Part shown: one piece after another, positions 1-44,261 of the stretch | Layout: the number at the start of each line of letters is the position of its first letter | How positions within the stretch are numbered: position 1 is the first letter of the stretch | Sequence record: PQ433351.1 | Strand: one strand, 5' to 3' | Origin: Escherichia phage vB_Ec-G9 | DNA length: 44,261 bases | The notes under the pieces: generated by a model | The model's database searches: none | Told to the model about the DNA's origin: nothing | What the model saw: only the letters and a program-made list of their open reading frames with translations | Position numbers and translations under genes: made by a program

Positions 1-1988
1 TGGCTATTATTCAGAATGTACCGTGTCCTGCCTGTCAAAAGAATGGACATGATGTTACCGGCAACCATCTCATGATCTTTGATGATGGTGCTGGCTATTG
101 CAACCGTGGTCACTTCCACGATAACGGAAAGCCATACTACCATAAGCCCGAAGGTGGCATCGAGATAACCGAGTTGCCTATTACTGGCAATATCAAATAT
201 ACACCTTCTCAGTTCAAAGAGATGGAGAAGGAAGGGAAGATAAGCGACCTTAAGCTACGCGCCATCGCACTAGGTGGTATGCGTATGAAAGACCGTTGGG
301 AGGTTATGAATGAGCAAGAAAGGGCAGACCAAGAAGCAGATTGGAAACTTGATGTTGAATGGTTCCTCACGCTTAAGCGTAAGAACCTTGTATCCCGACA
401 CATTCGCGGCGACATCGCAGCACTATATGATGTGCGAGTGGGCCATGATGAGGAAGGAAGAGTCAATCGTCACTACTACCCCCGCTTCGAGAAAGGTGAG
501 CTAGTAGGCGCTAAGTGCCGTACCTTACCTAAAGACTTTAAGTTTGGTCATTTAGGTAAACTATTTGGTATGCAAGATCTTTTCGGTATGAATACTTTGT
601 CTCACGTGTTAGACAAGGGAAGACGAAAGGATTGCTTGCTTATTGTAGGCGGCGAACTTGATGCACTAGCAGCCCAGCAGATGCTTCTTGATTCCGCCAA
701 GGGCACTAAGTGGGAAGGACAACCATATCATGTGTGGTCTGTCAACAAGGGTGAGTCTTGCCTTGAAGAGATAGTGCAGAACCGTGAACACATCGCTCAA
801 TTCAAGAAGATTATATGGGGCTTTGATGGTGATGAGGTTGGGCAGAAGCAGAACCAACAAGCGGCTCGCCTGTTTCCTGGTAAATCCTATATCCTTGAGT
901 ATCCTTCTGGGTGCAAAGATGCTAACAAGGCATTGATGGCTGGCAAGGCTAAAGAATTTGTGGATGCTTGGTTTAATGCAAAGTCATCTGATGAAGTCTT
1001 TGGTAGCCAGATTAAATCTATCGCATCTCAAAGGGATAAGCTCAAGGCTGCACGTCCAGAGCAAGGACTATCATGGCCTTGGCCTAAGCTGAACAAGGTA
1101 ACGCTAGGTATTCGTAAGAACCAACTTATCATTGTAGGCGCAGGCTCTGGTGTAGGTAAGACTGAGTTCCTTCGTGAAGTAGTTAAGCACCTCATTGAAG
1201 AACACGGTGAATCTGTAGGCATCATTTCTACAGAAGACCCGATGGTCAAGGTGTCCCGTGCTTTTATCGGCAAGTGGATTGATAAGCGTATTGAGTTACC
1301 GCCAACCAACGACCCGAAAGAAGATGGATACCGTGAGGTGTTCGACTACACCGAGGAAGAGGCTAACGCCGCCATTGATTATGTAGCTGATACAGGTAAG
1401 CTGTTTGTAGCTGACCTAGAGGGTGACTATTCGATGGAAAAGGTAGAGCAAACTTGCCTAGAGTTTGAGGCTATGGGCATTTCTAATATCATCATTGATA
1501 ACTTAACGGGGATTAAATTAGATGAGCGTGCTTTTGGTGGGAAGGTTGGTGCACTTGATGAATGCGTCAAGCGGATTGGTACTATCAAAGACCGACACCC
1601 GGTTACTATATTCCTTGTATCACACCTTACACGTCCTCCGGCAAACCGTACCCAACACGAAGAAGGTGGCGAGGTTATCCTTTCTGACTTCCGAGGTTCA
1701 GGCGCTATCGGATTCTGGGCATCTTACGCCTTGGGGATTGAGCGTAATACAAGAGCTGAAACGCTTGACGAAAGGACTACCACGTACATCTCATGTGTCA
1801 AAGACCGCGACCAAGGAATCTGGACTGGAACCAAGGTCATGCTTAAGGGTGACATTCAAACCGGACGTTTAATGGAACCACAAGCCCGTACTAAGTCATT
1901 TGATACAGGTGAAGCAAGGCAACAAGAGGTGCCGGATTTACCGGACACTATAGAAGAGACAACCTTTGACGATGAACAGGAGTTTTAA
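1..1988 (+). CDS. DNA primase/helicase (T7 gp4-like); 5' end runs off the window start, the ATG is formed by pos 44261 + pos 1-2
   Basis: Open in frame from pos 3 with no stop; N-terminal Cys zinc ribbon CPAC...CNRGH typical of primases; Walker A GAGSGVGKT in helicase half; acidic C-terminus ending DDEQEF. Confidence 0.85.
   Translation, partial: AIIQNVPCPACQKNGHDVTGNHLMIFDDGAGYCNRGHFHDNGKPYYHKPEGGIEITELPITGNIKYTPSQFKEMEKEGKISDLKLRAIALGGMRMKDRWEVMNEQERADQEADWKLDVEWFLTLKRKNLVSRHIRGDIAALYDVRVGHDEEGRVNRHYYPRFEKGELVGAKCRTLPKDFKFGHLGKLFGMQDLFGMNTLSHVLDKGRRKDCLLIVGGELDALAAQQMLLDSAKGTKWEGQPYHVWSVNKGESCLEEIVQNREHIAQFKKIIWGFDGDEVGQKQNQQAARLFPGKSYILEYPSGCKDANKALMAGKAKEFVDAWFNAKSSDEVFGSQIKSIASQRDKLKAARPEQGLSWPWPKLNKVTLGIRKNQLIIVGAGSGVGKTEFLREVVKHLIEEHGESVGIISTEDPMVKVSRAFIGKWIDKRIELPPTNDPKEDGYREVFDYTEEEANAAIDYVADTGKLFVADLEGDYSMEKVEQTCLEFEAMGISNIIIDNLTGIKLDERAFGGKVGALDECVKRIGTIKDRHPVTIFLVSHLTRPPANRTQHEEGGEVILSDFRGSGAIGFWASYALGIERNTRAETLDERTTTYISCVKDRDQGIWTGTKVMLKGDIQTGRLMEPQARTKSFDTGEARQQEVPDLPDTIEETTFDDEQEF
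1935..1958 (+). promoter_or_regulatory. phage RNAP promoter embedded in primase/helicase 3' coding region
   Basis: GATTTACCGGACACTATAGAAGAG matches the window's promoter consensus; encodes PDTIEE in frame. Confidence 0.7.
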
Positions 1989-2149
1989 TGGAAATTATTA
2001 AACCAGTATTGAATATCGGTATTGAGATCCTATTCATGCTTGTGATCGCAGATTATGCTGCACGATATGGCTTCAAGAAAGCAGTGAAACTTATCGTTGC
2101 ATCTGGTTTTATGATGTCAATGTTCTTTATTGTAACACGCCTTATCTAG
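1988..2149 (+). CDS. small hydrophobic protein (53 aa)
   Basis: ATG overlaps upstream stop (TAATG); hydrophobic sequence; below ORF-track size cutoff, found by reading. Confidence 0.35.
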   Translation: MEIIKPVLNIGIEILFMLVIADYAARYGFKKAVKLIVASGFMMSMFFIVTRLI

Positions 2150-2166
2150 TGTATTTATCAGGGCTT

Positions 2167-2182
2167 GTCTCACATGTGAGAC
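2167..2182. repeat. 16-bp perfect palindrome GTCTCACATGTGAGAC (copy 1 of 7)
   Basis: Exact palindrome in intergenic gap, flanked by extra symmetric bases (GCTTG...CAGGC). Confidence 0.9.
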
Positions 2183-2221
2183 AGGCTCTTATTAAGTACA
2201 TTAAATAACTGGAGATTGATT

Positions 2222-2905
2222 ATGTATAAATTAGTATTGAATGTAGGTGATTATGTTCGTAACATCAATGAAGCCTCACGTCGTTATCGTTGCCGTGGTG
2301 TAGTGGCTCGTGTAAGTGAGAACATGTATCATGTAGAATATGATGATGGTATTAAGGCTTCTTATCACAAGAAAACCGCACATAAATATCTTGAAAAGGT
2401 TGTAGAGGTAAACAATCAATGTAAGTGCATACATGATGAGGTTTGCGATAAATGTGCTCGCCAGATGCTTAAGAATTTCCTAGCTCCTCTTTATTATGGT
2501 GCTGGTCCTCAAACACTAGCAGAGTGCATGGCAGAAAAGAAAACCACACTCAAGAAAGAGCGTCGCAATGTAATCACTGGTAAGACTCAAAGTGAGATGA
2601 TTAAGCAATGTGGCACTGCATTAGGTGTTACACAGTTCAATACTCGTGCATTGGGTAAATCCACAGGGCAAGCTATGGTGAAGATTGGCGAAGCCATGAT
2701 GCATCCGAATATACCTGTACGAATCATGGATATAGACCATGCAATCACAGAACATGGGTCTTCACGCCGTGTTATTAACACCCATTTTGCCGACACTATA
2801 GAAGGTATTATTCGTAAGCAAGGTTTGAAGGGTCTTCACATCTTAAATGGTGAAGAATTACTGTACCTACCTATCGTTACTGAAGAGACATACGTGGATA
2901 TCTAA
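2222..2905 (+). CDS. hypothetical protein (228 aa)
   Basis: ORF with RBS GGAG 7 nt upstream of ATG 2222; Cys-rich segment CKCIHDEVCDKC; no recognisable family. Confidence 0.65.
   Translation: MYKLVLNVGDYVRNINEASRRYRCRGVVARVSENMYHVEYDDGIKASYHKKTAHKYLEKVVEVNNQCKCIHDEVCDKCARQMLKNFLAPLYYGAGPQTLAECMAEKKTTLKKERRNVITGKTQSEMIKQCGTALGVTQFNTRALGKSTGQAMVKIGEAMMHPNIPVRIMDIDHAITEHGSSRRVINTHFADTIEGIIRKQGLKGLHILNGEELLYLPIVTEETYVDI
2783..2805 (+). promoter_or_regulatory. degenerate phage-promoter-like sequence inside coding region
   Basis: CATTTTGCCGACACTATAGAAGG: core GACACTATAGAAG intact, -13 to -10 deviate from consensus; encodes ADTIEG in frame. Confidence 0.35.
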
Positions 2906-2915
2906 GGAGTTAATC

Positions 2916-3134
2916 ATGACTAAGGTATTAATTTACATGCGTGGACCTCATAAATGCTATGCAGTTGTAGCACCAAATGGTGTTAAGCCCTATAGTACTT
3001 CAAAAGGATTGGCATTAATAGGTGCTAGTAGTAGTGCAAGTTTCCAAATGGAACTTTTTGGTCATTGGAATGAAAGGCAATTCCGTGAGGATTTTAAAGT
3101 CATTGGCAGCTTCATAGTGAAATATGCAGAATAA
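2916..3134 (+). CDS. hypothetical protein (72 aa)
   Basis: Strong RBS AAGGAG upstream of ATG 2916. Confidence 0.55.
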   Translation: MTKVLIYMRGPHKCYAVVAPNGVKPYSTSKGLALIGASSSASFQMELFGHWNERQFREDFKVIGSFIVKYAE

Positions 3135-3300
3135 ACATAGTCTTAAAATGTTCGATGGTCATGAAGACCTGCAAGCCAAGATTACTAACCAAGCCTTCCT
3201 GTTTGCACAGTTAACTATGGCTGAAGCAAAGAAGAATAGCCTGACGCGTGAACAGGTTATCAAGGAAAGTGAAGTGAAACGTAAGATTCGCAGTCGATAA
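3124..3300 (+). CDS. hypothetical small protein (58 aa)
   Basis: ATG 3124 overlapping upstream stop; below ORF-track cutoff; weak RBS. Confidence 0.3.
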   Translation: MQNKHSLKMFDGHEDLQAKITNQAFLFAQLTMAEAKKNSLTREQVIKESEVKRKIRSR

Positions 3301-3310
3301 GTCAAGGGTT

Positions 3311-3326
3311 GTCTCACACGTGAGAC
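3311..3326. repeat. palindrome variant GTCTCACACGTGAGAC (copy 2)
   Basis: One central base differs from the perfect palindrome; intergenic. Confidence 0.8.
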
Positions 3327-3357
3327 AGCCTTTCATCATATTGATTGGAGGTGCATT

Positions 3358-3465
3358 ATGCCACGTGATTATGATTCTGATTGGGACTATTATGACTCAA
3401 TGAATCCAAAACCCGAACGTTCAGATGATTACTACGAAACAGAGGCAATGTATGAAGACTATTGA
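3358..3465 (+). CDS. very acidic Asp/Tyr-rich micro-protein (35 aa)
   Basis: RBS GGAGG upstream of ATG 3358; sequence MPRDYDSDWDYYDSMNPKPERSDDYYETEAMYEDY; overlaps DNA polymerase start. Confidence 0.3.
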   Translation: MPRDYDSDWDYYDSMNPKPERSDDYYETEAMYEDY

Positions 3466-5998
3466 TTGGAAGAAGGAGGCAGAAGGTCGTATCCTCGTGA
3501 TGGATGCGGAAGCTAAAGGACTCCTTGACGCTATCCGATATGGACACCGTGAAGATGTGCATATCATTTGCTGCATGGATTTGCTTACTACCGAGGAGTT
3601 TCTCTTCTTTGACCCGTATGAGATGCGTGACCCTGAAGCAAGAGAACGCCTGAAGGAATGGGAAGGTCATCAAGATGGAACCTTGGTTGACGGTGTTAAC
3701 TTCCTGAAGCATTGTGAAGCTATTGTGTCACAGAACTTCCTAGGGTATGACGGCCTTCTCTTTGAGAAGGCATTCCCTGATATTTGGAAAGGCTTTAACT
3801 ATACCGAGAAGCGCGGTAAGGGCAGACTCCGTGCTGACCTGTGTCCTATCCGTGTTGTAGATACGCTGGTGATGAGTCGTCTGCTAAACCCAGATAGACG
3901 CCTTCCTCCGCAAGCATATGCCAAAGGCATGGGTAACGTCGCCCCTCACTCAATTGAGGCGCACGGCATCCGTATAGGCCGCTATAAACCAGAGAACAAG
4001 GACTGGTCTAAACTAACTGACCACATGGTTCACCGTGTACGTGAAGACGTGGCAATTGGTCGTGACTTTTTCCTATGGCTTTACAACGGAGAGTGGACGG
4101 AGCACAAACGCCGTGGCGTGAACAAACGTACTGGCCTAGGGATTGAGACAGCCTTCCACATGGAGTCCATTGTGGCGCTGGAGATGAGCCGTCAGGCAGA
4201 GCGTGGATTCCGTCTGGATATTGACAAAGCACTAGCGCGATGCGAAGAACTGGACGCTAAGATTGATGAGACAGTCGCAGCGTTCCGCCCTCACATGCCT
4301 ATGCGTATCAAGTCTAAACCTTTTAAACCGGAAGAAAAGAATGAAGTATGCCAACGCGCAAATGAGTATGGAGCTAGCAACAATATACCTACTGTCCTTG
4401 ACCCCTCACACTTTCTTCATGCCGAGAGACGAGGAGATCGCAAGACAGTATGGAGTGTCACTACTAAGTCTGGTGATTGGTCGGCTAGTGTCAAGAAAGA
4501 CTTTCCTCACCTTAGAGGAAACCGTAATGACACGCCAAGCATCAAGTGGATTGGCGCTTACTCGCCTGTTACTTTCGAAGAGATTCCCTTGGGTAACAGG
4601 GATACAGTTAAGCAAGTGCTCTATGATTATGGATGGAAAGGTGTTGAATTTAACGATACCGAGCAAGCGCATCTCGATGAGCACGGAGTGTTACCCAAAC
4701 CTTGGAGTGGTAAGATAAATGAAAAGTCCCTTACTTTATGGCAAGAAAGAGCCGCACGTGAAGGTAAAACAGTCCCTGATTGGTGCTTGGGTATCGCTGC
4801 ATGGTACATACTCGTATCCCGTCGTGGTCAGATACTCAACCGTGGTGACGTTGAAGCCTTCAACGAGAAGGGAACGTGGCCCTCGCAGGCTGGTGTACGA
4901 AAGTGTCGCGGCCTTGTACCTGTAGCATTCAACAAGGAGCTAGGAATCAATGCGCAGCAATACTACGAGAGGTACGGATGTTGGCCTACGTCTGACAAAG
5001 ATGACGGAGAGTGGCGTGTTCCAGCTGTTGCTATTAGCATTGGCACTTCTACGTTCCGTATGCGTCATCGTAACGTGGTTAATATTCCTGCCCGTGGCTT
5101 GTATCCTTTACGTGATTTATTCATAGCAGGGAAAGGCAAGCTAATCCTTGGTTGTGACGGTGCAGGTCTTGAACTGCGTGTCCTGTCTCACTTCATGAAT
5201 GACCCTGAGTACCAAGAGATTGTACTGCACGGTGATATTCATACGCATAACCAGATGAAGGCTGGTCTTCCTAAGCGTGATATGGCGAAGACGTTTATAT
5301 ACGCCTTCCTCTATGGCTCTGGTATAGCCAACCTTGCAGCAGTATGTGGTGTTACTGAGGAAGAAATGAAGGAAGTTGTGGCAAGATTCGAGATTGAACT
5401 ACCATCTCTTGCACGTCTTCGTGAGAATGTTATCGCACAAGGTAACAAGTTTGGCTACCTGCAAGCACCTGATGGACATTGGGGTCGCATCCGCATGTCT
5501 GGTGGTGAACTTAAAGAGCACACGATGCTTAACGTATTACTCCAGATGACTGGCTCTTTGTGTATGAAATATGCATTAGTCAAGGCATTTGCAGTAATGC
5601 GCAAGGAAGGTGTAGCCTTGGATGCTATGGGAAATCCTTGTGGTGTGGCTAACGTGCATGATGAAATCCAGATGGAAGTTCCTGAAGAGGAGGTCTTGTA
5701 TCTTAACTACGACCTACCTTTCACCTTAGATGGGTTCGAAACAGAGAAGGTTGCCGTGAAAGCAGTGTTCGATGCAGAGGAGAAACGTGTTCATGTGGAT
5801 TCTGAAGGACGTATGTGGTCTGCTGCAAACCTAGTTAGTGTTGATGCTGATGCTGGTGTATTGCATTGCCAGCGCCGTTATCACCGTGCAGGTCATATCA
5901 TTGCCGACGCCATGACTTGGGCAGGGCAGTATCTGAAGATGCGTTGCCCGATGGCAGGCGAATATAAGATTGGCGCAAGTTGGAAGGAAACACACTGA
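3452..5998 (+). CDS. family A DNA polymerase with 3'-5' exonuclease domain (T7 gp5-like)
   Basis: Exo motif ILVMDAEA near N-terminus; pol motifs DGAGLELRV, KTFIYAFLYGSG, VHDEIQ; start placed at ATG 3452 (RBS GAGG) rather than ORF-track 3425. Confidence 0.9.
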   Translation: MKTIDWKKEAEGRILVMDAEAKGLLDAIRYGHREDVHIICCMDLLTTEEFLFFDPYEMRDPEARERLKEWEGHQDGTLVDGVNFLKHCEAIVSQNFLGYDGLLFEKAFPDIWKGFNYTEKRGKGRLRADLCPIRVVDTLVMSRLLNPDRRLPPQAYAKGMGNVAPHSIEAHGIRIGRYKPENKDWSKLTDHMVHRVREDVAIGRDFFLWLYNGEWTEHKRRGVNKRTGLGIETAFHMESIVALEMSRQAERGFRLDIDKALARCEELDAKIDETVAAFRPHMPMRIKSKPFKPEEKNEVCQRANEYGASNNIPTVLDPSHFLHAERRGDRKTVWSVTTKSGDWSASVKKDFPHLRGNRNDTPSIKWIGAYSPVTFEEIPLGNRDTVKQVLYDYGWKGVEFNDTEQAHLDEHGVLPKPWSGKINEKSLTLWQERAAREGKTVPDWCLGIAAWYILVSRRGQILNRGDVEAFNEKGTWPSQAGVRKCRGLVPVAFNKELGINAQQYYERYGCWPTSDKDDGEWRVPAVAISIGTSTFRMRHRNVVNIPARGLYPLRDLFIAGKGKLILGCDGAGLELRVLSHFMNDPEYQEIVLHGDIHTHNQMKAGLPKRDMAKTFIYAFLYGSGIANLAAVCGVTEEEMKEVVARFEIELPSLARLRENVIAQGNKFGYLQAPDGHWGRIRMSGGELKEHTMLNVLLQMTGSLCMKYALVKAFAVMRKEGVALDAMGNPCGVANVHDEIQMEVPEEEVLYLNYDLPFTLDGFETEKVAVKAVFDAEEKRVHVDSEGRMWSAANLVSVDADAGVLHCQRRYHRAGHIIADAMTWAGQYLKMRCPMAGEYKIGASWKETH

Positions 5999-6114
5999 TG
6001 GATAGGCTTGACATTGTTTACCTATTCTTCACTTTCTTTCTTACACTCCTTATGCTTGCTTGTTATGGGAGTATGAGACTAGATATACCTGATGAAGAAG
6101 AGGGTTACGACTAA
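5998..6114 (+). CDS. small membrane protein (38 aa)
   Basis: ATG overlaps DNAP stop (TGATG); hydrophobic core. Confidence 0.25.
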   Translation: MDRLDIVYLFFTFFLTLLMLACYGSMRLDIPDEEEGYD

Positions 6115-6212
6115 TGCAAACTGCTTTTATTATTCTTGGTATCGTATTATTTATGGTAGTACTCTGGGCCTTCTCTGGCATTGACCCGGATTGTGATGGT
6201 AACTACGACTGA
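6114..6212 (+). CDS. small membrane protein (32 aa)
   Basis: ATG overlaps previous stop (TAATG); hydrophobic. Confidence 0.25.
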   Translation: MQTAFIILGIVLFMVVLWAFSGIDPDCDGNYD

Positions 6213-6269
6213 GTTATACTCAAGGTCACTTACGAGTGGCCTTTATGAATAACTTAACTGGAGAGTATT

Positions 6270-6530
6270 ATGATTAAATCACAGAAGTATTTCTCAACTA
6301 AAGATCGTAAGGTAGATTTTGAAATCAAAGTTTGGGAAGACGGACACATTACTATTATTTACGAAGGTAAAGGTTCTAATGGTATGATGCTACGTAGATG
6401 CCGTACATTCACAAAGAAAGAATGTATGCATATGTCTGAATGCATGTTTCTTTACATCATTGCTGATGATATTAAAGGTATGAAGCTAATTGTATCTCTA
6501 CCTTTAATACCTAAATCTTTGTTAGGTTGA
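6270..6530 (+). CDS. hypothetical protein (86 aa)
   Basis: ORF with RBS GGAG upstream. Confidence 0.5.
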   Translation: MIKSQKYFSTKDRKVDFEIKVWEDGHITIIYEGKGSNGMMLRRCRTFTKKECMHMSECMFLYIIADDIKGMKLIVSLPLIPKSLLG

Positions 6531-6551
6531 TTTACTGGACACTATAGAAGG
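6531..6551 (+). promoter_or_regulatory. phage RNAP promoter
   Basis: TTTACTGGACACTATAGAAGG. Confidence 0.8.
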
Positions 6552-6616
6552 AAAGCCTAGGTAATCTAGGTTTATAAGGTAGTATGGGTAATTAAGTAAA
6601 TATAGGAGATATAAAT

Positions 6617-6994
6617 ATGTCAATGGTGACTACTCTGGTATTCGTAGCTCAATACTTTCGTGGTTTGGCTAACAAGTTCAAAGCTAAGGCTATCAAAGCT
6701 ATTGAGTCTCGCATTGAAGCAGTACAGGCAGAGCAGTTTGAAGTTGAAGAACATCGTAGTTCTCAAATGATTGACTGCCACAATCGCTACTATGCATCTC
6801 GTGATGACCTTAATGCACGTCAAGTCAAAGAGGTAGAAGAGATGATGGCACGTCACCAGCAAGAGCGAGACAATCTGAAGGCAGACTTTGAAGAGAACAA
6901 AGCATCCATTGCACTGGTACATCAAGCTGCATCTGACAGCCTGAAGAAAGAGATTGTTATGCTGGAGATTGAACTGGACAATCTGACCAAATAA
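6617..6994 (+). CDS. hypothetical coiled-coil protein (125 aa)
   Basis: RBS AGGAG upstream; charged heptad-like sequence. Confidence 0.6.
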   Translation: MSMVTTLVFVAQYFRGLANKFKAKAIKAIESRIEAVQAEQFEVEEHRSSQMIDCHNRYYASRDDLNARQVKEVEEMMARHQQERDNLKADFEENKASIALVHQAASDSLKKEIVMLEIELDNLTK

Positions 6995-7014
6995 TTACTG
7001 GACACTATAGAACA
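6994..7014 (+). promoter_or_regulatory. phage RNAP promoter
   Basis: ATTACTGGACACTATAGAACA. Confidence 0.75.
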
Positions 7015-7071
7015 ATAGGTCGGCTTAGTTCGGCCTATGATTGTGTAGTGTAACAATAGGAGACTAAATCA

Positions 7072-7875
7072 ATGGCACGTAATTTTGATTTTGGCGCAGA
7101 GGTCACTAAGTCAGAAGGTAAAGTATTTAAGAACCCAGAAGTGGGCGACCATGAAGCTGTAATCTCTGGAATCATTCATGTTGGTTCCTTCCAAGATATC
7201 TTTAAGAAAGGCAATACCACTGAAGTTAAGAAGCCAGCAAACTTTGTTCTTGTTAAGATTGTCCTGATGGGTGATGATGACAAGAACGAAGATGATTCAC
7301 GCATGGAACAGTGGATGGCTGTGCCTCTGAAGTCAGGTGATAAAGCTACTCTGACTAAGTTCCTGAATGCAGTTGATCCTAAAGAACTGCTGGGTGGCTT
7401 CGATGACTTCATCGGTGAATGCCTGACTGCAACTATGGTTGGCTCTGGCGACAAGAATGATGATGGTACTTTCAAGTATGTTAACTGGAAAGGCTTTGGC
7501 GGTATGCCTGATAAGTTGAAGAAGCTTGTACTGGCTCAGGTAGAAGAGGAAGGTCTGTCTATGACAGGTCATATCACCTTCGACAAGCTGACCAAAGAAA
7601 TCCTTGATGACATCCCAGCTAACTTGGTACGTCAATACTTCCTGAACGAGACACCTCGTGGTAAGAACCTGTCTGTTGCTGGCTCTCACGTAGAAGCTAT
7701 TATCAAAGCTGCTCGTGAAGAAGACCCAGAGTGGAAGAAAGCCAAGAAGAAAGATGACGAGGATGCTACTCCAGCTAATCGTAAGTCTCTGGATACTGGC
7801 GAGTCTGTTCCACAGGAAGTACCTGAAGCAGAAGATACTCCTGCACCGGAGATGGATGAGGACGCGGAATATTAA
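7072..7875 (+). CDS. abundant protein with acidic C-terminal tail; candidate ssDNA-binding protein (267 aa)
   Basis: RBS AGGAG; highly biased (expression-type) codon usage; C-terminus EMDEDAEY; position and tail resemble T7 gp2.5 logic; sequence similarity not established. Confidence 0.6.
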   Translation: MARNFDFGAEVTKSEGKVFKNPEVGDHEAVISGIIHVGSFQDIFKKGNTTEVKKPANFVLVKIVLMGDDDKNEDDSRMEQWMAVPLKSGDKATLTKFLNAVDPKELLGGFDDFIGECLTATMVGSGDKNDDGTFKYVNWKGFGGMPDKLKKLVLAQVEEEGLSMTGHITFDKLTKEILDDIPANLVRQYFLNETPRGKNLSVAGSHVEAIIKAAREEDPEWKKAKKKDDEDATPANRKSLDTGESVPQEVPEAEDTPAPEMDEDAEY

Positions 7876-7884
7876 GGAGAAAGG

Positions 7885-8103
7885 ATGAAAGTACAAATCG
7901 TAACCCTGCACTGCAAGAAAGGTATCACAACGCTCGGAGGTGGCACTTTCCACTCTTTCTCCGAAGGGGAGATTTATGCTGACCTGCACTACATCTGGCG
8001 CGACGGACAGCACGTGGTGAACTACAGCGACCCAGCTACGGGGAAACGCCACGGCGTATCGCTTCCGGCGCATGACATTGCTCAGGTGAACACAGTTTTA
8101 TAA
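7885..8103 (+). CDS. hypothetical protein (72 aa)
   Basis: RBS AAGGAG upstream. Confidence 0.55.
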   Translation: MKVQIVTLHCKKGITTLGGGTFHSFSEGEIYADLHYIWRDGQHVVNYSDPATGKRHGVSLPAHDIAQVNTVL

Positions 8104-8104
8104 A

Positions 8105-8120
8105 GTCTCACATGTGAGAC
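8105..8120. repeat. 16-bp perfect palindrome GTCTCACATGTGAGAC (copy 3)
   Basis: Exact; lies 15 bp upstream of promoter at 8136. Confidence 0.9.
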
Positions 8121-8135
8121 AAATCGGTGTCCGGT

Positions 8136-8159
8136 ATTTACTGGACACTATAGAAGAGA
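8136..8159 (+). promoter_or_regulatory. phage RNAP promoter
   Basis: TATTTACTGGACACTATAGAAGAG. Confidence 0.8.
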
Positions 8160-8207
8160 AGAATTTTAATCGGCGATAATGCCACAACTAACAAAGGAGA
8201 ATTTAAT

Positions 8208-8585
8208 ATGTTCAAGATTGAAACTATCGTAAACCGTGTTGTTAAAGGTGCTGCTCTGGTATCCGTTGAGTCTTTCATTATCGTCGATGAAGCTGATCAA
8301 CTGGTAGCTGGTACTAAGGCTTACGATACCCGTGAAGAAGCTCAGGCTAAGATTGACAGCATGGGTAACTTCGCTGCTGGTCTGGAGTTCGCTCGCGCTT
8401 GCTTCCCTGAGCAGGCTGACAAAGCTCAGATTGGTAAGGCTAATATCGTAGCTGAATATCTGGATTGGATTGCTGCTGGTAAGCCGGTGAAAGAAGTTAA
8501 GTCTGCTGAAGAAGCTGAAGCTCAGGCGGCAGAAGAAGTAGCTGCACCGGTAGATGCTCCGGTAAGCGAAGAAGAAGAGTTTTAA
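8208..8585 (+). CDS. highly expressed small protein with acidic C-terminal tail ending EEEEF (125 aa)
   Basis: Strong RBS AAAGGAGA; codon usage like capsid gene; followed directly by terminator; function unknown. Confidence 0.7.
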   Translation: MFKIETIVNRVVKGAALVSVESFIIVDEADQLVAGTKAYDTREEAQAKIDSMGNFAAGLEFARACFPEQADKAQIGKANIVAEYLDWIAAGKPVKEVKSAEEAEAQAAEEVAAPVDAPVSEEEEF

Positions 8586-8587
8586 TT

Positions 8588-8625
8588 GATGCCCTGTCTG
8601 CCTTAGTGTAGGCAGGGTCTTTTGC
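8588..8625 (+). terminator. intrinsic terminator (conserved twin of 18032)
   Basis: ATGCCCTGTCTGCC-TTAGTGTA-GGCAGGG followed by TCTTTTG; near-identical element after capsid gene. Confidence 0.65.
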
Positions 8626-8649
8626 GTAATAGTTATTGGAGAATGAATT

Positions 8650-8955
8650 ATGCCGACTATTAAATCTCGTTTAGTAGCAGACTATGTGTATGGTCGTGAC
8701 TTAAAGTTAATGCAAGATTACTTTAAAGTAATCATCCTGCTGGATGGAGAAGTGTTTCACACTAAAACATTCACCCTTCCTGAATTGTTTGATTTAGGTT
8801 ATTGGGGTTATACATATCAGGCCATAGCAGACAAGGTGCTACTCAGTGTATTAGAGGAGTGGCCTACATGCGACCAAACTTCGACTTCGGAGCTACAGTA
8901 TCGGAAGACAATAATCTCATCTTGTGGCCAACTGAAGGTAATCGAATCGCTTTAA
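8650..8955 (+). CDS. hypothetical ORF overlapping exonuclease start (101 aa)
   Basis: ATG 8650 with upstream GGAG; overlaps next gene by 88 nt in another frame, so uncertain. Confidence 0.3.
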   Translation: MPTIKSRLVADYVYGRDLKLMQDYFKVIILLDGEVFHTKTFTLPELFDLGYWGYTYQAIADKVLLSVLEEWPTCDQTSTSELQYRKTIISSCGQLKVIESL

Positions 8956-9896
8956 TAGATGCTGATATGTTACCTTACATCGTCGGGTATACAATCAGTG
9001 ACATGACTTATGTACGAGCTACAACTCGTGTTAAGTCAGGACAAGTCCCATCAATCAAAGATACCCCTGAGTGTAAGCAAGCGTGTGACCGTGTGAACTC
9101 CTTGCTTAACTCTTGGGTGTATGCAGCAGAGTGTGATGCTGCTAAGTTATTCATGACGAAATCAGAAGCTAACTTCCGTGTCCGCCTAGCATTCACCAAG
9201 CCTTACAAGGGTCAACGTAAGACCGAGAAGCCTCCATTCTTCTATGAATTGCGAGAGCATCTCTTAGAGGTTCATGGTGCAATCTTGGCAGATGGAGAAG
9301 AGGCTGATGACCTCATGAGCATTGCACAATGGGACAGCCACCGCCGCTTCCAGCAAGATACAGGTAACGAGTTCCCTATCGGTAGTCCAGAGCATAAAGC
9401 ATTCTCTGATACTTGCATCGTTTCCTTAGATAAGGATTTGATGATTGTTCCCGGTTGGCATCTTCAGCCGGGTCAAGAGAAGAAATGGGTAGAGCCTATG
9501 GGTTGGCTTGAGTTACGCCGTAAGGCTAATGGTCAGGTTAAAGACCTTAAAGGTGCTGGCCTCATGTTTCATTATGCACAGATGATTATCGGTGATGATA
9601 TTGATAACTATGCTGGCATACCTGGACGTGGTGCTAGATACGCCTATGATCTTCTCAAAGATTGTAAGACAGAGAAAGAGTTGTACATGGCAGTGCTTGG
9701 TGCTTACAAGGCTAAGTTCGGACATGGACAAGTTAAGATTAAGAATTACCGAGGGGGTTATCGTATCGGCAAGGCTTTTGACCTGATGCTCGAATGTGGT
9801 CGCCTAGCTCACATGGCAAGATTCAAAGGTGATATATGGCGAGCCGATAAGAACCCAATCTTGTGGGGAGATGATGCGGAATGGTTAGCAAATTAA
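8868..9896 (+). CDS. 5'-3' exonuclease (T7 gp6-like, FEN family)
   Basis: N-terminal IALIDADML and YKGQRK, EEADD motifs parallel T7 gp6 ILVMDGDWL / YKANRK / EGDD; start at ATG 8868 (RBS GAGGAG). Confidence 0.8.
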   Translation: MRPNFDFGATVSEDNNLILWPTEGNRIALIDADMLPYIVGYTISDMTYVRATTRVKSGQVPSIKDTPECKQACDRVNSLLNSWVYAAECDAAKLFMTKSEANFRVRLAFTKPYKGQRKTEKPPFFYELREHLLEVHGAILADGEEADDLMSIAQWDSHRRFQQDTGNEFPIGSPEHKAFSDTCIVSLDKDLMIVPGWHLQPGQEKKWVEPMGWLELRRKANGQVKDLKGAGLMFHYAQMIIGDDIDNYAGIPGRGARYAYDLLKDCKTEKELYMAVLGAYKAKFGHGQVKIKNYRGGYRIGKAFDLMLECGRLAHMARFKGDIWRADKNPILWGDDAEWLAN

Positions 9897-10282
9897 AATC
9901 ATCTGAGGTAGCAGCTTATAAGAGGGAATTGCTAGAGAAGCAAGGATGGAAGTGCCCCCTATGTGGCGGCAGTCTCAAGGCTGTTACTCCTATAAACCGT
10001 GTACTTGACCATGACCATGAGACAGGATTCTGCCGTGCTGTTGTATGCCGAGGCTGCAATGGTGCAGAAGGAAAGATTAAGGGTGTTATCTCTGGTTACG
10101 GTAAGGCGGGTAACAACCGTTACTTCCAGCTTCAATGGTTAGAGCGACTATATGAATACTGGAAGTTACATAGTACGCCTCAGACAGATAAGTTATATCA
10201 CAAACATCAAACGGAGGCAGAGAAGCGCGAGGCTAAGAACCGTAAGGCACGCCTTGCTTATGCAAGAAAGAAAGGAGTATGA
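9881..10282 (+). CDS. endonuclease VII-type Holliday junction resolvase
   Basis: CPLCG...DHDHETG...CRGCN zinc/HxH motif pattern typical of T4 endo VII family. Confidence 0.75.
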   Translation: MVSKLKSSEVAAYKRELLEKQGWKCPLCGGSLKAVTPINRVLDHDHETGFCRAVVCRGCNGAEGKIKGVISGYGKAGNNRYFQLQWLERLYEYWKLHSTPQTDKLYHKHQTEAEKREAKNRKARLAYARKKGV

Positions 10283-10283
10283 T

Positions 10284-10715
10284 ATGGACTGTATAGACCA
10301 CGGGCATTATAAGTGCTTAAATCAATTAGGTTACTACAGGTCGTGGCATAAACCTAGTAAGAAGTTGCAATTACTTCATCGCGTGGTCTATGCAGAGCAC
10401 CACGGCCTTTCTATAGAGGATATAAAGGATGTAGTGATTAGACACACTTGTGATAATGCAAGATGTATAAACCCTGCACACTTAATATCTGGTACACAGC
10501 AGGACAACATTCAAGACATGATAGGTAGAGGCAGGCGTGCTAGCTTTGCAGGCGAAAAGAATAATCGCGCTAAACTGACTTGGGATGTTGTACGTGCTAT
10601 CAGGGCAACATATGTTGCTAATAAGAAAGGTGAGAGGTTACGACTAGCTAAGCTATATAATGTCTCACCTGCTACCATTAGTGATATTGTAAGCGGGAGG
10701 GTTTGGAAAGAATAA
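10284..10715 (+). CDS. HNH homing endonuclease
   Basis: LHRVVYAEHHG ... VIRHTCDNARCINPAHL (HNH_3-like) plus C-terminal DNA-binding tail; RBS AAAGGAG. Confidence 0.8.
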   Translation: MDCIDHGHYKCLNQLGYYRSWHKPSKKLQLLHRVVYAEHHGLSIEDIKDVVIRHTCDNARCINPAHLISGTQQDNIQDMIGRGRRASFAGEKNNRAKLTWDVVRAIRATYVANKKGERLRLAKLYNVSPATISDIVSGRVWKE

Positions 10716-11722
10716 TGGGTAAGATTAGAAACTTGTTTACTAATAAGGAGGTAGAAGAAGCAGTTGAAAGTGCAAAGCGCGATGATGGCACTATCAACTA
10801 TCGCCTGATGGCGTCTATTCTCTCAGATAACACACATGGGACTACAGTTACAAGGCAGCTTGCAAAGTATTGGGCCAAACAGTTTGAAAAGCGGAAGAAG
10901 AATGGCGAGGCGTATGAAACCTTGGCTATTGCGAACCGTGCTATCAAAGAAGAACGTAAGCTCAGGACTCCTGACCGCTACGAGGATTTGGCTATTGTAC
11001 CATTGCCTGACTCGCCTCATCGAAGTGTATTGGTAATACCTGACACCCATGCACCTTATGAGCATCCAGATACATTAGAGTTTCTGGCAGCGGTGGCAGC
11101 ACGTTACCGTCCAGACACTGTAATTCATCTTGGTGATGAGGCGGACAAGCACGCACTTTCATTCCATACGTCAGATCCTAATCTGGATTCTGCTGGTATG
11201 GAGTTAGAGAAGGCTCGTATCTTCATGCGTAAATTACATAAGATGTTCCCTGTAATGCGCATCTGCCACTCTAATCATGGCTCCTTACATTTCCGTAAGG
11301 CCAGTGCTCATGGCATCCCTGTGCAATACCTGCGCACCTACCGTGAAGTCTTCTTCCCGCAGGGAGGTGGCGACCAGTGGGATTGGCAGCATACGCACGT
11401 CCTTGAGTTGCCGAATGGTGAACAAGTGGCATTCAAGCATCAACCTGCTGGCTCTGTCCTAGCAGATGCAGCGCATGAGCGTATGAACCTTGTGTGTGGT
11501 CACTTGCACGGTAAGATGTCTGTGGAGTACGCACGTAATACACATGAACAGTATTGGGCTGTGCAAGGTGGCTGCTTAATTGATGAGTCATCCCGTGCAT
11601 TTGCCTATGGGCGTGAGTCTAAATACAAGCCAGCATTAGGTTGTGTGGTTATTCTGGAGGGTGTACCTCATATTGTCCCGATGCAAACCAATAGCGACAA
11701 CCGTTGGATTGGCAAGATTTAG
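10715..11722 (+). CDS. calcineurin-like metallophosphoesterase
   Basis: VIPDTHAPY ... HLGDEADKH ... CGHLHG: DxH / GDxxD / GHxH metallophosphatase motifs. Confidence 0.75.
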   Translation: MGKIRNLFTNKEVEEAVESAKRDDGTINYRLMASILSDNTHGTTVTRQLAKYWAKQFEKRKKNGEAYETLAIANRAIKEERKLRTPDRYEDLAIVPLPDSPHRSVLVIPDTHAPYEHPDTLEFLAAVAARYRPDTVIHLGDEADKHALSFHTSDPNLDSAGMELEKARIFMRKLHKMFPVMRICHSNHGSLHFRKASAHGIPVQYLRTYREVFFPQGGGDQWDWQHTHVLELPNGEQVAFKHQPAGSVLADAAHERMNLVCGHLHGKMSVEYARNTHEQYWAVQGGCLIDESSRAFAYGRESKYKPALGCVVILEGVPHIVPMQTNSDNRWIGKI

Positions 11723-11742
11723 TTGACACTATAGAACAAAGG
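11717..11742 (+). promoter_or_regulatory. phage RNAP promoter (variant -12 to -10 GTT)
   Basis: GATTTAGTTGACACTATAGAACAAAG. Confidence 0.7.
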
Positions 11743-11822
11743 GCTAGGTAAGACTTTATCGGCTGGTGTATCCAAATGATATTGCACTAGCCCTTGATTG
11801 TATAGTGAATGGAGGATTCAAT

Positions 11823-12326
11823 ATGTCACACTATGAATGTAAGAAGTGTCATAAGCGTTATGATTACTGTACTTGTGGTCAAGAGAAAACATCTTTTAAA
11901 GTTGGAGACAAGGTATTTCGTAATGAAAAAGATTCGATTCCTTGGAATCAATACTGCAAAGAAGCTGGTATTGACCCTGATAGCCCTGTAACCATAGATG
12001 ATATTGATGGCATTAACTTGTGCTTTCGTGAGGTGAGGGGTACAGGTTGGGATTCCAAAAAATTCAAACTTGCATCTGATAAGTTAGACAACAATATGGT
12101 AACTCAGCCTAAGCACTACGAGTTCTTTGATGGCGTAGAAGCAATTACTATCATCGCCCGTAGTATGACCGAGAAGCAATTCGCGGGGTATTGCATGGGT
12201 AATGCTTTGAAGTATCGTCTGCGTGCAGGTAAGAAGTTCAATACTGAAGAAGACCTGAAGAAAGCAGACTACTACAAAGAGTTATTCCAGAAGCATCGTC
12301 ACGAATGTATTGATGAGGATATTTGA
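11823..12326 (+). CDS. hypothetical protein with N-terminal Cys-rich zinc-ribbon-like segment (167 aa)
   Basis: RBS GGAGG before ATG 11823; CKKCHKRYDYCTC; conserved-looking C-terminal block GYCMGNALKYRLRAGKK. Confidence 0.6.
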   Translation: MSHYECKKCHKRYDYCTCGQEKTSFKVGDKVFRNEKDSIPWNQYCKEAGIDPDSPVTIDDIDGINLCFREVRGTGWDSKKFKLASDKLDNNMVTQPKHYEFFDGVEAITIIARSMTEKQFAGYCMGNALKYRLRAGKKFNTEEDLKKADYYKELFQKHRHECIDEDI

Positions 12327-12327
12327 T

Positions 12328-13275
12328 ATGAATATCTTTGAGTTCCTAGGTCTTCCAGAAGACCACCGCAATCACCCATTCATGCTGGTGAAGCATCGCG
12401 GTGAAGTTCCTGAGAAGAAATTAACTTTTCCATGTTATGCACAGGTGAAACGAGATGGAATATTCAGTGCTGTTGTGGTGCGCAATGATGGTGCTGTTGC
12501 CATCTTTGGTCGTACTGGTAAGAAGCTCGCAAATGTTGAATCCTTGGAAAAGACATTTAGTTTATTTCCTGTCGGGTTGTATCTTGGTGAGTTGCAATCT
12601 ATGGCTGTTGATGTTTATCTTGAAGCTCTGTCAGGAGTGGTAAACCCTAATCGTACAGAGCCACTTGACTTCATAGGCCAGCAGATTAAAGACAACCTGT
12701 ATATCGACTTCTTCGATATGTTAACTATTAAGGCATTCCATGATGGATTCACTGATGTTTCTTATCTCAAACGTTACGATGCTTTACATCGTCGCATCGG
12801 CGCTCATCTTAGCGGGTACAACGCTATCCTTCCTATTACTCCTTGCCATAATGAGCGAGAAGTTGAAGCGTTTGCGCAAGAGCAGATAGACGCAGGCCGA
12901 GAGGGTGCTGTATTCAAACTGGACTGCGATTATGAAGCAGGCCACAAAGGTTATCGTCAGACTAAAGAAGTCCGTAAGGTAACTTATGACCTTACTTGTA
13001 TTGGCTTTGAAGAAGGTAAAGGTAAGTACAAAGGTAAGGTAGCTAACCTCATTTTCAAATGGAAAGGAGGCAAGACAATCAAAGCTATGTTAGGTAAAGG
13101 GTGGACTCATGCAGATGCAGAACAGATGTTCCACGACATTAAACATGGTGGACGATTGAATGTCATTGGTAAAATCTTTGAAGTCAAAGGTCTTCAGGAT
13201 TCAAGCAAGGGCAACATTCGTCTGCCCAAAGCGGGAGAATTAAGACATGACAAAGATGAACCAGATTTCTTTTGA
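12328..13275 (+). CDS. ATP-dependent DNA ligase
   Basis: Motif I KRDG (AQVKRDGIFS), EGAVFK motif; size and position fit phage ligase. Confidence 0.8.
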   Translation: MNIFEFLGLPEDHRNHPFMLVKHRGEVPEKKLTFPCYAQVKRDGIFSAVVVRNDGAVAIFGRTGKKLANVESLEKTFSLFPVGLYLGELQSMAVDVYLEALSGVVNPNRTEPLDFIGQQIKDNLYIDFFDMLTIKAFHDGFTDVSYLKRYDALHRRIGAHLSGYNAILPITPCHNEREVEAFAQEQIDAGREGAVFKLDCDYEAGHKGYRQTKEVRKVTYDLTCIGFEEGKGKYKGKVANLIFKWKGGKTIKAMLGKGWTHADAEQMFHDIKHGGRLNVIGKIFEVKGLQDSSKGNIRLPKAGELRHDKDEPDFF

Positions 13276-13462
13276 TAGCATGAAGGCAACTCGTGCAGTT
13301 GAGGTAGCAGAAGCTATCTTTGAAACTTTATCCTGTGGCATGGAAGTGCCATATACTTTACTTGCTGATGCAGAAGAACTTGGTCTTTCTGTAGAAGCTA
13401 TCCAAGAGAAGGTTGACGAATTATATGGTACAGACGAAGAAGAAACCGACGATTTCATTTGA
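13247..13462 (+). CDS. small acidic protein (71 aa)
   Basis: RBS GGAGA; acidic C-terminus TDEEETDDFI. Confidence 0.5.
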   Translation: MTKMNQISFDSMKATRAVEVAEAIFETLSCGMEVPYTLLADAEELGLSVEAIQEKVDELYGTDEEETDDFI

Positions 13463-13466
13463 AGGA

Positions 13467-13595
13467 ATGGAGATGCTTGAGATGATTCTCAAGCCTTCTT
13501 CTCCGAAGGTGACTAAGACTCATGAAGAGTTAATCGTTGATGAAGTGAAGCGTTACATCATGGATTGTGTCAGAGCACAACTGGTGGTCCAATGA
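13467..13595 (+). CDS. hypothetical small protein (42 aa)
   Basis: ATG 13467 with GAAGGA upstream; stop overlaps next start. Confidence 0.3.
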   Translation: MEMLEMILKPSSPKVTKTHEELIVDEVKRYIMDCVRAQLVVQ

Positions 13596-14053
13596 TACGT
13601 CCAGCTTCCTTCCTAGATATTCCTGAGATTATAAACCTTGGGAATAAATATGTGGAAGAGGAAGTCAAGGTAGTGGCCCATCACTCAGCCTCATGGAATG
13701 TAGAACAAAGCGCGCATAACCTTTGCGCATCTCTTAGTAGAGAAGATTTATTCCTATGGGTTGCTGTAGATGAAGGGCGGATTGTAGGGTTCCTGTGGGC
13801 TGGCTATCACGAGTTGGGCCCTTGGACACCTGTAAGGGTTGCCTCTGACATTCTCTTTTATATTATACCAGAGAAGCGAGGAACCCTACTTGGTATGCGT
13901 CTCATCAAAGCCCTAAAGCAATGGGCTAGTGATAATGAATGCTCTGAGGTTCGCCTGTCTATCGCCTCTGGTATTAATGAAGAACGTGTCGGACGTATGT
14001 ATAAGCGACTTGGCTTTGAACCGTTTGGCACTGTGTACAACCTGAAGTTCTAA
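13592..14053 (+). CDS. GNAT-family N-acetyltransferase
   Basis: GNAT-like core IVGFLWAG ... EKRGTLLGMRLIKAL ... YKRLGFEPFG. Confidence 0.65.
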   Translation: MIRPASFLDIPEIINLGNKYVEEEVKVVAHHSASWNVEQSAHNLCASLSREDLFLWVAVDEGRIVGFLWAGYHELGPWTPVRVASDILFYIIPEKRGTLLGMRLIKALKQWASDNECSEVRLSIASGINEERVGRMYKRLGFEPFGTVYNLKF

Positions 14054-14062
14054 GGAGATAAT

Positions 14063-14272
14063 ATGGGTGTTGTAAAGAAAGCATTTAAGGCTATCGGTCT
14101 TGCTCAAGATGCACCACGTATTGAAGCCAAAGTCCCAGCACAGCAGCTTGAGCGTAAGCCTGAGACTGAAGCTGAAGATATTCAAATTGGTGCAGGTGGT
14201 GATGATGCGACTGCATCTGCAAAAGGTAAGCGCGGCCTTGTCCGTCCGGTAGCTTCTAGCTTGAAGGTGTAA
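14063..14272 (+). CDS. hypothetical protein (69 aa), possibly virion-associated
   Basis: Strong RBS TAAGGAG; immediately upstream of portal. Confidence 0.5.
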   Translation: MGVVKKAFKAIGLAQDAPRIEAKVPAQQLERKPETEAEDIQIGAGGDDATASAKGKRGLVRPVASSLKV

Positions 14273-14273
14273 T

Positions 14274-15824
14274 ATGAAACAGAGCACAGATTTGGAGTAT
14301 GGAGGTAAGCGGTCTAAGATACCTAAGCTATGGGAGAAGTTCTCCACTAAACGTAGCTCTTTCCTTGATAGGGCGAAGCATTACTCCAAATTAACCTTGC
14401 CCTATCTGATGAATGACAAAGGTGATAACGAGACTTCGCAGAATGGATGGCAAGGTGTAGGTGCTCAGGCAACTAATCATCTAGCCAACAAGCTAGCGCA
14501 AGTACTATTCCCTGCACAGCGTTCCTTCTTCCGTGTAGACTTAACTGCACAAGGTGAGAAGGTTCTTAATCAGCGTGGCCTGAAGAAGACAGAGCTAGCT
14601 ACCATCTTCGCTCAAGTGGAAACACGGGCAATGAAAGAGTTAGAGCAACGTCAATTCCGGCCTGCTGTAGTGGAAGCATTCAAGCATCTTATTGTTGCTG
14701 GTAGCTGTATGCTATACAAGCCGAGCAAAGGTGCAATCAGTGCTATCCCAATGCATCACTATGTAGTTAACCGTGATACCAATGGCGACCTGTTAGACAT
14801 TATCTTACTGCAAGAGAAAGCCTTACGCACCTTTGACCCAGCTACACGTGCTGTAGTAGAGGTTGGCCTGAAAGGTAAGAAGTGCAAGGAAGATGACAGC
14901 GTTAAGCTGTACACACATGCTAAGTATCTTGGTGATGGATTTTGGGAACTCAAGCAATCTGCTGATGATATCCCTGTGGGTAAGGTGAGTAAAATCAAAT
15001 CAGAAAAGCTACCTTTCATCCCATTAACTTGGAAGCGAAGCTATGGTGAGGATTGGGGTCGCCCTCTTGCAGAGGATTACTCCGGTGATTTATTCGTTAT
15101 CCAATTCTTATCTGAAGCGGTTGCCCGTGGTGCTGCGCTGATGGCAGATATCAAGTACCTGATTCGTCCGGGTGCTCAAACTGATGTTGACCACTTTGTT
15201 AACTCTGGCACTGGTGAGGTTGTCACTGGTGTAGAAGAAGACATCCATATTGTACAGTTAGGTAAGTACGCAGACCTCACACCTATTAGCGCGGTTCTAG
15301 AGGTATACACTCGCCGTATCGGTGTTGTCTTCATGATGGAGACAATGACACGCCGTGACGCCGAACGTGTTACTGCTGTAGAAATCCAGCGAGATGCGTT
15401 AGAGATTGAGCAGAACATGGGTGGTGTATACTCCCTCTTTGCTACTACTATGCAATCGCCAGTAGCGATGTGGGGTCTGCTGGAGGCAGGGGAGTCCTTC
15501 ACTAGTGACTTAGTGGACCCTGTGATTATCACAGGTATTGAAGCTTTAGGACGCATGGCTGAGTTGGATAAACTGGCTAACTTTGCTCAGTATATGTCAC
15601 TGCCATTACAATGGCCTGAGCCTGTCCTAGCTGCTGTGAAATGGCCTGACTATATGGATTGGGTGCGTGGTCAAATCTCTGCTGAACTGCCGTTCCTTAA
15701 ATCGGCTGAAGAGATGGCACAAGAACAGGAAGCGCAGATGCAAGCACAGCAAGCACAGATGCTTGAAGAAGGTGTGGCTAAGGCCGTGCCGGGTGTAATT
15801 CAACAAGAACTTAAGGAGGCGTAA
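14274..15824 (+). CDS. portal (head-tail connector) protein
   Basis: Size, position before scaffold/capsid and sequence parallels to T7 gp8 (e.g. WQGVGAQATNHLANKL vs WQAVGARGLNNLASKL). Confidence 0.9.
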   Translation: MKQSTDLEYGGKRSKIPKLWEKFSTKRSSFLDRAKHYSKLTLPYLMNDKGDNETSQNGWQGVGAQATNHLANKLAQVLFPAQRSFFRVDLTAQGEKVLNQRGLKKTELATIFAQVETRAMKELEQRQFRPAVVEAFKHLIVAGSCMLYKPSKGAISAIPMHHYVVNRDTNGDLLDIILLQEKALRTFDPATRAVVEVGLKGKKCKEDDSVKLYTHAKYLGDGFWELKQSADDIPVGKVSKIKSEKLPFIPLTWKRSYGEDWGRPLAEDYSGDLFVIQFLSEAVARGAALMADIKYLIRPGAQTDVDHFVNSGTGEVVTGVEEDIHIVQLGKYADLTPISAVLEVYTRRIGVVFMMETMTRRDAERVTAVEIQRDALEIEQNMGGVYSLFATTMQSPVAMWGLLEAGESFTSDLVDPVIITGIEALGRMAELDKLANFAQYMSLPLQWPEPVLAAVKWPDYMDWVRGQISAELPFLKSAEEMAQEQEAQMQAQQAQMLEEGVAKAVPGVIQQELKEA

Positions 15825-16744
15825 TGTCTTTCTCATTTACTGAACCGTCAACCACTCACCCTACTGCTGAAGAGGGTCCGGTAGAAACCAAGGAGGTAAC
15901 AACTGATGCTGCTACTACTGATGCTCCTGCTGACGCTGGCACTGCTGTACAAGATGACAATGCTGGTGCACAACCTACTGAAGACACCGGAGGAGAAGCT
16001 TCTGGACAGCCTTCAGAAAAAGGAGACAATGGCGGAGAGAATGGTGAACCTAAGCCAGATGATACCGCGACCGACACTGAGGAAGTGCAATACTTCTTCG
16101 GAGAACATGAAGTAACAGTAGACATCCCACAGGATGTAACTGACAGCCTTAAAGAGAAAGGCATTGATGCCAAGCAGGTTGCCAAGGAACTCTATTCCAA
16201 AGGTGGCAAGTTTGAACTGTCAGATGCAACCAAGCAGAAATTGTATGATGCTTTTGGCAAGTTTGCGGTAGATGCTTACCTGTCAGGTCTTAAGGCTCAA
16301 AATGAAGCCTTCTTCCTGAAAGAAGCCAACGCAGCTAAAGAGTTGGAAGCAGCTAACACCCAACGCTTCTCTGATGTTTCTAAGGAAATTGGTGGCGAAG
16401 AAGGTTGGTCCCGTCTTGAGGAGTGGGCGCTTGAAACTCTATCCGATGACGAACTCACGGCATTCAATGCGGTGATGGAGTCTGGCAACCAATACCTTCA
16501 GCAATATGCTGTGCGTGAACTAGAAAGCCGCCGGAAATCTGCACAGGGTGATGACAAGCCAAACTTGATTGAACCCTCTGCACCTGCTGCTGCGTCTGAA
16601 GACAACGGCCCACTATCGCGTGAGCAGTACCTGCGTGAGATGATGACCCTTAGCTCTCGTTTCGGTACAGACAAGAAAGCGGCTGCTGAGTATCAGGCTA
16701 AACTGGATGCTCGCCGTCGTGCGGGGATGGCTCGCGGACTCTAA
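15824..16744 (+). CDS. scaffolding protein
   Basis: Acidic, low-complexity, between portal and capsid. Confidence 0.75.
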   Translation: MSFSFTEPSTTHPTAEEGPVETKEVTTDAATTDAPADAGTAVQDDNAGAQPTEDTGGEASGQPSEKGDNGGENGEPKPDDTATDTEEVQYFFGEHEVTVDIPQDVTDSLKEKGIDAKQVAKELYSKGGKFELSDATKQKLYDAFGKFAVDAYLSGLKAQNEAFFLKEANAAKELEAANTQRFSDVSKEIGGEEGWSRLEEWALETLSDDELTAFNAVMESGNQYLQQYAVRELESRRKSAQGDDKPNLIEPSAPAAASEDNGPLSREQYLREMMTLSSRFGTDKKAAAEYQAKLDARRRAGMARGL

Positions 16745-16748
16745 TCAG

Positions 16749-16772
16749 TATTTACTGGACACTATAGAAGGG
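16749..16772 (+). promoter_or_regulatory. phage RNAP promoter upstream of capsid gene
   Basis: TATTTACTGGACACTATAGAAGGG. Confidence 0.85.
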
Positions 16773-16820
16773 AGAAATGTCTCCCTAAAATATCACTTTG
16801 ATTTATAAGGAGGTTTATTA

Positions 16821-18026
16821 ATGTCTACACCGAATACTCTGACCAACGTTGCAGTCTCCGCTTCCGGTGAGGTAGACAGCCTGCTCATTGAGAAATTCAA
16901 TGGTAAGGTGAATGAGCAGTACCTGAAAGGTGAGAACATCATGAGCTACTTTGATGTTCAGACTGTAACTGGTACTAATACTGTAAGCAACAAATACTTG
17001 GGTGAAACCGAGTTGCAGGTTCTAGCACCGGGCCAGTCTCCGGCTGCAACCTCTACTCAGGCAGATAAAAACCAACTGGTAATTGACGCCACTGTTATTG
17101 CTCGTAACACTGTTGCTCACCTGCATGACGTACAGGGTGATATTGATAGCCTGAAGCCGAAGCTTGCTACTAACCAAGCGAAGCAGCTGAAGAAGATGGA
17201 AGATGAAATGCTGATTCAGCAGATGCTGCTGGGCGGTATTGCTAACACTCAGGCTAAGCGTACTAATCCGCGTGTTAAAGGCCATGGCTTCTCTGTCAAC
17301 GTAGAAGTTGCAGAAAGTGAAGCACTGGTCAACCCGCAGTATGTAATGGCGGCTGTAGAGTTTGCTCTGGAGCAGCAGCTTGAGCAGGAAGTAGACATCT
17401 CTGATGTAGCTATCCTGATGCCGTGGCGCTACTTCAACGTACTGCGTGATGCAGACCGTATCGTTGACAAGAGCTACACCATTAGCCAGTCTGGTGCAAC
17501 CATTCAGGGTTTTGTTCTGTCTTCTTACAACTGCCCTGTTATCCCGTCTAACCGCTTCCCTAAATTCTCTGAGGGTCAGAAACATCACCTGCTGTCAAAT
17601 GAAGACAACGGTTATCGTTATGACCCGACTGCAGAAATGAATGGCGCTATCGCGGTACTGTTCACAGCTGACGCTCTTCTTGTTGGTCGTTCAATTGATG
17701 TAACCGGTGATATCTTCTATGAGAAGAAAGAGAAGACCTATTACATTGACACCTTTATGTCTGAAGGTGCAATCCCTGACCGTTGGGAGGCAGTGTCTGT
17801 AGTTACCACCAAGCGAGAGACAAATGGCACGCCTACCACTACTGCAACTCAGGCCGCACAGCATACTCAGGTTCTGAACCGTGCACAGCGTAAAGCAGTG
17901 TATGTCAAGAATGCTGCTCAGGTTGCTGCCGCTGCTTCTAGCTTGTCTGCTGAAGACTTGGTTGCTGCTGTTCGTGCTGTAATGGCTAATGACATTAAGC
18001 CGACTGCAATGAAACCTGCTGAGTAA
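16821..18026 (+). CDS. major capsid protein
   Basis: Strong RBS AAGGAGG, expression-type codon usage, promoter upstream and terminator downstream, position. Confidence 0.9.
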   Translation: MSTPNTLTNVAVSASGEVDSLLIEKFNGKVNEQYLKGENIMSYFDVQTVTGTNTVSNKYLGETELQVLAPGQSPAATSTQADKNQLVIDATVIARNTVAHLHDVQGDIDSLKPKLATNQAKQLKKMEDEMLIQQMLLGGIANTQAKRTNPRVKGHGFSVNVEVAESEALVNPQYVMAAVEFALEQQLEQEVDISDVAILMPWRYFNVLRDADRIVDKSYTISQSGATIQGFVLSSYNCPVIPSNRFPKFSEGQKHHLLSNEDNGYRYDPTAEMNGAIAVLFTADALLVGRSIDVTGDIFYEKKEKTYYIDTFMSEGAIPDRWEAVSVVTTKRETNGTPTTTATQAAQHTQVLNRAQRKAVYVKNAAQVAAAASSLSAEDLVAAVRAVMANDIKPTAMKPAE

Positions 18027-18031
18027 TACCT

Positions 18032-18068
18032 ATGCCCTATCTACCTTGCGTAGGTAGGGTTCTTTTTG
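18032..18068 (+). terminator. intrinsic terminator after capsid gene
   Basis: ATGCCCTATCTACC-TTGCGTA-GGTAGGG followed by TTCTTTTTG. Confidence 0.7.
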
Positions 18069-18080
18069 TTAGGAGGGTTC

Positions 18081-18818
18081 ATGCCTGTAATTAAACAAAC
18101 CAGTAAAGTAGGACACATGATGGAAGATGTGGCCTTCCAGATTATTGATAGTAAACTTGAAGCGGTCAACTTATGTATGCGAGCCATTGGTCGTGAGGGT
18201 GTGGATTCTCTCGACTCCGGTGACTTGGATGCAGAAGATGCAAGCAAGATGATTGATATTGTGTCTCAGCGCTTCCAGTATAACAAAGGCGGTGGCTGGT
18301 GGTTCAACCGTGAACCTAACTGGCAAATTGCACCAGACACAAATGGTGAGGTTAACCTACCCAATAATTGCCTTGCTGTGTTGCAATGTTATGCTTTGGG
18401 TGAGAAGAAAGCCCCGATGACTATGCGCGCGGGTAAATTGTACTCTACTTGGAGTCACACCTTTGATATGCGCAAGCATGTTAATGCAAATGGTATGCTG
18501 CGACTTACCTTACTTACACTACTCCCTTATGAGCACCTCCCTACAAGTGTAATGCAAGCAATTGCATATCAAGCTGCGGCAGAGTTTATTGTATCTAAGG
18601 ATGCAGATAAAACTAAACTGGCTACAGCACAGCAGATTGCTACCCAGCTTCTTATGGATGTGCAGTCTGAACAAATGTCGCAGAAGAGGTTGAACATGTT
18701 AGTACATAACCCGACGCAGCGACAGTTTGGCATCATGGCTGGTGGCTCTCAGAATGTACCTGCTTACTCTCATTCACCTTATGATAGTTGGGCGCTCCGT
18801 CCGTGGGAGGATCGTTAA
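18081..18818 (+). CDS. tail tubular protein A
   Basis: RBS AGGAGGG; position; WWFN motif region resembles T7 gp11. Confidence 0.8.
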   Translation: MPVIKQTSKVGHMMEDVAFQIIDSKLEAVNLCMRAIGREGVDSLDSGDLDAEDASKMIDIVSQRFQYNKGGGWWFNREPNWQIAPDTNGEVNLPNNCLAVLQCYALGEKKAPMTMRAGKLYSTWSHTFDMRKHVNANGMLRLTLLTLLPYEHLPTSVMQAIAYQAAAEFIVSKDADKTKLATAQQIATQLLMDVQSEQMSQKRLNMLVHNPTQRQFGIMAGGSQNVPAYSHSPYDSWALRPWEDR

Positions 18819-21220
18819 TGGAAGTACAAGGTTCATTAGGTAGACAAATCCAAGGTATTAGCCAGCAGCCGCCAGCGGTACGCTTGGATGGTCAGTGCAC
18901 AGCCATGATTAATATGATACCAGATGTAGTGAATGGCACTCAATCACGCATGGGTACAACTCATATTGCAAAGATACTTGATGCGGGGACTGATGACATG
19001 GCTACTCATCATTATCGCAGAGGTGATGGTGATGAAGAGTATTTCTTCACGTTGAAGAAAGGACAAGTTCCTGAGATATTCGATAAGTATGGGCGCAAAT
19101 GTAATGTGACTTCACAAGATGCACCTATGGCTTACTTGGCTGAGGTGATAAACCCAAGAGAAGATGTGCAATTTATGACGATAGCTGATGTTACTTTCAT
19201 GCTTAACCGCAGGAAGGTGGTTAAAGCTAGTAATAGAAAGTCACCCAAAGTTGGAAACAAAGCCATTGTGTTTTGTGCATATGGTCAATACGGTACATCT
19301 TATTCCATTATAATTAATGGTGCTAACGCTGCTAGCTTTAAAACACCAGATGGTGGAAGGGCAGATCATGTTGAACAAATTCGAACTGAACGTATCACTT
19401 CTGAATTGTACTCTAAGTTGCAGCAATGGAGCGGTGTGAGTGACTATGAAATACAAAGAGAAGGTACTAGTATATTTATCGAGAGACGGGATGGTGCTAG
19501 CTTTACAATAACAACCACCGATGGTGCAAAAGGTAAGGATCTGGTGGCTATCAAGAATAGGGTTAGTTCTACTGACCTTCTTCCTTCTCGTGCGCCTGAA
19601 GGGTATAAAGTACAAGTGGGGCCTACTGGAAGTAAACCCGATGCCCGTTACTGGTTACAAGCGGAACCTAAAGAGGGAAACCTTGTATCTTGGCAAGAAA
19701 CAGTAGCTGCTGATGTATTACTTGGATTTGATAAAGGTACAATGCCTTACATCATTGAACGTACAGGTATCATTGACGGCATAGCTCAATTTAAGATTAG
19801 GCAAGGCGATTGGGAAGACCGCAAGGTAGGGGATGACTTGACTAACCCCATGCCATCCTTTATTGATGAAGAAGTTCCTCAGACAATCGGTGGGATGTTC
19901 ATGGTGCAGAACCGATTGTGCTTTACAGCAGGTGAAGCTGTCATTGCATCACGCACTTCCTACTTCTTTGATTTCTTCCGTTACACTGTTATCTCAGCTT
20001 TGGCTACCGACCCATTCGATATCTTCTCAGATGCGAGTGAAGTTTACCAGTTGAAACATGCAGTGACTTTAGATGGTGCTACTGTACTGTTCTCTGATAA
20101 ATCTCAATTTATCTTACCGGGAGATAAACCGCTGGAGAAGGCTAATGCCCTACTTAAGCCTGTAACTACTTTTGAAGTGAACAACAAAGTTAAGCCAGTT
20201 GCCACTGGCGAGTCTGTGATGTTAGCTACAAACGATGGTGCATATTCTGGTGTACGAGAGTTTTATACAGATTCTTATAGTGACACTAAAAAAGCTCAGG
20301 CAATCACGAGTCATGTGAATAAGCTAATCGAAGGTAATATTATAGGCATGGAAGCTAGCACCAATGTTAACCGTTTGCTTGTCACTACAGATAAGTACCG
20401 CAACATAATCTACTGCTATGATTGGTTATGGCAAGGAACAGACCGTGTACAATCTGCATGGCATGTATGGGAGTGGCCTTTGGACACAAAGGTACGAGGT
20501 ATGTTTTATTCTGGCGAATTACTTTACCTACTCCTTGAGAGAGGCAATGGTGTCTATCTGGAGAAGATGGATATGGGTGATGCATTAACCTATGGTTTAA
20601 ATGATCGCATCCGAATGGACAGACAGGCAGAGTTAATCTTCCAGCATTTCAAAGCAGAAGATGAATGGGTATCTGAACCGCTCCCTTGGGTTCCTACTAA
20701 CCCAGAACTTTTAGATTGCATCTTAATCGAGGGTTGGGATTCATATATTGGCGGCTCTTTCTTATTCAAGTACAACCATAGTGACAATACTTTGTCTACA
20801 ACCTTTGATATGTATGATGACAGCCATGTAAAAGCGAAGGTTATTGTTGGGCAAATTTACCCTCAAGAATTTGAACCTACACCTGTAGTTATCAGAGACA
20901 GGCAAGACCGTGTATCTTATATTGATGTACCTGTTGTGGGATTAGTTCACCTGAATCTTGATATGTATCCTGATTTCTCCGTGGAGGTTAAGAATGTGAA
21001 GAGTGGTAAAGTACGCAAGGTGCTAGCGTCAAACCGTATAGGTGGTGCTCTCAACAATACAGTAGGTTATGTTGAACCAAGAGAGGGTGTCTTCAGATTC
21101 CCACTGAGGGCTAAGAGTACGGATGCTGTTTATCGTATTATTGTAGAATCACCTCACACATTCCAGCTCCGCGATATTGAGTGGGAAGGGAGCTACAATC
21201 CAACCAAAAGGAGGGTCTAA
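18818..21220 (+). CDS. tail tubular protein B
   Basis: N-terminal GISQQP motif as in T7 gp12; size about 800 aa. Confidence 0.9.
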   Translation: MEVQGSLGRQIQGISQQPPAVRLDGQCTAMINMIPDVVNGTQSRMGTTHIAKILDAGTDDMATHHYRRGDGDEEYFFTLKKGQVPEIFDKYGRKCNVTSQDAPMAYLAEVINPREDVQFMTIADVTFMLNRRKVVKASNRKSPKVGNKAIVFCAYGQYGTSYSIIINGANAASFKTPDGGRADHVEQIRTERITSELYSKLQQWSGVSDYEIQREGTSIFIERRDGASFTITTTDGAKGKDLVAIKNRVSSTDLLPSRAPEGYKVQVGPTGSKPDARYWLQAEPKEGNLVSWQETVAADVLLGFDKGTMPYIIERTGIIDGIAQFKIRQGDWEDRKVGDDLTNPMPSFIDEEVPQTIGGMFMVQNRLCFTAGEAVIASRTSYFFDFFRYTVISALATDPFDIFSDASEVYQLKHAVTLDGATVLFSDKSQFILPGDKPLEKANALLKPVTTFEVNNKVKPVATGESVMLATNDGAYSGVREFYTDSYSDTKKAQAITSHVNKLIEGNIIGMEASTNVNRLLVTTDKYRNIIYCYDWLWQGTDRVQSAWHVWEWPLDTKVRGMFYSGELLYLLLERGNGVYLEKMDMGDALTYGLNDRIRMDRQAELIFQHFKAEDEWVSEPLPWVPTNPELLDCILIEGWDSYIGGSFLFKYNHSDNTLSTTFDMYDDSHVKAKVIVGQIYPQEFEPTPVVIRDRQDRVSYIDVPVVGLVHLNLDMYPDFSVEVKNVKSGKVRKVLASNRIGGALNNTVGYVEPREGVFRFPLRAKSTDAVYRIIVESPHTFQLRDIEWEGSYNPTKRRV

Positions 21221-21948
21221 TGGCTATAGGTTCTGCCGTTATGGCTGGTATGTCTTCTATTGGTAGTATGTTTACAGGCAGCGGTGCAGCAGCCGCTGCT
21301 GGAGGTTCTGCCGCAGCAGCAGGTGGTGGAGGCTTACTAGGTTCCGTGGGAGGTTTCCTAAGTGGTTCCACTGGTGGTTTCTCCAATGCAGGGCTTCTTG
21401 GTGCTGGCCTTCAAGGTTTAGGCTTAATTGGTAATCTCTTTGGCGGCAGTGATGAAGCCAAGGCAATGAAGAAAGCACAAGAAGAACAGTGGCGGCAGCA
21501 ACTTATTGCTACACAAGAAGCATACAAAACAGTAGCAGATGCAGAACGCTCTGCTGCTAAACAGTATCATGCAGATGCAATCAGTAATCAGGCTTCACTG
21601 CTACAGCAAAGAGCACAGGTTGCATTACTTGCTGGTGCTACTGGTACTGGTGGTAACTCTGTGTCTTCTATGCTGAATGACTTAGCAGCAGAAGGCGGAA
21701 GGAACCAGAGTACAATTATCGATAACTATGAGAATCAGAAGATTAACTTCACCAACCAGCTTAAGTCCATCCAACGTGGTGGTCAGATGCAGATGCGTGA
21801 GTTTAAGAAACCTTCTGCCGTGAGCACCTTGGTGCAAGGTATCCCGAGTCTGGCATCTGCCTATGTAACAGGTAGTAAGTCCGGCATGGCTTTAGGTAAA
21901 GCTTTAACTGATTCTCGTACATATTCATCTGGAACAAGAGGTATTTAA
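21220..21948 (+). CDS. internal virion protein A (Gly/Ala-rich N-terminus)
   Basis: Position after tail tube B; Gly-rich low-complexity N-terminus. Confidence 0.7.
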   Translation: MAIGSAVMAGMSSIGSMFTGSGAAAAAGGSAAAAGGGGLLGSVGGFLSGSTGGFSNAGLLGAGLQGLGLIGNLFGGSDEAKAMKKAQEEQWRQQLIATQEAYKTVADAERSAAKQYHADAISNQASLLQQRAQVALLAGATGTGGNSVSSMLNDLAAEGGRNQSTIIDNYENQKINFTNQLKSIQRGGQMQMREFKKPSAVSTLVQGIPSLASAYVTGSKSGMALGKALTDSRTYSSGTRGI

Positions 21949-24896
21949 TGGCAATTGAGCGACAAGCAGTACAAGGTCTGCCACAAGTGCAGGCCACTTC
22001 TCCTAATGTCATGACCTTTGCACCTCAGCGAGTTGGAGGTGTAGAGGCTGGCGTAGCTTCTACCTCCGGTAGTCGATTTATCGAAGATCTTATTCGAGCA
22101 GCCAGCAGTGTAGCTGATGTTACCACTGGTATCCTTAATCAGAAGATTGAGGAAGATAAGGTTGTTCAAATGGAACGGGCATATAACGGATTAATGCCTT
22201 CTGAGGATGCAACTCGTGGTGGCGCTCGTGCTAACATGCTTGTCAAAGCTCAACTGCTAGCTAATGATGAAGCAGCACGAATGAAAGACATGGCTACTCG
22301 TTTCCAAGGAACGGATGATGAGTGGACACAACTTATGGTTGACTCTCGTAATGAGATGCAGAATAAGCTGTTCCAGCAATACCCTGAGTTGCAAGGTGAC
22401 AAAGATACTATGCGTATGATCACTAATGTCTTCCAAGAACAGCAGCCTCAGATTTGGGCTACACGAACCCAGCATAAACTTGACCGTGAACAAGCAGACC
22501 GTGAGGATACCTTTGACGGGCGAGTGGCTTCTACTTGGGATTCTAATATTGACCCTGAAGCCTCTGGCTATGCTTTACAGGAACGAATCCGCGAAGGTCT
22601 TACTCAAGGATTACTACCTGAACAGATGTACAAGAAGTTAGTCCAGCGAGCAATTTCACTTGCACAAGGCGGTGATGTTAGCATGGCTGAAGCCCTGAAG
22701 TATGTGAAGGACGATAAGGGTGTTTCTGTTTATGCTAAGAATCCACAGCTTATCACAGCCATCACTAGTGGTAACGCAGTTTGGGCTAGGAATAATGTAG
22801 CTGATGTAACTCGTATGTCTTTCGAAGTTAAAGAATCCTACCTTGCAGGTGATTTAACTGATGAAGAATTGTTGGAACGAGCACAGCACATTAATAATCT
22901 GACAGGTAACTCTGTCTTCTCTAATCCAGAACTAGAGGCACTGATGCGCCAACGGGCTAAGCAGAATGCAGAGCTAGGTGCAATGCAGGATATGCGACGT
23001 GAGCTTTACTCCGACCGCCTGACTGGCTTCCAAGGTAAGACTGATAAAGAGAAGAAGGCTTACATTGATGTTATCAAACAAGATAGCCAACTTTATGCAG
23101 ACCAGCAAATCAAACAACGTGGCTTGGACCCTTACAGTCAAGAGGCTGAAGCTATTCGTGGTGCAGTGGAAGTGCAGCGCCTGCAATTCATGAACTCCAA
23201 AGGCTTAGTGGATGATACCTTTGAGTCTCGTATCAAAGCCATGGAATCTATGCTATCGCCTGAGCACTTTGCCAAGGGCGAACCACAGGAGTTGATGACT
23301 ATTCGCCAGTTGTGGGAACAGTTGCCAGAAGAGAGCCGAGGTGTCTTTGGTGACACGGTGAATGGCTACATGGATAACTACAACACTGCACTACAAATGG
23401 GAGAGACACCTTTGCAGGCTGCAAGGTTTGCGCGTGAAGCACAGCAGAAATTCTCTCGTACTGAGAAGGAAACCAAGAAGTTCAACTCAGCTATTGGAGA
23501 TGCACTGGATGAGGTATCTGGTGCTGGCTGGTTCGATGGTAAAACCGAAGTGTCAGACTTAGGTAAAGCTATTGCAGAAGAGGAGTTACGAGCTAAGGCT
23601 AATATGCTGTGGTCTAGTGGTATGCGTAACATGGATTCCATCAAGAAGGCTTTAATTACTTGGGGCAATAAACGCTACACTCAATCAGAGGATGCAAAGA
23701 CTTCCGGTGGCTATTTCATTAAAGGTGATTACACTTCTGCATCTGATATGCTTATGTCAGTTGGGAAAGGCGTAAACCCTACCGATGTACCTCTGGCGCT
23801 TGGTAGGTATGTAGAAACACAGATGCCAGAATTGAAGAAGGAACTTCAAGAGTGGGAAACTAAAGATGATATATACATTGATTACAATGAACAGAAAGGT
23901 ACTTTCGTGATTCGTGCTGGTGCAGCAGGTCGCCCTCTTTCTGGAGTAATCCCTGTAACCTCTTTAGATACCACTTCACTACTAGATTCTGCCTATCAGA
24001 AGAAAGTCGAGGAACGAGATAAAGGCGAGTATGTTCACCCTTATCGTACAGATATTGGTGCACAAGAGCCTATGCCAGCTAAACCAACTGCCAAAGATAT
24101 TGGTAAATTTGGACTAGCTAACTTCCTCATGTCTTCTGCTTTTGCTTCTGGTGAGAATCTGCCTTCTAACTTCGAGATTAACTATCGAGGTAATATGCAA
24201 CAATTCTATGACAAGCTAGCTATGGCTGAGAATAAAGATAAAGTTGGCTTTAATAAGGCAACTGGAACCTTTACTCCATATAAAGACGCTCACGGTGAGT
24301 CTATCGGTTACGGTCATTTCTTAACGGAAGAAGAGAAGCGAAACGGGTATATTAAGATTGGCGATGAACTAGTTCCCTATCGAGGGTCTATGTCTCAGCT
24401 TACAGAGAGCAAGGCTCGCGCTCTTATGGAGCAAGATGCTAAGAAGCATGTGCCTCCTACTCGTGACTGGAAGATTCCGTTTGACCAGATGCATCCTGCA
24501 CAGCAACGTGGCTTGATGGATTTAACCTACAATTTAGGTAAAGGTGGAATCCAGAACTCACCGCGTGCTCTTGCTGCATTCAAAGCTGGTAAGCTTACGG
24601 AAGGCTTTATCGAAATGCTGGGCACTGCATCAAGTGAAGGTAAGCGTATTCCTGGCCTACTGAAGCGACGCGCTGAGGCATACAATATGGCATCTGCTGG
24701 TGGTGTGCCTAAGATTACCGAAGTGGAGACTCGTGAAGATGGCTCCATGTGGGTTAGGTTTGGTGGACCTATGCCAGCAGGTTCTGTCTCGGCATGGACT
24801 CATAAACGTATTGGCGCGGATGGTTGGTATCAGGTTTATGAGGCTGCACCTACCAAGTTAGCTAAAGATTCTAAGGTAGGTAAAGTTAAGTTGTAG
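21948..24896 (+). CDS. internal virion protein B with C-terminal lysozyme-like (GH24) domain
   Basis: C-terminal PYKDAHGESIGYGHFLT and GLMDLTYNLG resemble T4 lysozyme YKDTEGYYTIGIGHLLT region. Confidence 0.8.
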   Translation: MAIERQAVQGLPQVQATSPNVMTFAPQRVGGVEAGVASTSGSRFIEDLIRAASSVADVTTGILNQKIEEDKVVQMERAYNGLMPSEDATRGGARANMLVKAQLLANDEAARMKDMATRFQGTDDEWTQLMVDSRNEMQNKLFQQYPELQGDKDTMRMITNVFQEQQPQIWATRTQHKLDREQADREDTFDGRVASTWDSNIDPEASGYALQERIREGLTQGLLPEQMYKKLVQRAISLAQGGDVSMAEALKYVKDDKGVSVYAKNPQLITAITSGNAVWARNNVADVTRMSFEVKESYLAGDLTDEELLERAQHINNLTGNSVFSNPELEALMRQRAKQNAELGAMQDMRRELYSDRLTGFQGKTDKEKKAYIDVIKQDSQLYADQQIKQRGLDPYSQEAEAIRGAVEVQRLQFMNSKGLVDDTFESRIKAMESMLSPEHFAKGEPQELMTIRQLWEQLPEESRGVFGDTVNGYMDNYNTALQMGETPLQAARFAREAQQKFSRTEKETKKFNSAIGDALDEVSGAGWFDGKTEVSDLGKAIAEEELRAKANMLWSSGMRNMDSIKKALITWGNKRYTQSEDAKTSGGYFIKGDYTSASDMLMSVGKGVNPTDVPLALGRYVETQMPELKKELQEWETKDDIYIDYNEQKGTFVIRAGAAGRPLSGVIPVTSLDTTSLLDSAYQKKVEERDKGEYVHPYRTDIGAQEPMPAKPTAKDIGKFGLANFLMSSAFASGENLPSNFEINYRGNMQQFYDKLAMAENKDKVGFNKATGTFTPYKDAHGESIGYGHFLTEEEKRNGYIKIGDELVPYRGSMSQLTESKARALMEQDAKKHVPPTRDWKIPFDQMHPAQQRGLMDLTYNLGKGGIQNSPRALAAFKAGKLTEGFIEMLGTASSEGKRIPGLLKRRAEAYNMASAGGVPKITEVETREDGSMWVRFGGPMPAGSVSAWTHKRIGADGWYQVYEAAPTKLAKDSKVGKVKL

Positions 24897-24913
24897 TACC
24901 TAACTCAAGGCTT

Positions 24914-24929
24914 GTCTCACATGTGAGAC
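24914..24929. repeat. 16-bp perfect palindrome GTCTCACATGTGAGAC (copy 4)
   Basis: Exact; flanks GCTTG...CAGGT; between the two large internal virion protein genes. Confidence 0.9.
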
Positions 24930-24960
24930 AGGTCTTTATGATAGGCACTATGGAGGATTT

Positions 24961-27900
24961 ATGGAACAAGACATTAAGACTAATTGGGCTGGATATGTCC
25001 AGTCTACTCCTGAGCCGTTTTCTATTGAGGCGGCTCCAGTATTGGCTCCTACGATACGCCAGCGTAATGAGTTACAAGAGCAAGTTCTTGAAGCTAAAGC
25101 TGACGCTGATATCTTAGGTGCTGTAGGTGCTGCCTTCCAGAATGAGTGGTTGGCATTCGGAGGCAAGCGGTGGTATGACCGTGCCACTGCTGATTTCACA
25201 CCTCAACCAGACTTTGAGATACAACCTGAGCAACGTGAAGCACTACGTTTCAAATATGGTACGGATATGATGCAGACAATCACTGAGGGTGTTCGTTCTG
25301 AGGATGAATTGAACTTCCGTATTCAGAATGCCGATGAAGACCTTGAGCGCAATAAGCGCATTGCTCAGGCTGGCTGGGTCGGCTCTGTGGCGACGATTGG
25401 CGCTGCTGTGCTTGACCCTGTGGGATGGGTTGCCTCTATTCCAACCGGTGGTGCCGCTAAAGTTGGACTCGTAGGCCGTGCTGTGCGTGGCGCTATCGCC
25501 GCTGGCGTGAGTAATGCCGCTATTGAATCCGTATTGGTCCAAGGTGACATGACTCGTGATTTAGATGACATTATGGTAGCACTAGGTTCCGGTATGGCTA
25601 TGGGTGGCGTTATTGGCGCTGTAGCGCGTGGTAGGGCCACTAAGCTCAGTGAGCAAGGGGATGACAGGGCTGCGAGCGTTGTGCGCAGTGCAGACGCAGG
25701 GGACCGCTATGTTCGTGCTGTTGCCGATGACAGTATCGGTGCGATGCGTGTTAAGGGCGCAGAGGTTCTCACTGAGGGTGTATTCGATATCTCCAGTAAG
25801 GGTGAAGACCTACTGAAAACCTTGCAACGAGAAGGTAATGCGATTGATATGACACCTCGCCGTTGGGCTGGAACTATGTCTGCCCTCGGTACTGTCGTGC
25901 ACTCATCTAAAGATGCAAGTATCCGAGGCCTTGGTGCTCGCCTGTTTGAGTCCCCGCAAGGCTTAGGTGCACAGAAGGCATCGGCTAGTCTCATGCAGAA
26001 TACTAACTTGAACCGTCTTAAATCTGCTGATATGAATCGTTTCAACGATGGGTTCGATTTATGGCTCAAAGAGAATAATATCAATCCGGTTGCAGGTCAT
26101 ACTAACTCTCACTATGTGCAGCAATATAATGAGAAGGTATGGGAAGCTGTACGCATCGGTATGGATGAGTCTACGCCTAAGTCTATCCGTATGGCAGCAG
26201 AGGGGCAGCAAGCTATGTATCGTGAAGCATTAGCATTACGGAAGCGCTCTGGTGAAGCTGGTTTTGAAAACATTAAAGCGGATGATAAGTATATGCCTGA
26301 TATCTTTGACACTATGAAAGCTCGCCGTCAGTTTGATAGGATAGGAAAGGATATAGATAAAGAAGACATCATCGAACTTTTCTCTCGTGCCTACCAGAAT
26401 GGCGCTCGTAAGATTCCAAAGGAAGCAGCAGATGAGATTGCACGAGCACAGGTAAATCGCGTTGCTGATGCTACCTTAACTGGAAAGCTTAGTTTTGAAA
26501 AGGCAATGTCAGGTCAGACTAAGGCAGAGTATGAAGCTATCATGCGTAAGGCAGGCTTCAGTGATGAAGAAATTGAAAAGATGGTAGAAGCTCTGGATAA
26601 CAAAGAAACCAGAGATAACATCTCTAACCGAGCTAAAATGAGTTTAGGATTAGATGTTACTCAAGAATACAATGGCATTCGTATGCGTGACTTCATGAAT
26701 ACCAACGTGGAAGAGCTAACAGATAACTATATGAAGGAAGCAGCAGGTGGCGCTGCATTGGCTCGCCAAGGCTTCTCTACCTATCAGGCTGCACTTAATG
26801 CAATTGACCTTGTAGAGCGAAATGCACGAAACGCGGCTAAGGATAGCAAGGCTAGTTTGGCATTAGATGAAGAGATTCGTCAGATGCGAGAAGGTCTTCG
26901 CCTGATTATGGGCAAGTCGATTGATGCAGACCCACAAGCTATATCTACTAAGATGATGCGTCGTGGTCGTGATATCACAGGTGTGCTTCGCTTAGGTCAA
27001 ATGGGCTTCGCACAGCTAGGTGAACTTGCCAACTTTATGGGTGAGTTTGGTATTGCTGCAACCACTATAGCTTTAGGTAAGCAATTCCGCTTTACATCTA
27101 AGGCTTTGCGGAGCGGTGATGGCTTCTTCCGAGATAAGAACTTGGCAGAAGTAGAGAGGATGGTAGGTTACATCGGTGAGGATAACTGGCTAACAACTAA
27201 GGGTGCACGTCCTGATGAATTTGGTGATGTAACCACAGTAAGAGGGATGATGGCTCACTTCGACCAATCCATGAACTCAATACGTCGTGCTCAAACCAAC
27301 CTATCACTCTTCCGCATGGCACAGGGTTCTCTGGAGCGAATGACTAATAGGCAAATAGCTTTGTCTTTCATTGACCACCTTGAAGGCAAGAAGATTATTC
27401 CTCAGAAGAAACTGGAGGAACTTGGTCTTACTCAGGAGGTCATGACTAACCTACAGAAGCACTATGATGCTAACTCTAAAGGTTCTGGCTTGCTTGGCTT
27501 TGATACAATGCCTTATGCCATGGGTGAAACTTTAGCTAATGCTATTCGTCGTAAGTCAGGTCTAATTATCCAACGTAACTTCATTGGTGATGAAGGTATC
27601 TGGATGAACAAAGCACTAGGTAAGACATTTGCACAGCTTAAGTCATTCTCTCTTGTATCTGGTGAGAAGCAATTTGGTCGAGGGATTCGCCACGATAAAA
27701 TTGGTCTTGCTAAGAAGACAGCTTACGGTTTTGCTTTGGGTTCAATAGTGTATGCGGCAAAAGCCTATGTGAACTCTATTGGGCGAGAAGACCAAGATGA
27801 ATATTTGGAAGAGAAGTTATCGCCTAAAGGGTTGGCCTTTGGTGCAATGGGTATGATGAGTACAACTGCTGTATTTAGTCTAGGTGGAGATTTCTTAGGT

Positions 27901-28158
27901 GGCCTAGGTGTTCTACCTTCTGAGTTAGTACAATCCCGTTATGAGGCTGGATTTCAGACTAAGGGTTTGATAGACCAAATACCACTAGTAGGTGTTGGTC
28001 AAGATGCATATCGTTTAGCAGCTTCTATAACTAAATACGCAGAGGGTGATACAGAAGGTGTAGATGTGGCACGTAGGGCTTTACGCTTAGTGCCTCTAGC
28101 TAATGTAATAGGAATCCAGAACGCATTGCGTTATGGCTTAGATGAACTGGAGGATTAA
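24961..28158 (+). CDS. internal virion protein C (ejection/core protein, 1065 aa)
   Basis: Size and position equivalent to T7 gp16; RBS GGAGG. Confidence 0.8.
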   Translation: MEQDIKTNWAGYVQSTPEPFSIEAAPVLAPTIRQRNELQEQVLEAKADADILGAVGAAFQNEWLAFGGKRWYDRATADFTPQPDFEIQPEQREALRFKYGTDMMQTITEGVRSEDELNFRIQNADEDLERNKRIAQAGWVGSVATIGAAVLDPVGWVASIPTGGAAKVGLVGRAVRGAIAAGVSNAAIESVLVQGDMTRDLDDIMVALGSGMAMGGVIGAVARGRATKLSEQGDDRAASVVRSADAGDRYVRAVADDSIGAMRVKGAEVLTEGVFDISSKGEDLLKTLQREGNAIDMTPRRWAGTMSALGTVVHSSKDASIRGLGARLFESPQGLGAQKASASLMQNTNLNRLKSADMNRFNDGFDLWLKENNINPVAGHTNSHYVQQYNEKVWEAVRIGMDESTPKSIRMAAEGQQAMYREALALRKRSGEAGFENIKADDKYMPDIFDTMKARRQFDRIGKDIDKEDIIELFSRAYQNGARKIPKEAADEIARAQVNRVADATLTGKLSFEKAMSGQTKAEYEAIMRKAGFSDEEIEKMVEALDNKETRDNISNRAKMSLGLDVTQEYNGIRMRDFMNTNVEELTDNYMKEAAGGAALARQGFSTYQAALNAIDLVERNARNAAKDSKASLALDEEIRQMREGLRLIMGKSIDADPQAISTKMMRRGRDITGVLRLGQMGFAQLGELANFMGEFGIAATTIALGKQFRFTSKALRSGDGFFRDKNLAEVERMVGYIGEDNWLTTKGARPDEFGDVTTVRGMMAHFDQSMNSIRRAQTNLSLFRMAQGSLERMTNRQIALSFIDHLEGKKIIPQKKLEELGLTQEVMTNLQKHYDANSKGSGLLGFDTMPYAMGETLANAIRRKSGLIIQRNFIGDEGIWMNKALGKTFAQLKSFSLVSGEKQFGRGIRHDKIGLAKKTAYGFALGSIVYAAKAYVNSIGREDQDEYLEEKLSPKGLAFGAMGMMSTTAVFSLGGDFLGGLGVLPSELVQSRYEAGFQTKGLIDQIPLVGVGQDAYRLAASITKYAEGDTEGVDVARRALRLVPLANVIGIQNALRYGLDELED

Positions 28159-29120
28159 TGAGTTATACTTTCACAGAACATATAGCCAACGGTACGCAAG
28201 TAACCTATCCCTTTAGCTTTGCTGGTAGGGATAAAGGTTATCTTCGTGCCTCAGATGTGATAGTGGAATCTCTTCAAGGTAACACTTGGATTGAGGTTAC
28301 ATCTGGCTGGCAACTAACTGGCACGCACCAGATTACTTTTGATGTAGCACCAGTTGCAGGTTTGAAGTTCCGTATTCGGAGGGAAGTACAAAAGGAGTAT
28401 CCATACGCTGAGTTTGACCGTGGTGTTACCTTGGATATGAAGTCTTTAAATGGTTCTTTCATTCATATACTGGAGATTACACAGGAGTTACTTGACGGGT
28501 TTTATCCAGAAGGATACTTCATTAAACAGAATGTAAGCTGGGGTGGCAATAAGATTACTGATTTGGCTGATGGCACAAACCCGGGAGATGCAGTAAATAA
28601 AGGGCAGCTTGATGCCATTGACAAGAAGCATACAAATTGGAACACCAAACAGGATATTGAGATTGCTGGCCTTAAGGCTAGTATGACTTCTGGTATTGCG
28701 CACAGAACTGTTCCTTGGTACACGATAGCCCAAGGTGGTGAGATTTCCGTAAAACCACCTTATGAATTTCAAGATGCACTAGTTTTCCTTAATGGGGTAT
28801 TGCAGCACCAAATTGTAGGCGCATACTCTATAAGCAACAACACTATCACTTTCGCAGAGCCGCTTGTGGCTGGTACAGAGGTGTATGTGCTGATTGGTAG
28901 TCGTGTGGCTACATCTGAACCTAATATTCAGTTAGAGTTGAACTTTGACTTAGTAGAAGGCCAACAAGTAGTACAGATTGGCTCTGCATTTAAGTACATT
29001 GAGGTCTACCTTGATGGATTATTACAACCTAAACTTGCTTATCAGGTAGACGGTGACATTGTTACTTTCTCAGAGGGAGTGCCAGAATGCCGGATGACTG
29101 CTAAGATTATCACAGCATAA
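28158..29120 (+). CDS. tail fibre adaptor (T7 gp17 N-terminal domain-like)
   Basis: N-terminus MSYTFTEHIANGTQVTYPFSF and GGNKITDLADGTNPGDAVNKGQL parallel T7 gp17 N-terminal domain; no long distal domain. Confidence 0.75.
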   Translation: MSYTFTEHIANGTQVTYPFSFAGRDKGYLRASDVIVESLQGNTWIEVTSGWQLTGTHQITFDVAPVAGLKFRIRREVQKEYPYAEFDRGVTLDMKSLNGSFIHILEITQELLDGFYPEGYFIKQNVSWGGNKITDLADGTNPGDAVNKGQLDAIDKKHTNWNTKQDIEIAGLKASMTSGIAHRTVPWYTIAQGGEISVKPPYEFQDALVFLNGVLQHQIVGAYSISNNTITFAEPLVAGTEVYVLIGSRVATSEPNIQLELNFDLVEGQQVVQIGSAFKYIEVYLDGLLQPKLAYQVDGDIVTFSEGVPECRMTAKIITA

Positions 29121-29129
29121 GGAGGTGGG

Positions 29130-29324
29130 ATGATTAACTCCGAACTGGTAGATAGTGGTGTGAAGCTTGCGCCACCTGCACTCGTATCAGGTGGGTACTT
29201 CCTCGGTATCAGTTGGAATAATTGGGTGTTAATAGCAACATTCATTTATACCGTGTTGCAAATTGGGGACTGGTTTTATAATAAGTTCAAGATTTGGAGG
29301 GAGAAGCGTGAGCGTACACAATAA
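29130..29324 (+). CDS. class II holin (T7 gp17.5-like)
   Basis: ELVDSGVKLAPPALVSGGYFLGIS...IYTVLQIG closely parallels T7 holin ELIKAAPIVGTGVADVSARLFFGLS...AYTVVQIG. Confidence 0.8.
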   Translation: MINSELVDSGVKLAPPALVSGGYFLGISWNNWVLIATFIYTVLQIGDWFYNKFKIWREKRERTQ

Positions 29325-29607
29325 ACATGCAGCTACAGAGGACGAGGTTGGCATTCTGCATGGTGCTATTACCAAAATCTTCAATAAGAAAGCACAGGCA
29401 ATACTGGACACTATAGAAGAAGACCCTGATGCAGCATTACATTTAGTGTCTGGTAAGGATATTGGTGCGATGTGTAAGTGGGTTCTTGATAACGGCATTA
29501 CCGCCACACCTGCTGCACAGCAGGAAGAGTCCAAGTTATCTAAGCGCCTCAAGGCTATCCGAGAGGCATCCAGTGGTAAGATAATTCAATTCACTAAGGA
29601 GGATTGA
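29308..29607 (+). CDS. terminase small subunit (positional call)
   Basis: GTG start with RBS GGAGGGAG; between holin and large terminase as in T7 gene 18. Confidence 0.55.
   Translation: MSVHNKHAATEDEVGILHGAITKIFNKKAQAILDTIEEDPDAALHLVSGKDIGAMCKWVLDNGITATPAAQQEESKLSKRLKAIREASSGKIIQFTKED
29401..29422 (+). promoter_or_regulatory. phage RNAP promoter embedded in small terminase coding region
   Basis: ATACTGGACACTATAGAAGAAG; encodes LDTIEE in frame. Confidence 0.6.
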
Positions 29608-31505
29608 TGGCTAAGGCAAGAGAATCACAAGCGGAGGCTCTTGCCAGATGGGAGATGCTACAGGAGTTACAGCAGACCTTTCCTTACACAGCGGAAGGTT
29701 TGCTTCTCTTTGCAGATACAGTTATCCATAACTTGATTGCAGGCAACCCTCATCTGATTCGTATGCAGGCTGATATCTTGAAGTTCCTATTCTACGGACA
29801 TAAGTATCGCCTCATCGAAGCGCCTCGTGGTATCGCTAAGACAACACTATCAGCAATCTATACGGTATTCCGTATTATCCATGAACCGCATAAGCGTATC
29901 ATGGTTGTATCCCAAAACGCCAAGCGAGCAGAGGAAATCGCAGGTTGGGTAGTTAAAATCTTCCGTGGCCTAGACTTTCTTGAGTTTATGCTACCAGACA
30001 TCTACGCAGGGGACCGTGCATCCGTTAAGGCGTTTGAGATTCATTACACCCTACGTGGTAGTGATAAGTCTCCTTCTGTATCCTGTTACTCAATCGAAGC
30101 AGGTATGCAGGGTGCTCGTGCTGATATTATTCTAGCGGATGACGTAGAGTCGATGCAGAATGCTCGTACGGCAGCGGGCCGTGCCTTGCTTGAGGAACTG
30201 ACTAAGGAGTTTGAATCTATCAACCAGTTTGGGGATATCATTTACCTTGGTACACCTCAGAACGTAAACTCTATCTACAACAACCTACCTGCTCGTGGTT
30301 ACTCTGTTCGTATCTGGACTGCGCGTTACCCTTCAGTAGAGCAAGAGCAATGTTATGGCGACTTCCTTGCACCTATGATTGTTCAAGATATGAAGGACAA
30401 CCCAGCACTTCGCTCAGGGTACGGGTTGGATGGTAATAGTGGTGCACCTTGTGCCCCTGAAATGTATGATGATGAAGTCCTGATTGAGAAGGAAATCTCT
30501 CAGGGTGCTGCTAAGTTCCAGCTTCAGTTCATGCTTAACACTCGCATGATGGATGCTGACAGATACCCATTACGCCTGAACAATCTAATCTTCACCTCGT
30601 TTGGTACAGAGGAAGTCCCTGTGATGCCTACGTGGAGTAATGATTCCATAAACATCATTGGTGATGCACCTAAGTATGGTAACAAGCCTACGGATTTCAT
30701 GTACAGACCTGTAGCTCGCCCATACGAATGGGGTGCTGTCTCCCGCAAGATTATGTATATTGACCCTGCGGGTGGTGGTAAGAACGGAGATGAGACGGGT
30801 GTAGCCATCGTATTCCTGCACGGCACATTCATTTATGTGTATCAGTGCTTTGGTGTACCTGGTGGATACCGAGAGTCGTCCCTGAATCGCATTGTGCAGG
30901 CCGCAAAGCAGGCGGGTGTTAAAGAGGTATTCATTGAGAAGAACTTTGGTCATGGCGCGTTTGAGGCGGTAATTAAGCCGTACTTTGAACGAGAGTGGCC
31001 TGTAACTCTGGAAGAGGATTACGCCACCGGACAGAAAGAGTTGCGTATCATTGAGACGCTGGAGCCGCTCATGGCAGCCCATAGGCTTATCTTCAATGCA
31101 GAGATGGTGAAGTCAGACTTCGAGTCGGTACAGCACTATCCGCTTGAACTACGCATGTCCTACAGTCTTTTCAATCAAATGTCGAACATAACGATTGAGA
31201 AGAACAGCCTCCGGCACGATGACCGCCTAGACGCCCTGTATGGCGCTATACGGCAATTAACTTCTCAGATAGACTATGACGAGGTTACACGGATTAATCG
31301 CCTCAGAGCGCAGGAGATGCGCGATTACATCCATGCTATGAACACACCTCATCTACGCAGGGCAATGCTATATGGAGATTACGGTACTGAGCGAAGAGTG
31401 ACCAACACTTCCGTAGCGATGCAGCAGCGAGTTTACGGGCAGAACTACCGAAATAAATCGGCAAGCAGAAATACACTTTCTGCAAGGATTTCAAGGACTT
31501 ATTAA
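29607..31505 (+). CDS. terminase large subunit
   Basis: ATPase motif region GHKYRLIEAPRGIAKTT; size about 630 aa; position. Confidence 0.9.
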   Translation: MAKARESQAEALARWEMLQELQQTFPYTAEGLLLFADTVIHNLIAGNPHLIRMQADILKFLFYGHKYRLIEAPRGIAKTTLSAIYTVFRIIHEPHKRIMVVSQNAKRAEEIAGWVVKIFRGLDFLEFMLPDIYAGDRASVKAFEIHYTLRGSDKSPSVSCYSIEAGMQGARADIILADDVESMQNARTAAGRALLEELTKEFESINQFGDIIYLGTPQNVNSIYNNLPARGYSVRIWTARYPSVEQEQCYGDFLAPMIVQDMKDNPALRSGYGLDGNSGAPCAPEMYDDEVLIEKEISQGAAKFQLQFMLNTRMMDADRYPLRLNNLIFTSFGTEEVPVMPTWSNDSINIIGDAPKYGNKPTDFMYRPVARPYEWGAVSRKIMYIDPAGGGKNGDETGVAIVFLHGTFIYVYQCFGVPGGYRESSLNRIVQAAKQAGVKEVFIEKNFGHGAFEAVIKPYFEREWPVTLEEDYATGQKELRIIETLEPLMAAHRLIFNAEMVKSDFESVQHYPLELRMSYSLFNQMSNITIEKNSLRHDDRLDALYGAIRQLTSQIDYDEVTRINRLRAQEMRDYIHAMNTPHLRRAMLYGDYGTERRVTNTSVAMQQRVYGQNYRNKSASRNTLSARISRTY

Positions 31506-31526
31506 TTACTGGACACTATAGAAGGA
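31503..31526 (+). promoter_or_regulatory. phage RNAP promoter
   Basis: TAATTACTGGACACTATAGAAGGAAGG. Confidence 0.8.
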
Positions 31527-31662
31527 AGGCCCAGATAATAAGAGAAAATAATAGGTAATATATAGGTTAACCTAGGTTATATAGGTATGCCTTAGTATGG
31601 GTGTACTCCTGTACACCCTATTCCTTACTACCTTACTATATTTACATAATAGGAGAGAGACA

Positions 31663-31938
31663 ATGGCTAATGATTATAGTAGTCAACCATTAACAGGTAA
31701 GTCTAAGAGAAAGCAGGTACAACCTGTAAGTGAAGAACTAATGCTTCCGGTACTCCCAAAAGAGGCAGCTAGTAAGAAAAGCAATGTTATTAATGATGCC
31801 ACCAAATCAGGTAAACAGAAAGGGGCCATGGTATGTCTTGAAGTGGACGGTGCATTGCAGATTGCTATCGCGGTTGATGGCAAAGAAGATTCAGAGTGGA
31901 AGTTAGTAACAGTGGGTTCCACTGTTACCCCAGTTTAA
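31663..31938 (+). CDS. hypothetical protein, paralogue 1 of tandem pair
   Basis: RBS AGGAGAG; shares SGKQKGAMV...IA(I/V)A...VTP with next gene. Confidence 0.6.
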   Translation: MANDYSSQPLTGKSKRKQVQPVSEELMLPVLPKEAASKKSNVINDATKSGKQKGAMVCLEVDGALQIAIAVDGKEDSEWKLVTVGSTVTPV

Positions 31939-31956
31939 GAGAAGGAGGAAGATTAC

Positions 31957-32247
31957 ATGGCTAAATATGGTACTACAGGTTCTGTTACGGGTCAGGCTTT
32001 TCGAGTGAAAGCAGTACAAACTATTGCAACGGCAATTCCTATGCCTGTTGTTAAGGAAGCAGACCTTAAGAAGAAAGACCACCCTATCAACATCAAACAT
32101 TTATCAGGTAAACAGAAAGGTGCAATGGTTGCTCTTGAGAAAACTGACACAACCATGCATATTGCTGTTGCACGTGGCAGTGAACCAACAGACCCTTGGG
32201 ATGTAACTGGTATGGGAGTGGACGCTGTTACTCCAGCAGGGGAATAA
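31957..32247 (+). CDS. hypothetical protein, paralogue 2 of tandem pair
   Basis: RBS GAAGGAGG; paralogous to 31663..31938. Confidence 0.6.
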   Translation: MAKYGTTGSVTGQAFRVKAVQTIATAIPMPVVKEADLKKKDHPINIKHLSGKQKGAMVALEKTDTTMHIAVARGSEPTDPWDVTGMGVDAVTPAGE

Positions 32248-32249
32248 TA

Positions 32250-32594
32250 ATGCTTAATAAATACTTCAAGCGTAAAGAGTTCGCTTGTCGTTGTGGGTGC
32301 GGTACATCCACTGTTGATGCTGAATTACTACAGGTAGTCGCAGATGTGCGTGAGCACTTTGGTTCTCCTGTAGTTATCACTTCGGGGCATCGCTGTGCTA
32401 AGCACAATGCTAATGTAGGAGGAGCTAAGAACTCCATGCATCTTACTGGTAAGGCTGCTGACATTAAGGTACGAGGCATCTTACCTTCTGATGTACATAA
32501 GTATCTTACTGATAAGTACCAAGGCAAATATGGGATTGGTAAGTATAACTCCTTTACTCATATTGATGTACGTGACGGGTGTGCACGATGGTAG
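32250..32594 (+). CDS. endolysin, zinc peptidase M15-type (L-alanyl-D-glutamate or D-Ala-D-Ala peptidase fold)
   Basis: SGHRCAKHNANVGGAKNSMHLTGKAADI: H-x-H / D zinc-binding pattern of VanY/M15 peptidases. Confidence 0.75.
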   Translation: MLNKYFKRKEFACRCGCGTSTVDAELLQVVADVREHFGSPVVITSGHRCAKHNANVGGAKNSMHLTGKAADIKVRGILPSDVHKYLTDKYQGKYGIGKYNSFTHIDVRDGCARW

Positions 32595-32702
32595 GTTGTG
32601 TTGCATGGTGTGAACGCATGGTTGCTAAGGCTTCAGAGGAAGGCAACTATGAAGATTGGCAGAACTACTCAACTTTATTAGCTCAATGGAAAGGGAGATG
32701 CA

Positions 32703-32852
32703 ATGAAAAAGCTGTTCAAATCTAAGAAGGTTGTAGGTGCACTAGTTGCATTGGCAATTGCTCTTGTTTCTGTAGGTCTTGGTGTAGACCTTGGCTCTGG
32801 CACGGAATCCTCTGTGACAGATGTGGTATGCCAAGTGATCACCTGTGAATAA
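32703..32852 (+). CDS. small membrane protein (49 aa), lysis-cassette associated
   Basis: RBS GGAG; N-terminal TM VVGALVALAIALVSVGLGV. Confidence 0.4.
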   Translation: MKKLFKSKKVVGALVALAIALVSVGLGVDLGSGTESSVTDVVCQVITCE

Positions 32853-33063
32853 GTTTCTAGAAGTTCTGGCAGGTCTTATTGGCCTGCTTGTCTCTGCTAA
32901 GAAGAAACAAGAAGAGAAGGAGGCACAAAGTGAAGCGAATCATGTTAGTGACAACCCTTCTGATTGGTTCGCTGACCACTTCCGGGTGTCAGCAGGCGTT
33001 ACCAGAGAAAGCAATGGTGAAACCTCTGAGGCCGACGCTGACGGAAGTTTACGAGGTAGATGA
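32845..33063 (+). CDS. candidate i-spanin (Rz-like), GTG start
   Basis: N-terminal TM FLEVLAGLIGLLVSA then charged periplasmic part; contains embedded +1 frame lipoprotein ORF; weak start signals. Confidence 0.35.
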   Translation: MNKFLEVLAGLIGLLVSAKKKQEEKEAQSEANHVSDNPSDWFADHFRVSAGVTRESNGETSEADADGSLRGR

Positions 33064-33139
33064 TAAGGTCTGCTTTAGTAAGCCTGACGCTACAAAATTA
33101 GGTTTGTATATTCTTTCGCTAGAACGCGGATATAATTAA
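32942..33139 (+). CDS. candidate o-spanin (Rz1-like outer membrane lipoprotein)
   Basis: Lipobox-like LTTSGC after hydrophobic signal; starts inside Rz-like ORF in another frame and extends past it. Confidence 0.45.
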   Translation: MLVTTLLIGSLTTSGCQQALPEKAMVKPLRPTLTEVYEVDDKVCFSKPDATKLGLYILSLERGYN

Positions 33140-33167
33140 TACATAGCTTTATGTATCAGTGTCTTAC

Positions 33168-33192
33168 GATTTACTGGACACTATAGAAGAGG
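33168..33192 (+). promoter_or_regulatory. phage RNAP promoter upstream of tailspike genes
   Basis: GATTTACTGGACACTATAGAAGAGG. Confidence 0.8.
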
Positions 33193-33270
33193 TAAGATAG
33201 CGCCGTTCTTTTGAGCGGCCTATTACTAGCCAATCTTCATAGGGAGGGTTGGAAAGTAATAGGAGATAGC

Positions 33271-35169
33271 ATGGCTAAATTAACCAAACCTAATACTGAA
33301 GGAATCTTGCATAAAGGACAATCGTTGTATGAGTACCTTGATGCGAGAGTTTTAACATCAAAGCCGTTTGGTGCTGCAGGTGACGCCACTACTGATGATA
33401 CGGAGGTTATAGTTGCTTCATTAAACTCTCAGAAAGCTGTCACAGTCTCAGATGGTGTATTCTCTAGCTCTGGTATTAATAGTAATTACTGTAACTTAGA
33501 CGGTAGGGGTAGTGGCGTGCTAAGTCACCGTTCCAGTACAGGTAACTACTTAGTATTTAACAATCTACGTGCAGGTCGCTTAAGTAATATTACGGTAGAA
33601 AGTAATAAGGCGACTGATACAACTCAGGGACAGCAGGTATCTCTTGCTGGTGGAAGTGATGTTACTGTAAGTGACGTTAACTTCTCAAACGTTAAAGGTA
33701 CTGGTTTCAGTTTAATCGCATACCCTAATGATGCGCCACCTGATGGACTTATGATTAAAGGCATTCGAGGTAGCTATTCCGGCTATGCTACTAATAAGGC
33801 AGCCGGGTGTGTACTTGCTGACTCCTCAGTTAACTCCCTCATAGATAACGTCATTGCTAAGAACTACCCTCAGTTCGGAGCAGTAGAGCTGAAAGGTACA
33901 GCCAGTTATAACATAGTCAGCAATGTTATAGGGGCAGACTGCCAGCATGTAACTTACAACGGTACAGTAGGGTCAATAGCTCCCTCTAACAACCTTATCA
34001 ATGGGGTAGTGGCTAATAATCCTAAATATGCAGCGGTTGTTGCAGGCAAAGGTAGTACCAACTTAATCTCAGATGTGCTTGTAGATTTCTCAATCTCTGA
34101 TGCTAGTCAGGCTCACGGTGTTACAGTAGAAGGCTCTGATAACGTAATAAGCAATGTGCTTATGTCAGGATGTGATGGTACTAACTCTTCAGGACAAGCT
34201 CAAACTGCTACAATTGCGCGCTTTATAGGTACAGCTAATAACAACTATGCGTCTGTATTTCCTAGCTACAGTGCTACAGGTGTTATTACTTTCGAATCAG
34301 GTTCTACCCGTAACTTCGTAGAGGTAAAGCATCCGGGAAGGAGAAACGACCTTCTCAGTACTGCTAGTGCTATTGACGGTGCAGCTACTATTGACGGCAC
34401 TAGTAATAGTAACGTAGTGCACGCACCTGCCTTAGGGCAGTACATAGGTAGTATGTCAGGTAGGTTCGAATGGCGGATTAAGTCCATGTCACTCCCTTCA
34501 GGCGTTCTTACTTCTGCTGATAAGTACAGAATGCTTGGGGATGGTGCTGTGTCATTAGCTTTAGGTGGTGGCACTTCTTCTCAAGTTCGCCTATTTACTT
34601 CTGATGGTACTTCTCGGACAGTGTCCCTCACCAACGGTAACGTGCGTCTTTCTACCAGTAGCACAGGCTTTTTGCAGTTAGGTGCTGATGCAATGACCCC
34701 AGATAGTACTGGTACATACGCATTAGGTTCCGCCAGTCGAGCATGGTCTGGCGGTTTTACTCAAGCAGCATTCACTGTTACCTCAGATGCTCGGTGTAAA
34801 ACAGAACCTCTTACTATCTCAGATGCCTTACTGGATGCTTGGTCTGAAGTTGACTTTGTGCAGTTTCAGTATTTGGATCGTGTTGAGGAGAAGGGTGCAG
34901 ACTCAGCTAGATGGCACTTTGGCATCATAGCTCAGCGAGCTAAGGAGGCTTTCGAACGACACGGTATAGATGCACATCGCTATGGCTTCTTGTGCTTCGA
35001 CAGTTGGGATGATGTATACGAGGAAGATGCCAATGGCTCTCGTAAACTGATTACACCAGCAGGTTCCCGCTACGGTATTCGTTACGAGGAAGTACTGATA
35101 TTAGAGGCTGCGTTGATGCGGCGGACTATTAAGCGTATGCAGGAGGCACTAGCTTCCCTGCCTAAGTAA
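33271..35169 (+). CDS. tailspike 1 with beta-helix body and C-terminal intramolecular chaperone (peptidase S74-like) domain
   Basis: RBS AGGAG before ATG 33271; repetitive Ser/Thr/Asn/Gly-rich beta-helix-like body; C-terminal ~110 aa block (DARCKTEP...WHFGIIAQRAKEAF...GIRYEEVLILEAA) resembles the auto-cleaving chaperone domain of endosialidase/K5-lyase tailspikes, from memory. Confidence 0.7.
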   Translation: MAKLTKPNTEGILHKGQSLYEYLDARVLTSKPFGAAGDATTDDTEVIVASLNSQKAVTVSDGVFSSSGINSNYCNLDGRGSGVLSHRSSTGNYLVFNNLRAGRLSNITVESNKATDTTQGQQVSLAGGSDVTVSDVNFSNVKGTGFSLIAYPNDAPPDGLMIKGIRGSYSGYATNKAAGCVLADSSVNSLIDNVIAKNYPQFGAVELKGTASYNIVSNVIGADCQHVTYNGTVGSIAPSNNLINGVVANNPKYAAVVAGKGSTNLISDVLVDFSISDASQAHGVTVEGSDNVISNVLMSGCDGTNSSGQAQTATIARFIGTANNNYASVFPSYSATGVITFESGSTRNFVEVKHPGRRNDLLSTASAIDGAATIDGTSNSNVVHAPALGQYIGSMSGRFEWRIKSMSLPSGVLTSADKYRMLGDGAVSLALGGGTSSQVRLFTSDGTSRTVSLTNGNVRLSTSSTGFLQLGADAMTPDSTGTYALGSASRAWSGGFTQAAFTVTSDARCKTEPLTISDALLDAWSEVDFVQFQYLDRVEEKGADSARWHFGIIAQRAKEAFERHGIDAHRYGFLCFDSWDDVYEEDANGSRKLITPAGSRYGIRYEEVLILEAALMRRTIKRMQEALASLPK

Positions 35170-35175
35170 GCAACA

Positions 35176-35199
35176 GGCAGTGCGTAAGCACTGCTTTTC
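35176..35199 (+). terminator. intrinsic terminator between the two tailspike genes
   Basis: GGCAGTGC-GTAA-GCACTGC stem with tetraloop followed by TTTT. Confidence 0.6.
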
Positions 35200-35254
35200 A
35201 CGCAACTTTTCTTAAAGGTTATCATGGTGGTAGCCTTTCAGAAAAGGAGGTTAC

Positions 35255-36967
35255 ATGCTTCAAAGATTAAGTGCTTACTTGGTGAAGTACAAGAGTAAAC
35301 TAACAGGTACTATTGAGCGCCTGCTATCTGATAAACTATCGGATACAATAGATGTTGCGGATTTTGGAGTTAATCCATCCTCTAATGACAACAGGCAAGC
35401 CCTTCAAGCTGCATTCAATGCGGTCAGACTGCTAGGCGGTGGTACTGTAGCAGTCACTAAAGCTGGCGAATATAAACTCAGTGGTACTGTTGAGATATTT
35501 GCTAATACACACTTCAAGGTTGCTAAAGGTGTAACATTTGTACGTGACTACGAAACAGGAGATACTCTATTCAGATTATCACAAGGGCAAGCTAGTAATG
35601 TAACAGTCAGTGGAGGTATCTATGAAGGCAATGGTCACACTAAGGGAGATACACCTTTTGTAGTATTTGCATCTACTAGTAATAATGATTTGAAGTTTGA
35701 AGGCATAACAGTTAACAATGTAGTGGACTACCACGCCATAGATTTAGCAGATTGGAACAACGTAGTTATTCGTGATTGTAAATTCCTAGGGTTTAAGAAT
35801 ACAGGCAGTCGTAACTTCTCAGAGGCTATACAGTTAGACCCAGGACTTATTACAGTAGGTCGCTATGTGCAGTCTAGTGGTTTACTGGTAGAGAATTGCT
35901 ATGCTGGCCCAAACCTTGATTCTGGATTTGGCGGGTATGGTGCTCTAGTAGGGAATCATGCATCAGCTTATGGTGTTCAAGATAACAACATTAGAATCCT
36001 AAATTGCACTACAGATGGTGCGCTCTTTGCAGGTGTACGTGTATTTAACTGGAAAAACTGGACAGTACGTGGTTGCACCTTTAGAAACTCTAATGCAAGA
36101 GGTGTTCATGTTACACCTGTCTCCTCTCAAACTAAACCGCAAGGAACTCGACAAGGTAGTGTTGTAGATTGTACTTTTGATGGCGTAAGAACACCAGTGC
36201 TAATTGCTGCACCATCTTGGCCTTTTACCGATATTAGTGACATTTGGCATGACCATATTGAAATTTCTAATAATATTATGATCCTCACAGAGGATGTATC
36301 CTATGGTGTAGATGCAAGGTGGTGTAAGAATTTAATTGTAAAAGGTAATACAGGCTCTGGTGGCTTAGGGTTAATCGGTTTACGCTTTGGGACAAAGTAC
36401 CACATCGAAGGTAATACTTGGGAAAACGGAAGAGGTAGTGGGATTTGGTTAAGTGAGTCTGATGCTACTACATTCATTGGTACTGGTTTATCAGGAGAAG
36501 GTATACTTAGTCGTAATATCTTCTCTAAATTAGGGCAACATGGTATTCATGTAAACTGCAAGGTTGGCGGTCTAGTGATTAAGGCTAATAATATGAAGGA
36601 AGTATCTACAGCTGAAGCAGGTAGGCACTTCATTAGCATAGACACAGGAGCTAACAACATCCTAGTAGAGGGTAATATTGGAGTAGATGGAGAAAGCCCT
36701 AACAAGCCAAGCCTTGGTATTAGTGTTACTTCTTCTTGCTCCAATATTAAACTAATTGGCAATGATTGCTATGGTACGCAAGCACCTCAGGATAACCAAG
36801 GAGTCGGTTCTAGTACGGTGATTGTTTATGGACTAAATGGCAATCCTACAACTTTAGGCGTAGGTGCACCTGTAGGCTCTTTAGCAACTAATATCAATGG
36901 GTCTGGTGGTAGTGCATTGTACGTTAAAAAATCTGGTACTTCTGCTAAAGGCTGGGTTGCAAAGTAG
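35255..36967 (+). CDS. tailspike 2, right-handed beta-helix (pectate-lyase-like depolymerase fold)
   Basis: Strong RBS AAAGGAGG; repeated NxxV / GNxG beta-helix-like motifs; no chaperone domain. Confidence 0.75.
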   Translation: MLQRLSAYLVKYKSKLTGTIERLLSDKLSDTIDVADFGVNPSSNDNRQALQAAFNAVRLLGGGTVAVTKAGEYKLSGTVEIFANTHFKVAKGVTFVRDYETGDTLFRLSQGQASNVTVSGGIYEGNGHTKGDTPFVVFASTSNNDLKFEGITVNNVVDYHAIDLADWNNVVIRDCKFLGFKNTGSRNFSEAIQLDPGLITVGRYVQSSGLLVENCYAGPNLDSGFGGYGALVGNHASAYGVQDNNIRILNCTTDGALFAGVRVFNWKNWTVRGCTFRNSNARGVHVTPVSSQTKPQGTRQGSVVDCTFDGVRTPVLIAAPSWPFTDISDIWHDHIEISNNIMILTEDVSYGVDARWCKNLIVKGNTGSGGLGLIGLRFGTKYHIEGNTWENGRGSGIWLSESDATTFIGTGLSGEGILSRNIFSKLGQHGIHVNCKVGGLVIKANNMKEVSTAEAGRHFISIDTGANNILVEGNIGVDGESPNKPSLGISVTSSCSNIKLIGNDCYGTQAPQDNQGVGSSTVIVYGLNGNPTTLGVGAPVGSLATNINGSGGSALYVKKSGTSAKGWVAK

Positions 36968-36978
36968 TAGGAGGTTGA

Positions 36979-37128
36979 ATGCCATTAATCAAATCAGTCA
37001 AGCAAAGTGCTGTACGCCAGAACACAGAAGAGCTTATTCAATCAGGACGTGACCATAAGCAAGCTTATGCGATTGCCAAGGATGTACAACGTCGTGCTAT
37101 GAAGAAACCTTCTGCATCTTCTGCGTAA
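36979..37128 (+). CDS. hypothetical small basic protein (49 aa)
   Basis: Strong RBS AGGAGG; below ORF-track cutoff. Confidence 0.4.
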   Translation: MPLIKSVKQSAVRQNTEELIQSGRDHKQAYAIAKDVQRRAMKKPSASSA

Positions 37129-37154
37129 GCAGGTTAATATCTTAGGAGGTAATT

Positions 37155-37616
37155 ATGGAAGTTTGGAGGCCTATTGCTGGTATACCAGATTACATGGTTT
37201 CCTCCTTTGGTCGTGTTAGATCTCATAAAAGAGGTAAGGTTACTATACTAAACCCTCCGCACGACAAAGGAGGTTATCGTAATGTTGTGCTACGTGTTAA
37301 TGGTGAAAAGATAAATCGCAAGGTACATAGGCTTGTGGCAGAGGCTTTCTTACCTAACCCTCACGGTTTACCTCAAGTAAATCACAAGGATGAAGTAAGA
37401 GACAATAATCATGTAAGTAATCTGGAGTGGTGTGATTGTGCATACAACGTAGATTACTCTCAAGCAGCTACTTATACTGTGATGTGCCCTAAAGGTAATA
37501 TCTTAGTAGTAAGGAATGTGGCTAAGTTTTGTAGGGAAAACGGATTAAGCAGTGGTTCTTTTACAGATATGCTTAAGGGAAGACGTAAGCAACATAAGGG
37601 TTATCGCTTAGTGTAA
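37155..37616 (+). CDS. HNH homing endonuclease (NUMOD4 + HNH)
   Basis: WRPIAGIPDYMVSSFGRV (NUMOD4-like) and VNHKDEVRDNNHVSNLEW (HNH). Confidence 0.8.
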   Translation: MEVWRPIAGIPDYMVSSFGRVRSHKRGKVTILNPPHDKGGYRNVVLRVNGEKINRKVHRLVAEAFLPNPHGLPQVNHKDEVRDNNHVSNLEWCDCAYNVDYSQAATYTVMCPKGNILVVRNVAKFCRENGLSSGSFTDMLKGRRKQHKGYRLV

Positions 37617-37669
37617 TACTTAGTGAGAGGGCTATACATGCCAAGTGGAAAATTTGATATGTATATGCG

Positions 37670-37980
37670 TCAAGTGTCTCGCCCTCGCCCTCGCCGGGTT
37701 GTCCCCATAGGGTGGCCTGAGGGAATCCGTCGAAGACGGGCAGGGCTGATGTCCTCCTTGGCTAGTACAAGGGAAGACCGAGGGAACGCCTAGGACGGCC
37801 TAGGGAATGGTTTAGTGGCGGACAAGGTGATTGCCTTAGTGAAGCCTCTTAGTACATTCCTGAGGCCATTCAGGGCGTTTATGAGGCATTGACAGGGTGG
37901 GCGTGGGTGGGCTATCTGTTCGTTTCGTTCACTCCGCTTGCGCTACGTTCACTCGCTCACGTGTACCTTAGGTTGTTCCT
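37670..37980. other. GC-rich non-coding segment; candidate terminal-repeat / genome-end region
   Basis: No ORF of 60 aa or more on either strand in 37617-38418; composition unlike flanking genes; short direct repeat CGTTCACTC twice. Confidence 0.3.
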
Positions 37981-37990
37981 TGATGGATAG

Positions 37991-38093
37991 CTTAGGTTAG
38001 CCTTAGTGGACTACCTTAGTTATAACCTTAGTGCTTATCTTAGTAATAGCTTAGTAGTGTACCTTAGTAAGTCTTAGTGTCTTCTCTTAGTGA
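37991..38093. repeat. array of about 9 short [CT]CTTAG[GT] heptamer-like repeats at about 12-bp period
   Basis: GCTTAGG, CCTTAGTG, CCTTAGTT, CCTTAGTG, TCTTAGTA, GCTTAGTA, CCTTAGTA, TCTTAGTG, TCTTAGTG; further scattered copies to 38410. Confidence 0.8.
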
Positions 38094-38238
38094 TTGCACA
38101 TGCAAGCATGTAAGATGCCATTAGGTCGCGGTCGGTAGACCGCTAAAGAAAGAGAATAGTAATAAGATGCAGTAGGAGGAACACCAGAAACCTAGCCAAC
38201 CTAGCCTATCCTAGCTCTGTATCTATTGCTTTTCCTTA

Positions 38239-38254
38239 GTCTCACATGTTAGAC
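38239..38254. repeat. palindrome variant GTCTCACATGTTAGAC (copy 5)
   Basis: One half-site base changed. Confidence 0.75.
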
Positions 38255-38288
38255 AACCTAGCTTATTCTTAGTGATGATAACTTAGTG

Positions 38289-38317
38289 TTGACAAGATAA
38301 TCTTAGTGTAATACTAT
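38289..38317 (+). promoter_or_regulatory. host sigma70-type early promoter candidate
   Basis: TTGACA - 17 bp - TACTAT. Confidence 0.55.
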
Positions 38318-38389
38318 GCATCACGTAGGCGGTGCTGAGGCACCTAGTAGCCAGCTAGTAAGGCATACGAAGAGACTAGCGCTTACATT

Positions 38390-38401
38390 GCTCTTTAACA
38401 A
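38390..38401 (+). promoter_or_regulatory. boxA-like antitermination element (copy 1)
   Basis: GCTCTTTAACAA, extended TTGCTCTTTAACAATTTG, identical to E. coli rrn boxA core. Confidence 0.6.
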
Positions 38402-38460
38402 TTTGCTTAGTGTAACCTATGTATGCCGTGGTTAATTACTTATTGAATGAGGGATTAACT

Positions 38461-38640
38461 ATGACATTAAACAACCGTGAACTATCCGTTCTCTTCACTC
38501 TGTTGTGCTACATGATTCGTAACAACGAATTGCTTACAGATGACGAGTTGGCACTGTATCACCGCTTTCTTAACGAAGGTTGGACCGATACAGTTAATCA
38601 ATACCGTAACATGATAGATGAGTTGAGGGAGGGTAAATAA
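38461..38640 (+). CDS. early hypothetical protein (59 aa)
   Basis: RBS GAGGG before ATG 38461; ORF-track start 38419 lies inside an inverted repeat and lacks an RBS. Confidence 0.55.
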   Translation: MTLNNRELSVLFTLLCYMIRNNELLTDDELALYHRFLNEGWTDTVNQYRNMIDELREGK

Positions 38641-38864
38641 TGTATCAACATGAGGTATTCTTTGAATCAGCTAGCGAAGCTATTCGCTTCCGTGATGATA
38701 TGATGCAAGCTGGTGTAGGCGTTGATGTGTATCACTATTTGATAGATTACGACACTGAATATCACCGAGTTACCTTAGTATCTGAGTATGACAACCAAGT
38801 CATTACTGAGTATCTAGGCAGTGAAGATTACGATTACGATGAAGTAATCACGACAAATCTCTAA
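38640..38864 (+). CDS. early acidic Asp/Tyr-rich protein (74 aa)
   Basis: RBS GAGGGAGGG; ATG overlaps upstream stop; acidic C-terminus EDYDYDEVITTNL. Confidence 0.6.
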   Translation: MYQHEVFFESASEAIRFRDDMMQAGVGVDVYHYLIDYDTEYHRVTLVSEYDNQVITEYLGSEDYDYDEVITTNL

Positions 38865-38872
38865 ATTAACTG

Positions 38873-38901
38873 TTGACAGCCACGGCATACAAGGTTACAT
38901 T
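38873..38901 (+). promoter_or_regulatory. host sigma70-type early promoter candidate
   Basis: TTGACA - 17 bp - TACATT. Confidence 0.5.
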
Positions 38902-38934
38902 AAGCATCAAGACGGCGACGTCTTTAAACATCCC

Positions 38935-38946
38935 GCTCTTTAACAA
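38935..38946 (+). promoter_or_regulatory. boxA-like antitermination element (copy 2)
   Basis: CCGCTCTTTAACAAGATG. Confidence 0.55.
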
Positions 38947-38993
38947 GATGGCTAGTGTCTTGATAGGCTAACTGACTAACTAAGGTAATTATC

Positions 38994-39104
38994 ATGAAAG
39001 GTTTAATTTGTGTAGAACGTATGGTCAATGGTAAACTTGAAATATTACCACTGGAAAACCAATCTAGCTTCAAAGAGTGGTATGGCTGTTTCTCACTGAT
39101 TTAA
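38994..39104 (+). CDS. early hypothetical small protein (36 aa)
   Basis: ATG 38994; weak RBS; flanked by boxA copies and a short inverted repeat. Confidence 0.3.
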   Translation: MKGLICVERMVNGKLEILPLENQSSFKEWYGCFSLI

Positions 39105-39146
39105 AGTAAAGGCTGGCACTAGTCAGCCTATCAAGGCACTATCCTT

Positions 39147-39158
39147 GCTCTTTAACAA
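39147..39158 (+). promoter_or_regulatory. boxA-like antitermination element (copy 3)
   Basis: TTGCTCTTTAACAATTTG, 18/18 identical to copy 1. Confidence 0.6.
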
Positions 39159-39253
39159 TTTGGAAGGTAGCTTCTTAGTCGGGATAGGTTAGACCTAGGG
39201 CATTCTTTGAGTGCCCTATAATGTAACCTAACTAACTAATGAGGATTAATAAC

Positions 39254-39610
39254 ATGGCTATGTCTAATATGACTTACTCTCAGGTTTACAACACCGCTCA
39301 CGCTGCATTAGTTGAACGTATCTGGGATGATGCTATTGATTGTATCGATAACGCACATGATGCAATCCATGAGGTGGCGGATAGTGCTGTACCAATCTAT
39401 TATGCTGACATCTTCTCAGTGATGGCCAGTGAAGGCATCGACCACTTCTTCGAGGATTCTGGCTTAATGCCAGACACTAAGGATGTGACGGTCGTACTAC
39501 AAGCCCGTATTTATGAACAACTCACCATTGATTTATGGGAACGTGTTCAAGATATGATTGATGCGTACATCGACTCAGCCGAAGATTTAGAAGAAGAAGA
39601 GGAAGAATAA
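39254..39610 (+). CDS. ocr: Ocr-like DNA-mimic anti-restriction protein (T7 gene 0.3 homologue)
   Basis: MAMSNMTY... [18 protein letters not shown]...[13 protein letters not shown]...[15 protein letters not shown] closely matches T7 Ocr as recalled; acidic EEEEEE C-terminus; RBS GAGGA. Confidence 0.85.
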
Positions 39611-39612
39611 AG

Positions 39613-39726
39613 ATGGAAAAGCAATATAACTTTATCTTTTCTGATGGTGTAACCTTGAAATGCTCCTTACGATTCGCCCAGATTCGCGAGGAAGTGCTAG
39701 GTACTACATATAAACTATTTATCTGA
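39613..39726 (+). CDS. early hypothetical small protein (37 aa)
   Basis: ATG 3 nt after ocr stop; below ORF-track cutoff. Confidence 0.3.
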   Translation: MEKQYNFIFSDGVTLKCSLRFAQIREEVLGTTYKLFI

Positions 39727-39740
39727 CACTATAAGAGAGG
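39716..39740 (+). promoter_or_regulatory. phage-promoter-like variant (ACTATAAGAG)
   Basis: TATTTATCTGACACTATAAGAGAGG: upstream half matches, +1 region differs. Confidence 0.35.
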
Positions 39741-39805
39741 ATTTAACAGGGCGTTACTTGTTAGCGCCCGATTAAGTTTATCTCAATAAACCAAATAGGT
39801 GACTT

Positions 39806-40690
39806 ATGACTACTGAAAACACCCTCCTGTCTGTTCGTGAAGCTGCAACCGCTGAGATCAAGCAACACTTAGACAATATCGGCACTTCTTACATCAAAGT
39901 TGGCGCTTGTCTTAATGAGTTACGCGGTGACTTTGAAGGTCAAAAAGACTTTTTGGCTTATGTAGAATCAGAATTTGGAATCAAGAAAGCACAATGTTAC
40001 AAGCTGATGAGTGTAGCCCGTGTCTTTGAAGGCGATGATCGCTTTAAAGGCGTGGCGATGCGTGTAATGCTGGCACTTGTTCCTTTCGCTGATGAAAATA
40101 TCATCATGGAGAAAGCCGCAGAACTTGCCGCAGCGGGCAAGCTGGACACTAACGCCGTGAACGCCCTGATTGAGCCTAAGAAAGAGCCAAAGTCTGAGAC
40201 GGTACAATCCAAGGCTGAGCCTGTAAAACCGAAGGAGAACGCGACTGCGGCCGCAGAATTACAGGAAACGCAAGCGCCGCAGGAAGTGCCGCCAGCAAGT
40301 GAGTCGGATGACGACAAATCAGCACCGTGGGAAGAGGAAAGCAAGCCGGAAGCGCCAAAGGCCGCGCCACTGGACAACACGGCTAACACTGAAAACGCCG
40401 CTATGGCTGGCCTACTGGCACAAATTAAGGCACTGACTGAGCAATTACAGGCAGCTAACGACCGCATCGCCGCCCTAACCAGTGCACGTGAAAGCAAGAA
40501 GGCAGCCGCGCCTATGCTTCCCCAATTCAAATCTAAATGTCTCTATGCTCGCTTGGGTTTAAGCGCTGAGGAGGCAACGAAGAAAACAGCAGTTAACAAG
40601 GCACGCCGCGAACTGGTTAAGCTAGGCTATGGTGAAGGCCATGAAGCATGGGCCTTAATCTCTGAGGCAGTAGAAGAATTAACTAAGTAA
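39806..40690 (+). CDS. early protein with low-complexity Pro/Glu/Lys/Ala-rich central linker (294 aa)
   Basis: ORF immediately upstream of RNAP gene (position of T7 gene 0.7); noticeably GC-richer codon usage; no kinase motifs seen. Confidence 0.6.
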   Translation: MTTENTLLSVREAATAEIKQHLDNIGTSYIKVGACLNELRGDFEGQKDFLAYVESEFGIKKAQCYKLMSVARVFEGDDRFKGVAMRVMLALVPFADENIIMEKAAELAAAGKLDTNAVNALIEPKKEPKSETVQSKAEPVKPKENATAAAELQETQAPQEVPPASESDDDKSAPWEEESKPEAPKAAPLDNTANTENAAMAGLLAQIKALTEQLQAANDRIAALTSARESKKAAAPMLPQFKSKCLYARLGLSAEEATKKTAVNKARRELVKLGYGEGHEAWALISEAVEELTK

Positions 40691-40753
40691 CCTTATCGGT
40701 GGCATCTTCTTAGGTGTCACCTATTAAGGTTTCTTTCACTAGGAGTAAACAAG

Positions 40754-43381
40754 ATGCAAGACTTACACGCTATTCAACTTCAACTTGAAGAAGAAATGTT
40801 TAACGGCGGTATCCGTCGCTTTGAAGCGGACCAACAGCGCCAGATTGCATCCGGTAATGAATCAGACACGGCATGGAATCGCCGCTTATTGTCCGAGTTA
40901 ATTGCGCCAATGGCTGAAGGTATTCAGGCATACAAGGAAGAGTATGAAGGTAAAAGAGGCCGTGCACCGCGTGCATTAGCTTTCATTAACTGCGTAGAAA
41001 ATGAAGTGGCAGCGTATATCACGATGAAAATCGTTATGGATATGCTGAACACGGATGTAACCTTGCAGGCTATAGCCATGAATGTAGCTGACCGCATTGA
41101 GGACCAAGTACGTTTTAGCAAGCTGGAAGGTCACGCCGCCAAATACTTTGAGAAAGTTAAGAAGTCACTTAAGGCAAGTAAGACTAAATCATATCGCCAT
41201 GCGCACAACGTAGCGGTCGTGGCTGAGAAGTCAGTAGCTGACCGTGACGCTGATTTCTCTCGCTGGGAGGCGTGGCCTAAAGATACCTTGCTACAAATCG
41301 GTATGACCTTGCTAGAAATACTGGAAAATAGTGTATTCTTCAATGGTCAGCCTGTCTTTCTTCGCACCTTGCGCACTAATGGTGGCAAGCATGGCGTTTA
41401 CTACTTACAGACTAGCGAACACGTAGGTGAATGGATAACTGCATTTAAAGAGCACGTAGCTCAGCTGAGTCCAGCCTATGCACCTTGCGTTATTCCTCCG
41501 CGTCCGTGGGTTTCTCCGTTTAATGGTGGCTTTCACACCGAGAAGGTGGCGAGTCGTATTCGTCTGGTTAAAGGAAACCGCGAGCACGTCCGCAAGCTGA
41601 CCAAAAAGCAAATGCCAGCGGTTTACAAGGCTGTTAACGCTTTGCAGGCGACTAAGTGGCAGGTTAATAAAGAGGTTTTGCAGGTAGTAGAGGACGTTAT
41701 CCGTCTCGACCTTGGTTATGGTGTGCCTTCCTTTAAACCACTCATCGACCGTGAGAACAAGCCAGCTAATCCAGTGCCGTTAGAGTTCCAGCACCTGCGA
41801 GGCCGTGAACTTAAAGAGATGCTAACGCCAGAACAGTGGCAAGCTTTTATAAACTGGAAAGGAGAATGTACCAAGCTGTATACCGCTGAAACTAAGCGCG
41901 GAAGCAAGTCGGCGGCGACCGTTCGCATGGTAGGACAAGCGCGCAAGTACAGCCAGTTCGACGCGATTTATTTCGTGTATGCACTGGATAGCCGTTCACG
42001 CGTTTATGCGCAATCTAGCACGCTCTCTCCGCAATCAAACGACTTAGGCAAGGCATTGCTCCGTTTTACCGAAGGGCAGCGTCTTGATAGCGCTGAGGCG
42101 CTTAAGTGGTTTTTGGTGAACGGGGCGAATAACTGGGGTTGGGATAAGAAAACTTTTGACGTGCGCACCGCTAACGTGCTGGATAGCGAATTTCAAGACA
42201 TGTGCCGCGACATTGCAGCCGACCCGCTGACCTTCACTCAATGGGTAAATGCTGATTCCCCTTACGGCTTCCTTGCATGGTGCTTTGAATATGCGCGTTA
42301 TCTGGATGCACTGGATGAAGGCACGCAAGACCAATTCATGACGCACCTACCCGTCCATCAAGACGGTAGTTGCTCTGGTATCCAGCACTATAGCGCGATG
42401 TTACGCGATGAAGTAGGTGCGAAAGCAGTAAACCTTAAGCCTTCTGACTCCCCTCAAGATATTTATGGCGCGGTTGCGCAGGTTGTTATCCAGAAGAATT
42501 ACGCCTACATGAATGCAGATGATGCAGAGACTTTCACATCTGGAAGCGTCACACTTACAGGTGCAGAACTGCGTAGCATGGCTAGTGCGTGGGATATGAT
42601 AGGAATCACTCGCGGCCTGACCAAAAAGCCCGTAATGACACTACCTTATGGCAGCACACGTCTAACCTGCCGTGAATCAGTGATTGATTATATCGTTGAT
42701 TTGGAAGAAAAAGAGGCCCAACGAGCTATTGCCGAAGGGCGGACGGCGAATCCCGTGCACCCTTTTGATAATGACCGCAAAGACTACCTTACACCTGGTG
42801 CAGCCTACAACTATATGACGGCTTTAATTTGGCCTTCTATCTCTGAGGTTGTTAAAGCTCCTATAGTGGCGATGAAGATGATTCGCCAGCTTGCACGTTT
42901 CGCAGCTAAAAGGAATGAAGGGTTAGAATACACCTTGCCAACTGGCTTCATCTTGCAACAAAAGATAATGGCTACCGATATGCTCCGTGTATCCACTTGC
43001 TTGATGGGTGAAATCAAGATGAGTCTACAGATTGAAACTGATGTAGTGGATGAAACGGCAATGATGGGCGCTGCCGCTCCTAACTTTGTTCACGGGCACG
43101 ATGCTAGTCACCTTATATTAACGGTATGTGACCTTGTTGATAAAGGGATTACATCTATCGCAGTAATTCATGATTCTTTTGGCACTCATGCAGGCCGTAC
43201 AGCCGATCTACGCAACAGCTTAAGGGCAGAAATGGTGAAGATGTATCAAGGCCGTAATGCACTGCAAAGCCTGCTAGATGAGCACGAAGAACGCTGGTTA
43301 GTTGATACAGGAATCCAAGTACCAGAGCAAGGAGAGTTTGACCTTAACGAAATCTTAGTATCTGACTATTGCTTCGCATAA
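40754..43381 (+). CDS. single-subunit DNA-dependent RNA polymerase (T7/SP6 type)
   Basis: [39 protein letters not shown] and C-terminal SDYCFA match T7 RNAP catalytic and C-terminal motifs; 875 aa. Confidence 0.95.
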
Positions 43382-43389
43382 TATTAATA

Positions 43390-43420
43390 GGCCATTCCTT
43401 CGGGAGTGGCCTTTCTTTTA
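43390..43420 (+). terminator. strong intrinsic terminator with UUCG tetraloop after RNAP gene
   Basis: GGCCATTCC-TTCG-GGAGTGGCC (9-bp stem, one G.U) followed by TTTCTTTT. Confidence 0.8.
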
Positions 43421-43454
43421 CCTACTACCTGTAACATTTCATTAACATAAACGT

Positions 43455-43470
43455 GTCTAACATGTGAGAC
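43455..43470. repeat. palindrome variant GTCTAACATGTGAGAC (copy 6)
   Basis: Mirror-image variant of copy 5; abuts promoter at 43471. Confidence 0.75.
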
Positions 43471-43495
43471 TTATTTACCGGACACTATAGGATAG
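43471..43495 (+). promoter_or_regulatory. phage RNAP promoter
   Basis: TTATTTACCGGACACTATAGGATAG. Confidence 0.7.
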
Positions 43496-43499
43496 CCGT

Positions 43500-43630
43500 C
43501 GGAGACGGGAAAGAAAGGGAAGATAAAAGGATATAAAAGGAAGTAATAGGTATTAAAGGTTATATATAGGTTTACCTAGGAATACCTATTACCTTCTTCC
43601 TTCCTCTTATTACTACTTAGAGGAAGGGCA
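43500..43630. other. AT-rich imperfect long inverted repeat; candidate replication origin or structured leader
   Basis: Purine-rich arm GGGAAAGAAAGGGAAGATAAAAGGA and pyrimidine-rich arm CCTTCTTCCTTCCTCTT around TATATAGGTTTACCTAGG; sits between two tandem phage promoters just downstream of the RNAP gene. Confidence 0.4.
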
Positions 43631-43640
43631 GATCTAGGTT

Positions 43641-43656
43641 GTCTCACATGTGAGAC
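43641..43656. repeat. 16-bp perfect palindrome GTCTCACATGTGAGAC (copy 7)
   Basis: Exact; 4 bp upstream of promoter at 43661. Confidence 0.9.
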
Positions 43657-43660
43657 TTCG

Positions 43661-43684
43661 TATTTACCGGACAGTATAGATAAG
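43661..43684 (+). promoter_or_regulatory. phage RNAP promoter (variant -5 G)
   Basis: TATTTACCGGACAGTATAGATAAG. Confidence 0.6.
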
Positions 43685-43706
43685 ACTAACTTACTTTGGA
43701 GGTTAC

Positions 43707-44123
43707 ATGCGTAAATCATTAGCTCAAAGAGTAGAGCAAGCAGGTTATACTATACAAGACGACGGCACTATCAAAGGTAAACGAGGTAACACCTTGAAAC
43801 CCTGGCTTCAATCTTCAGGATATCCAGTTGTAAATATAGTATTCAAGAAAGGTACAAGAACAACTACCCTTGTGCATCGCATAATTGCTAGTAAGTATTG
43901 TCCTTGCTCTGACCCATTGGCTAATGATGTAAACCACAAAGACGGAAACAAGACTAATAATGCAGCTTCTAATCTTGAATGGATTACACGTAGGCAGAAC
44001 CGTAATCACTATTTAGGTTTTGAGGACTATATGATACTTACGGCAGATGATGCCCGTAAGAAGAATAATGAGCGCACTATTGCTCGACGTAAATTACTTA
44101 AACAGTTGAATAATAAGGATTAA
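43707..44123 (+). CDS. HNH homing endonuclease
   Basis: LVHRIIASKY ... VNHKDGNKTNNAASNLEW; RBS GGAGG. Confidence 0.8.
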   Translation: MRKSLAQRVEQAGYTIQDDGTIKGKRGNTLKPWLQSSGYPVVNIVFKKGTRTTTLVHRIIASKYCPCSDPLANDVNHKDGNKTNNAASNLEWITRRQNRNHYLGFEDYMILTADDARKKNNERTIARRKLLKQLNNKD

Positions 44124-44125
44124 TT

Positions 44126-44257
44126 ATGCGTACTAACTTTGAGAAGATGACCCGTAAAGCTAACCGTTTTGACATGGAAGAAGGGCAGAAGAAAGGCAAG
44201 AAGCTGAACAAACCTGTCCGCGACCGTGCATCTAAACGCGCTGCGTGGGAGTTCTAA
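44126..44257 (+). CDS. hypothetical small basic protein (43 aa)
   Basis: RBS AAGGA 6 nt before ATG 44126; directly upstream of primase/helicase start. Confidence 0.4.
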   Translation: MRTNFEKMTRKANRFDMEEGQKKGKKLNKPVRDRASKRAAWEF

Positions 44258-44261
44258 GTTA

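Follow-up and report, generated by a model that had tools for sequence, protein, structure and literature searches.

Why should a phage genome spell the same tetrapeptide, D-T-I-E, with the same nucleotides in three different genes? An earlier note on Escherichia phage vB_Ec-G9 (PQ433351.1) had described promoter cores inside coding regions that are all read in one frame, and had taken them for a dual constraint on DNA and protein. The window analyzed here, 44,261 nt in length, is a complete, permuted Vectrevirus genome of the K1-5/K1E-like type, with ~93% identity to K1-5. In the reading that we consider highly likely, promoters of the phage RNA polymerase (RNAP), which normally lie in short intergenic gaps, overlap coding sequence at three copies; DTIE is promoter positions -9 to +3 translated in a forced frame; the promoter dominates and the protein accommodates it; and site 1 is ancient, site 3 was made within Vectrevirus and site 2 is marginal.

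Phage promoters inside coding DNA

The promoters recognized by the single-subunit RNAP of this phage span ~23 bp (-17 to +6; consensus ATTTACTGGACACTATAGAAGAG), with the G of TATAG as +1. Their 12-mer GACACTATAGAA, positions -9 to +3, is present in the whole window in ten exact copies and one copy with a single mismatch (GGA, at 43481), vs 0.37 matches expected by chance when one mismatch is allowed. Every one of the 11 cores lies on the plus strand, as does every long ORF, so that promoters and genes are co-directional. Eight of the 11 copies are intergenic, with zero variable positions from -9 to +1 among 11 genomes, and three (1944, 2792 and 29407) lie within the primase/helicase, gp10 and small-terminase ORFs. 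The promoters thus avoid coding DNA, which makes up 91% of the genome (P = 5.6e-7). That the embedded copies are chance promoter-like 12-mers in coding sequence, an idea favored by the small number of sites and nothing more, is hardly credible: both the excess of matches and the conservation of the orthologous positions in dozens of genomes refute it, and the identification of the copies as phage RNAP promoters overlapping codons is supported.

A PWM trained on the eight intergenic promoters of the window (-17 to +6, with G at +1) gives these promoters scores of 31.8-38.5 and the best non-promoter sequence 8.9. The embedded sites score 36.3 (site 1), 27.0 (site 3) and 19.3 (site 2), so that the phage's own consensus is matched in full at site 1, in large part at site 3 and marginally at site 2.

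Each host ORF (72..1988, 2216/2222..2905 and 29263/29308..29607) reads through the promoter without a stop and holds the 12-mer in phase 0, as GAC-ACT-ATA-GAA, just as the earlier note had it; the peptide contexts are PDTIEE, ADTIEG and LDTIEE at sites 1, 2 and 3. The positions given there (1935, 2783 and 29401) come close to the 5' ends of the complete promoters and are replaced by the exact spans in Table 1. The Glu codon of DTIE is the initiating GAA of the promoter; for SP6, GAA at +1 to +3 is the most active initiating sequence (PMC7429497). A search of the accessible literature found no transcription start mapping for Vectrevirus, and we infer initiation at the three sites, and their relative strength, from sequence.

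Table 1. Coordinates of the embedded sites, their genes and the other predicted promoters in the window
Feature	Span	Strand	Evidence
Primase/helicase gene, 638 aa	72..1988	+	Pfam DnaB_C and Toprim_2; alignment with K1-5 gp9, SP6 gp10
Predicted embedded promoter 1, ATTTACCGGACACTATAGAAGAG, +1 G at 1953	1936..1958	+	PWM 36.3, equal to intergenic promoters; orthologous sites in 9 lineages
Small ORF gp9.5, 53 aa, first gene downstream of promoter 1	1988..2149	+	K1E annotation of gp9.5
Strong hairpin, centre = palindrome GTCTCACATGTGAGAC, between embedded sites 1 and 2	2148..2202	+	RNA fold -27.9 kcal/mol, z = -7.2
gp10 homologue (K1-5), host gene of site 2	2222..2905	+	Homology to K1-5 gp10; no Pfam match
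Embedded promoter-like site 2, ATTTTGCCGACACTATAGAAGGT, +1 G at 2801, read H-F-A-D-T-I-E-G	2784..2806	+	PWM 19.3
Intergenic phage promoter, reference site	6530..6552	+	PWM
Intergenic phage promoter	6993..7015	+	PWM
Intergenic phage promoter	8136..8158	+	PWM
Intergenic phage promoter, AGTTGAC variant	11717..11739	+	PWM
Intergenic phage promoter, upstream of major capsid gene	16750..16772	+	PWM
Small terminase gene, contains site 3	29308..29607	+	PF11123 DNA_Packaging_2, E = 3e-16; alignment with relatives
Predicted embedded promoter 3, CAATACTGGACACTATAGAAGAA, +1 G at 29416, read A-I-L-D-T-I-E-E	29399..29421	+	PWM 27.0
Large terminase, first complete gene downstream of promoter 3	29604..31505	+	PF22530
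Intergenic phage promoter, after large terminase gene	31504..31526	+	PWM
Intergenic phage promoter, upstream of tailspike gene	33169..33191	+	PWM
Single-subunit phage RNA polymerase, recognizes these promoters	40754..43381	+	PF00940 and PF14700; specificity-loop alignment
Phage promoter, first after RNAP gene, TATAGGA variant	43473..43495	+	Core search, PWM

Promoter code and protein sequence

The expected number of DTIE peptides in the proteome is 0.17 and the observed number is three, always encoded by the same 12-mer. Codon usage gives each site a ~1.4% (0.014) chance of spelling DTIE in exactly this way: ATA accounts for only 17% of Ile codons and GAC is a minority codon. T-I-E turns up at two other places in the proteome, both with different codons. 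Within the genus, the three promoter windows rank, by variation at third-codon positions, in the bottom 13%, 13% and 21%; the combined P of ~0.08 for synonymous conservation is not significant and is suggestive only. Of the proposed dual constraint, one half stands, in that the nucleotides are constrained beyond what the peptide needs; a balance between the two layers does not, since the peptide follows the promoter.

The reverse order, with D-T-I-E as a functional motif of three proteins and the promoter likeness incidental, is very improbable. It draws on relatives whose small terminases lack a promoter at this place and yet have D-V-I-E-E or D-S-I-E-A there, and on the K1-5 helicase, which retains DTIE despite a synonymous change at -7. 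However, the three proteins are unrelated and nevertheless share an identical, codon-disfavored 12-mer; the helicase peptide shifts in step with the promoter; and relatives have AAIVNH, RDNIMF or RQMVTS at the gp10 site. The comparative data thus contradict a peptide-first origin. DTIE is not a conserved motif, the orthologues' peptides differing at the helicase, gp10 and small-terminase sites, and the conservation in related phages that the earlier note had proposed to look for gives way, at the helicase site, to variation with the promoter. Because the helicase-site peptide changes in phages with different promoters, the constraint runs from promoter to protein; as judged from these sequences, the DNA and not the peptide is the constrained layer, with the promoter dominant and the protein accommodating it.

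Nor does the common frame add a signal: we find no extra information in it. The promoter frame containing CTA-TAG is closed by TAG in every phage of the group. In SP6-type promoters (GGTGAC), a TGA closes the frame CAC-TAT-AGA; in the K1-5 type this frame is open and would encode H-Y-R, which amino-acid composition makes ~4-6 times less likely than the D-T-I frame. Between them, stop codons and amino-acid tolerance allow, in essence, a single frame, which is why the three sites share it, and shared ancestry lowers the count of independent events; TAG/TGA closure, tolerance and inheritance together account for the frame. Finding these sequences at all is far beyond chance, but finding them in one frame is not.

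Unequal histories of the three sites

The embedded sites had been treated alike, and this does not hold: site 1 is ancient, site 3 genus-specific and site 2 degenerate. Promoter 1, read D-L-P-D-T-I-E-E, falls within the final 18 codons of the primase/helicase gene; the protein tail (...EVPDLPDTIEETTFDDEQEF, then the stop) is acidic, with Phe as its last residue, and the helicase stop is overlapped by the Shine-Dalgarno sequence and ATG of gp9.5 (CAGGAGTTTTAATG), an ORF found in about half of Vectrevirus genomes. The orthologous site reads TTTACCGGACACTATAGAAG in Vectrevirus (peptide DLPDTIEE), ATTAGGTGACACTATAGAAG in SP6 (ELGDTIEE), ATTAGAGACCACTATAGAAG in Pm5460 (ELETTIEE; a GenBank-annotated promoter), CTTAGGGCGGACTATAGAAC in POP72/L015 (DLGRTIEQ), ATAGGGGCTACTATAGAAC in phD2B (EIGATIEQ), ATGTGTTGCACTATAGAAG in L017 (DMCCTIED), TTACCACCCAGCATAGAAG in Era103 (ELPPSIEE), ATAGTGGCGAGTATAGAAG in F5M1D (PIVASIEE) and TTACAGGACAGTAGTGGAC in Vibrio BD5 (ELQDSSGQ), the core peptide passing from DTIE to TTIE, RTIE, ATIE, CTIE, PSIE, ASIE and DSSG. 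In these nine lineages, the site differs at 0-4 of 20 bases from an intergenic promoter of its own genome and is further from the promoter of every other lineage, and the RNAP specificity loop differs among the lineages compared. Site 1 thus combines orthologous conservation with covariation with polymerase specificity. Since in nine lineages it always matches the phage's own promoter consensus, the evidence for its function is strong, and it is very probably a real and ancient promoter.

We propose that site 1 has kept the same codons throughout SP6-like phages, in a variable, probably flexible, acidic C-terminal tail, and that it re-evolves at each change of polymerase specificity, altering the tail peptide; it most likely starts transcripts for gp9.5, gp10 and the genes up to DNA polymerase. 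The palindrome at the center of the hairpin between promoter 1 and site 2 belongs to a family of eight copies.

Could the embedded copies be mainly recombination junctions, homology patches for swapping downstream modules, with transcription secondary? Vectrevirus haplotypes with and without gp9.5 do diverge directly 3' of site 1 and share the sequence upstream. But such a role, which we regard as improbable, leaves the re-tuning of the helicase site to the RNAP of each lineage unexplained; sites 2 and 3 have no module boundary, both flanks being conserved in the same gene, and homologous recombination would have only a short patch of 23 bp to work with.

A more doubtful matter than site 1 itself is whether the other two copies do anything. 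It is possible, though unlikely, that only site 1 works and that sites 2 and 3 just resemble promoters, with negligible activity or none, be it as decayed copies, recombination scars or near-matches on compatible peptides kept mainly by protein constraint. The lack of significant synonymous conservation within the genus speaks for this; against it, an exact 10-12-mer core has a likelihood of ~1e-6 per position, and both sites combine the rare ATA Ile codon with the minority GAC.

At site 3, whose +1 is 188 nt upstream of the large-terminase start, the mismatches to consensus are confined to -17 to -15 and the match extends from -14 to +5. The site is restricted to Vectrevirus, which offers no specificity switch for covariation. 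Relatives' small terminases have ILDVIEE, ILDSIEA or ILAAVEE at this place without a promoter, the AAVEE form being that of SP6; because D-x-I-E-E occurs in relatives without a promoter, the match is partly inherited protein sequence, a point in favor of a look-alike, as are the -7/-8 mutations in some isolates. By contrast, comparison with an L029-like sequence shows ~five synonymous changes, all toward the promoter, and the 33-mer at the site is identical in ~59 of ~80 records, vs ~35-37 for the flanking 33-mers. Natural variants occur at -7, -8 and +3, including C-7T in L022 and A-8G (Asp to Gly) in L028. Site 1 has its own case, the synonymous C-7T of K1-5, and because core mutations at sites 1 and 3 are seen in a few natural isolates, the embedded copies are individually dispensable. 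Site 3 is probably functional. It very likely arose within Vectrevirus by mostly synonymous changes and one conservative replacement on an older I-L-D-x-I-E-E, and would probably add to large-terminase transcription.

At site 2, several findings favor the look-alike view. The degenerate upstream half noted earlier is confirmed, with four mismatches at -13 to -10 alongside the low PWM score, and the site is missing from L013, Pm5460 and POP72-type phages. In the sole natural test available, L017, the counterpart of site 2 (SP6 lineage) is still SP6-type after the polymerase and the other promoters had switched, so covariation is not seen. Yet all 20 Vectrevirus sequences compared share the core without change, although neighboring third positions vary, and SP6-type phages have a core four codons further on in the same gene region; two lineages with the core at different codons suggest that a promoter is wanted there. 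We regard the promoter-like core of site 2 in gp10 as weak or marginal, and its standing as uncertain.

Implications and known systems

A broader proposal, which we hold to be somewhat better than an even bet, is that across the SP6-like group (Molineuxvirinae and the Vibrio relative) the last ~8-10 variable residues before the acidic helicase end are set by the RNAP promoter code and not by protein function. If so, each polymerase-specificity switch would have forced replacements in a replication protein, e.g., Cys-Cys in L017 and Pro-Pro-Ser in Era103, and one coding site could reveal the promoter specificity of any SP6-like phage. Universal retention would further imply that the promoter does something important, for example priming replication or driving the DNA-polymerase block beyond the upstream hairpin. 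For the study of evolution, the helicase-tail site is a clean natural case of a regulatory element dictating protein sequence, one that in at least nine lineages co-evolves with the specificity of the polymerase. For annotation, promoter searches in SP6-like phages must go beyond intergenic DNA, and an overlapping DNA signal can give rise to a spurious short "conserved peptide". When K1-5/K1E-type therapeutic phages are recoded, codon-optimized or refactored, promoters would probably be lost through synonymous changes at 1936-1958 and 29399-29421, and possibly through those at 2784-2806.

Coding-embedded phage promoters are already known, and the window holds no new kind of system. The class II promoter phi4c of T7, like the window sites, is a single-subunit RNAP promoter inside a primase/helicase CDS (gene 4; annotated in the T7 reference genome with its start at 12671, inside CDS 11565..13265), and in both the overlap is shaped by stop-codon avoidance. 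It lies ~600 nt ahead of the stop, whereas site 1 is in the C-terminal tail. phi4c is read in the TAA/TAG frame and leaves the consensus exactly there (T-17 to C and T-2 to A; CAATCCGACTCACTAAAG, QSDSLK); the window sites, by contrast, retain the core of the consensus and are read in the frame that has no stop. The positional counterpart of site 1 in T7 is phi4.3, but that promoter is 76 nt past the gene 4 stop.

Closer kin are SP6, K1-5 and K1E, with which the window shares the promoter family (core ACACTATAGAA), the architecture of the genome and orthologous sites. At -12 to -10 the window has the K1-5-type CTG or CCG, and SP6 has GGT. One paper counts 12 SP6 promoters in the genome of SP6 (PMC11880802), and the embedded copies of SP6 are in the helicase tail (8419), gp11 (9120) and gp36 (29401), all in the D-T-I frame; site 3, present in the window, is lacking in SP6. 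K1-5 and K1E carry sites 2 and 3, and site 1 is intact in K1E and altered (C-7T) in K1-5. Finally, the GenBank record of Proteus phage vB_PmiP_Pm5460 has a regulatory feature, a PHIRE prediction, at 8915..8937 within CDS 6979..8967, over the same helicase-tail codons as site 1 and followed, as in the window, by a small ORF. This promoter has another specificity (AATTAGAGACCACTATAGAAG), hence the ELETTIEE of its helicase, and together with phi4c it is the precedent for the sites described here.

Promoter copies inside genes and the frame in which they are read

The window holds the whole genome, in circularly permuted form, of a phage in the SP6-like group; a Megablast of its first 20 kb recovers ~80 near-full-length Vectrevirus matches, among them K1-5 and K1E, with identities of 92-96%. 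All long ORFs lie on the + strand, as do all copies of GACACTATAGAA, present ten times exactly and once with a single mismatch against 0.37 expected by chance. Together with their upstream halves, these copies make up the promoter ATTTACTGGACACTATAGAAGAG, the K1-5-type form of the classical promoter of SP6, ATTTAGGTGACACTATAGAAGAG, whose +1 is the G of TATAG. Eight copies fall between ORFs and three inside them: site 1 in the primase/helicase gene, site 2 in the gp10 homologue and site 3 in the small terminase gene. Promoters avoid coding DNA, which makes up 91% of the window but holds just 3 of the 11 copies (binomial P = 5.6e-7). Sigma-70 and terminator consensus scans around the embedded sites performed no better than shuffles, and a literature search on SP6-like phages returned nothing specific on TSS mapping or embedded promoters.

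Coordinates of the polymerase gene, embedded promoter cores and associated sequence elements (L-numbers denote comparison genomes or contigs; PWM, score on a matrix built from the eight intergenic promoters)
Feature	Position	Strand	Context
Single-subunit RNA polymerase	40754..43381	+	PF00940 and PF14700
Site 1 core	1944	+	primase/helicase ORF 72..1988 (DnaB_C and Toprim)
Site 2 core	2792	+	gp10 homologue ORF 2222..2905
Site 3 core	29407	+	small terminase ORF 29308..29607 (PF11123)
Degenerate promoter-like site ATTTACCGGACAGTATAGATAAG	43662-43684		outside listed ORFs; second site after RNAP gene; PWM 21.5
Degenerate promoter-like site ATTTATCTGACACTATAAGAGAG	39717-39739		outside listed ORFs; upstream of gp6-like ORF; +1 A instead of G; PWM 20.9
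CACTATAG	42386-42393		inside RNAP gene; SP6 counterpart L002:5021-5028
Palindrome GTCTCACATGTGAGAC	2167-2182, 3311-3326, 8105-8120, 24914-24929, 38239-38254, 43455-43470, 43641-43656		apparently intergenic
Palindrome GTCTCACATGTGAGAC, 2 mismatches	599-614		inside helicase ORF
SP6 embedded cores	8419, 9120, 29401		helicase, gp11, gp36
gp36 core GCTAGGTGACACTATAGGTG	L002 (SP6) 29393-29415; L051 (Kenya-K11) ~29626-29648		internal virion protein gene
Specificity-switch sites	L017 2575-2597, 4865-4887, 5567-5589; L029 5182-5204		
T7 phi4c	L058 (T7) 12654-12676; TSS 12671		annotated inside gene 4

The earlier note accurately described all three embedded cores as read D-T-I-E in phase 0 (PDTIEE, ADTIEG and LDTIEE), with GAC at -9 to -7, ACT at -6 to -4, ATA at -3 to -1 and GAA at +1 to +3. 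The shared frame nonetheless follows trivially from stop codons, from the amino acids that are tolerated and from ancestry; it is the expected outcome and adds no information. When the consensus is translated in all three frames, ATT-TAC-TGG-ACA-CTA-TAG is closed by a stop, while TTT-ACT-GGA-CAC-TAT-AGA (FTGHYR) and TTA-CTG-GAC-ACT-ATA-GAA (LLDTIE) are open. K1-5-type promoters thus have two open frames; in the SP6-type consensus the second frame, TTT-AGG-TGA, is also closed, so that such a promoter can be embedded in one frame only. The D-T-I frame is the one used by all three embedded cores of SP6, and Klebsiella phage cp4 and Salmonella phage Kenya-K11 follow the same rule. The amino-acid composition of the window predicts 2.85 occurrences of T-I-E vs 0.51 of H-Y-R, and 0.174 of DTIE vs 0.040 of GHYR. 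Finally, the helicase site was inherited from the common ancestor of the whole group.

The recurring element is the DNA sequence, not the peptide. DTIE occurs three times in the proteome against 0.17 expected, every time at a promoter core, and the two other T-I-E peptides are encoded by ACG-ATT-GAG and ACT-ATT-GAG. With the codon usage of the window (GAC is 36% of Asp codons and ATA just 17% of Ile codons), the probability that DTIE is written GAC-ACT-ATA-GAA is 0.014. CACTATAG is also found within the RNAP gene and is conserved there across SP6-like phages, with the other open frame used in relatives (Q-H-Y-S); as it lacks the promoter upstream half, it is probably mere coding sequence.

Promoter-to-peptide covariation in the helicase tail

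The 3' ends of helicase genes were compared among K1-5, K1E, SP6, Proteus phage Pm5460, 15 contigs from IMG/VR, 11 additional Vectrevirus genomes and six phages that are more distantly related; the IMG/VR scans yielded only 15 and 21 related loci. In every lineage examined, the same helicase-tail codons carry a promoter-like sequence that matches the intergenic promoters of that lineage. In a 9 x 9 mismatch matrix, the embedded site is 0-4 of 20 bases away from the intergenic promoter of its own genome, the row minimum in every row.

Helicase-tail codons and intergenic promoters by lineage
Lineage	Helicase-tail codons	Peptide	Own intergenic promoter
Vectrevirus	GAT TTA CCG GAC ACT ATA GAA GAG	DLPDTIEE	ATTTACTGGACACTATAGAAG
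SP6	GAA TTA GGT GAC ACT ATA GAA GAG	ELGDTIEE	ATTTAGGTGACACTATAGAAG
Pm5460	GAA TTA GAG ACC ACT ATA GAA GAA	ELETTIEE	AATTA[AG]AGACCACTATAGAAG
POP72 / L015	GAC TTA GGG CGG ACT ATA GAA CAA	DLGRTIEQ	TTAGGGCGGACTATAGAAC
Lelliottia phD2B	GAA ATA GGG GCT ACT ATA GAA CAG	EIGATIEQ	AATAAGGGGCTACTATAGAACAA
L017	GAT ATG TGT TGC ACT ATA GAA GAT	DMCCTIED	TTGTGTTGCACTATAG
Era103	GAA TTA CCA CCC AGC ATA GAA GAA	ELPPSIEE	AACCACCCAGTATAGAAGG
Klebsiella F5M1D	CCA ATA GTG GCG AGT ATA GAA GAG	PIVASIEE	T[TA]GTGGC[GT]AGTATAGAACA
Vibrio BD5	GAA TTA CAG GAC AGT AGT GGA CAG	ELQDSSGQ	TTTACAGGACCGTAGTGGGA

The part of the polymerase aligned to the T7 specificity loop also varies among lineages (SP6 GDIKMS vs L017 GDVFMS). 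Covariation of the site with the promoter of each lineage is the signature of a functional promoter, and makes a strong case that site 1 acts as one. Conservation of the DTIE peptide in related phages, which the earlier note put forward as a check, fails here: the tail peptide follows the promoter of each lineage, and DTIE is no conserved motif. This clean covariation across nine lineages is the most interesting by-product of the analysis. The tail itself is acidic, varies in both length and composition, and has Phe or Tyr as its last residue. In T7, the acidic C-terminal tail of gp4 contacts the DNA polymerase; the tail of SP6-like phages resembles it, and a tail of this kind would plausibly tolerate promoter-imposed residues.

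Transcription from site 1 would begin at 1953, 35 nt ahead of the ATG that opens gp9.5, a small ORF; this start codon and its Shine-Dalgarno sequence overlap the helicase stop. The site 1 core is intact in 15 of 18 Vectrevirus sequences; K1-5 has GAC to GAT (C-7T, synonymous) and two contigs have G-10A. Exact 33-mer record counts for site 1 and its flanking windows (18, 0 and 37) are uninformative, since private variants that the window carries in the 5-nt margins largely determine them. Not every Vectrevirus genome carries gp9.5, which codes for a hydrophobic protein of 53 aa (window 1959-2149 against K1-5 L001:8340-8440), and two downstream haplotypes, …ACAACC…EQEF-stop with gp9.5 vs …ACTAAC…ESEF-stop, split directly 3' of site 1, which suggests that the promoter marks a recombination boundary. 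Loss of gp9.5 is not significantly associated with mutation of the site 1 core (mutated in 3/9 sequences without gp9.5 and 0/9 with it).

Sites 2 and 3 and the strength of constraint

Site 3 is read ATA CTG GAC ACT ATA GAA GAA in Vectrevirus sequences and matches the consensus from -14 to +5 (PWM 27.0). Its counterparts carry no promoter in Pm5460 (ILDVIEE, GAT GTG ATA GAA), in the L017-type phage (ILDSIEA, GAT TCT ATC GAG), in SP6 (ILAAVEE) or in Era103-like phages (LLSMIED); such similar peptides indicate that a pre-adapted D-x-I-E-E segment was already in place and that the promoter formed on it within the Vectrevirus lineage. The Vectrevirus site differs from the L029-type sequence by one Ser-to-Thr replacement and about five synonymous changes, each of them in the direction of the promoter. 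In the phage collection, the site 3 33-mer is identical in ~59 of ~80 Vectrevirus records, vs ~35/82 and 37 of ~80 for the flanking 33-mers. Single contigs carry C-7T, A-8G (Asp to Gly) or A+3G, and the site is not strictly required. The large terminase gene starts 188 nt downstream, and site 3 is probably a secondary promoter for it.

At site 2, 20 Vectrevirus sequences share an identical -9 to +4 core, while nearby third positions vary; the consensus is mismatched at -13 to -10, and the PWM score of 19.3 is akin to those of the look-alikes at 43662-43684 and 39717-39739. The gp10 peptide is not conserved (AAIVNH in L013, RDNIMF in Pm5460, RQMVTS in POP72-type phages). SP6-type phages have a core in the same protein region, four codons further on (VLRDTIGG, TTACGTGACACTATAGGT), an offset indicating that a promoter-like core appeared twice in the gp10/gp11 region. 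In L017 (IMGVR_UViG_3300045988_000861), an SP6-like contig, a switch to GTGTTGC extends to the polymerase loop, the intergenic promoters and the helicase site, which now codes Cys-Cys, whereas the gp11 core is still the SP6-type ACGTGAC; in that lineage, at least, this core is therefore not being kept as a promoter. Such a natural change of specificity helps to tell functional from orphan promoter copies. Site 2 lies beyond the strong hairpin that follows gp9.5 (-27.9 kcal/mol, z = -7.2) and is the last promoter-like sequence ahead of the DNA polymerase gene, which makes a role as a weak re-initiation point plausible.

A copy of the 16-bp palindrome, which occurs eight times at up to 2 mismatches vs 0.02 expected, forms the centre of this hairpin at 2167. 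Three others stand a short way upstream of a promoter or promoter-like site (8136, 43473 and 43662). The copies may serve as RNase III sites, as terminators or as binding sites for a protein.

Within the genus, summed minor-allele frequency at third-codon positions of 8-codon promoter windows (16-19 distinct Vectrevirus sequences per gene) ranks the three windows within the bottom 13%, 13% and 21% of the in-phase windows in their genes; the direction is consistent but not significant (combined P ~0.08) and counts as supporting evidence only. None of the eight intergenic promoters varies at -9 to +1 in 11 complete genomes, whereas sites 1 and 3 vary there in a few sequences; the embedded copies therefore seem to be under somewhat weaker constraint. 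The interpretation in the earlier note is partly right, in that promoter sequences do double as codons. DTIE is not conserved as a peptide, and the three sites differ greatly in functional support, which is strong for site 1, probable for site 3 and doubtful for site 2.

Comparison with known embedded promoters

That promoters of single-subunit phage RNAPs can lie within coding sequence is established, and the phenomenon belongs to a known kind. In Pm5460, GenBank annotates the site 1 homologue as a promoter. One paper gives 12 occurrences of the SP6 promoter in the SP6 genome (PMC11880802); 11 GACACTATAG cores were counted here, three of them embedded. SP6 RNAP initiates best on GAA at +1 to +3 (PMC7429497), in keeping with the Glu codon found at each of the three sites. 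The gp36 core of SP6-type Salmonella phages, an extra embedded copy read D-T-I-G, has a poor AT-rich upstream part and is absent from the window.

In the T7 reference record, phi4c (CAATCCGACTCACTAAAGAGAG) is read CAA-TCC-GAC-TCA-CTA-AAG, in a frame that would carry TAA and TAG; its two departures from the consensus, T-17 to C and T-2 to A, are precisely the ones by which the stops are avoided. T7 phi4c and the sites of the window thus represent opposite solutions to the same overlap problem.

Follow-up and report, generated by a model that had tools for sequence, protein, structure and literature searches.

The window, the whole 44,261-nt stretch of DNA that was analyzed, holds the genes of a lytic K1-5/K1E-like phage belonging to Vectrevirus (Autographiviridae, Molineuxvirinae), a genus in the SP6-like branch of the T7 supergroup. 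For 48 of the 52 K1-5 proteins, a single matching locus was found in the same order, and all of these homologues lie on the plus strand. Collinearity with K1-5 extends over the whole genome once the window is rotated to position 37679. Such single copies in a collinear order agree with an earlier sequence-only reading of this DNA, which had noted that each module of a T7-like phage is present once. The single-subunit RNA polymerase gene (40754–43381, plus strand) encodes 875 aa with RPOL_N and RNA_pol domains (E 8e-90) and is 99.2% identical to K1-5 gp7; look-ups for exact copies of this protein and of the DNA polymerase gave no match. The small and large terminase genes (TerS, 29308–29607; TerL, 29607–31505; both plus strand) are of the T7 type, and their products share 100% amino acid identity with those of K1-5. 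For TerL, this amounts to 632 of 632 identical residues, and the protein carries PF22530 (Terminase-T7_RNaseH-like).

Several elements depart from K1-5. Three HNH open reading frames (ORFs) in the window (10289–10715, 37155–37616 and 43707–44123) are without a K1-5 counterpart. The ORF at 37155–37616 (plus strand), an insertion relative to K1-5, is HNH/NUMOD4 homing-endonuclease-like and is the final gene before the terminal repeat, while the one at 43707–44123 (plus strand) encodes an HNH_3 endonuclease between the RNA polymerase gene and the 1.1-like gene and is present in VEc3 but not in K1-5. The ocr homologue has only 61% identity to that of K1-5. The first tailspike is a K5 lyase, 97.6% identical to its K1-5 equivalent, and the second is a 570-aa beta-helix protein that replaces the K1 endosialidase of K1-5. 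The phage appears to be a further member of Vectrevirus, with a K5-lyase and a beta-helix tailspike.

Phage promoters of the TTAC[CT]GGACA[CG]TATAG type were matched 10 times, all on the plus strand, against 0.32 matches expected. None of these matches falls between 33186 and 43475, which fits an early region that starts at the left end of the genome.

The length of the window compares with genomes of 43.7–45.2 kb in the genus. Intergenomic similarity to K1-5, VEc3, EEc4, T147P1, LI10P5, 6948, fTuEco01 and ACG-C91 ranges from 77 to 90%, and a genus is delimited in ICTV practice at roughly 70% nucleotide intergenomic similarity. Membership in Vectrevirus is borne out by the phage RNA polymerase, the similarity above this threshold, the collinearity, and the single-strand gene arrangement with SP6/K1-5-type promoters. 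Because similarity reaches at most 89.7% among the nine relatives compared, the phage is probably a new species of this known genus.

The primase start codon at the window ends

The gene for the primase/helicase is divided between the two ends of the window. The A of its ATG start codon is the final window base (44261, plus strand), and the TG, codons 2–662 and the stop codon occupy 1–1988 (plus strand). The 3′ end reads ...GCGTGGGAGTTCTAAGTTA, the last A being position 44261, and the 5′ start reads TGGCTATT; joined, they give ATG GCT ATT. The joined ORF (44261 plus 1–1988) encodes a 662-aa primase/helicase with Toprim (Toprim_2) and DnaB_C domains. It is 98.3% identical to K1-5 gp9 in an alignment that spans residues 1–662, the first of which falls at 44261.

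A GGGAG Shine-Dalgarno-like motif (44247–44251, plus strand) lies 9 nt (44252–44260) upstream of this ATG, within the end of the preceding gene. The latter is a 43-aa T7 gene 1.1-like ORF (44126–44257, plus strand) that contains PF08200 (Phage_T7_1_1) and is 97.5% identical to K1-5 gp8. Its TAA stop codon (44255–44257) shares the frame of the primase and closes the primase ORF upstream, so the ATG at 44261 is the first possible primase start. The second in-frame ATG lies at position 72. The start codon spanning the window ends, together with its GGGAG motif, was recognized in the sequence-only reading, and the alignment of K1-5 gp9 from its first residue upholds it.

The two ends of the window adjoin one another in every relative checked, with the join at 6950/6951 in VEc3, 5980/5981 in KMB47, 14919/14920 in LI10P5 and 6246/6247 in AAPEc6. 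A 49-nt junction sequence that includes GGGAG was matched exactly in four IMG/VR contigs, and its ATG in ACG-C91 is the primase start annotated by the depositors themselves (6892). The same 49-mer had no match in bacterial genome contigs. An independent Logan contig of 3071 bp, 99.8% identical to the window, crosses the junction without an indel, and junction-spanning Logan contigs free of indels were found at 99.8–99.9% identity (ERR15500961, ERR15903923 and ERR15500962). A search for a terminal overlap of at least 10 nt between the window ends, as would be left by the k-mer of an assembler or by a repeat that had not been collapsed, found none. The window is one complete genome copy with its break one base inside the primase ATG, as the sequence-only reading had claimed in calling it a complete, circularly permuted genome.

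The putative terminal repeat and its boundaries

A non-coding concatemer-junction region at 37617–38460 comprises the right unique end, the terminal repeat, and the left unique end, where short repeats and candidate early host promoters are located. No ORF of at least 60 aa lies between 37616 and the homologue of K1-5 gene 1, which starts at 38461. Within this region, homology to the K1-5 repeat and boundary motifs common to relatives delimit a putative direct terminal repeat of 238 bp (37677–37914, plus strand), collapsed to a single copy. The earlier suggestion that the true ends lie in the ORF-free interval 37620–38288 holds up well, in that the homologues of the K1-5 and SP6 repeat boundaries, which have an experimental basis, fall at 37677 and 37914.

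The exact 234-bp repeat of K1-5 maps to 37679–37914 at 91.5% identity, with the right arm of K1-5 aligning through 37914 and its left arm from 37679 on. Exact repeats computed from the sequence records are 234 bp in K1-5, 304 bp in VEc3, 285 bp in R4596, 174 bp in SP6 and 160 bp in T7. All five start with TC(TC) and end in CTA ahead of TCTGTT, although the T7 boundary is shifted by 1 nt. K1-5, VEc3, R4596 and SP6 share the fuller boundaries, TCTCGCC on the left and GGGCTA followed by TCTGTT on the right, and both motifs are single-copy in the window. The predicted left end (37677) begins TCTCGCCCTCGCC and the predicted right end (37914) finishes with GGGCTA. The records of EEc4, fTuEco01 and ACG-C91 begin at a common TCTCGCCC, those of AAPEc6 and EC120 begin at the position equivalent to 37915, and the 45 nt from 37677 match the left end of EEc4 exactly. 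The repeat region is also a GC island (0.55 versus 0.40).

Immediately to the left of the repeat, the window reads ...GTCAAGTG before TCTCGCC, compared with ...GTGTCAGCTC in relatives. Because of this differing flank, the left boundary is uncertain by about 2 nt, and the K1-5 record itself starts 2 nt later. A window-specific 43-mer at this border found its sole IMG/VR match in a 95.5% relative, and neither GTDB genomes nor JGI metagenomes gave a match. Within the repeat, the ends of Logan and metagenomic contigs are clustered near 37726, 37804, 37838 and 37853. The clustering hints weakly at a repeat or a break in coverage, since contigs can be broken at repeats by assemblers for more than one reason.

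Eight CTTAGT(G) repeats spaced by about 12 bp (38002–38092, plus strand) lie directly to the right of the terminal repeat, and 18 copies in total occur in 37502–38406, on the plus strand only. The array is shared with K1-5, and T7 carries CTAAAG repeats at the equivalent site. A scan of 37500–39400 for sigma-70 promoters and terminators gave counts not above those of shuffled sequences; two 10/12 sigma-70 matches (38289 and 38873) correspond in position to the A promoters of T7, in a scan that was at chance level overall.

The likeness to T7 extends to the left end, where both start with TCTC and carry CCCCATAGGG at offset 27–36, and to the close of the repeat, CT(A) before TCTGTT. It continues through the heptamer-like short repeat array that follows (CTAAAG in T7, CTTAGT in the window), the early genes that come next (ocr and RNA polymerase) and the terminase type. 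However, T7 belongs to Studiervirinae rather than Molineuxvirinae, its repeat is 160 bp rather than 238 bp, its DNA-metabolism module is ordered differently, and there is little other sequence identity.

Published repeat lengths vary. A direct terminal repeat (DTR) of 179 bp, similar to that of SP6, was determined by run-off and Bal31 experiments in the SP6-like phage UAB_Phi78 (PMC4837284). The repeat of AAPEc6 was reported as 261 bp (PMC5543629), and those of KAW1A4500 and R4596 as 266 and 428 bp (PMC6563267), the last at odds with the 285-bp exact repeat present in the R4596 record. Lengths used here were taken from sequence records in preference to literature figures. From the mapped boundaries, we infer that the virion DNA is linear, about 44,499 bp long, with 238-bp direct terminal repeats at unique ends.

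Packaging and the layout of the record

The window is almost certainly a full-length, single-copy K1-5/SP6-like phage genome in a rotated, circularized record, whose real ends would lie, by homology, at 37677 and 37914. According to established T7/SP6 biology, replication would produce head-to-tail concatemers in which neighboring genomes share a single repeat copy at each junction. Cleavage by the T7-type terminase would then occur at TCTCGCC (37677) and just past GGGCTA (37914), with duplication of the repeat during packaging, yielding unique, non-permuted linear virion DNA. Short-read assembly could merge both repeat copies into a circular contig that may be opened anywhere. The position of the break most likely stems from an intentional rotation, meant to begin the record at a gene and off by one base. 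The term “circularly permuted”, used in the sequence-only reading, is therefore apt for the record but not for the phage, whose T7-type terminase points to unique ends and a short exact repeat; the permutation appears to be a property of the record and not of phage biology.

One variant accepts the rotated genome and supposes that the ends or the repeat length differ from the K1-5 type, for example through the small deletion to the left of 37677 and the HNH insertion beside it. Repeat lengths do vary in the genus (234–304 bp as computed; 261, 266 and 428 bp as reported), and relatives carry a different sequence directly beside the left edge of the repeat. In the exact-repeat records, however, the length differences are internal indels and both boundary motifs are constant. 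With each motif present once in the window and a terminase identical to that of K1-5, we consider shifted ends very unlikely. A related thought is that the HNH/NUMOD4 ORF, beyond homing, also helps to nick or process the concatemer junction. It is the last gene, lies 60 bp from the predicted terminase cut site and is identically placed in 14 contigs, and HNH proteins act with terminase in some cos phages. Such a role is highly improbable, since K1-5 does without the gene although its TerS, TerL and repeat boundaries are identical.

If packaging were instead of the headful (pac) type, the phage itself would be circularly permuted and terminally redundant without fixed ends, and the window would be one of many permutations. 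The sole point in favor is that the window circularizes without loss. Set against it are the T7-type terminase (PF22530) that is 100% identical to that of K1-5, the exact 234-bp repeat at unique ends in the K1-5 record, the recurrence of the same end sequences among independently deposited linear records, and the experimentally demonstrated ends of the SP6-like UAB_Phi78 (PMC4837284), all of which make headful packaging exceedingly unlikely. There is likewise only a minute chance that the window comes from the interior of a larger replicon, whether a prophage, a plasmid or a longer contig, with a coincidental ATG at the junction. Relatives and the 99.8%-identical contig run from 44261 directly into 1, in length and gene content the window corresponds to a single Vectrevirus genome, and every sizeable ORF is either a K1-5 gene match or an HNH insert. 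Neither an integrase nor plasmid functions were seen among the window ORFs.

The rotated, circularized K1-5-type genome has its main relevance in data hygiene. With the primase start codon split, gene callers will miss or shorten the first gene, and the open-reading-frame listing of the window indeed starts the primase at 72. The record would also conceal where the DNA truly ends, together with one copy of the 238-bp repeat; because only one of the two copies is present, the window should be about 238 bp shorter than the virion DNA, and the genome length is understated accordingly. The ends, repeat and packaging type are already described for T7, SP6 and K1-5 and are not biologically new, and the rotation and collapse are an ordinary record or assembly artefact.

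Among the closest known systems is K1-5 (AY370674 / NC_008152; Vectrevirus K15), which resembles the window in gene order, RNA polymerase, primase, TerS and TerL, K5 lyase and repeat boundaries, although intergenomic similarity is only 85.3%. Its record is a linear sequence that starts at the true left end and has the repeat at both ends, whereas the rotated window has a single copy. A canonical K1-5-type map would be obtained by rotating the window to 37677 and appending 37677–37914. Three relatives with 88–90% intergenomic similarity to the window, 6948 (OL362272.1), T147P1 (OZ035788.1) and LI10P5 (OZ035816.1), are likewise permuted, circularized records, broken at an arbitrary or selected gene, with a single internal repeat copy. 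Their sequences start at terS or close to it, in the case of 6948 exactly at the terS ATG, whereas the window was opened inside the primase ATG.

Continuity of the genome across the window ends

The 3' end of the window reads ...GCG TGG GAG TTC TAA GTT A and its 5' end TG GCT ATT ATT. Joining them creates an ATG from the final A (44261) and bases 1-2, with a GGGAG at 44247-44251 spaced 9 nt from the A. A 43-aa ORF resembling T7 gene 1.1 (44126-44257; PF08200) stops at the TAA of 44255-44257, which shares its frame with the downstream primase ORF; the junction ATG is therefore the earliest possible primase start. The joined primase/helicase ORF is 662 aa long, contains Toprim and DnaB_C domains, and is 98.3% identical to the primase/helicase gp9 of phage K1-5 over residues 1-662, with residue 1 falling on base 44261. 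The sequence-only reading had proposed both the split start codon and the upstream GGGAG, and both hold. A second in-frame ATG lies at 72, where a mechanical ORF list starts the primase; gene prediction on the record as it stands would thus lose 23 codons from the start of the protein.

Bases 44261 and 1 are adjacent in the linear records of the related phages VEc3 (6950/6951), KMB47 (5980/5981), LI10P5 (14919/14920) and AAPEc6 (6246/6247), and single HSPs crossed the junction when the rotated window was aligned to K1-5 and VEc3. A junction-spanning 49-nt sequence has exact matches in four IMG/VR contigs, and in phage ACG-C91 its ATG is the primase start annotated by the depositors (6892). The most direct evidence comes from Logan contigs of three sequencing runs (ERR15500961, ERR15903923 and ERR15500962), which match the window at 99.8-99.9% identity and span 41978 through 44261 and on to 1-787 with no indel. 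Because relatives and Logan contigs run across the junction, and the window's own two ends show no overlap, the window is exactly one turn of a circularised sequence and not a piece of a larger molecule with other flanks. Ends that join each other, a length of one genome and the lack of matches in bacterial genomes all contradict the idea that it is part of a larger replicon.

A single terminal repeat marks the inferred physical ends

Exact terminal repeats computed from deposited linear records measured 234 bp in K1-5, 304 bp in VEc3, 285 bp in R4596, 174 bp in SP6 and 160 bp in T7. In all SP6-like records the left end is (TC)TCGCCCTCGCC... (TCTCTCGGCC... in SP6 itself), and the repeat closes with ...GGGCTA followed by TCTGTTCG. 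The T7 record is similar, beginning TCTC with a repeat that ends ...CCCT/ATCTGTT. Records of EEc4, fTuEco01 and ACG-C91, which lack the right copy, likewise begin at TCTCGCCC and stop just short of it. Those of AAPEc6 and EC120 begin at window position 37915, the first base past the repeat. The left boundary motif TCTCGCCCTCGCC occurs once in the window, at 37677, where 45 nt are identical to the left end of EEc4; the right boundary motif GGGCTA/TCTGTT also occurs once, with its A at 37914. Furthermore, K1-5 aligns with its left arm from 37679 on and with its right arm up to 37914. The window thus has one 238-bp repeat copy (37677-37914) flanked by the counterparts of the right and left arms of the genome, and this order of right unique sequence, one repeat and left unique sequence is exactly the arrangement of a concatemer junction. 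The ends had been predicted to lie somewhere in the region without ORFs at 37620-38288; the boundary motifs of relatives narrow this prediction to 37677 and 37914.

The ends of K1-5 and SP6 were reportedly determined directly, by Scholl et al. and Dobbins et al. in 2004. In the window, the repeat stands out as a GC island (0.55 versus about 0.40), and CCCCATAGGG lies within it at 37703-37712, at offset 27-36 relative to the left end inferred here. The same offset is seen in T7, K1-5, EEc4 and R4596, with the element 2 nt later in SP6; it is palindrome-like and conserved across two subfamilies. Short exact repeats at unique ends in SP6-like phages have been shown for UAB_Phi78, in which Bal31 and run-off sequencing gave a 179-bp repeat described as SP6-similar (PMC4837284). 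For R4596 (MK373771.1), the 285-bp exact repeat of the record differs from the 428 bp stated in the publication (PMC6563267).

By established T7/SP6 biology, replication would yield concatemers with one repeat per junction, and terminase would cut at 37677 and 37914 with duplication of the repeat. Virion DNA would then be linear and unique, 44,261 + 238 = about 44,499 bp long, a length inside the genus range of 43.7-45.2 kb; assemblers would collapse its two repeat copies into a circle. The terminase, a T7-type enzyme with the same sequence as in K1-5, contradicts headful packaging with true circular permutation, as do the fixed and conserved ends of relatives. A shift of the ends in this particular phage has a low probability, given that the 10 nt left of 37677 are unlike those of relatives and that published repeat lengths vary; in the records, however, length differences are internal indels and the boundaries are unchanged.

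Eight CTTAGT(G) repeats with a spacing of ~12 bp form a dense array after the terminal repeat (38002-38092). Flanking and following the repeat, 37502-38406 holds 18 copies of CTTAGT on the + strand and none on the - strand, and the 7-mer is found 21 times across the window as a whole, with 7.4 expected. The array recurs in K1-5, and at the equivalent place T7 carries one of CTAAAG; the CTTAGT copies presumably have to do with packaging or with how the genome end enters the cell. The ten phage promoters of SP6/K1-5 type are all plus-stranded, and the stretch from 33186 to 43475 contains none, which fits a host-transcribed early region beginning at the left end.

Origin of the break position

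Circularised Vectrevirus genomes are routinely opened at a gene of choice: the phage 6948 record opens exactly at the terS ATG, that of T147P1 at window position 29279 and that of LI10P5 at about 29279-29296, each with a single internal repeat. The present record opens exactly one base past the A of the primase ATG. Because the odds of a chance break inside a start codon are only about 0.4% (~55 genes x 3 nt / 44,261), this suggests a deliberate (fix-start) rotation with an off-by-one error. The earlier observation and its interpretation were both correct: what is seen is the usual T7/SP6/K1-5 arrangement of terminal repeats, viewed through a rotated record. For a phage of a known kind, this is an ordinary artefact of the record.

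Relationship to K1-5

Megablast against 50,697 phage records returned 60 that cover at least 80% of the first 25 kb of the window, the best of them at 95-96% identity; all are Vectrevirus (K1-5, K1E, VEc3, EEc4, AAPEc6 and others; Autographiviridae, Molineuxvirinae). Rotated to 37679, the window is collinear end to end with K1-5 and VEc3. A single locus each, in conserved order, was matched by 48 of the 52 K1-5 proteins, the four without a match in the window all being ORFs of 42-98 aa. Identity to K1-5 is 99.2% for RNAP, 99.6% for portal and 100% for TerS and TerL, and Pfam confirmed RNAP, family-A DNA polymerase, portal and T7-type terminase. All modules are thus present once, as expected from the sequence-only reading. 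Similarity by a VIRIDIC-like measure is at most 89.7% to nine Vectrevirus records (85.3% to K1-5), and therefore the 95% rule, applied to these nine records, likely places the phage in a new species within a known genus.

The HNH ORFs, the second tailspike and the diverged ocr set the phage apart from K1-5 and have no bearing on the reading of the record as a rotated genome. Three HNH endonuclease ORFs, two of HNH_3 type (10289-10715 and 43707-44123) and one of NUMOD4 HNH type (37155-37616), occupy sites that are empty in K1-5 and look like mobile homing endonucleases; that at 43707-44123 is common to VEc3, and the exact protein of 37155-37616 is found in 14 contigs at the same site, where it is the final gene ahead of the repeat. 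Relative to K1-5 and VEc3, the window also carries a ~270-bp insertion (6256-6528) with an 86-aa ORF (6270-6530) that has no Pfam match. The first tailspike (33271-35169) is 97.6% identical to the K5 lyase of K1-5. The K1-5 endosialidase, in contrast, is replaced by a 570-aa right-handed beta-helix tailspike (35255-36967) that has only the N-terminal ~100 aa in common with it (34%). This is a swap of the receptor-binding module, so that the phage is probably not K1-specific. The ocr-like anti-restriction gene (39239-39610) appears to be an early gene that is locally fast-evolving or exchanged, having diverged to 61% identity with K1-5 ocr among neighbours at 90-100%.

Follow-up and report, generated by a model that had tools for sequence, protein, structure and literature searches.

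A dispersed 16-bp palindrome in SP6-like phages co-varies with the predicted recognition helix of early protein gp6 and is probably its operator

The palindrome GTCTCACATGTGAGAC is present as an exact 16-bp match at 2167, 8105, 24914, and 43641 in the window, by which we mean the whole 44,261-nt stretch of K1-5/SP6-like phage DNA analyzed. Three additional copies carry one mismatch, at 3311 (central CACG), 38239 (G12T), and 43455 (C5A). These seven had been listed in an earlier note on this DNA, and all were recovered at the same positions. An eighth copy, GTCTCACGTGTTAGAC at 599–614 with two mismatches, was missing from that list and completes a family of four exact and four near copies (Table 1). 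Its location within the primase/helicase ORF (72..1988) contradicts the earlier claim that all copies are intergenic. In frame this copy is translated as S-H-V-L-D, and its G12T change abolishes a TGA codon which the perfect palindrome would introduce. The family stands out clearly against a shuffled control: exact matches were found in 0 of 100 shuffles, and at up to three mismatches 8 copies were observed in the window vs 0.23 expected by chance.

Table 1. Positions of palindrome copies, RNase III-type hairpins, and associated genes in the window
Feature	Position	Strand	Basis
Core copy GTCTCACGTGTTAGAC in primase/helicase gene (S-H-V-L-D)	599..614	.	Mismatch search; orthologues in SP6, PP1, UAB78, Klebsiella phages
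T7-type RNase III-like bipartite hairpin 3' of primase gene; apex is 16-mer 2167–2182	2142..2210	+	Fold, CM
T7-type RNase III-like bipartite hairpin 5' of DNA polymerase gene; apex is variant 3311–3326, CACG center	3286..3354	+	Fold, CM
T7-type RNase III site without palindrome	6204..6264	+	T7-trained CM 47.0 bits, E 4e-9
Core-only copy, 15 nt upstream of phage promoter 8136–8153 (gene 18)	8105..8120	.	Exact match
T7-type RNase III-like hairpin between two large internal-virion-protein genes; apex is 16-mer 24914–24929	24889..24957	+	Fold, CM
Core-only copy (G12T) near left genome end, 34 nt upstream of the -35 of first strong sigma-70-type early promoter (38289–38317)	38239..38254	.	
Probable RNase III site without palindrome, just 5' of ocr gene, position as T7 R0.3	39180..39237	+	CM 25.9 bits, E 0.001
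Gene 6 (gp6, 294 aa), candidate palindrome-binding protein	39806..40690	+	
Core-only copy (C5A) between terminator after RNAP gene (43389–43412) and first phage promoter (43473–43490)	43455..43470	.	
Core-only copy, 5 nt upstream of second phage promoter (43662–43679)	43641..43656	.	Exact match
HNH gene	43707–44123		

Extended complementary flanks, as noticed previously, are present at 2167, 3311, and 24914, and these three copies of the eight form the apex of RNase III-type hairpins. The other five are composed of the core only, and their flanks are mutually unrelated. One core-only copy precedes the first early sigma-70 promoter, three precede phage promoters, and one is intragenic. Phage promoters do follow the copies at 8105, 43455, and 43641, but the gaps are 15, 2, and 5 nt, respectively, and not all within the 4–15 nt given before.

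A covariance model (CM R1) was built only from seven experimentally mapped T7 RNase III sites and run on the window. The T7 coordinates, which we take to be those of Dunn and Studier 1983, were checked by folding and by their CCUUUAU^GAU context. As in the T7 sites (R0.3, R0.5, R1, R1.1, R1.3, R4.7, R18.5, and others), a lower stem, an asymmetric internal loop, and an upper stem (roughly 10 bp or longer) were found at 2167, 3311, and 24914. Folding energies and T7-trained scores are −31.7 kcal/mol and 19.1 bits (E 0.06) for hairpin 2142–2210, −29.0 kcal/mol and 23.0 bits (E 0.006) for 3286–3354, and −27.2 kcal/mol and 30.9 bits (E 6e-5) for 24889–24957. Orthologues of the last one reach 40–45 bits in SP6, Premi, and PP1, and its loop sequences ACUCAAGG...CUUUAUGAU, flanking the upper stem, are identical to those of T7 R0.5, R1.1, and R18.5. 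The three hairpins also resemble T7 sites in being intergenic, upstream of a ribosome-binding site, and detectable by a model trained on T7 alone. The assignment of these three copies to the apex of T7-type RNase III processing hairpins is supported by fold and model, and cleavage is predicted there. The orthologue of hairpin 2142–2210 is annotated as a terminator in Proteus phage Premi.

At 599, 8105, 38239, 43455, and 43641 the stem has 6 bp only, no bipartite hairpin is formed, and the T7-trained model gave no match to any core-only copy. RNase III-type hairpins, one of the candidates put forward earlier, therefore account for three copies and not for the remaining five, which lie wholly outside an RNase III context. 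In addition, the upper stem in the window is about 3 bp longer than in T7 and carries the constant 16-mer, a module that T7 upper stems do not have. Because T7-type sites without the palindrome exist in the window (6204 and 39180), the palindrome can be regarded as a module separable from the RNase III signal.

Every copy has orthologously placed counterparts in K1-5, K1E, VEc3, and SP6, and in Klebsiella, Proteus, Pectobacterium, Erwinia, and Vibrio phages. Conservation at orthologous positions extends through two subfamilies, Molineuxvirinae and Colwellvirinae, with 6–11 copies per genome in relatives. Recent duplication of flanking sequence, considered before as a possible origin, is contradicted by this orthology and by the unrelated flanks of core-only copies. 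The arm sequence is common to all copies in one genome and switches in concert between lineages; for instance, position 8105 is conserved in 11 genomes, each with its own lineage-specific arms. The center is 2 or 3 nt long depending on the lineage, and Premi has both in one genome. Orthologues of the 599 copy (Table 1) carry their own arm variant and read S-N-V-L-D. At one position in RNAP the peptide changes from VSHVLD to VSNVLD to VSRCETE in step with the local motif variant, and since the peptide follows the motif, the compared sequences indicate that selection acts at the nucleotide level, also within genes.

Motif type does not follow host genus: one type is common to Erwinia and E. coli phages, the other to Salmonella, Klebsiella, Proteus, and Pectobacterium phages. 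Exact matches to the 16-mer were absent from Escherichia and Salmonella representative genomes, and a search for a host regulon gave 75 exact matches across 596 Gb, a number that does not exceed random expectation. In agreement with the earlier note, which did not recognize the element, no description of the palindrome family was found in the searchable literature, a scope that does not include the genome papers Scholl 2004 and Dobbins 2004.

Among the 20 uncharacterized proteins of the window screened with Pfam and PHROGs, and four compared with solved structures, a candidate DNA-binding motif was found only in gp6. A structure model, made for gp6 alone, shows a helix-turn-helix (HTH) fold. 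The predicted N-terminal HTH is of the KorB/ParB type (helices 46–57 and 61–74); it is preceded by a single long helix, and after it come a disordered linker and a long helix, with a J-like domain at the C terminus. The modeled N-domain has the ParB/KorB DNA-binding-domain fold; its best superposition is with KorB structures, among them the DNA-binding domain in complex with operator DNA. A J-domain fold with the HPD tripeptide was not found in gp6, nor was sequence homology detectable in Pfam. The protein is found in every motif-bearing lineage and is missing from T7, which itself has no motif.

A ParABS partition system was rejected, as neither ParA nor the ParB N-terminal (CTPase) domain was found. 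ParA and ParB-N families were absent in Pfam searches of the same 20 proteins, gp6 included, and no ParA is annotated in related genomes. On one contig (L028), a ParA-adjacent protein occurs beside identical palindromes; compared with gp6 it gave an HHalign probability of 3.7%, which does not support a link.

The putative specificity residues Q63 and K66 of gp6 lie in the predicted recognition helix 61–74. Across about 50 genomes or loci, the arms change with residues 63 and 66, and the K and N classes show no exception. K66 is paired with GTCTCAC arms in 20 genomes or loci, which represent four deep lineages, and N66 with GTCCAAC arms in 19 genomes. H66 accompanies the SP6 hybrid arms, and R66 accompanies GT(C/T)CCAC. 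Q63 is always found with AC at arm positions 6–7, and W63, Y63, or H63 with other inner bases (GTCTACA, GTCTAGT, GTGTACT, GTCTCGT, GTCTAGC, GTCTCTT, and GTAACAC). Six further helix variants each have an arm sequence of their own. The match between K66 and arms holds against the overall identity pattern of Vectrevirus gp6 (K66), which is 67–73% identical to N/H proteins and only 31–47% to other K proteins.

In a prospective test, six homologues were picked by helix sequence alone, and five of them gave new arms in the expected neighborhoods. For the sixth (P0218 in L160, helix H63/R66), the prediction of GTCTCAC failed, the palindrome present being GTAACAC, in two copies. Perfectly partitioning columns are not rare among the 11 reference genomes alone (23 of 7,314); the rival columns RNAP-301 and gp6-102 both fail in the extended set. 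Arm switches track the gp6 recognition helix across the compared sequences, in truly independent events that are few, roughly 6 to 8.

We consider it probable that the 16-bp palindrome is the operator of the phage-encoded early protein gp6; physical binding and its consequence we infer from co-variation and the predicted fold. An operator for a dimeric regulator had been among the candidates named at the outset, and the co-variation of arms with the recognition helix makes it the best-supported reading of the 16-mer core. A gp6 dimer would contact the two 7-bp arms as duplex DNA, K66 reading base pairs 4–5 and Q63 base pairs 6–7. It would bind ahead of the first host-type early promoter (the operon under this promoter includes the gp6 and RNA polymerase genes), at three sites directly upstream of phage promoters, and at one inside the primase gene. 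At the three RNase III hairpin tips the DNA palindrome would merely lengthen the RNA upper stem. The most likely consequence would be KorB-like multi-site transcription control or insulation where the sites are close to promoters, with the early operon subject to feedback. Alternatively, the palindromes may have a role in the replication origin region, between 43455 and 43641. Centers of 2 vs 3 nt are difficult to reconcile with a rigid dimer on duplex DNA and would suit a hairpin better.

A loop-like center, variable in length and sequence, is what would be expected if the family existed purely at the RNA level, as hairpins of the rightward transcript (RNase III sites, 3'-end stabilizers, weak terminators) kept similar by gene conversion or common descent, with no dedicated binder. 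Three copies are indeed genuine T7-type RNase III hairpins, Proteus orthologues are annotated as terminators, 43641 is terminator-like in a simple scan, and in uncultured relatives the core directly adjoins either the terminator that follows the capsid gene or Shine-Dalgarno sequences. Asymmetric sites in SP6, UAB78, L163, and L165 are mostly T.G on the coding strand, a bias which may point to a further constraint on hairpin pairing, even though over all sites wobbles are oriented only 30:16 and 24 mismatches are non-wobble. Core-only stems of 6 bp, however, fold weakly (−7 to −13 kcal/mol per 80 nt at 38239, 43455, and 43641) and escape the RNase III model, and the copies at 38239, 43455, and 599 are conserved despite C.U or A.G mismatches in mid-stem. 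The left-end copy is upstream of the early promoters, 16 bp is short for gene conversion over 40 kb, and the tracking of arms by gp6 residues 63 and 66 is left unexplained; we regard this explanation as unlikely. Intrinsic terminators, rho-independent or class I phage, were rejected in the absence of a G+C-rich hairpin with a U-run: a permissive scan accepts 43641 alone, AAAUC follows the copy at 8105 and AACCU the copy at 38239, and the RNAP gene has its genuine terminator in a hairpin distinct from the palindrome.

Linkage alone could produce the co-variation of gp6 if the sites were recognized by a different trans-acting factor, such as phage RNAP at a pause or termination signal, or another phage or host protein. 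The sites adjoin promoters and terminators, and among the 11 reference genomes motif-partitioning columns also occur, for example, in RNAP (K301/Q), gp36 (nine), and an acetyltransferase (three). The RNAP column, the only one in that protein, failed in the extended set, which leaves the RNAP pause sites suggested earlier unsupported. For gp36 and the acetyltransferase, the columns were seen in the 11 reference genomes only, and neither has a predicted nucleic-acid-binding fold. A host protein is disfavored by the independence of motif type from host genus and by the lack of copies in host representative genomes, and gp6 was the sole candidate DNA binder in the screen, so that another factor seems improbable. 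Mobile or selfish palindromes were also considered, in the form of a miniature palindromic element or of sequences targeted or left behind by nearby HNH homing endonucleases. HNH genes lie beside some copies (Table 1; gp01, gp12, and gp18 in phiEa100), one phiEa100 copy interrupts a promoter-like sequence, and the identical 16-mer forms a repeat family in unrelated genomes. Such sharing is expected by chance, as there are only 65,536 possible perfect 16-bp palindromes. Presence/absence polymorphism tied to an endonuclease gene or to insertion footprints was not observed, the copies being at the same orthologous positions across genera in two subfamilies; K1-5 and K1E keep the sites without a neighboring HNH gene, and intragenic copies are codon substitutions and not insertions. 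The homing-endonuclease proposal of the earlier note is accordingly not supported, and a mobile origin in general is very improbable.

The proposed gp6 operator has its closest parallel in KorB, a ParB-family HTH global repressor of IncP plasmid RK2. Its OB operators are short perfect palindromes, about 8–12 per replicon, at variable distances from promoters and in some cases inside genes. The window sites are likewise short palindromes with variable promoter distances and one copy inside a gene. Unlike KorB, gp6 has a J-like C-terminal domain in place of the ParB N-terminal domain and no homology in Pfam, and its binding and repression are putative. The window encodes neither a ParA/IncC partner nor KorA, and the replicon is a virulent T7-supergroup phage, with no need of partition. 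With ParB-parS and SopB-sopC centromere systems, the modeled gp6 shares the ParB-type HTH, but not the CTPase domain or ParA, and a lytic phage does not need partition. parS sites are 16-bp palindromes with half-site TGTTTCAC; the window half-site TGTCTCAC resembles it, although the half-site spacing differs by 2 bp. In plasmid-prophage N15, centromere repeats are dispersed along the phage genome, as are the sites in the window.

More tentatively, and with somewhat less than even confidence, SP6-like phages may possess a plasmid-style operator network, in which a KorB/ParB-like and J-like early protein acts on 6–11 palindromes as a timing switch or in activating the origin. Its sites would mark the early promoter, the first phage promoters, which surround the likely origin, and the interior of genes for replication and transcription. 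If so, gp6 would set the moment of the early-to-middle switch or turn on the origin, possibly recruiting Hsp70 to DNA like SV40 large T antigen. This would constitute a regulatory layer absent from the T7 paradigm, with a specificity code (residues 63 and 66 vs base pairs 4–7) readable from genomes.

A comparable pattern has been described in the T7-like vibriophage VIB04, where palindromes trigger DdmABC (Lamassu) defense (Robins et al. 2024, PMC11707656). That phage belongs to a different subfamily and is likened here by description, not by sequence; the study deals with host-defense recognition and not with palindrome function in the phage, and proposes no binding protein (PMC11707656). As in the window, VIB04 palindromes are dispersed and mutually similar, only some of them are RNase III sites, and the authors suspect that they are essential to the phage (PMC11707656).

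The 16-bp palindrome GTCTCACATGTGAGAC (the 16-mer, with 7-bp half-sites termed arms) occurs in exact form at 2167, 8105, 24914 and 43641, the four positions at which the earlier note had placed perfect copies. The shuffled control it had proposed gave no exact match in 100 shuffles, and with up to three mismatches allowed, eight copies were counted against 0.23 expected, so the family is real. All seven copies listed initially were recovered. The eighth, starting at 599, lies inside a gene, and the claim that all copies are intergenic does not hold. Read in frame (TCT CAC GTG TTA GAC), this copy encodes S-H-V-L-D, and its G12T change abolishes a TGA that the perfect palindrome would create in the primase frame.

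The window is a circularly permuted Vectrevirus genome (K1-5, K1E, VEc3 group; Autographiviridae, Molineuxvirinae) of 44,261 bp, to which many E. coli phages are 93-97% identical. All genes are oriented rightward, and 12 phage-type promoters match ATTTACYGGACACTATAG. Rfam searches gave no family match anywhere in the window. Features referred to below are collected in the table.

Features of the vB_Ec-G9 window, with scores of the T7-trained covariance model where applicable
Feature	Coordinates	Remarks
Primase/helicase gene	72-1988	rightward
Eighth palindrome copy	599-614	within primase gene; GTCTCACGTGTTAGAC
Class A hairpin	2142-2210	19.1 bits
Class A hairpin	3286-3354	23.0 bits
DNA polymerase gene	3425-5998	rightward
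RNase III-like hairpin without palindrome	6204-6264	47 bits
gp16 gene	7072-7875	acidic tail, …DEDAEY
Inverted repeat	8126-8150	GGTGTCCGG...CTGGACAC; covers -12 to -3 of phage promoter 8136
gp18 gene	8208-8585	acidic tail, …SEEEEF
Class A hairpin	24889-24957	30.9 bits, E 6e-5
RNase III-like hairpin without palindrome	35200-35258	18.6 bits
HNH endonuclease gene	37155-37616	NUMOD4 and I-HmuI-like domains
RNase III-like hairpin without palindrome	39180-39237	25.9 bits; 5' of ocr, position of T7 R0.3
J-like domain of gp6	40520-40690	no HPD motif (…KLGYGEGHEAW…)
RNase III-like hairpin without palindrome	40680-40742	17.9 bits; 5' of RNAP gene, position of T7 R1
RNA polymerase gene	40754-43381	rightward
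Terminator following RNAP gene	43389-43412	
Purine-rich/pyrimidine-rich inverted repeat	43490-43640	long; …aaaggaagtaataggaatacctattaccttcttcc…
HNH endonuclease gene	43707-44123	

Two classes of copies can be distinguished. Copies 2167, 3311 and 24914 (class A) have complementary flanks with G.U pairs and, with 32 nt added on each side, fold into a lower stem, an internal loop and an upper stem (-27 to -32 kcal/mol). T7 RNase III sites, whose coordinates we take to be those of Dunn and Studier (1983) and verified by fold and CCUUUAU^GAU context, form a fold of the same build and have common flanks ACUCAAGGUC...GGCCUUUAU^GAU. Flanks of this type are evident at 24914, ACUCAAGGCU[UGUCUCACAUGUGAGACA]GGUCUUUAUGAU. 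A covariance model trained only on seven T7 RNase III sites and searched with filters off detected all three class A hairpins, treating the palindrome in each as a 7-nt apex insertion, and scored their orthologues in SP6, Premi and PP1 at 40-45 bits. It also found four hairpins devoid of the palindrome. Copies 599, 8105, 38239, 43455 and 43641 (class B) are without flanks of this kind, have a 6-bp stem only, and none was matched by the model in its search of the window. The proposal of RNase III-type processing hairpins thus stands for class A and fails for the remaining five. Judged by fold and sequence, the three class A copies are additional members of the known T7-type RNase III signals, and the 16-mer is a separable module, because the model finds sites lacking the palindrome and class B copies lack such flanks. 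A small covariance model is able to detect T7-type RNase III sites in this phage group and can be used in genome annotation.

Among the class B copies, 38239 is followed after 34 nt by a strong sigma-70-type promoter (TTGACA-17-TACTAT), and 43455 lies between the terminator following the RNAP gene and the first phage promoter. The gap between palindrome and phage promoter is 15 nt at 8105, 2 nt at 43455 and 5 nt at 43641, which agrees with the proximity described for these three copies except in its lower bound of 4 nt.

Copies are present at matching positions in K1-5, K1E, VEc3, SP6, UAB_Phi78, two Klebsiella phages, and the phages Premi (Proteus), PP1 (Pectobacterium), phiEa100 (Erwinia) and phi-A318 (Vibrio, a separate subfamily); the suggested conservation check thus yielded copies at the same positions in these 11 phages from two subfamilies. 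Within a genome all copies have one arm sequence in common, while arms differ between lineages: GTCTCAC in Vectrevirus, the Erwinia phage, the Vibrio phage and several uncultured lineages, GTCCAAC in Klebsiella, Proteus and Pectobacterium phages, and mostly GTCTAAC...GTTGGAC in SP6 and UAB_Phi78. Most lineages have a 2-nt centre and phi-A318 has a 3-nt one; both lengths occur in Premi, with 3 nt at five sites and 2 nt at the sixth. At the site in the RNAP gene, lost in Vectrevirus, the encoded peptide is VSHVLD in phiEa100, VSNVLD in PP1, UAB78 and SP6, and VSRCETE in phi-A318 (17-nt motif), each encoding the local motif variant. What is under selection is the nucleotide sequence. In unrelated uncultured Autographiviridae, exact copies immediately precede the terminator that follows the capsid gene, precede a Shine-Dalgarno sequence by 1-3 nt, or lie within genes in other frames. 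In K1-5, the site ahead of the DNA polymerase gene (9570-9585, GTCCAACGTGTTGGAC) has the arm type of the other lineage, and its downstream gene is SP6-like, which points to recombination by which an RNase III hairpin acquired a foreign operator.

The hypothetical product of gene 6 (gp6) is among the proteins common to all motif-bearing lineages and missing from T7, which has no motif. Its sequence contains DFLAYVESEFGIKKAQCYKLMSVARVF, and in an alignment of 12 orthologues the residue following a conserved Tyr partitions by arm type. At this residue, 66, the six GTCTCAC lineages all have K and the GTCYAAC lineages have N, apart from SP6 with H. Despite its K66, Vectrevirus gp6 shares 67-73% identity with the N/H proteins and only 31-47% with other K proteins. 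Next, 36 loci encoding gp6 relatives were examined, with helix and arms called independently. Without exception, GTCTCAC accompanied K66 (20 genomes or loci), GTCCAAC accompanied N66 (19), and the SP6 hybrid accompanied H66. Further homologues picked by helix sequence alone disclosed new arms in the expected neighbourhoods, as listed below.

Residues 63 and 66 of gp6 homologues and arms of the associated palindromes
Residues 63/66	Arm	Loci
Q/R	GT(C/T)CCAC	L163; nearest relative phi-A318 is Q/K with GTCTCAC
Y/R	GTCTACA (10-11 copies)	L156
W/R	GTCTAGT	L154, L157, L159
W/R	GTGTACT	L161
W/K	GTCTCGT	L162
W/K	GTCTAGC	L164
W/K	GTCTCTT	L165
H/R	GTAACAC	L160

Q63 is always accompanied by AC at arm positions 6-7. 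Pairing K or R with G, N with A, and Q with A agrees with common preferences of amino acids for bases. GTCTCAC, predicted for the H63/R66 helix, was not borne out in L160. As a control, 20 proteins encoded by all 11 reference genomes were inspected, and 23 of 7,314 ungapped columns partition perfectly by motif type, including gp6 K66, gp6 E102 and RNAP K301; gp6-66 is therefore not alone in partitioning these genomes. Within the extended set, gp6-102 and RNAP-301 fail (for instance, L135 and L142 combine K301 with GTCCAAC arms), and gp6-66 holds throughout.

An AlphaFold2 model of gp6, built from a 45-sequence alignment, is confident for the N-domain (residues 30-125; pLDDT > 90), in which helix 46-57, the turn G58-I59-K60 and helix 61-74 bearing Q63 and K66 follow each other. 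The chain continues with an acidic, disordered linker (131-191), then a long helix (193-232) and a confident C-domain. Foldseek gave no significant hit, and four of its 25 weak matches were KorB, ParB or VirB. Comparison of 20 hypothetical window proteins with Pfam and PHROGs revealed no nucleic-acid-binding match, and phmmer searches of the PDB with gp6, gp16, gp17 and gp18 revealed none at all. The C-terminal J-like domain is preceded by an APMLPQF motif, nearly invariant across the family.

The palindrome could instead act as a hairpin, as suggested by its variable centre length and sequence and by the T.G asymmetry that SP6 and UAB78, L163 and L165 show on the coding strand. A general RNA-only constraint is, however, weakened by the composition of 184 distinct sites, with 114 perfect ones and with single mismatches that are T.G/G.T at 30, C.A/A.C at 16 and neither at 24. 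In addition, left-end and intragenic copies are often anti-wobble, and the window's own variants disrupt the mid-stem. Based on these sequence patterns, we conclude that an HTH protein most likely recognises the core in duplex DNA, and that RNA pairing matters additionally where the core sits within RNase III hairpins; an extruded DNA hairpin might conceivably have a role too. Co-variation and the predicted fold make it fairly probable that the palindrome is the operator of gp6. Binding there could hypothetically control or insulate transcription, feed back on the early operon, or serve the origin. The core and gp6 may work like KorB and OB operators of plasmid RK2 or dispersed ParB sites, but they are not members of these families: no sequence homology is detectable, ParA and a CTPase domain are absent, the C-terminal domain differs, and a virulent phage is the replicon.

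Other sources of the repeat were considered as well. Across 596 Gb of bacterial genomes, one for each species, the 16-mer matched 75 times, at or below the ~139 expected by chance, and never in Escherichia or Salmonella representatives; a host operator or REP-like family was thus rejected, and host genus does not predict motif type. Homing-endonuclease targets, another earlier candidate, are disfavoured since K1-5 and K1E keep copies without HNH genes, which adjoin some copies elsewhere. Primase recognition (GTC) and the T7 class II pause signal (ATCTGTT) were dropped for lack of a specific match. The same 16-mer forms its own repeat family in a few unrelated genomes, namely a viral contig (L028), a Patescibacteria MAG and an FCPU426 MAG (loci L028 964-3019, L123 and contigs of MAG JAHISE01), regarded as coincidences because only 65,536 perfect 16-bp palindromes exist. 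In L028, a 129-kb viral contig of 68% G+C, it occupies tips of long hairpins flanking parA and an HTH-like ORF. A link between gp6 and the parA-adjacent protein (BLASTP E 7e-4, suggestive, but HHalign probability 3.7%) is unproven and possibly coincidental.

SP6, K1-5 and K1E are classic phages and sources of SP6 RNA polymerase and capsule depolymerases. To our knowledge, their regulation has been assumed to be T7-like (RNAP switch and RNase III processing), without a sequence-specific DNA-binding regulator. The proposed function is testable and concerns a conserved early protein, "hypothetical" in every database, and a cis element of dozens of sequenced phage genomes. At least eight natural helix/operator pairs allow tests by swaps of one or two residues, and the pairs could serve as orthogonal DNA-binding parts. 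Searchable literature held nothing relevant on the 16-mer, its variants, DUF3102 or ParB/KorB-like proteins in these phages; neither motif nor gp6 function is described there, in line with the initial impression of an undescribed element. The closest published case is a T7-like vibriophage whose dispersed palindromes DdmABC senses (PMC11707656). Palindromes of this sort are known to trigger the Lamassu/DdmABC defence, a point of relevance for phage therapy (PMC11707656).

Several minor observations accompany these results. In SP6, Premi, PP1 and phi-A318, the upstream arm of the 8126-8150 repeat co-varies with the sequence of the promoter; the repeat may represent an RNA hairpin or part of an RNAP-binding site in opposite orientation. 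The 43490-43640 repeat, between two promoters following the RNAP gene, is bracketed by two palindrome copies and matches the T7 primary replication origin (phi1.1A/B) in position. In phiEa100 (7068-7118), two copies 35 bp apart surround a truncated promoter-like sequence, ATTAACCACCCAG|GAA, and it looks as if a palindrome copy replaced the promoter initiation region. Acidic tails of gp16 and gp18 end with an aromatic residue as in T7 gp2.5, and gp16 is probably a single-stranded-DNA-binding protein. Both HNH genes of the window are missing from K1-5 and are therefore probably homing-endonuclease insertions.

Follow-up and report, generated by a model that had tools for sequence, protein, structure and literature searches.

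A short acidic gene under amino-acid-level constraint precedes the DNA polymerase gene in SP6/K1E-type phages

Introduction

Roughly half of the genes of the K1E/K1-5/SP6 phages, a group employed in therapy and biocontrol, are without a known function. In Escherichia phage vB_Ec-G9 (sequence record PQ433351.1), an extremely acidic open reading frame of only 35 codons, rich in Asp and Tyr, runs into the start of the DNA polymerase gene. The question raised by this locus is whether such a micro-ORF encodes a protein under selection and, if so, whether that protein acts on a partner elsewhere or serves only to set the expression of the gene behind it. An original prediction, made from the letters of the whole 44,261-nucleotide stretch analysed here (the window), had left both readings standing: a real micro-protein with a composition like that of small DNA-mimic inhibitors, or only a translational coupling element for the polymerase.

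A comparison of the 601 bases around the micro-ORF with phage records gave 84 matches, the top ones being Vectrevirus genomes with 99.0-99.7% identity; the window is therefore assigned to a K1E/K1-5-like phage (Autographiviridae, Molineuxvirinae). It is permuted and begins inside the primase-helicase gene.

The micro-ORF has been catalogued since the K1E genome, where its homologue is annotated as gene 11.5 (gp11.5, CAJ29415.1), and no characterisation of it was found. A tblastn search with the 35-aa product recovered 77 phage records, and residues 1-35 align with positions 1-35 of PHROG 15473, a 35-position family of unknown function (E=8.3e-22). The identical protein is present on 275 public contigs solely under the name "hypothetical protein". 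Neither Pfam (E<=1) nor NCBIfam holds a family for it, and the family profile matched no PDB sequence at E<=10. A HMMER scan of 1.84 billion representative proteins returned only 10 clusters, all free-standing and 30-53 aa long, and no fusion to a larger protein ("Rosetta stone" link) among these representatives. In the literature, the mention of gp11.5 that was found is a BLAST match in an annotation table only (PMC4837284). The literature search found no functional, proteomic or ribosome-profiling study of gp11.5, and the string DSDWD occurred there in unrelated contexts only, such as the acidic region of a WASP-family protein.

Organization of the locus

The features on which the analysis rests are the following, from the promoter to the polymerase gene:

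1936..1956, + strand: nearest full-consensus phage promoter upstream, ATTTACCGGACACTATAGAAG (pattern search)
3124..3300, + strand: gp11-like gene, 58 aa, PHROG 5754, function unassigned; same order in K1E
3306..3331, + strand: conserved RNA stem-loop of 11 bp with a 4-nt loop (predicted fold and comparison of relatives)
3347..3352, + strand: Shine-Dalgarno sequence (SD) GGAGGT of the micro-ORF (read from the sequence)
3358..3465, + strand: micro-protein gene, K1E gp11.5 family, PHROG 15473 (ORF list and PHROG match)
3370..3399, + strand: conserved core YDSDWDYYDS, codons 5-14 (family pattern [YF]DSDWD[YFW]xD[SR])
3400..3462, + strand: variable acidic/aromatic C-terminal half, MNPKPERSDDYYETEAMYEDY, under weaker constraint and with the polymerase SD inside
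3442..3445, + strand: the polymerase's own SD, GAGG, within micro-ORF codons E29/A30 (read from the sequence)
3452..5998, + strand: DNA polymerase gene, family A, 848 aa, at its probable true start (Pfam DNA_pol_A; conserved N-terminus)

Lying on the coding strand, the micro-ORF fills the single gap that separates the stop of the gp11-like gene (3300) from the polymerase. The original prediction had described a strongly acidic 35-aa ORF that has a good ribosome-binding site and overlaps the polymerase start, and each of these elements was recovered. The frame opens with ATG at 3358 and closes with TGA at 3463-3465; the program-made ORF list gives 35 codons before the stop and the product MPRDYDSDWDYYDSMNPKPERSDDYYETEAMYEDY, in agreement with the translation quoted earlier, with DYDSDWDYYDSMNPKPER as its tryptic fragment. 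GGAGG (3347-3351) lies 6 nt 5' of the ATG. Twelve residues of the product are acidic and three basic (net charge -9; Asp+Glu 34%), eight are aromatic (23%), and Tyr and Trp are abundant. The window contains 376 six-frame ORFs of 30 aa or more, and in this set it alone reaches 30% Asp+Glu, a composition that chance would not give.

The extent of the overlap depends on where the polymerase begins. ATG 3425 opens its longest reading frame and is given as the gene start in some GenBank records, which thereby absorb the micro-ORF. The true start is nevertheless probably ATG 3452, because the N-terminus MK[TS]IDWKK is conserved (homologues begin with MKTIDWKK, MKSIDWKK or MKDIDWIK) and the internal GAGG at 3442-3445 stands 6 nt before this ATG. 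It follows that the two genes share 14 nt (3452-3465). The closest solved relative of the window polymerase is the T7 DNA polymerase.

Evolutionary constraint on the encoded protein

Homologous loci were gathered in two ways. One set was anchored on homology to the polymerase N-terminus, independently of the micro-ORF, and comprised 19 IMG/VR loci; the other came from a protein-database profile search, whose alignment had the 53-aa SP6 homologue as its first sequence, and the contigs encoding the proteins found were then retrieved. Among the 19 polymerase-anchored loci, a DSDWD-type ORF is present in 15, a related 53-aa ORF in one (SP6) and an unrelated acidic 54-aa ORF in one, while the remaining two (L016 and L017) carry no ORF. 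The unrelated 54-aa frame (...DLWEVDDGGY; L020 2350-2514) belongs to a more distant relative, has a poor SD and is a putative gene.

The window's micro-ORF is a member of the K1E gp11.5 family, with the core motif at residues 5-14 and the gp11-like gene and hairpin upstream. In relatives it keeps its place directly 5' of the polymerase or of an inserted gene, gp12 or HNH. ATG is the first codon of every DSDWD-type homologue, and GGAGG or TGAGG precedes this codon by 5-9 nt in all 30 homologous loci examined.

Such a frame could in principle be a chance ORF in an intergenic leader, its conservation being due to a nucleic-acid element. Its very short length speaks for this, as do the GenBank records in which it is left unannotated and the polymerase is extended across it (for example, AAPEc6 and VEc3). 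The substitution pattern argues strongly in the other direction. Over 23 distinct nucleotide versions of the ten-codon core [YF]DSDWD[YFW]xD[SR], synonymous sites are close to saturation (pS 0.75) and the amino acids are preserved (pN 0.11; pN/pS 0.15), a set that was partly gathered by protein similarity, so that pN is biased downward; this and all other pN/pS ratios given here are descriptive, being drawn from non-independent pairwise comparisons without a significance test. Shifting the reading of these bases to the +1 or the +2 frame raises the ratio to 1.68 or 1.10, respectively, and stop codons interrupt the +2 frame in 22 of the 23 sequences. Variable columns are distributed 5/5/9 over the three codon positions, and in L023 a Ser codon has switched from TCT to AGC. 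Residues S7, D8, W9 and D10 are conserved at 90% or more, and D13 is invariant. When only the polymerase-anchored loci are considered, the whole micro-ORF has a pN/pS of 0.30; the corresponding values of the gp11-like gene and the polymerase are 0.20 and 0.08. Constraint is weaker in the C-terminal half, where the ten codons before MYE give 0.57. Together with the ATG and SD shared by all homologues, the restriction of the family to 10 clusters of free-standing proteins and a composition unique in the window, these values leave the chance reading with a negligible probability: the family is narrow and genuine, and a chance ORF is excluded.

Purifying selection on amino acids, the SD found in all homologues and the strict synteny thus establish the micro-ORF as a real protein-coding gene under constraint in SP6/K1E-type phages, one that is probably translated. 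The real micro-protein of the original prediction is therefore supported, as is the conservation in relatives by which it proposed to judge the case, given the 77 phage records and the 15 of 19 polymerase-anchored loci, with L016 and L017 as the ORF-less ones.

Alleles, downstream arrangements and the coupling question

In addition to the DSDWD type, a second allele occupies the same place in two well-known phages of the group:

L036 1119-1271: K1-5 gene 12 (50 aa), second allele
L018 2353-2514: SP6 gp13 (53 aa), second allele

Both genes sit at the same locus as the window micro-ORF and overlap the polymerase by the same 14 nt. They differ from it in the N-terminal half, which is unrelated, lacks DSDWD and contains a predicted amphipathic stretch (PHROG 31436); the likeness to the DSDWD type is confined to the last ~16 aa (...PDY[KQ][FI]ETELMYE[DN]Y). 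This allele is found in 9 phage records, compared with 77 for the DSDWD type. P0008 is a hybrid that joins a DSDWD N-terminus to a K1-5-like C-terminus. The second allele and this hybrid together indicate recombination breakpoints within a gene of ~100 nt, and the two halves are modular.

The exchange of halves does not follow the replication genes. L021, a DSDWD-type locus, has a polymerase 98% identical to that of SP6, and the ORF-less L016 and L017 have polymerases that share up to 93% identity with those of ORF-bearing relatives. Neither the helicase tails nor the polymerase sequence covaries with micro-ORF presence or type. Because halves are swapped or lost among near-identical polymerases, and helicase tails do not track the ORF, the N-terminal module behaves as an exchangeable accessory cassette that does not coevolve with the polymerase.

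What follows the micro-ORF also varies. The polymerase comes directly after it in the window, L006 and L009-L012; in a second arrangement, a 72-aa Cys-rich gene (K1E gp12) precedes the polymerase; and in a third, an HNH homing endonuclease does so. The micro-ORF is kept in all three. K1E gp11.5 shares 88.6% identity with the window protein and has equal length, SD, hairpin and position after gp11, but in K1E gp12 sits before the polymerase, whereas in the window the polymerase adjoins directly. In the HNH variant, the C-terminal codons of the micro-ORF have been rewritten to hold the endonuclease SD (AGGAGGGAGG), and the tail ...RREDEFETDQMYEDFY remains acidic/aromatic. L016 and L017 retain hairpin, leader and SD, followed at once by the polymerase ATG, which indicates that polymerase expression does not need the micro-ORF.

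K1E gp12 (L001 1580-1820; CSCG...CGHC, PHROG 12821) is a cassette, present or absent among relatives, at the micro-ORF/polymerase junction; a duplication of ~25 nt that flanks it takes in the end of the micro-ORF and the start of the polymerase (GAGGCAATGTATGAAGACTATT vs GGAGCAATCTATGAAATCAATT). The window lacks this cassette at its 3440-3470 junction, and other relatives have the HNH insert at the same junction. Elsewhere in the window, ORFs resembling HNH homing endonucleases (…NHKD…N…SNLEW…) lie at 37155-37616 and 43707-44123, the latter with the RNA polymerase gene on one side and the primase-helicase region on the other. Phages of this group seem to carry mobile endonuclease genes often and variably.

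These arrangements bear on the second reading of the original prediction, which belongs to a broader explanation in cis: translation of the micro-ORF, or its nascent peptide, would set the rate of downstream expression, and the released peptide would be functionless. The geometry fits such a leader, since the micro-ORF stop lies 11 nt past the downstream ATG, the downstream SD is inside the micro-ORF, K1E shows an identical 14-nt overlap with gp12, and the micro-ORF has the stronger SD (GGAGG vs GAGG). A regulatory nascent peptide would likewise show amino-acid conservation. An acidic N-terminus and a conserved Trp are traits of some regulatory nascent peptides (TnaC, MgtL-type ribosome destabilisation), and the micro-protein has both. 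Pure coupling, however, needs no amino-acid constraint, yet the core and the whole ORF show the low ratios given above (0.15 and 0.30). The distance from motif to stop is variable, as ORFs range from 29 to 37 aa with the motif fixed at the N-terminus; the K1-5/SP6 allele lacks the motif; the downstream gene may be the polymerase, gp12 or HNH; and in L016 and L017 the polymerase directly follows the same leader. The stability of the RNA fold of 3290-3480 is ordinary (z = -1.09), so there is no sign of a structure that translation of the micro-ORF would need to open. A purely cis-acting leader is accordingly quite improbable, and the narrower proposal of an element serving only for translational coupling fails on the constrained amino acids, the varied downstream gene, the polymerase's own SD and the ORF-less loci. 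Some coupling from the 14-nt overlap is nonetheless likely.

A ribosome-arrest leader peptide was considered separately and rejected, because a fixed motif-to-stop spacing is absent, ORF length varies between 29 and 37 aa, and the second allele has no motif.

Transcription and the upstream hairpin

Besides the full-consensus promoter at 1936-1956, the pattern search gave a weaker phage promoter match at 2784-2804. A scan of 2800-3800 found no sigma-70 promoters or intrinsic terminators above the shuffled expectation, and Rfam at a permissive threshold gave matches at chance level only across 2900-3900. Read in this way, the micro-ORF would be a middle gene, presumably co-transcribed with the polymerase gene by the phage RNA polymerase.

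The stem-loop at 3306-3331 stands between the stop of the gp11-like gene and the micro-ORF SD, and is followed directly by a conserved leader, ...CATCATATTGATTGGAGGT. In an alignment of 17 relatives, 99.5% of cells are paired, four pairs have changed on both sides and a U-G pair is kept.

The heart of this element is repeated in the window. The palindrome TTGTCTCAC-NNNN-GTGAGACA occurs in eight copies with at most 2 mismatches, against a chance expectation of 0.83 matches:

597-615, 2165-2183, 3309-3327, 8103-8121, and further 24912-24930, 38237-38255, 43453-43471, 43639-43657: copies of the palindrome

The copy at 3309-3327 is the RNA hairpin preceding the micro-ORF, with the covarying pairs and conserved U-G seen in relatives. 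Three copies lie just 5' of phage promoters; three precede a gene start by 30-45 nt, each with a short U-rich run behind it; and one falls within the primase-helicase coding sequence. The copies match no Rfam family and may be RNA processing, stabilising or pause/termination hairpins.

Predicted structure and comparison with known phage proteins

An AlphaFold2 monomer model built from the family alignment has a pLDDT of 62 and a pTM of 0.19, and contains two short helices, at residues 8-14 (7) and 25-29 (5). This low-confidence model offers no stable scaffold and fits a micro-protein without a stable fold of its own; folding on binding would be compatible with it. A divalent-cation loop of the DxDxDG type was examined at D6-S-D8-W-D10-[YF] and discarded, because an aromatic residue takes the place of Gly in all members.

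The resemblance to small DNA-mimic inhibitors claimed in the original prediction can be traced to charge and no further. T7 gp5.9 is a 52-aa RecBCD inhibitor with a pI of 4 that forms a dimeric, parallel coiled-coil DNA mimic (PMC9836394). The micro-protein is likewise small and very acidic and presumably encoded by a middle gene, but against the coiled coil of gp5.9 it has two mid-sequence prolines and no predicted stable fold. No homology was detected: BLASTP gave no alignment and hhalign a probability of 1.1%, and neither micro-ORF allele is similar to gp5.9. High negative charge is also shared with T7 Ocr (gp0.3), which differs as a folded dimer of ~117 aa with early expression, compared with 35 aa and no predicted fold here; Pfam and PHROG show no relationship of the micro-protein to Ocr.

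Two observations from this comparison stand apart. T7 gene 5.9 (L037 960-1118) overlaps the exonuclease gene 6 (start 1105) by 14 nt, the same length as the micro-ORF/polymerase overlap, which is probably a coincidence. The window also has its own Ocr-like anti-restriction gene at 39239-39610 (PHROG 2568, E=6e-49), whose product ends in EEEEEE.

A physical likeness is offered by the tails of T7 gp2.5 (SSB; ...PRDEESWDEDDEESEEADEDGDF, that is, ...DEDGDF) and gp4 (helicase; ...STDWSNDTDF), which are short, disordered and acidic, with Trp and a terminal aromatic residue, like the micro-protein; they are attached to folded proteins, whereas the micro-protein is free-standing. As in T7 gp4 and gp2.5, acidic tails with a terminal aromatic residue are present on three replication-region proteins of the window: the helicase (72-1988; ...DDEQEF), a 267-aa protein (7072-7875; ...DEDAEY) and a 125-aa protein (end 8585; ...SEEEEF). 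The 267-aa protein (PHROG 862, a family of unassigned function; no sequence match to solved structures) may be the SSB of this phage group.

These tails suggest that the peptide might be a replisome accessory, a free analogue of T7-type helicase/SSB tails that is produced along with the phage DNA polymerase, binds its basic patches (or the DNA-binding cleft of the SSB) and tunes replisome assembly. The micro-ORF always lies immediately 5' of the polymerase region and overlaps the next start, and the peptide end ...MYEDY recalls the helicase and 267-aa protein ends of the window and those of T7 gp4 and gp2.5. Stop/start overlaps are, however, frequent in the window genome. In local alignment, PRDYDSDWD pairs with the gp2.5 tail PRDEESWDEDD, a marginal similarity, as 82 of 2000 composition-preserving shuffles did as well, uncorrected for 5 comparisons; gp4, E. 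coli SSB and the window's own tails resemble the micro-protein at chance level. The terminal aromatic, present in the window (...EDY) and in most members, is absent from P0010-P0015, P0017 and P0019-P0021, and the family's ends include ...DDYED, ...SEDDQ and ...YYEDC. Conservation resides in the N-terminal motif rather than in the tail, the motif half is replaced or deleted beside polymerases that are 93-98% identical, and helicase tails show no covariation with motif presence. A role as a replisome accessory peptide is therefore considered unlikely.

Proposed role

The reading that we tentatively favour, with somewhat less than even confidence, is that of an accessory gene for an unfolded acidic/aromatic peptide acting as a decoy on a basic DNA-binding surface. 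The micro-ORF and the polymerase gene would be transcribed together by the phage RNA polymerase, and in the replication phase the micro-ORF would be translated with the help of a strong SD of its own, with some translational coupling to the next gene arising from the 14-nt overlap as a side effect. The product, 35 residues with a charge of -9 and rich in Tyr and Trp, would have no stable fold alone. Its functional site would be the nearly invariant N-terminal motif [YF]DSDWD[YF]xD[SR], which would act in trans as a polyanionic/aromatic decoy that occupies the basic nucleic-acid-binding surface of a partner protein.

As to the class of partner, a host DNA-metabolism, nuclease, nucleoid or defence protein would be favoured over the phage polymerase. 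The equivalent region of the T7 genome encodes small host-directed inhibitors (gp5.5, gp5.7 and gp5.9). A host target is suggested both by this typical content and by the swapping or loss of the motif half among near-identical replisomes, together with the patchy distribution of the ORF. Inhibition of RecBCD or of restriction, in particular, would be a speculative assignment, and an anti-restriction role would be redundant, because the phage already has an Ocr-like gene. The fixed place beside the polymerase could instead reflect a polymerase-related role.

A bolder version of the decoy reading, which we regard as doubtful, takes gp11.5 as the smallest known phage decoy of this kind, at fewer than 40 residues and unfolded by itself. 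Its acidic, Trp-centred DSDWD motif would mimic DNA or ssDNA, the acidic tails that organise T7-type replisomes, or the host SSB tail, and would thereby either inactivate a host enzyme of DNA processing or defence or gate the phage's own polymerase; the swappable N-terminal halves would then be alternative warheads on a common C-terminal handle.

Conclusions

The micro-protein belongs to a familiar category, that of small acidic phage accessory proteins. For a gene that had been catalogued, our analysis contributes the evidence that it is under selection, defines its motif, shows that it exists as two alleles and is present or absent among relatives, and excludes its reading as a pure coupling element. 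The micro-ORF is a tractable target, as it combines selection, a 10-residue motif and a short peptide that can be synthesised, and nature supplies both knockouts (L016, L017) and an allele swap (K1-5, SP6) for comparison. If the product turns out to inhibit a host nuclease or defence protein, or to regulate the replisome, the small acidic phage inhibitors would extend to unfolded peptides; if it is neither, it would be another small accessory gene of these phages.

Follow-up and report, generated by a model that had tools for sequence, protein, structure and literature searches.

The stretch of DNA analysed here (44,261 nt, hereafter the window) is a circularly permuted Vectrevirus genome of the K1-5/K1E type. 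At the DNA level it was 92-95% identical to Vectrevirus phages, and its gene order was collinear with that of K1-5. It carries a gene for a single-subunit RNA polymerase (RNAP) and a repeated 21-base motif. The motif ATTTACYGGACACTATAGAAG was searched for with up to 3 mismatches, using shuffled sequence as the control. It was found 12 times, always on the plus strand, compared to 0.00 matches in the shuffled sequence; five sites had no mismatch, one had 1, two had 2 and four had 3. A position-weight scan added a 13th, weaker site at 39717 (score of 18.1, compared to 26-36 for the others), and the same scan of the minus strand of the window gave no site of comparable score. The sites, which other than 39717 are the 12 matches of the motif search, are listed below with the associated features.

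1936 to 1956, plus strand: promoter ATTTACCGGACACTATAGAAG, within the 3'-terminal part of the primase/helicase gene; identical to K1E 9342
2784 to 2804, plus strand: promoter variant ATTTTGCCGACACTATAGAAG, with GCC at -12 to -10; identical to K1-5 9010
6530 to 6550, plus strand: consensus promoter ATTTACTGGACACTATAGAAG, 70 nt before the ORF at 6617-6994
6993 to 7013, plus strand: promoter AATTACTGGACACTATAGAAC, from the motif search
8136 to 8156, plus strand: consensus promoter, 55 nt before the ORF at 8208-8585
11717 to 11737, plus strand: GTT promoter ATTTAGTTGACACTATAGAAC, overlapping the end of the ORF at 10703-11722 and 32 nt before the ORF at 11766
16750 to 16770, plus strand: consensus promoter, 54 nt upstream of the gene for the major capsid protein (16821-18026); identical to K1E 24431
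18034 to 18060, plus strand: terminator-like hairpin, 11-bp stem followed by TCTTTTTGTT, 8 nt past the major capsid gene
29399 to 29419, plus strand: promoter CAATACTGGACACTATAGAAG, within the small-terminase ORF; identical to K1-5 35488
31504 to 31524, plus strand: promoter AATTACTGGACACTATAGAAG, at the end of the large-terminase gene; identical to K1-5 37593
33169 to 33189, plus strand: consensus promoter, 25 nt upstream of the first of the tailspike genes (33211-35169); identical to K1-5 39265
39717 to 39737, plus strand: weak promoter-like site ATTTATCTGACACTATAAGAG, with A at +1; part of the early region, 72 nt upstream of the gene-6 orthologue
40754 to 43381, plus strand: single-subunit RNAP gene (875 aa), orthologue of K1-5 gp7 and K1E gp7
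42956 to 43063, plus strand: specificity-loop segment of the RNAP, residues 735-770, located by translation and alignments
42992 to 42994, plus strand: codon TCC for Ser747, the equivalent of T7 Asn748; Arg746 in SP6
43389 to 43412, plus strand: terminator-like hairpin, 10-bp stem followed by TTCTTTT, 8 nt past the RNAP stop codon
43473 to 43493, plus strand: promoter ATTTACCGGACACTATAGGAT, the first after the RNAP gene and the terminator-like hairpin; identical to K1-5 6020
43662 to 43682, plus strand: promoter ATTTACCGGACAGTATAGATA; identical to K1-5 6204

Sigma-70-like sites were also present in the early region and, together with the hairpins, gave a pattern like that of T7/SP6-type genomes.

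All 13 sites were on the coding strand; they either preceded an ORF by 25-76 nt or lay where a gene ends. With the G of TATAG numbered as +1, the consensus ATTTAC(T/C)GGACACTATAGAAG, which has a pyrimidine at -11, was matched exactly in five sites, and T or C occupied -11 in 13 of 13. The triplet at -12 to -10 was CTG in seven sites, CCG in three, and GCC, GTT and TCT in one each; the SP6 consensus has GGT. The sites had the general features of T7-supergroup single-subunit RNAP promoters, namely a conserved element of about 20 bp, a core ending in TATA-G at the start, multiple copies on one strand and a T7-like RNAP encoded in the same genome. The weak site at 39717 had orthologues in K1-5 (2014), K1E (2779), ACG-C91 (2526) and SP6 (2104). 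The repeated motif was confirmed to be the promoter set already described for coliphages of the K1-5/K1E type (genus Vectrevirus), and the 13 sites are very probably the middle and late promoters of such a phage, used by its own RNAP. Start sites and strengths in the window are predicted from the motif. The initial annotation had reported eleven strong sites and a GTT site, a number that fits the 12 matches. Its sites were real, but their coordinates were displaced by 1-2 nt; the first site of its span, 6531-43684, starts at 6530, and the sites at 1936 and 2784 fall outside that span.

The RNAP contained the Pfam domains RNA_pol (7.7e-90) and RPOL_N (1.5e-31), and was 99.2% identical to its K1-5 counterpart, 98.5% to that of K1E, 85.9% to that of SP6 and about 35% to that of T7. 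Its best match in the PDB was T7 RNAP (E = 2.8e-112, HMMER). Alignments of the loop made with MAFFT and with HMMER against the PDB chains of T7 RNAP agreed, and placed R745, S747, K755 and S757 of the window RNAP opposite T7 R746, N748, R756 and Q758. These four T7 residues contact bases, and N748 is coupled by covariation to -11 and -10, according to PMC11880802; the same two positions are where the window promoters depart from SP6. Residues 735-770 were identical in the window, K1-5 and K1E RNAPs. At the four contact positions, the window RNAP had R/S/K/S and SP6 R/R/K/S; the Arg that strictly marks SP6 at the T7-748 equivalent (R746) was therefore Ser747 in the window. This was the sole non-conservative difference from SP6 in the loop, the conservative ones being D742E, E753D, I760V and V764I, and in total 124 substitutions separated the two RNAPs. 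The claim that the RNAP is related to that of SP6 but has a distinct specificity loop was thus borne out, by 85.9% identity and by Ser747 in place of Arg746. The alignment with SP6, K1-5 and T7 that had been proposed as a check showed that the loop residues were not identical to those of SP6, since Ser747 replaced Arg746; identity was the outcome that had been named as counting against distinct specificity.

Comparison of the promoters across phages located the difference more narrowly. In five Vectrevirus genomes the base at -11 was a pyrimidine in 66 of 66 sites (C27/T39/G0) and in SP6 and Kpp-61 it was G in 27 of 27, these 66 and 27 sites being orthologous copies in related genomes and not independent observations. 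G at -11 (GGT or GGG at -12 to -10), the strict mark of SP6 (Zindervirus), was found in none of the 13 window sites. The earlier placement of the departure from an SP6-like consensus at -12 to -10 held, but only -11 was fully discriminating; when the genomes were pooled, -12 and -10 overlapped between the Vectrevirus and SP6/Kpp-61 groups, and the -9/-8 pair was GA in both. At the level of these aligned sequences, the base at -11 was shown to co-vary with the residue at the T7 Asn748 equivalent (Ser747 here, Arg746 in SP6). Era103 provided an independent pairing of Ser at this position with C at -11. A universal code, by which Arg pairs with G and Ser with a pyrimidine, was rejected; it is broken by MidiMira (Arg with A at -11) and by FBKp16 (Arg with T). 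Furthermore, two relatives with a Ser-type RNAP each had one site with G at -11. One, LL11, carried AATTACGGGAC...; the other, L018, is a Vectrevirus-like metagenomic contig from IMG/VR with a perfect SP6 consensus before a foreign tailspike module. Specificity may therefore be overlapping and not exclusive.

The GTT site at 11717 departed from the SP6 consensus at 2 bases and from its own consensus at 3. Its description as intermediate was fair at the sequence level, but its T at -11 is of the Vectrevirus type, as in the group of other T/C sites, and it was conserved base for base in K1-5 (17755), K1E (19097), ACG-C91 (18325) and CrRp3; the SP6 orthologue, at 17428, is ATTTAAGTGACACTATAGAAC. 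It would be a conserved member of the set, with SP6-like bases at -12 and -10 and the lineage-specific T at -11.

By analogy with T7/SP6 biology, host RNA polymerase would transcribe the early region, including the phage RNAP gene (40754-43381), and the phage RNAP would then start transcripts at 12-13 coding-strand sites, on the G of ...CACTATA-G... in each. The reading that this RNAP is related to that of SP6 but prefers other promoters was supported by the comparisons above. Arg746 would read G at -11, whereas Ser747 would have lost this contact and would accept or prefer a pyrimidine; the lineage would have switched its polymerase and all of its promoters together. We suggest, tentatively and with doubts that outweigh our confidence, that one Arg-to-Ser change at the T7-Asn748 equivalent may suffice to shift SP6-group polymerases from the use of G to that of a pyrimidine at -11.

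It is highly improbable that the repeats are a non-promoter element, such as recombination or packaging signals. The similarity of L018 to K1-5 and to the window stops just past its promoter at 2709, which shows that module boundaries can coincide with promoters; however, the -9 to +1 core of the repeats is identical to that of the experimentally established SP6 promoter, every one of them is on the coding strand, ahead of genes, a cognate RNAP is encoded in the genome, and K1E promoter/RNAP pairs work in reporter assays. Strand bias, gene context and sequence identity with known promoters led us to reject chance or non-promoter repeats. Alternatively, the promoters may be functionally the same, the difference at -12 to -10 having little effect, the RNAPs cross-recognising each other's sites and the split in consensus being lineage drift. 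Such drift would fit the overlap at -12 and -10, the GA pair common to both groups, the perfect SP6 promoter of L018 beside a Ser-type RNAP and the single G at -11 in LL11. We consider it distinctly unlikely, as -11 has switched at all 13 orthologous sites (0/66 G compared to 27/27 G), a change unlikely without selection, and as a charge has been lost in parallel at the residue through which T7 contacts -11/-10. Transcription from promoters further upstream could read through the exceptional ones and bypass them, so that their presence is no proof of use.

The specificities may also be distinct but have their determinant elsewhere than Ser747/Arg746, for example at E753/D752 in the loop or in residues outside it. 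On this premise, the promoter would be read by other residues because SP6-group polymerases would dock the loop differently from T7. Depending on the genus, Arg is accompanied by G, A or T at -11; the two RNAPs differ by 124 substitutions in total, and K1E and SP6 deviate from T7-derived rules (PMC11880802). Set against this are the S/R change, the sole non-conservative one in the loop within the closest pair (86% identity), and the fact that Vectrevirus and Era103, as separate lineages, both combine Ser with a pyrimidine at -11. A determinant outside this residue has some plausibility but is, on balance, unlikely.

If the single-residue proposal is true, the SP6 and K1-5/K1E RNAPs would form a natural, nearly orthogonal pair one contact apart, and mosaics like L018 would show promoter incompatibility limiting, or failing to limit, the exchange of modules between genera. 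The components of this idea are known, and it follows directly from work on T7/T3. The window itself is a Vectrevirus of the ordinary kind, its transcription system being the standard K1-5/K1E one, and the finding is of little new importance. The reasoning of the initial annotation, made from the letters alone, was sound in that a promoter change at -12 to -10 implied a changed specificity loop; its reading of the promoter/RNAP pair is correct, but in substance already published. The K1-5 and K1E genomes were reportedly described by Scholl et al. (2004, J Mol Biol 335:1151) and Stummeyer et al. (2006, Mol Microbiol 60:1123). A full-text literature search for the exact promoter strings gave no match, and in the phage-genome papers that mentioned promoters, BPROM or PHIRE had been applied and no K1-5 consensus was stated. 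What is added here is modest: -11 as the sole fully discriminating position, the reduction of the polymerase difference to Ser747 versus Arg746, and covariation across about ten Molineuxvirinae lineages. These findings could help in designing orthogonal polymerase/promoter pairs of the SP6 family; in a 2025 study in this area, rules derived from T7 were reported not to hold for the K1E and SP6 clusters (PMC11880802).

Compared with known systems, the window most resembles K1-5 and K1E, with which it shares the consensus ATTTACTGGACACTATAGAAG, the order and gene context of the promoters and the number of sites. Even the variant sites (GCC, GTT, CAATA... and CAGTATAGATA) were identical base for base, and in K1-5, K1E, ACG-C91 and CrRp3 the promoters corresponded site by site at the same positions, mostly with identical sequences. 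The differences from K1-5 were single bases at a few sites, such as GGACAC at window 1936 and GGATAC at K1-5 8320, a K1-5 site at 2323 with no counterpart in the window, and TCT in place of GCT in the weak early site. The resemblance to SP6 (ATTTAGGTGACACTATAGAAG; Zindervirus) extended to ATTTA at -17 to -13, GACACTATAG at -9 to +1 and AAG at +2 to +4, to a genome plan in which nearly all promoters are positionally orthologous, and to the residues aligned with T7 746, 756 and 758 (R, K and S). In contrast, -12 is mostly G in SP6 and mostly C in Vectrevirus, and -10 is mostly T and mostly G, respectively. The -9/-8 pair is said to distinguish SP6 from T7 promoters (Lee & Kang 1993).

T7 and T3 offer a parallel, namely a pair of close polymerases that diverge at this same loop residue, with promoters that diverge at -11/-10; discrimination between these promoters by Asn748/Asp749 was reportedly established by Raskin et al. 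in 1992-93, the T7 structure being 1CEZ. The residues and bases differ, however, being N/D with G/C in T7/T3 and R/S with G/Y in SP6/Vectrevirus, and a causal role demonstrated for T7/T3 is proposed by analogy for Ser747/Arg746. In reporter systems, expression has been obtained from K1E and K1-5 promoters with the RNAP of the same phage (PMC6412113, PMC10908868 and PMC12400119); PMC6412113 pairs the capsid-gene promoter of each phage with its own RNAP, and K1E 24431 immediately precedes the major capsid gene of K1E. In the 2025 NAR study, no active pair was obtained when the three key residues of the K1E and SP6 clusters were grafted onto T7 RNAP, so the rule for these clusters was left unexplained there (PMC11880802). 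That study grouped T7-like RNAPs by the residues at T7 748/756/758 and placed K1E and SP6 in separate clusters; the window RNAP has S/K/S at these positions, as does K1E, whereas SP6 has R/K/S.

Twelve matches to ATTTACYGGACACTATAGAAG were found in the window at up to three mismatches, compared to 0.00 expected from dinucleotide-preserving shuffles. A position-weight scan added a weaker thirteenth site at 39717 (ATTTATCTGACACTATAAGAG), and detected no site on the minus strand of the window comparable to the plus-strand set. The sites were located in intergenic gaps or overlapped the final codons of the preceding ORF; with +1 set as the G of TATAG, the predicted start was mostly 25-76 nt ahead of the next ORF (≥100 aa).

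Sites found by the search at up to three mismatches
1936, 2784, 6530, 6993, 8136, 11717, 16750, 29399, 31504, 33169, 43473, 43662; all plus strand

The initial annotation described an SP6-like motif that differed at -12 to -10, and this description was correct: the 13 sites carried CTG (seven), CCG (three), or GCC, GTT and TCT (one each), compared to GGT in the SP6 consensus. The sites that it reported were real, but their positions were off by 1-2 nt, and 1936 and 2784 lay outside its span. The weak promoter-like site at 39717 (TATAAGAG), which precedes the RNA polymerase (RNAP) gene within the early region, has A rather than G at +1 and is conserved in K1-5, K1E, ACG-C91, CrRp3 and SP6. A terminator-like hairpin (39749-39769) lies 12 nt past it, immediately ahead of the gene-6 orthologue.

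Base counts at three promoter positions in 66 sites from five Vectrevirus genomes and 27 sites from SP6 and Klebsiella phage Kpp-61; as orthologues from related genomes, the sites are not independent samples
-12: Vectrevirus C 51, G 14, T 1; SP6 and Kpp-61 G 19, A 3, C 3, T 2
-11: Vectrevirus C 27, T 39, G 0; SP6 and Kpp-61 G 27
-10: Vectrevirus G 48, T 12, C 5, A 1; SP6 and Kpp-61 T 21, G 5, A 1

Although the region as a whole differed, only -11 was diagnostic. Counted by locus, which is the measure that matters, 13 of 13 were switched. In one orthologous pair (SP6 2104, TGT; window 39717, TCT) -11 alone was changed. The GTT site at 11717, previously regarded as intermediate, is the orthologue of SP6 17428 (AGT); it retains the SP6-like base at both -12 and -10, whereas its T at -11 is lineage-specific.

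The ORF at 40754-43381 (plus strand) encodes an 875-aa T7-type single-subunit RNAP (Pfam RNA_pol, RPOL_N) with 99.2% identity to K1-5 gp7, 98.5% to K1E gp7, 85.9% to SP6 RNAP and ~35% to T7 RNAP. Loop residues were matched by MAFFT alignments, which agreed with an independent HMMER alignment to PDB T7 RNAP chains.

Specificity-loop residues in the window, K1-5, K1E, ACG-C91 and CrRp3, then in SP6 and Kpp-61
T7 R746: R745; R744
T7 N748: S747; R746
T7 R756: K755; K754
T7 Q758: S757; S756

A changed specificity loop had been predicted, and one non-conservative substitution was present, S747 in place of SP6 R746 at the T7 N748 equivalent; the other loop differences from SP6 (D742E, E753D, I760V and V764I) were all conservative. 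A 2025 study (PMC11880802) lists R746, N748, R756 and Q758 as making base-specific hydrogen bonds in the T7 structure, and couples position 748 to promoter -11 and -10 by covariation analysis. The sole non-conservative substitution thus falls at the very residue predicted to read the altered positions. The AT-rich recognition loop differed from that of SP6 only by R68K, which fits the ATTTA at -17 to -13 common to the window and SP6. These in silico results support an RNAP with a specificity related to, but distinct from, that of SP6.

Each related genus compared had its own loop and promoter pair.

Residues at T7 746/748/756/758 and consensus promoter
phD2B: R/R/K/A; AATTAGGGGCTACTATAGAAG
MidiMira: R/R/R/S; AATTAGAGACCACTATAGAAG
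PP1: V/K/E/S; AATTAGGGCGGACTATAGAAC
FBKp16: R/R/N/Y; TAATAGTGGCGAGTATAGAAC
Era103: R/S/R/S; ATTAACCACCCAGTATAGAAG

Vectrevirus and Era103, two separate lineages, both combine Ser at the 748 equivalent with a pyrimidine at -11. The -11 base found with Arg varies between genera (G, A or T), so there is no simple one-residue code in the Molineuxvirinae; MidiMira (L007) and the FBKp16-like loci L009, L030, L031 and L035 have Arg, yet all of their promoters carry A or T at -11. Since G at -11 is paired with Arg or Lys in most of these relatives, the state seen in Vectrevirus appears to be derived. L023 (IMGVR_UViG_3300045988_000861) shows what may be a further specificity switch within the SP6 group: its SP6-like RNAP (84% identity to that of the window) has GDVFMS instead of the GDIKMS of the others, so that Phe occupies the position equivalent to T7 Arg756, and the eight promoters of L023 (ATTTGTGTTGCACTATAGAAG) read TTGC rather than TGAC at -10 to -7.

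Two Ser-type relatives each had one promoter with G at -11. In L018 (IMGVR_UViG_3300029310_000051), a metagenomic Vectrevirus-like contig, the site at 2709-2729 matches the SP6 consensus perfectly (ATTTAGGTGACACTATAGAAG). Just past this promoter, the contig ceases to resemble K1-5 and the window, and a tailspike module starts that was dissimilar to all six SP6-group genomes compared; the arrangement resembles an exchange of modules at the promoter. In phage LL11, site 13788 (AATTACGGGAC; AATTACGGGACACTATAGAAC) belongs to a set that is otherwise of Vectrevirus type, and its orthologue in the window, site 6993, has CTG. Either the Ser-type enzyme tolerates G at -11 or the genes concerned are expressed by read-through, and L018 represents a natural test of cross-recognition. 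PMC11880802 places K1E and SP6 in separate specificity clusters, defined by T7 748/756/758, and notes that both depart from the rules that it established for the remaining T7-like RNAPs.

The phage adds a further isolate to Vectrevirus: the window has 92-95% DNA identity to VEc3, LL11, AAPEc6, K1-5, K1E and others, and is collinear with K1-5. It is a circular permutation of a K1-5-type genome (K1-5 position 1 corresponds to 37679); the natural gene order thus starts near 37.7 kb, with the RNAP gene at 40754 in the early region. Inspection of the 37643-37914 region and the window ends revealed a single copy of the direct terminal repeat (~234 bp), indicating that it was collapsed in assembly.

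Tailspike genes were also compared. The block 13671-35308 aligns to K1-5 at 94.5%, covering the K5 lyase gene gp46 of that phage, and includes the first tailspike gene of the window (33211-35169; Peptidase_S74 C-terminal domain). The second (35255-36967) encodes 570 aa with Beta_helix/NosD domains, and its region (35308-37643) had no DNA similarity to K1-5, where the K1 endosialidase occupies that position; host capsule specificity probably differs from that of K1-5. Segments 43705-44261, 6256-6528 and 10277-10942 also had no counterpart in K1-5. The first contains an ORF (43707-44123, 138 aa) between the RNAP and primase/helicase genes that is probably a homing-endonuclease insertion, since the corresponding VEc3 region is annotated as an HNH endonuclease.

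Terminator-like hairpins and sigma-70-like promoters
43389-43412: strong terminator-like hairpin, 8 nt past the RNAP stop codon
18034-18060: strong terminator-like hairpin, 8 nt past the major capsid stop codon
38289-38317 and 38873-38901: sigma-70-like promoters (TTGACA, 17-nt spacer) near the genome's left end

T7/SP6-type genomes typically have these elements in such an arrangement. K1-5 (AY370674), K1E (NC_007637), ACG-C91 and CrRp3 each had 13-14 matching sites, in the same order and with the same downstream genes as in the window. Even the atypical members (ATTTTGCCGAC, CAATACTGGAC and GGACAGTATAGATA) and the site at 11717 (ATTTAGTTGACACTATAGAAC) were identical base for base in these relatives. 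The promoters are reportedly listed by Scholl et al. in 2004 and Stummeyer et al. in 2006. Window site 16750, which precedes the major capsid gene, has the same sequence as K1E 24431; PMC6412113 describes reporters driven, phage by phage, by the capsid-gene promoter and the phage's own RNAP, K1E and K1-5 included. The "K1E promoter" is in routine use in later papers. The sites in the window are the published, and already known, K1-5/K1E promoter and polymerase system.

Follow-up and report, generated by a model that had tools for sequence, protein, structure and literature searches.

Why should two proteins of one phage, which have no fold in common, begin with the same peptide? The window analysed here, 44,261 nucleotides (44 kb) of Escherichia phage vB_Ec-G9 (PQ433351.1), comes from a Vectrevirus of the K1-5/SP6-like Autographiviridae. 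The protein of ORF 7072-7875, a candidate SSB, begins with MARNFDFGAEV and the exonuclease, read from ATG 8868, with MRPNFDFGATV; the shared NFDFGA N-termini singled out by the original prediction are present in the sequence and in the list of open reading frames alike. The features concerned are as follows.

72-1988: primase/helicase
3425-5998: DNA polymerase
6998..7012, + strand: core CTGGACACTATAGAA of a phage-RNA-polymerase promoter, 60 nt upstream of the SSB gene
7072..7875, + strand: candidate SSB, 267 aa; homologue of K1-5 gene 16, phrog_862, "hypothetical" in all records
7072..7170, + strand: N-terminal module of the candidate SSB, residues 1-33, with the core F5-D-F-G8-A-E-V11 at 7084-7104
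within 7072..7170, + strand: second element of this module, V18-F-K-N-P22-E-V-G25, running into strand 1
7852..7872, + strand: acidic C-terminal tip of the candidate SSB, MDEDAEY, a T7 gp2.5-type tail with an aromatic last residue
8208..8585, + strand: p125, a conserved small protein encoded between the SSB and exonuclease genes, phrog_4429
8591..8623, + strand: terminator-like hairpin with a U-run, between the p125 and p101/exonuclease genes
8868..9896, + strand: 5'-3' (flap) exonuclease, 342 aa, counterpart of T7 gp6
8868..8966, + strand: N-terminal module of the exonuclease, residues 1-33, with the core F5-D-F-G8-A-T-V11 at 8880-8900
within 8868..8966, + strand: second element of this module, L17-I-L-W20-P-T-E-G24, running into catalytic strand 1 (IALIDAD)

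The promoter core is found 10 times in the window, always on the + strand, against 0.11 matches expected. The hairpin (RNA fold dG -18.3 kcal/mol, z -3.5, with none of 200 shuffles as stable) would reduce the expression of the exonuclease relative to that of the SSB. The exonuclease frame is listed from TTG 8802; ATG 8868, which is preceded by GAGGAG, fits the starts of the orthologues.

Conservation of the peptide

The codons for NFDFGA read AAT TTT GAT TTT GGC GCA in the candidate SSB gene (7081-7098) and AAC TTC GAC TTC GGA GCT in the exonuclease gene (8877-8894): 12 of the 18 bases are equal, including every first and second position, and the codons diverge at each of the six third positions. 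A search of the 44 kb window for the degenerate pattern AAYTTYGAYTTYGG gives exactly two matches, with none expected (100 shuffles). Among the 59 plus-strand ATG ORFs, the two genes form the sole pair whose first 15 residues have a 5-mer or 6-mer in common, and a common 6-mer arises in 0.5% of random sets of equal composition. Chance similarity, the reading that the original prediction would have adopted had the orthologues lacked the motif, is rejected on these counts and is ruled out by the orthologues themselves, since none of 31 SSB-family and 114 exonuclease sequences deviates at F5 or G8. A repeat or a gene conversion at the DNA level is likewise rejected, because the third codon positions all differ and many synonymous versions exist. 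The motif is encoded by 21 distinct nucleotide versions in each family, and the two genes display no nucleotide similarity beyond that imposed by the peptide, in agreement with the initial view that the peptide and not the DNA is conserved.

These data also bear on a translation-level effect, namely a shared initiation context or a nascent peptide favouring early elongation. Both genes have a good Shine-Dalgarno sequence 8-9 nt upstream, and most members encode the motif in their first 12 codons. The divergence of the third positions and the many nucleotide versions speak against such an effect, as do the distance from the start codon to the motif, which ranges from 1 to ~12 residues (the corresponding region of the L055/L059 clade lies 25-45 residues from the start), and the conservation of ~30 residues with fixed spacing. 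We consider a translational role extremely improbable, and the shared initiation context, which was one of the two functions originally suggested, is not supported.

Extent and architecture of the module

The hexapeptide is real and its extent had been understated, as the similarity spans ~30 residues. When the two otherwise unrelated families are compared by hhalign, one local match appears, 31 columns long (E 6.4e-5, with a probability of only 64%), which pairs SSB residues 3-33 with exonuclease residues 3-32. The layout is F-D-[FY]-G-[AG]-[ED]-Φ, ~8 loop residues, Φ-Φ-[K/W]-x-P-x-x-G and then the first strand. The linker that joins the two elements varies in sequence and is fixed in length, the spacing from G to P being 13-14 residues in 58/66 SSB tails and 118/127 exonuclease tails. 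Neither family departs from the F and G of the motif, even in members of only ~35-38% identity. In the SSB family (31 sequences, down to 38% identity), M1, F5, G8, G16 and G25 are invariant and the conservation of A9, F19, N21 and P22 is 90% or more; in the exonuclease family (114 sequences), the invariance of F5, G8, W20 and G24 is on a par with that of the catalytic Asp residues. Most members have A or G directly after the motif G. The module thus displays the short conserved core and the variable flanks of a SLiM.

The N-terminal candidate docking peptides are MARNFDFGAEVTKSEGKVFKNPEVG and MRPNFDFGATVSEDNNLILWPTEG. The second element can be likened to the strand-turn of WD40 repeats. In the L055/L059 clade, a WD[EIV][DGT] variant was noticed by eye in both proteins, in a region that the HMMs do not align.

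Identity of the two proteins

The exonuclease belongs to phrog_107 (exonuclease, E 2.9e-72). Its AlphaFold model (pLDDT 94.8) gives 30 Foldseek matches in the PDB at E<=1e-3, all of the FEN family (E. coli ExoIX, T5 FEN, T4 RNase H, Mycobacterium FEN, human FEN1), and combines the PIN-like nuclease fold, the helical arch and the H3TH DNA-binding module of these enzymes. Their acidic metal-binding cluster is present too: D31, D33, E145, D147, D148, D188, D190, D243 and D246, which would map onto the two metal sites, are invariant in the 114 sequences. The protein does not reach the gathering score of the Pfam family 5_3_exonuc (PF01367; 21.3 bits against 40, E 3.9e-4, residues 238-277 only), and some orthologues have a precomputed match to it. 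The exonuclease is a divergent FEN subfamily whose membership rests on the fold and on the PHROG.

The product of ORF 7072-7875 is composed of a flexible N-tail, a predicted OB-fold core (residues 17-227) and an acidic C-tail. We propose that it is probably a phage SSB, because of the predicted OB-fold and of the C-tail, which resembles that of T7 gp2.5. Its closest structural match is PrgE. The gene follows that of the polymerase, has its own promoter, and no other SSB is annotated in the gene module, a context that supports ssDNA binding as a candidate activity. The C-terminus P-x-[ML]-[DS]-x3-E-[YF] is conserved in the family, with a terminal [YF] after acidic residues in all full-length members, and the protein of the window ends in ...PEMDEDAEY, acidic and with the aromatic end of the gp2.5 type. 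Homology to T7 gp2.5 was sought and is undetectable (hhalign family profile probability 0.07%, E 0.67), Pfam gives no match, a PDB sequence search gives none at E<=1, and our literature search retrieved nothing linking SP6-like phages with an SSB. To judge by its sequence, the protein would work like gp2.5 as to the C-tail, without being a demonstrable member of the gp2.5 family. The two carriers of the motif, an OB-fold and a FEN nuclease, are of unrelated folds, and the initial impression of unrelated proteins was correct.

Distribution and parallel change

A regular-expression search of three complete genomes (the window and two distant ones) finds the N-terminal motif in these two proteins only. 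No third carrier appeared when a module HMM was run on 108 loci, which yielded the two families and 6 other matches below 7 bits. A search of 1.84e9 representative proteins with the module profile again retrieved only the two families, its 28 matches being members, fragments or WD40 repeats, the latter matching the second half of the module only. The module is present in both proteins at 83 loci, and in every complete locus the motif is either present in both or absent from both; each discordant locus either runs off the end of its contig or encodes an FDYG tail that scores under the HMM threshold. Where the exonuclease has no extension, the locus has no SSB of the 7072-7875 family, or a tail-less one. 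A second scan of IMG/VR, started from the SSB family, led back to the contigs already found, with 0 exceptions. The phiKMV-like and T7 exonucleases align from ~residue 25 only, without extension or motif; as T7 gp6, the phiKMV-like enzymes and other relatives do without it, the motif appears to be dispensable for catalysis. No paper containing "FDFGA" was found in the literature.

The residue after the motif G changes in parallel in the two proteins of a genome (A/A, G/G or E/E), and the F/Y position does not covary. On a NJ tree, the change from A to G occurs once, in one clade, and that from A to E once, with a mixed basal clade (T with C, V or A); clean independent co-changes therefore number ~2 only. 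Phages that infect Enterobacterales (E. coli, Klebsiella, Edwardsiella, Proteus) have A at this residue and those of Vibrio and Pseudomonas have G, and host taxon is fully confounded with phage clade. Because of the small number of co-changes and of this confounding, we hold the covariation to be weak evidence for a common receptor.

The correlation with the host group could also be taken to point to a receptor of the host, such as a chaperone or a factor of replication or repair, which the two phage proteins would both have to capture. The confounding just described counts against this reading, and the motif is unlike those of the known host hubs, being neither the beta-clamp QL[SD]LF nor the SSB-Ct DDDIPF. 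The consensus for beta-clamp binding is Q-L-[SD]-L-F or QLxLxL, and neither tail has a Q/L pattern. A host receptor is in our opinion highly improbable.

Structure predictions for the two tails

The AlphaFold models of both proteins are monomers, and the tails are the lowest-confidence, structure-free parts of each. The pLDDT of the SSB tail is 30 for residues 1-10 and 48 for residues 11-20, with residues 1-16 below 50; the DSSP assignment has essentially no strand in residues 1-24, and the tail (pLDDT 30) is not docked onto its own core in the monomer. The pLDDT of the exonuclease tail is 61 (residues 1-10) and 79 (residues 11-20), against values above 95 elsewhere; residues 1-26 are devoid of secondary structure, and the first strand covers 27-31. 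By pLDDT and secondary structure, the motif thus lies in a flexible region outside the folded domain, as is usual for a SLiM. Given its intermediate pLDDT, the exonuclease tail may be partially packed on its own core.

The latter observation is consistent with an intramolecular element, either an acidic-aromatic tail that mimics DNA and is autoinhibitory, or a strand-turn-strand cap that extends the first strand, kept in both genes after an ancient transfer of a 5' segment between them. The shared segment does continue into strand 1 of both proteins, its second element has the WD40-like character mentioned above, and the C-tail of T7 gp2.5 is known to occupy its own DNA-binding cleft. Such an element would nevertheless require that two unrelated cores each provide a matching groove for one peptide; the motif carries a net charge of only about -2, the DSSP assignments leave no strand for a cap in the exonuclease tail and essentially none in that of the SSB, and the invariant F and G and the equal residue after G are hard to explain without a common receptor. 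We regard it as very unlikely. Of the functions originally put forward, interaction is the best supported: the low predicted confidence of both tails, the restriction to two families and the joint gain and loss all point to it.

A proposed docking module on the candidate SSB and the flap exonuclease

The model we propose is that the shared peptide is probably the core of a flexible N-terminal module of ~30 residues that serves for docking and that exactly two proteins of the phage replication module possess, the SSB and the flap exonuclease. We infer that this module binds a protein, and the identity of the receptor is inferred in the same way. Both tails would fit one receptor surface, so that the exonuclease would be brought to the site of the SSB tail or would compete for it. 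The candidate receptors are the SSB itself, the polymerase or helicase, and p125.

In the version that we prefer, and put forward tentatively, the tail would serve the self-association (cooperativity) of the SSB, and the exonuclease copy would dock on the SSB-coated lagging strand. On ssDNA, the SSB tail would bind the next SSB monomer or the identical module of that monomer; the exonuclease, whose role would be in Okazaki fragment maturation, would settle on the coated lagging-strand template beside the 5' end to be processed. PrgE, the OB-fold SSB-like protein of pCF10 (PDB 8S4S), provides a precedent, since its N-terminal tail binds the neighbouring monomer on ssDNA and the deletion of this tail abolishes oligomerisation (PMC11137577). 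The tail sequences are, however, unrelated, the PrgE contacts are polar, PrgE binds dsDNA as well as ssDNA, and no second protein is known to copy its tail.

A variant that we judge a little more doubtful makes the module a homotypic, filament-end connector, by which the SSB would form chains and the exonuclease copy would cap one defined end of the filament. This capping, with its polarity built in, would bring the nuclease to where the preceding Okazaki fragment has its 5' end.

The T4 system associates the same kinds of partners, a phage SSB with an N-terminal segment and a nuclease of the FEN type. The N-terminal (B) domain of gp32 is responsible for cooperative self-association, and the partner of gp32 is a FEN-type nuclease that removes primers; this RNase H binds gp32 via the C-terminal domain. 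The gp32 element is basic (the LAST motif, K/R-K/R-S/T) and is not known to be shared by RNase H, in contrast to the acidic and hydrophobic peptide FD[FY]G[AG][ED]Φ carried here by both proteins, which does not conform to LAST, and the analogy is functional only. In E. coli, the C-terminal tip of SSB (DDDIPF) is similarly a terminal peptide that acts as a general dock for DNA-processing enzymes, but there only the SSB bears the peptide, the pockets being on the enzymes, whereas both proteins here bear the same N-terminal peptide. Relatives of the window reuse the E. coli tip itself: the L055 exonuclease ends in ...EEDDIPF and an SSB-like protein of L068 in ...DDDDDIPF.

A functional parallel is the T7 gp2.5-gp6 pair, also a phage SSB and a gp6-type FEN, neither of which has the N-terminal motif. 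In T7, gp6 is specifically stimulated by gp2.5, for which E. coli SSB is no substitute, and the physical basis of the interaction is described as an open question (PMC4124056). The same work reports that the C-tail of gp2.5, not an N-tail, is necessary for the stimulation of gp6 (PMC4124056), which counts against docking by the N-tail.

T7 also furnishes the argument for another receptor, the DNA polymerase or the primase/helicase, at which the SSB and the exonuclease would alternate on one site: once an Okazaki fragment is finished and the last SSB leaves, the exonuclease tail would occupy the vacated place. In that phage, likewise a member of the Autographiviridae, gp2.5 and gp4 have unrelated folds and the same kind of short flexible terminal peptide, which docks on one replisome partner, the polymerase gp5. 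The T7 peptides are C-terminal; here the tail is N-terminal, hydrophobic and weakly acidic (FDFGAEV), it contains an invariant Gly that is followed after 13-14 residues by another conserved element, and the carriers are an SSB and an exonuclease. In the present phage, the same type of C-tail ends the primase/helicase, the candidate SSB, p125 and the ligase, which clearly points to a replisome wired by terminal peptides, and the exonuclease is the sole maturation enzyme without one. The distribution and conservation data fit this receptor as well as they fit the SSB. Against it, the SSB already possesses a gp2.5-type C-tail, presumably for the polymerase, and a second polymerase-binding tail would therefore be redundant; moreover, the motif-less clades retain family-A polymerases (for example L074, ORF 1594-3465). 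We consider this receptor rather unlikely.

Finally, p125 is a possible third component or adaptor. As the receptor, it would hold both N-tails and be tethered to the polymerase via its own acidic C-tail (...SEEEEF, with a terminal F). Its gene lies between the other two, and jackhmmer finds its homologues in 86 loci, nearly all motif-bearing and none motif-less. It occurs in most of the motif-bearing genomes, distant ones included: short homologues, with an acidic tail and a final F, are encoded at the corresponding place both in distant loci and in Edwardsiella and Vibrio phages with annotated genomes. On the other hand, p125 has no Pfam match, jackhmmer detects no homologue in L055, L057, L059, L062 and L067, and in L057 the exonuclease gene directly follows that of the SSB and the motif is kept in both. 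We find p125 highly improbable as the common receptor.

In conclusion, the candidate SSB and the exonuclease possess a conserved and co-inherited N-terminal module that is absent from all other protein families searched, and a "hypothetical protein" of the SP6/K1-5 group and of several related Autographiviridae subfamilies is now identified as a likely SSB. The finding is a modest one, a candidate new docking motif within a known type of system. It belongs to a central theme of DNA replication, the wiring of the replisome via terminal peptides, as exemplified by the T7 gp2.5/gp4 C-tails, the E. coli SSB-Ct hub and the PIP boxes. SP6/K1-5-like phages are used in therapy against K1 E. coli, Klebsiella and Salmonella, and knowledge of their replication proteins has practical value. 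Could the module be a connector of filament ends? If so, it would provide an answer, by molecular mimicry, to how a T7-type SSB recruits and stimulates a gp6-type exonuclease.

A hexapeptide common to two N-termini

The product of the ORF at 7072-7875 (+ strand, 267 aa), here called the SSB candidate, begins MARNFDFGAEV, and the exonuclease begins MRPNFDFGATV when read from the ATG at 8868, which was preferred to the mechanically listed TTG at 8802 because of a GAGGAG Shine-Dalgarno sequence and the agreement with the starts of the orthologues. The occurrence of NFDFGA at both N-termini, as in the original prediction, is confirmed: its degenerate DNA pattern has exactly 2 matches in the window, for 0 expected; even a 5-mer within the first 15 residues is common to just this one pair among 59 ORFs, and random sets of the same composition contain a common 6-mer in 0.5% of cases. 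The codons concerned (7081-7098 and 8877-8894) are identical at all first and second positions and differ at the third in 6 of 6.

The phage is a K1-5/K1E/SP6-like Vectrevirus of the Autographiviridae, with the following features; over 7000-9900 it shows ~97% identity with Vectrevirus T147P1 and with Escherichia phage vB-Eco-KMB47.

Features of the replication region and promoter copies
72-1988, primase/helicase
3425-5998, DNA polymerase
6617-6994, 125-aa protein (phrog_7450, labelled 'polysaccharide chain length determinant protein')
7072-7875, + strand, 267-aa protein, SSB candidate
7885-8103, small ORF product p72
8208-8585, small ORF product p125 (phrog_4429, unknown function)
8650-8955, p101, a 101-aa ORF (phrog_10319, labelled 'DNA repair protein')
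8868-9896, exonuclease (phrog_107)
9881-10282, endonuclease VII
10152-10715, HNH endonuclease (phrog_6254/59)
10715-11722, metallophosphoesterase
11766-12326, nucleotide kinase
12328-13275, DNA ligase
1941, 6535, 6998, 8141, 11722, 16755, 29404, 31509, 33174 and 43478, + strand, promoter core copies

The phage-RNA-polymerase promoter core CTGGACACTATAGAA (<=2 mismatches) has 10 copies, all on the + strand, for 0.11 expected; one lies 60 nt upstream of the SSB candidate gene and another 53 nt upstream of p125. A GC-rich hairpin of 11 bp at 8591-8623, followed by UCUUUUG (dG -18.3 kcal/mol, z -3.5), separates p125 from the p101/exonuclease genes; it is terminator-like and suggests an exonuclease expression below that of the SSB candidate and p125. 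The HNH endonuclease ORF shares ~130 nt with the 3' end of the gene for endonuclease VII; its PHROG match starts near residue 44, at an internal Met that may be the true start. The 6617-6994 product looks like a membrane-anchored coiled coil, which its phrog_7450 label may reflect rather than a function.

Conservation and extent of the module

The database relatives number 49 for the SSB candidate and 179 for the exonuclease, the best 120 of the latter being examined. Among the matches listed, F-[DNE]-[FY]-G-[AG]-[ED]-[VIL] opens nearly all full-length relatives, 1-12 residues from the start, and the orthologues uphold the predicted conservation, F5 and G8 being invariant in 31 SSB-family and 114 exonuclease sequences, in the latter to the same degree as the catalytic aspartates. 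The motif has 21 nucleotide versions in each family, which together with the third-position differences points to selection on the peptide, not the DNA, as had been supposed. The other proposal, a shared translation-initiation context, has against it the nucleotide data and the varying distance from the start codon, which make a translational effect of the tail most improbable. In this phage the exonuclease start falls within the p101 ORF (88-nt overlap, different frame), so that the motif codons are read in two frames; p101 is missing from most of the distant motif-bearing genomes and thus does not explain the conservation.

The similarity extends beyond the hexapeptide. When the profiles of the two families are compared, a single local match of 31 columns results (SSB 3-33, exonuclease 3-32; hhalign E 6.4e-5, probability just 64%), and F, G and a second G are invariant in the joint alignment. 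A second element, Φ-Φ-[K/W]-x-P-x-x-G (Φ, hydrophobic), follows the motif at fixed spacing, the distance from G to P being 13-14 residues in 58/66 SSB tails and 118/127 exonuclease tails. The WD40-like repeat proteins P0188, P0174 and P0185 (repeat ...DGQIKLWPKDG...) match the module profile at the second element only, which hints that Φ-K-Φ-W-P-x-x-G forms a strand-turn.

Distribution and co-inheritance

In the window and in the complete, distant genomes of Klebsiella phage Roth32 and Pseudomonas phage Achelous, the N-terminal motif is carried by the SSB homologue and the exonuclease only. The module HMM, searched against the six-frame ORFs of 108 loci (1.24 Mb), matched 97 exonuclease and 88 SSB ORFs and no other ORF above 7 bits; against 1.84 billion representative proteins, the profile gave 28 matches at E<=1e-3, each of them either a protein of the two families, complete or fragmentary, or a WD40-like repeat, and no third family with the whole module. 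Both proteins bear the module in 83 of the loci where the two genes occur, and every discordant locus has a gene cut by a contig end or an exonuclease tail with FDYG scoring under the HMM threshold. The exonucleases of L068, L072 and L074-76 begin directly at strand 1, and there the family-A SSB is undetectable or motif-less; the tail is therefore not required by the catalytic core, and the distribution indicates that neither tail is acquired or lost without the other. T7 gp2.5 and gp6 have no such common motif. By eye only, W-D-[EIV]-[DGT] replaces F-D-[FY]-G in both proteins of L055 and L059, after Lys-rich N-extensions.

The residue after G is identical in both proteins within a genome: SP6-like phages and their enterobacterial relatives have A/A, the Colwellvirinae/Vibrio-phage clade has G/G and L060 has E/E; in the basal clade T is paired with C or V. 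The pairing is nominally significant in a permutation test, phage clade and host group being confounded. On the exonuclease-core tree, A changes once to G and once to E, the basal clade being mixed, and the F/Y position shows no covariation between the proteins. With few independent events, this parallel change is supportive, not decisive.

Identity of the two proteins and a docking proposal

The exonuclease is a FEN-family enzyme with the invariant acidic residues, and its AlphaFold model (pLDDT 94.8) matches ExoIX, T5 FEN, T4 RNase H and FEN1 in Foldseek. The 267-aa protein, K1-5 gene 16, is 'hypothetical' in every GenBank record among the matches listed, has no Pfam match, falls in a PHROG without an assigned function and shows no demonstrable homology to T7 gp2.5 (hhalign probability 0.07%); from its predicted fold, tail and gene context, we read it as the probable phage SSB. 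In both AlphaFold models the motif region is the least confident, structure-free part: pLDDT is 30 for residues 1-10 and 48 for 11-20 of the SSB candidate; in the exonuclease, the same two blocks reach 61 and 79, against >95 elsewhere, and the first secondary structure is strand 27-31. The tail is established as a flexible terminal peptide, dispensable for the fold and conserved at active-site level, which is confined to two functionally linked replication proteins and co-inherited by them. An intramolecular role is quite unlikely; we consider it probable that the tails of both proteins dock onto one and the same receptor.

As this receptor we tentatively favour the SSB candidate, whose core or whose own copy of the module would offer the binding site. 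On ssDNA, SSB molecules would associate with one another by means of the tail, and the exonuclease's copy would dock the enzyme onto the SSB-coated template. This preference draws on T4 gp32, a similar precedent, and on two further systems. PrgE, the closest structural relative, uses its N-terminal tail in just this manner (PMC11137577), and T7 gp2.5 stimulates gp6 specifically through a physical interaction that is uncharacterised (PMC4124056).

Docking onto the polymerase or helicase is a less likely alternative, which has in its favour the T7 precedent of a single tail type on two proteins and the gp2.5-type C-tails of four replication proteins in the window. Acidic tails with a terminal aromatic residue end the primase/helicase (...TTFDDEQEF), the SSB candidate (...PEMDEDAEY), p125 (...VSEEEEF) and the DNA ligase (...DKDEPDFF), and are absent from the exonuclease; they are of the T7 gp2.5/gp4 type, but reach also a ligase and a small protein. 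Elsewhere, the exonucleases of L055 (4938-6038, ...EEDDIPF) and L059 (3302-4429, ...EKEIPF) resemble the E. coli SSB C-terminal tip, and SSB-like proteins end in ...DDDDDIPF (L068, 1901-2545) and ...EGEDIPW (L074, 3603-4346). Most phages with the motif, distant ones included, encode p125 between their SSB gene and their exonuclease gene (for example L001, 22545-22904; L109, 5002-5361; L110, 5344-5697); the product nearly always has an acidic C-tail with a final F, and no homologue was found in the motif-less loci. Possibly p125 is a part of the replisome that has gone unrecognised; that this small conserved protein is the adaptor receiving both tails is very unlikely, and a host factor as receptor is more improbable still.

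The module would work like the terminal-tail wiring of the T7, T4 and E. coli replisomes, but differs in being N-terminal, of other chemistry, two-part in architecture and present on both the SSB candidate and a nuclease; no description of it was found in the searchable literature. A widespread 'hypothetical' phage protein thereby receives a functional assignment, as a candidate SSB, and the question of the coupling between SSB and exonuclease becomes directly testable.
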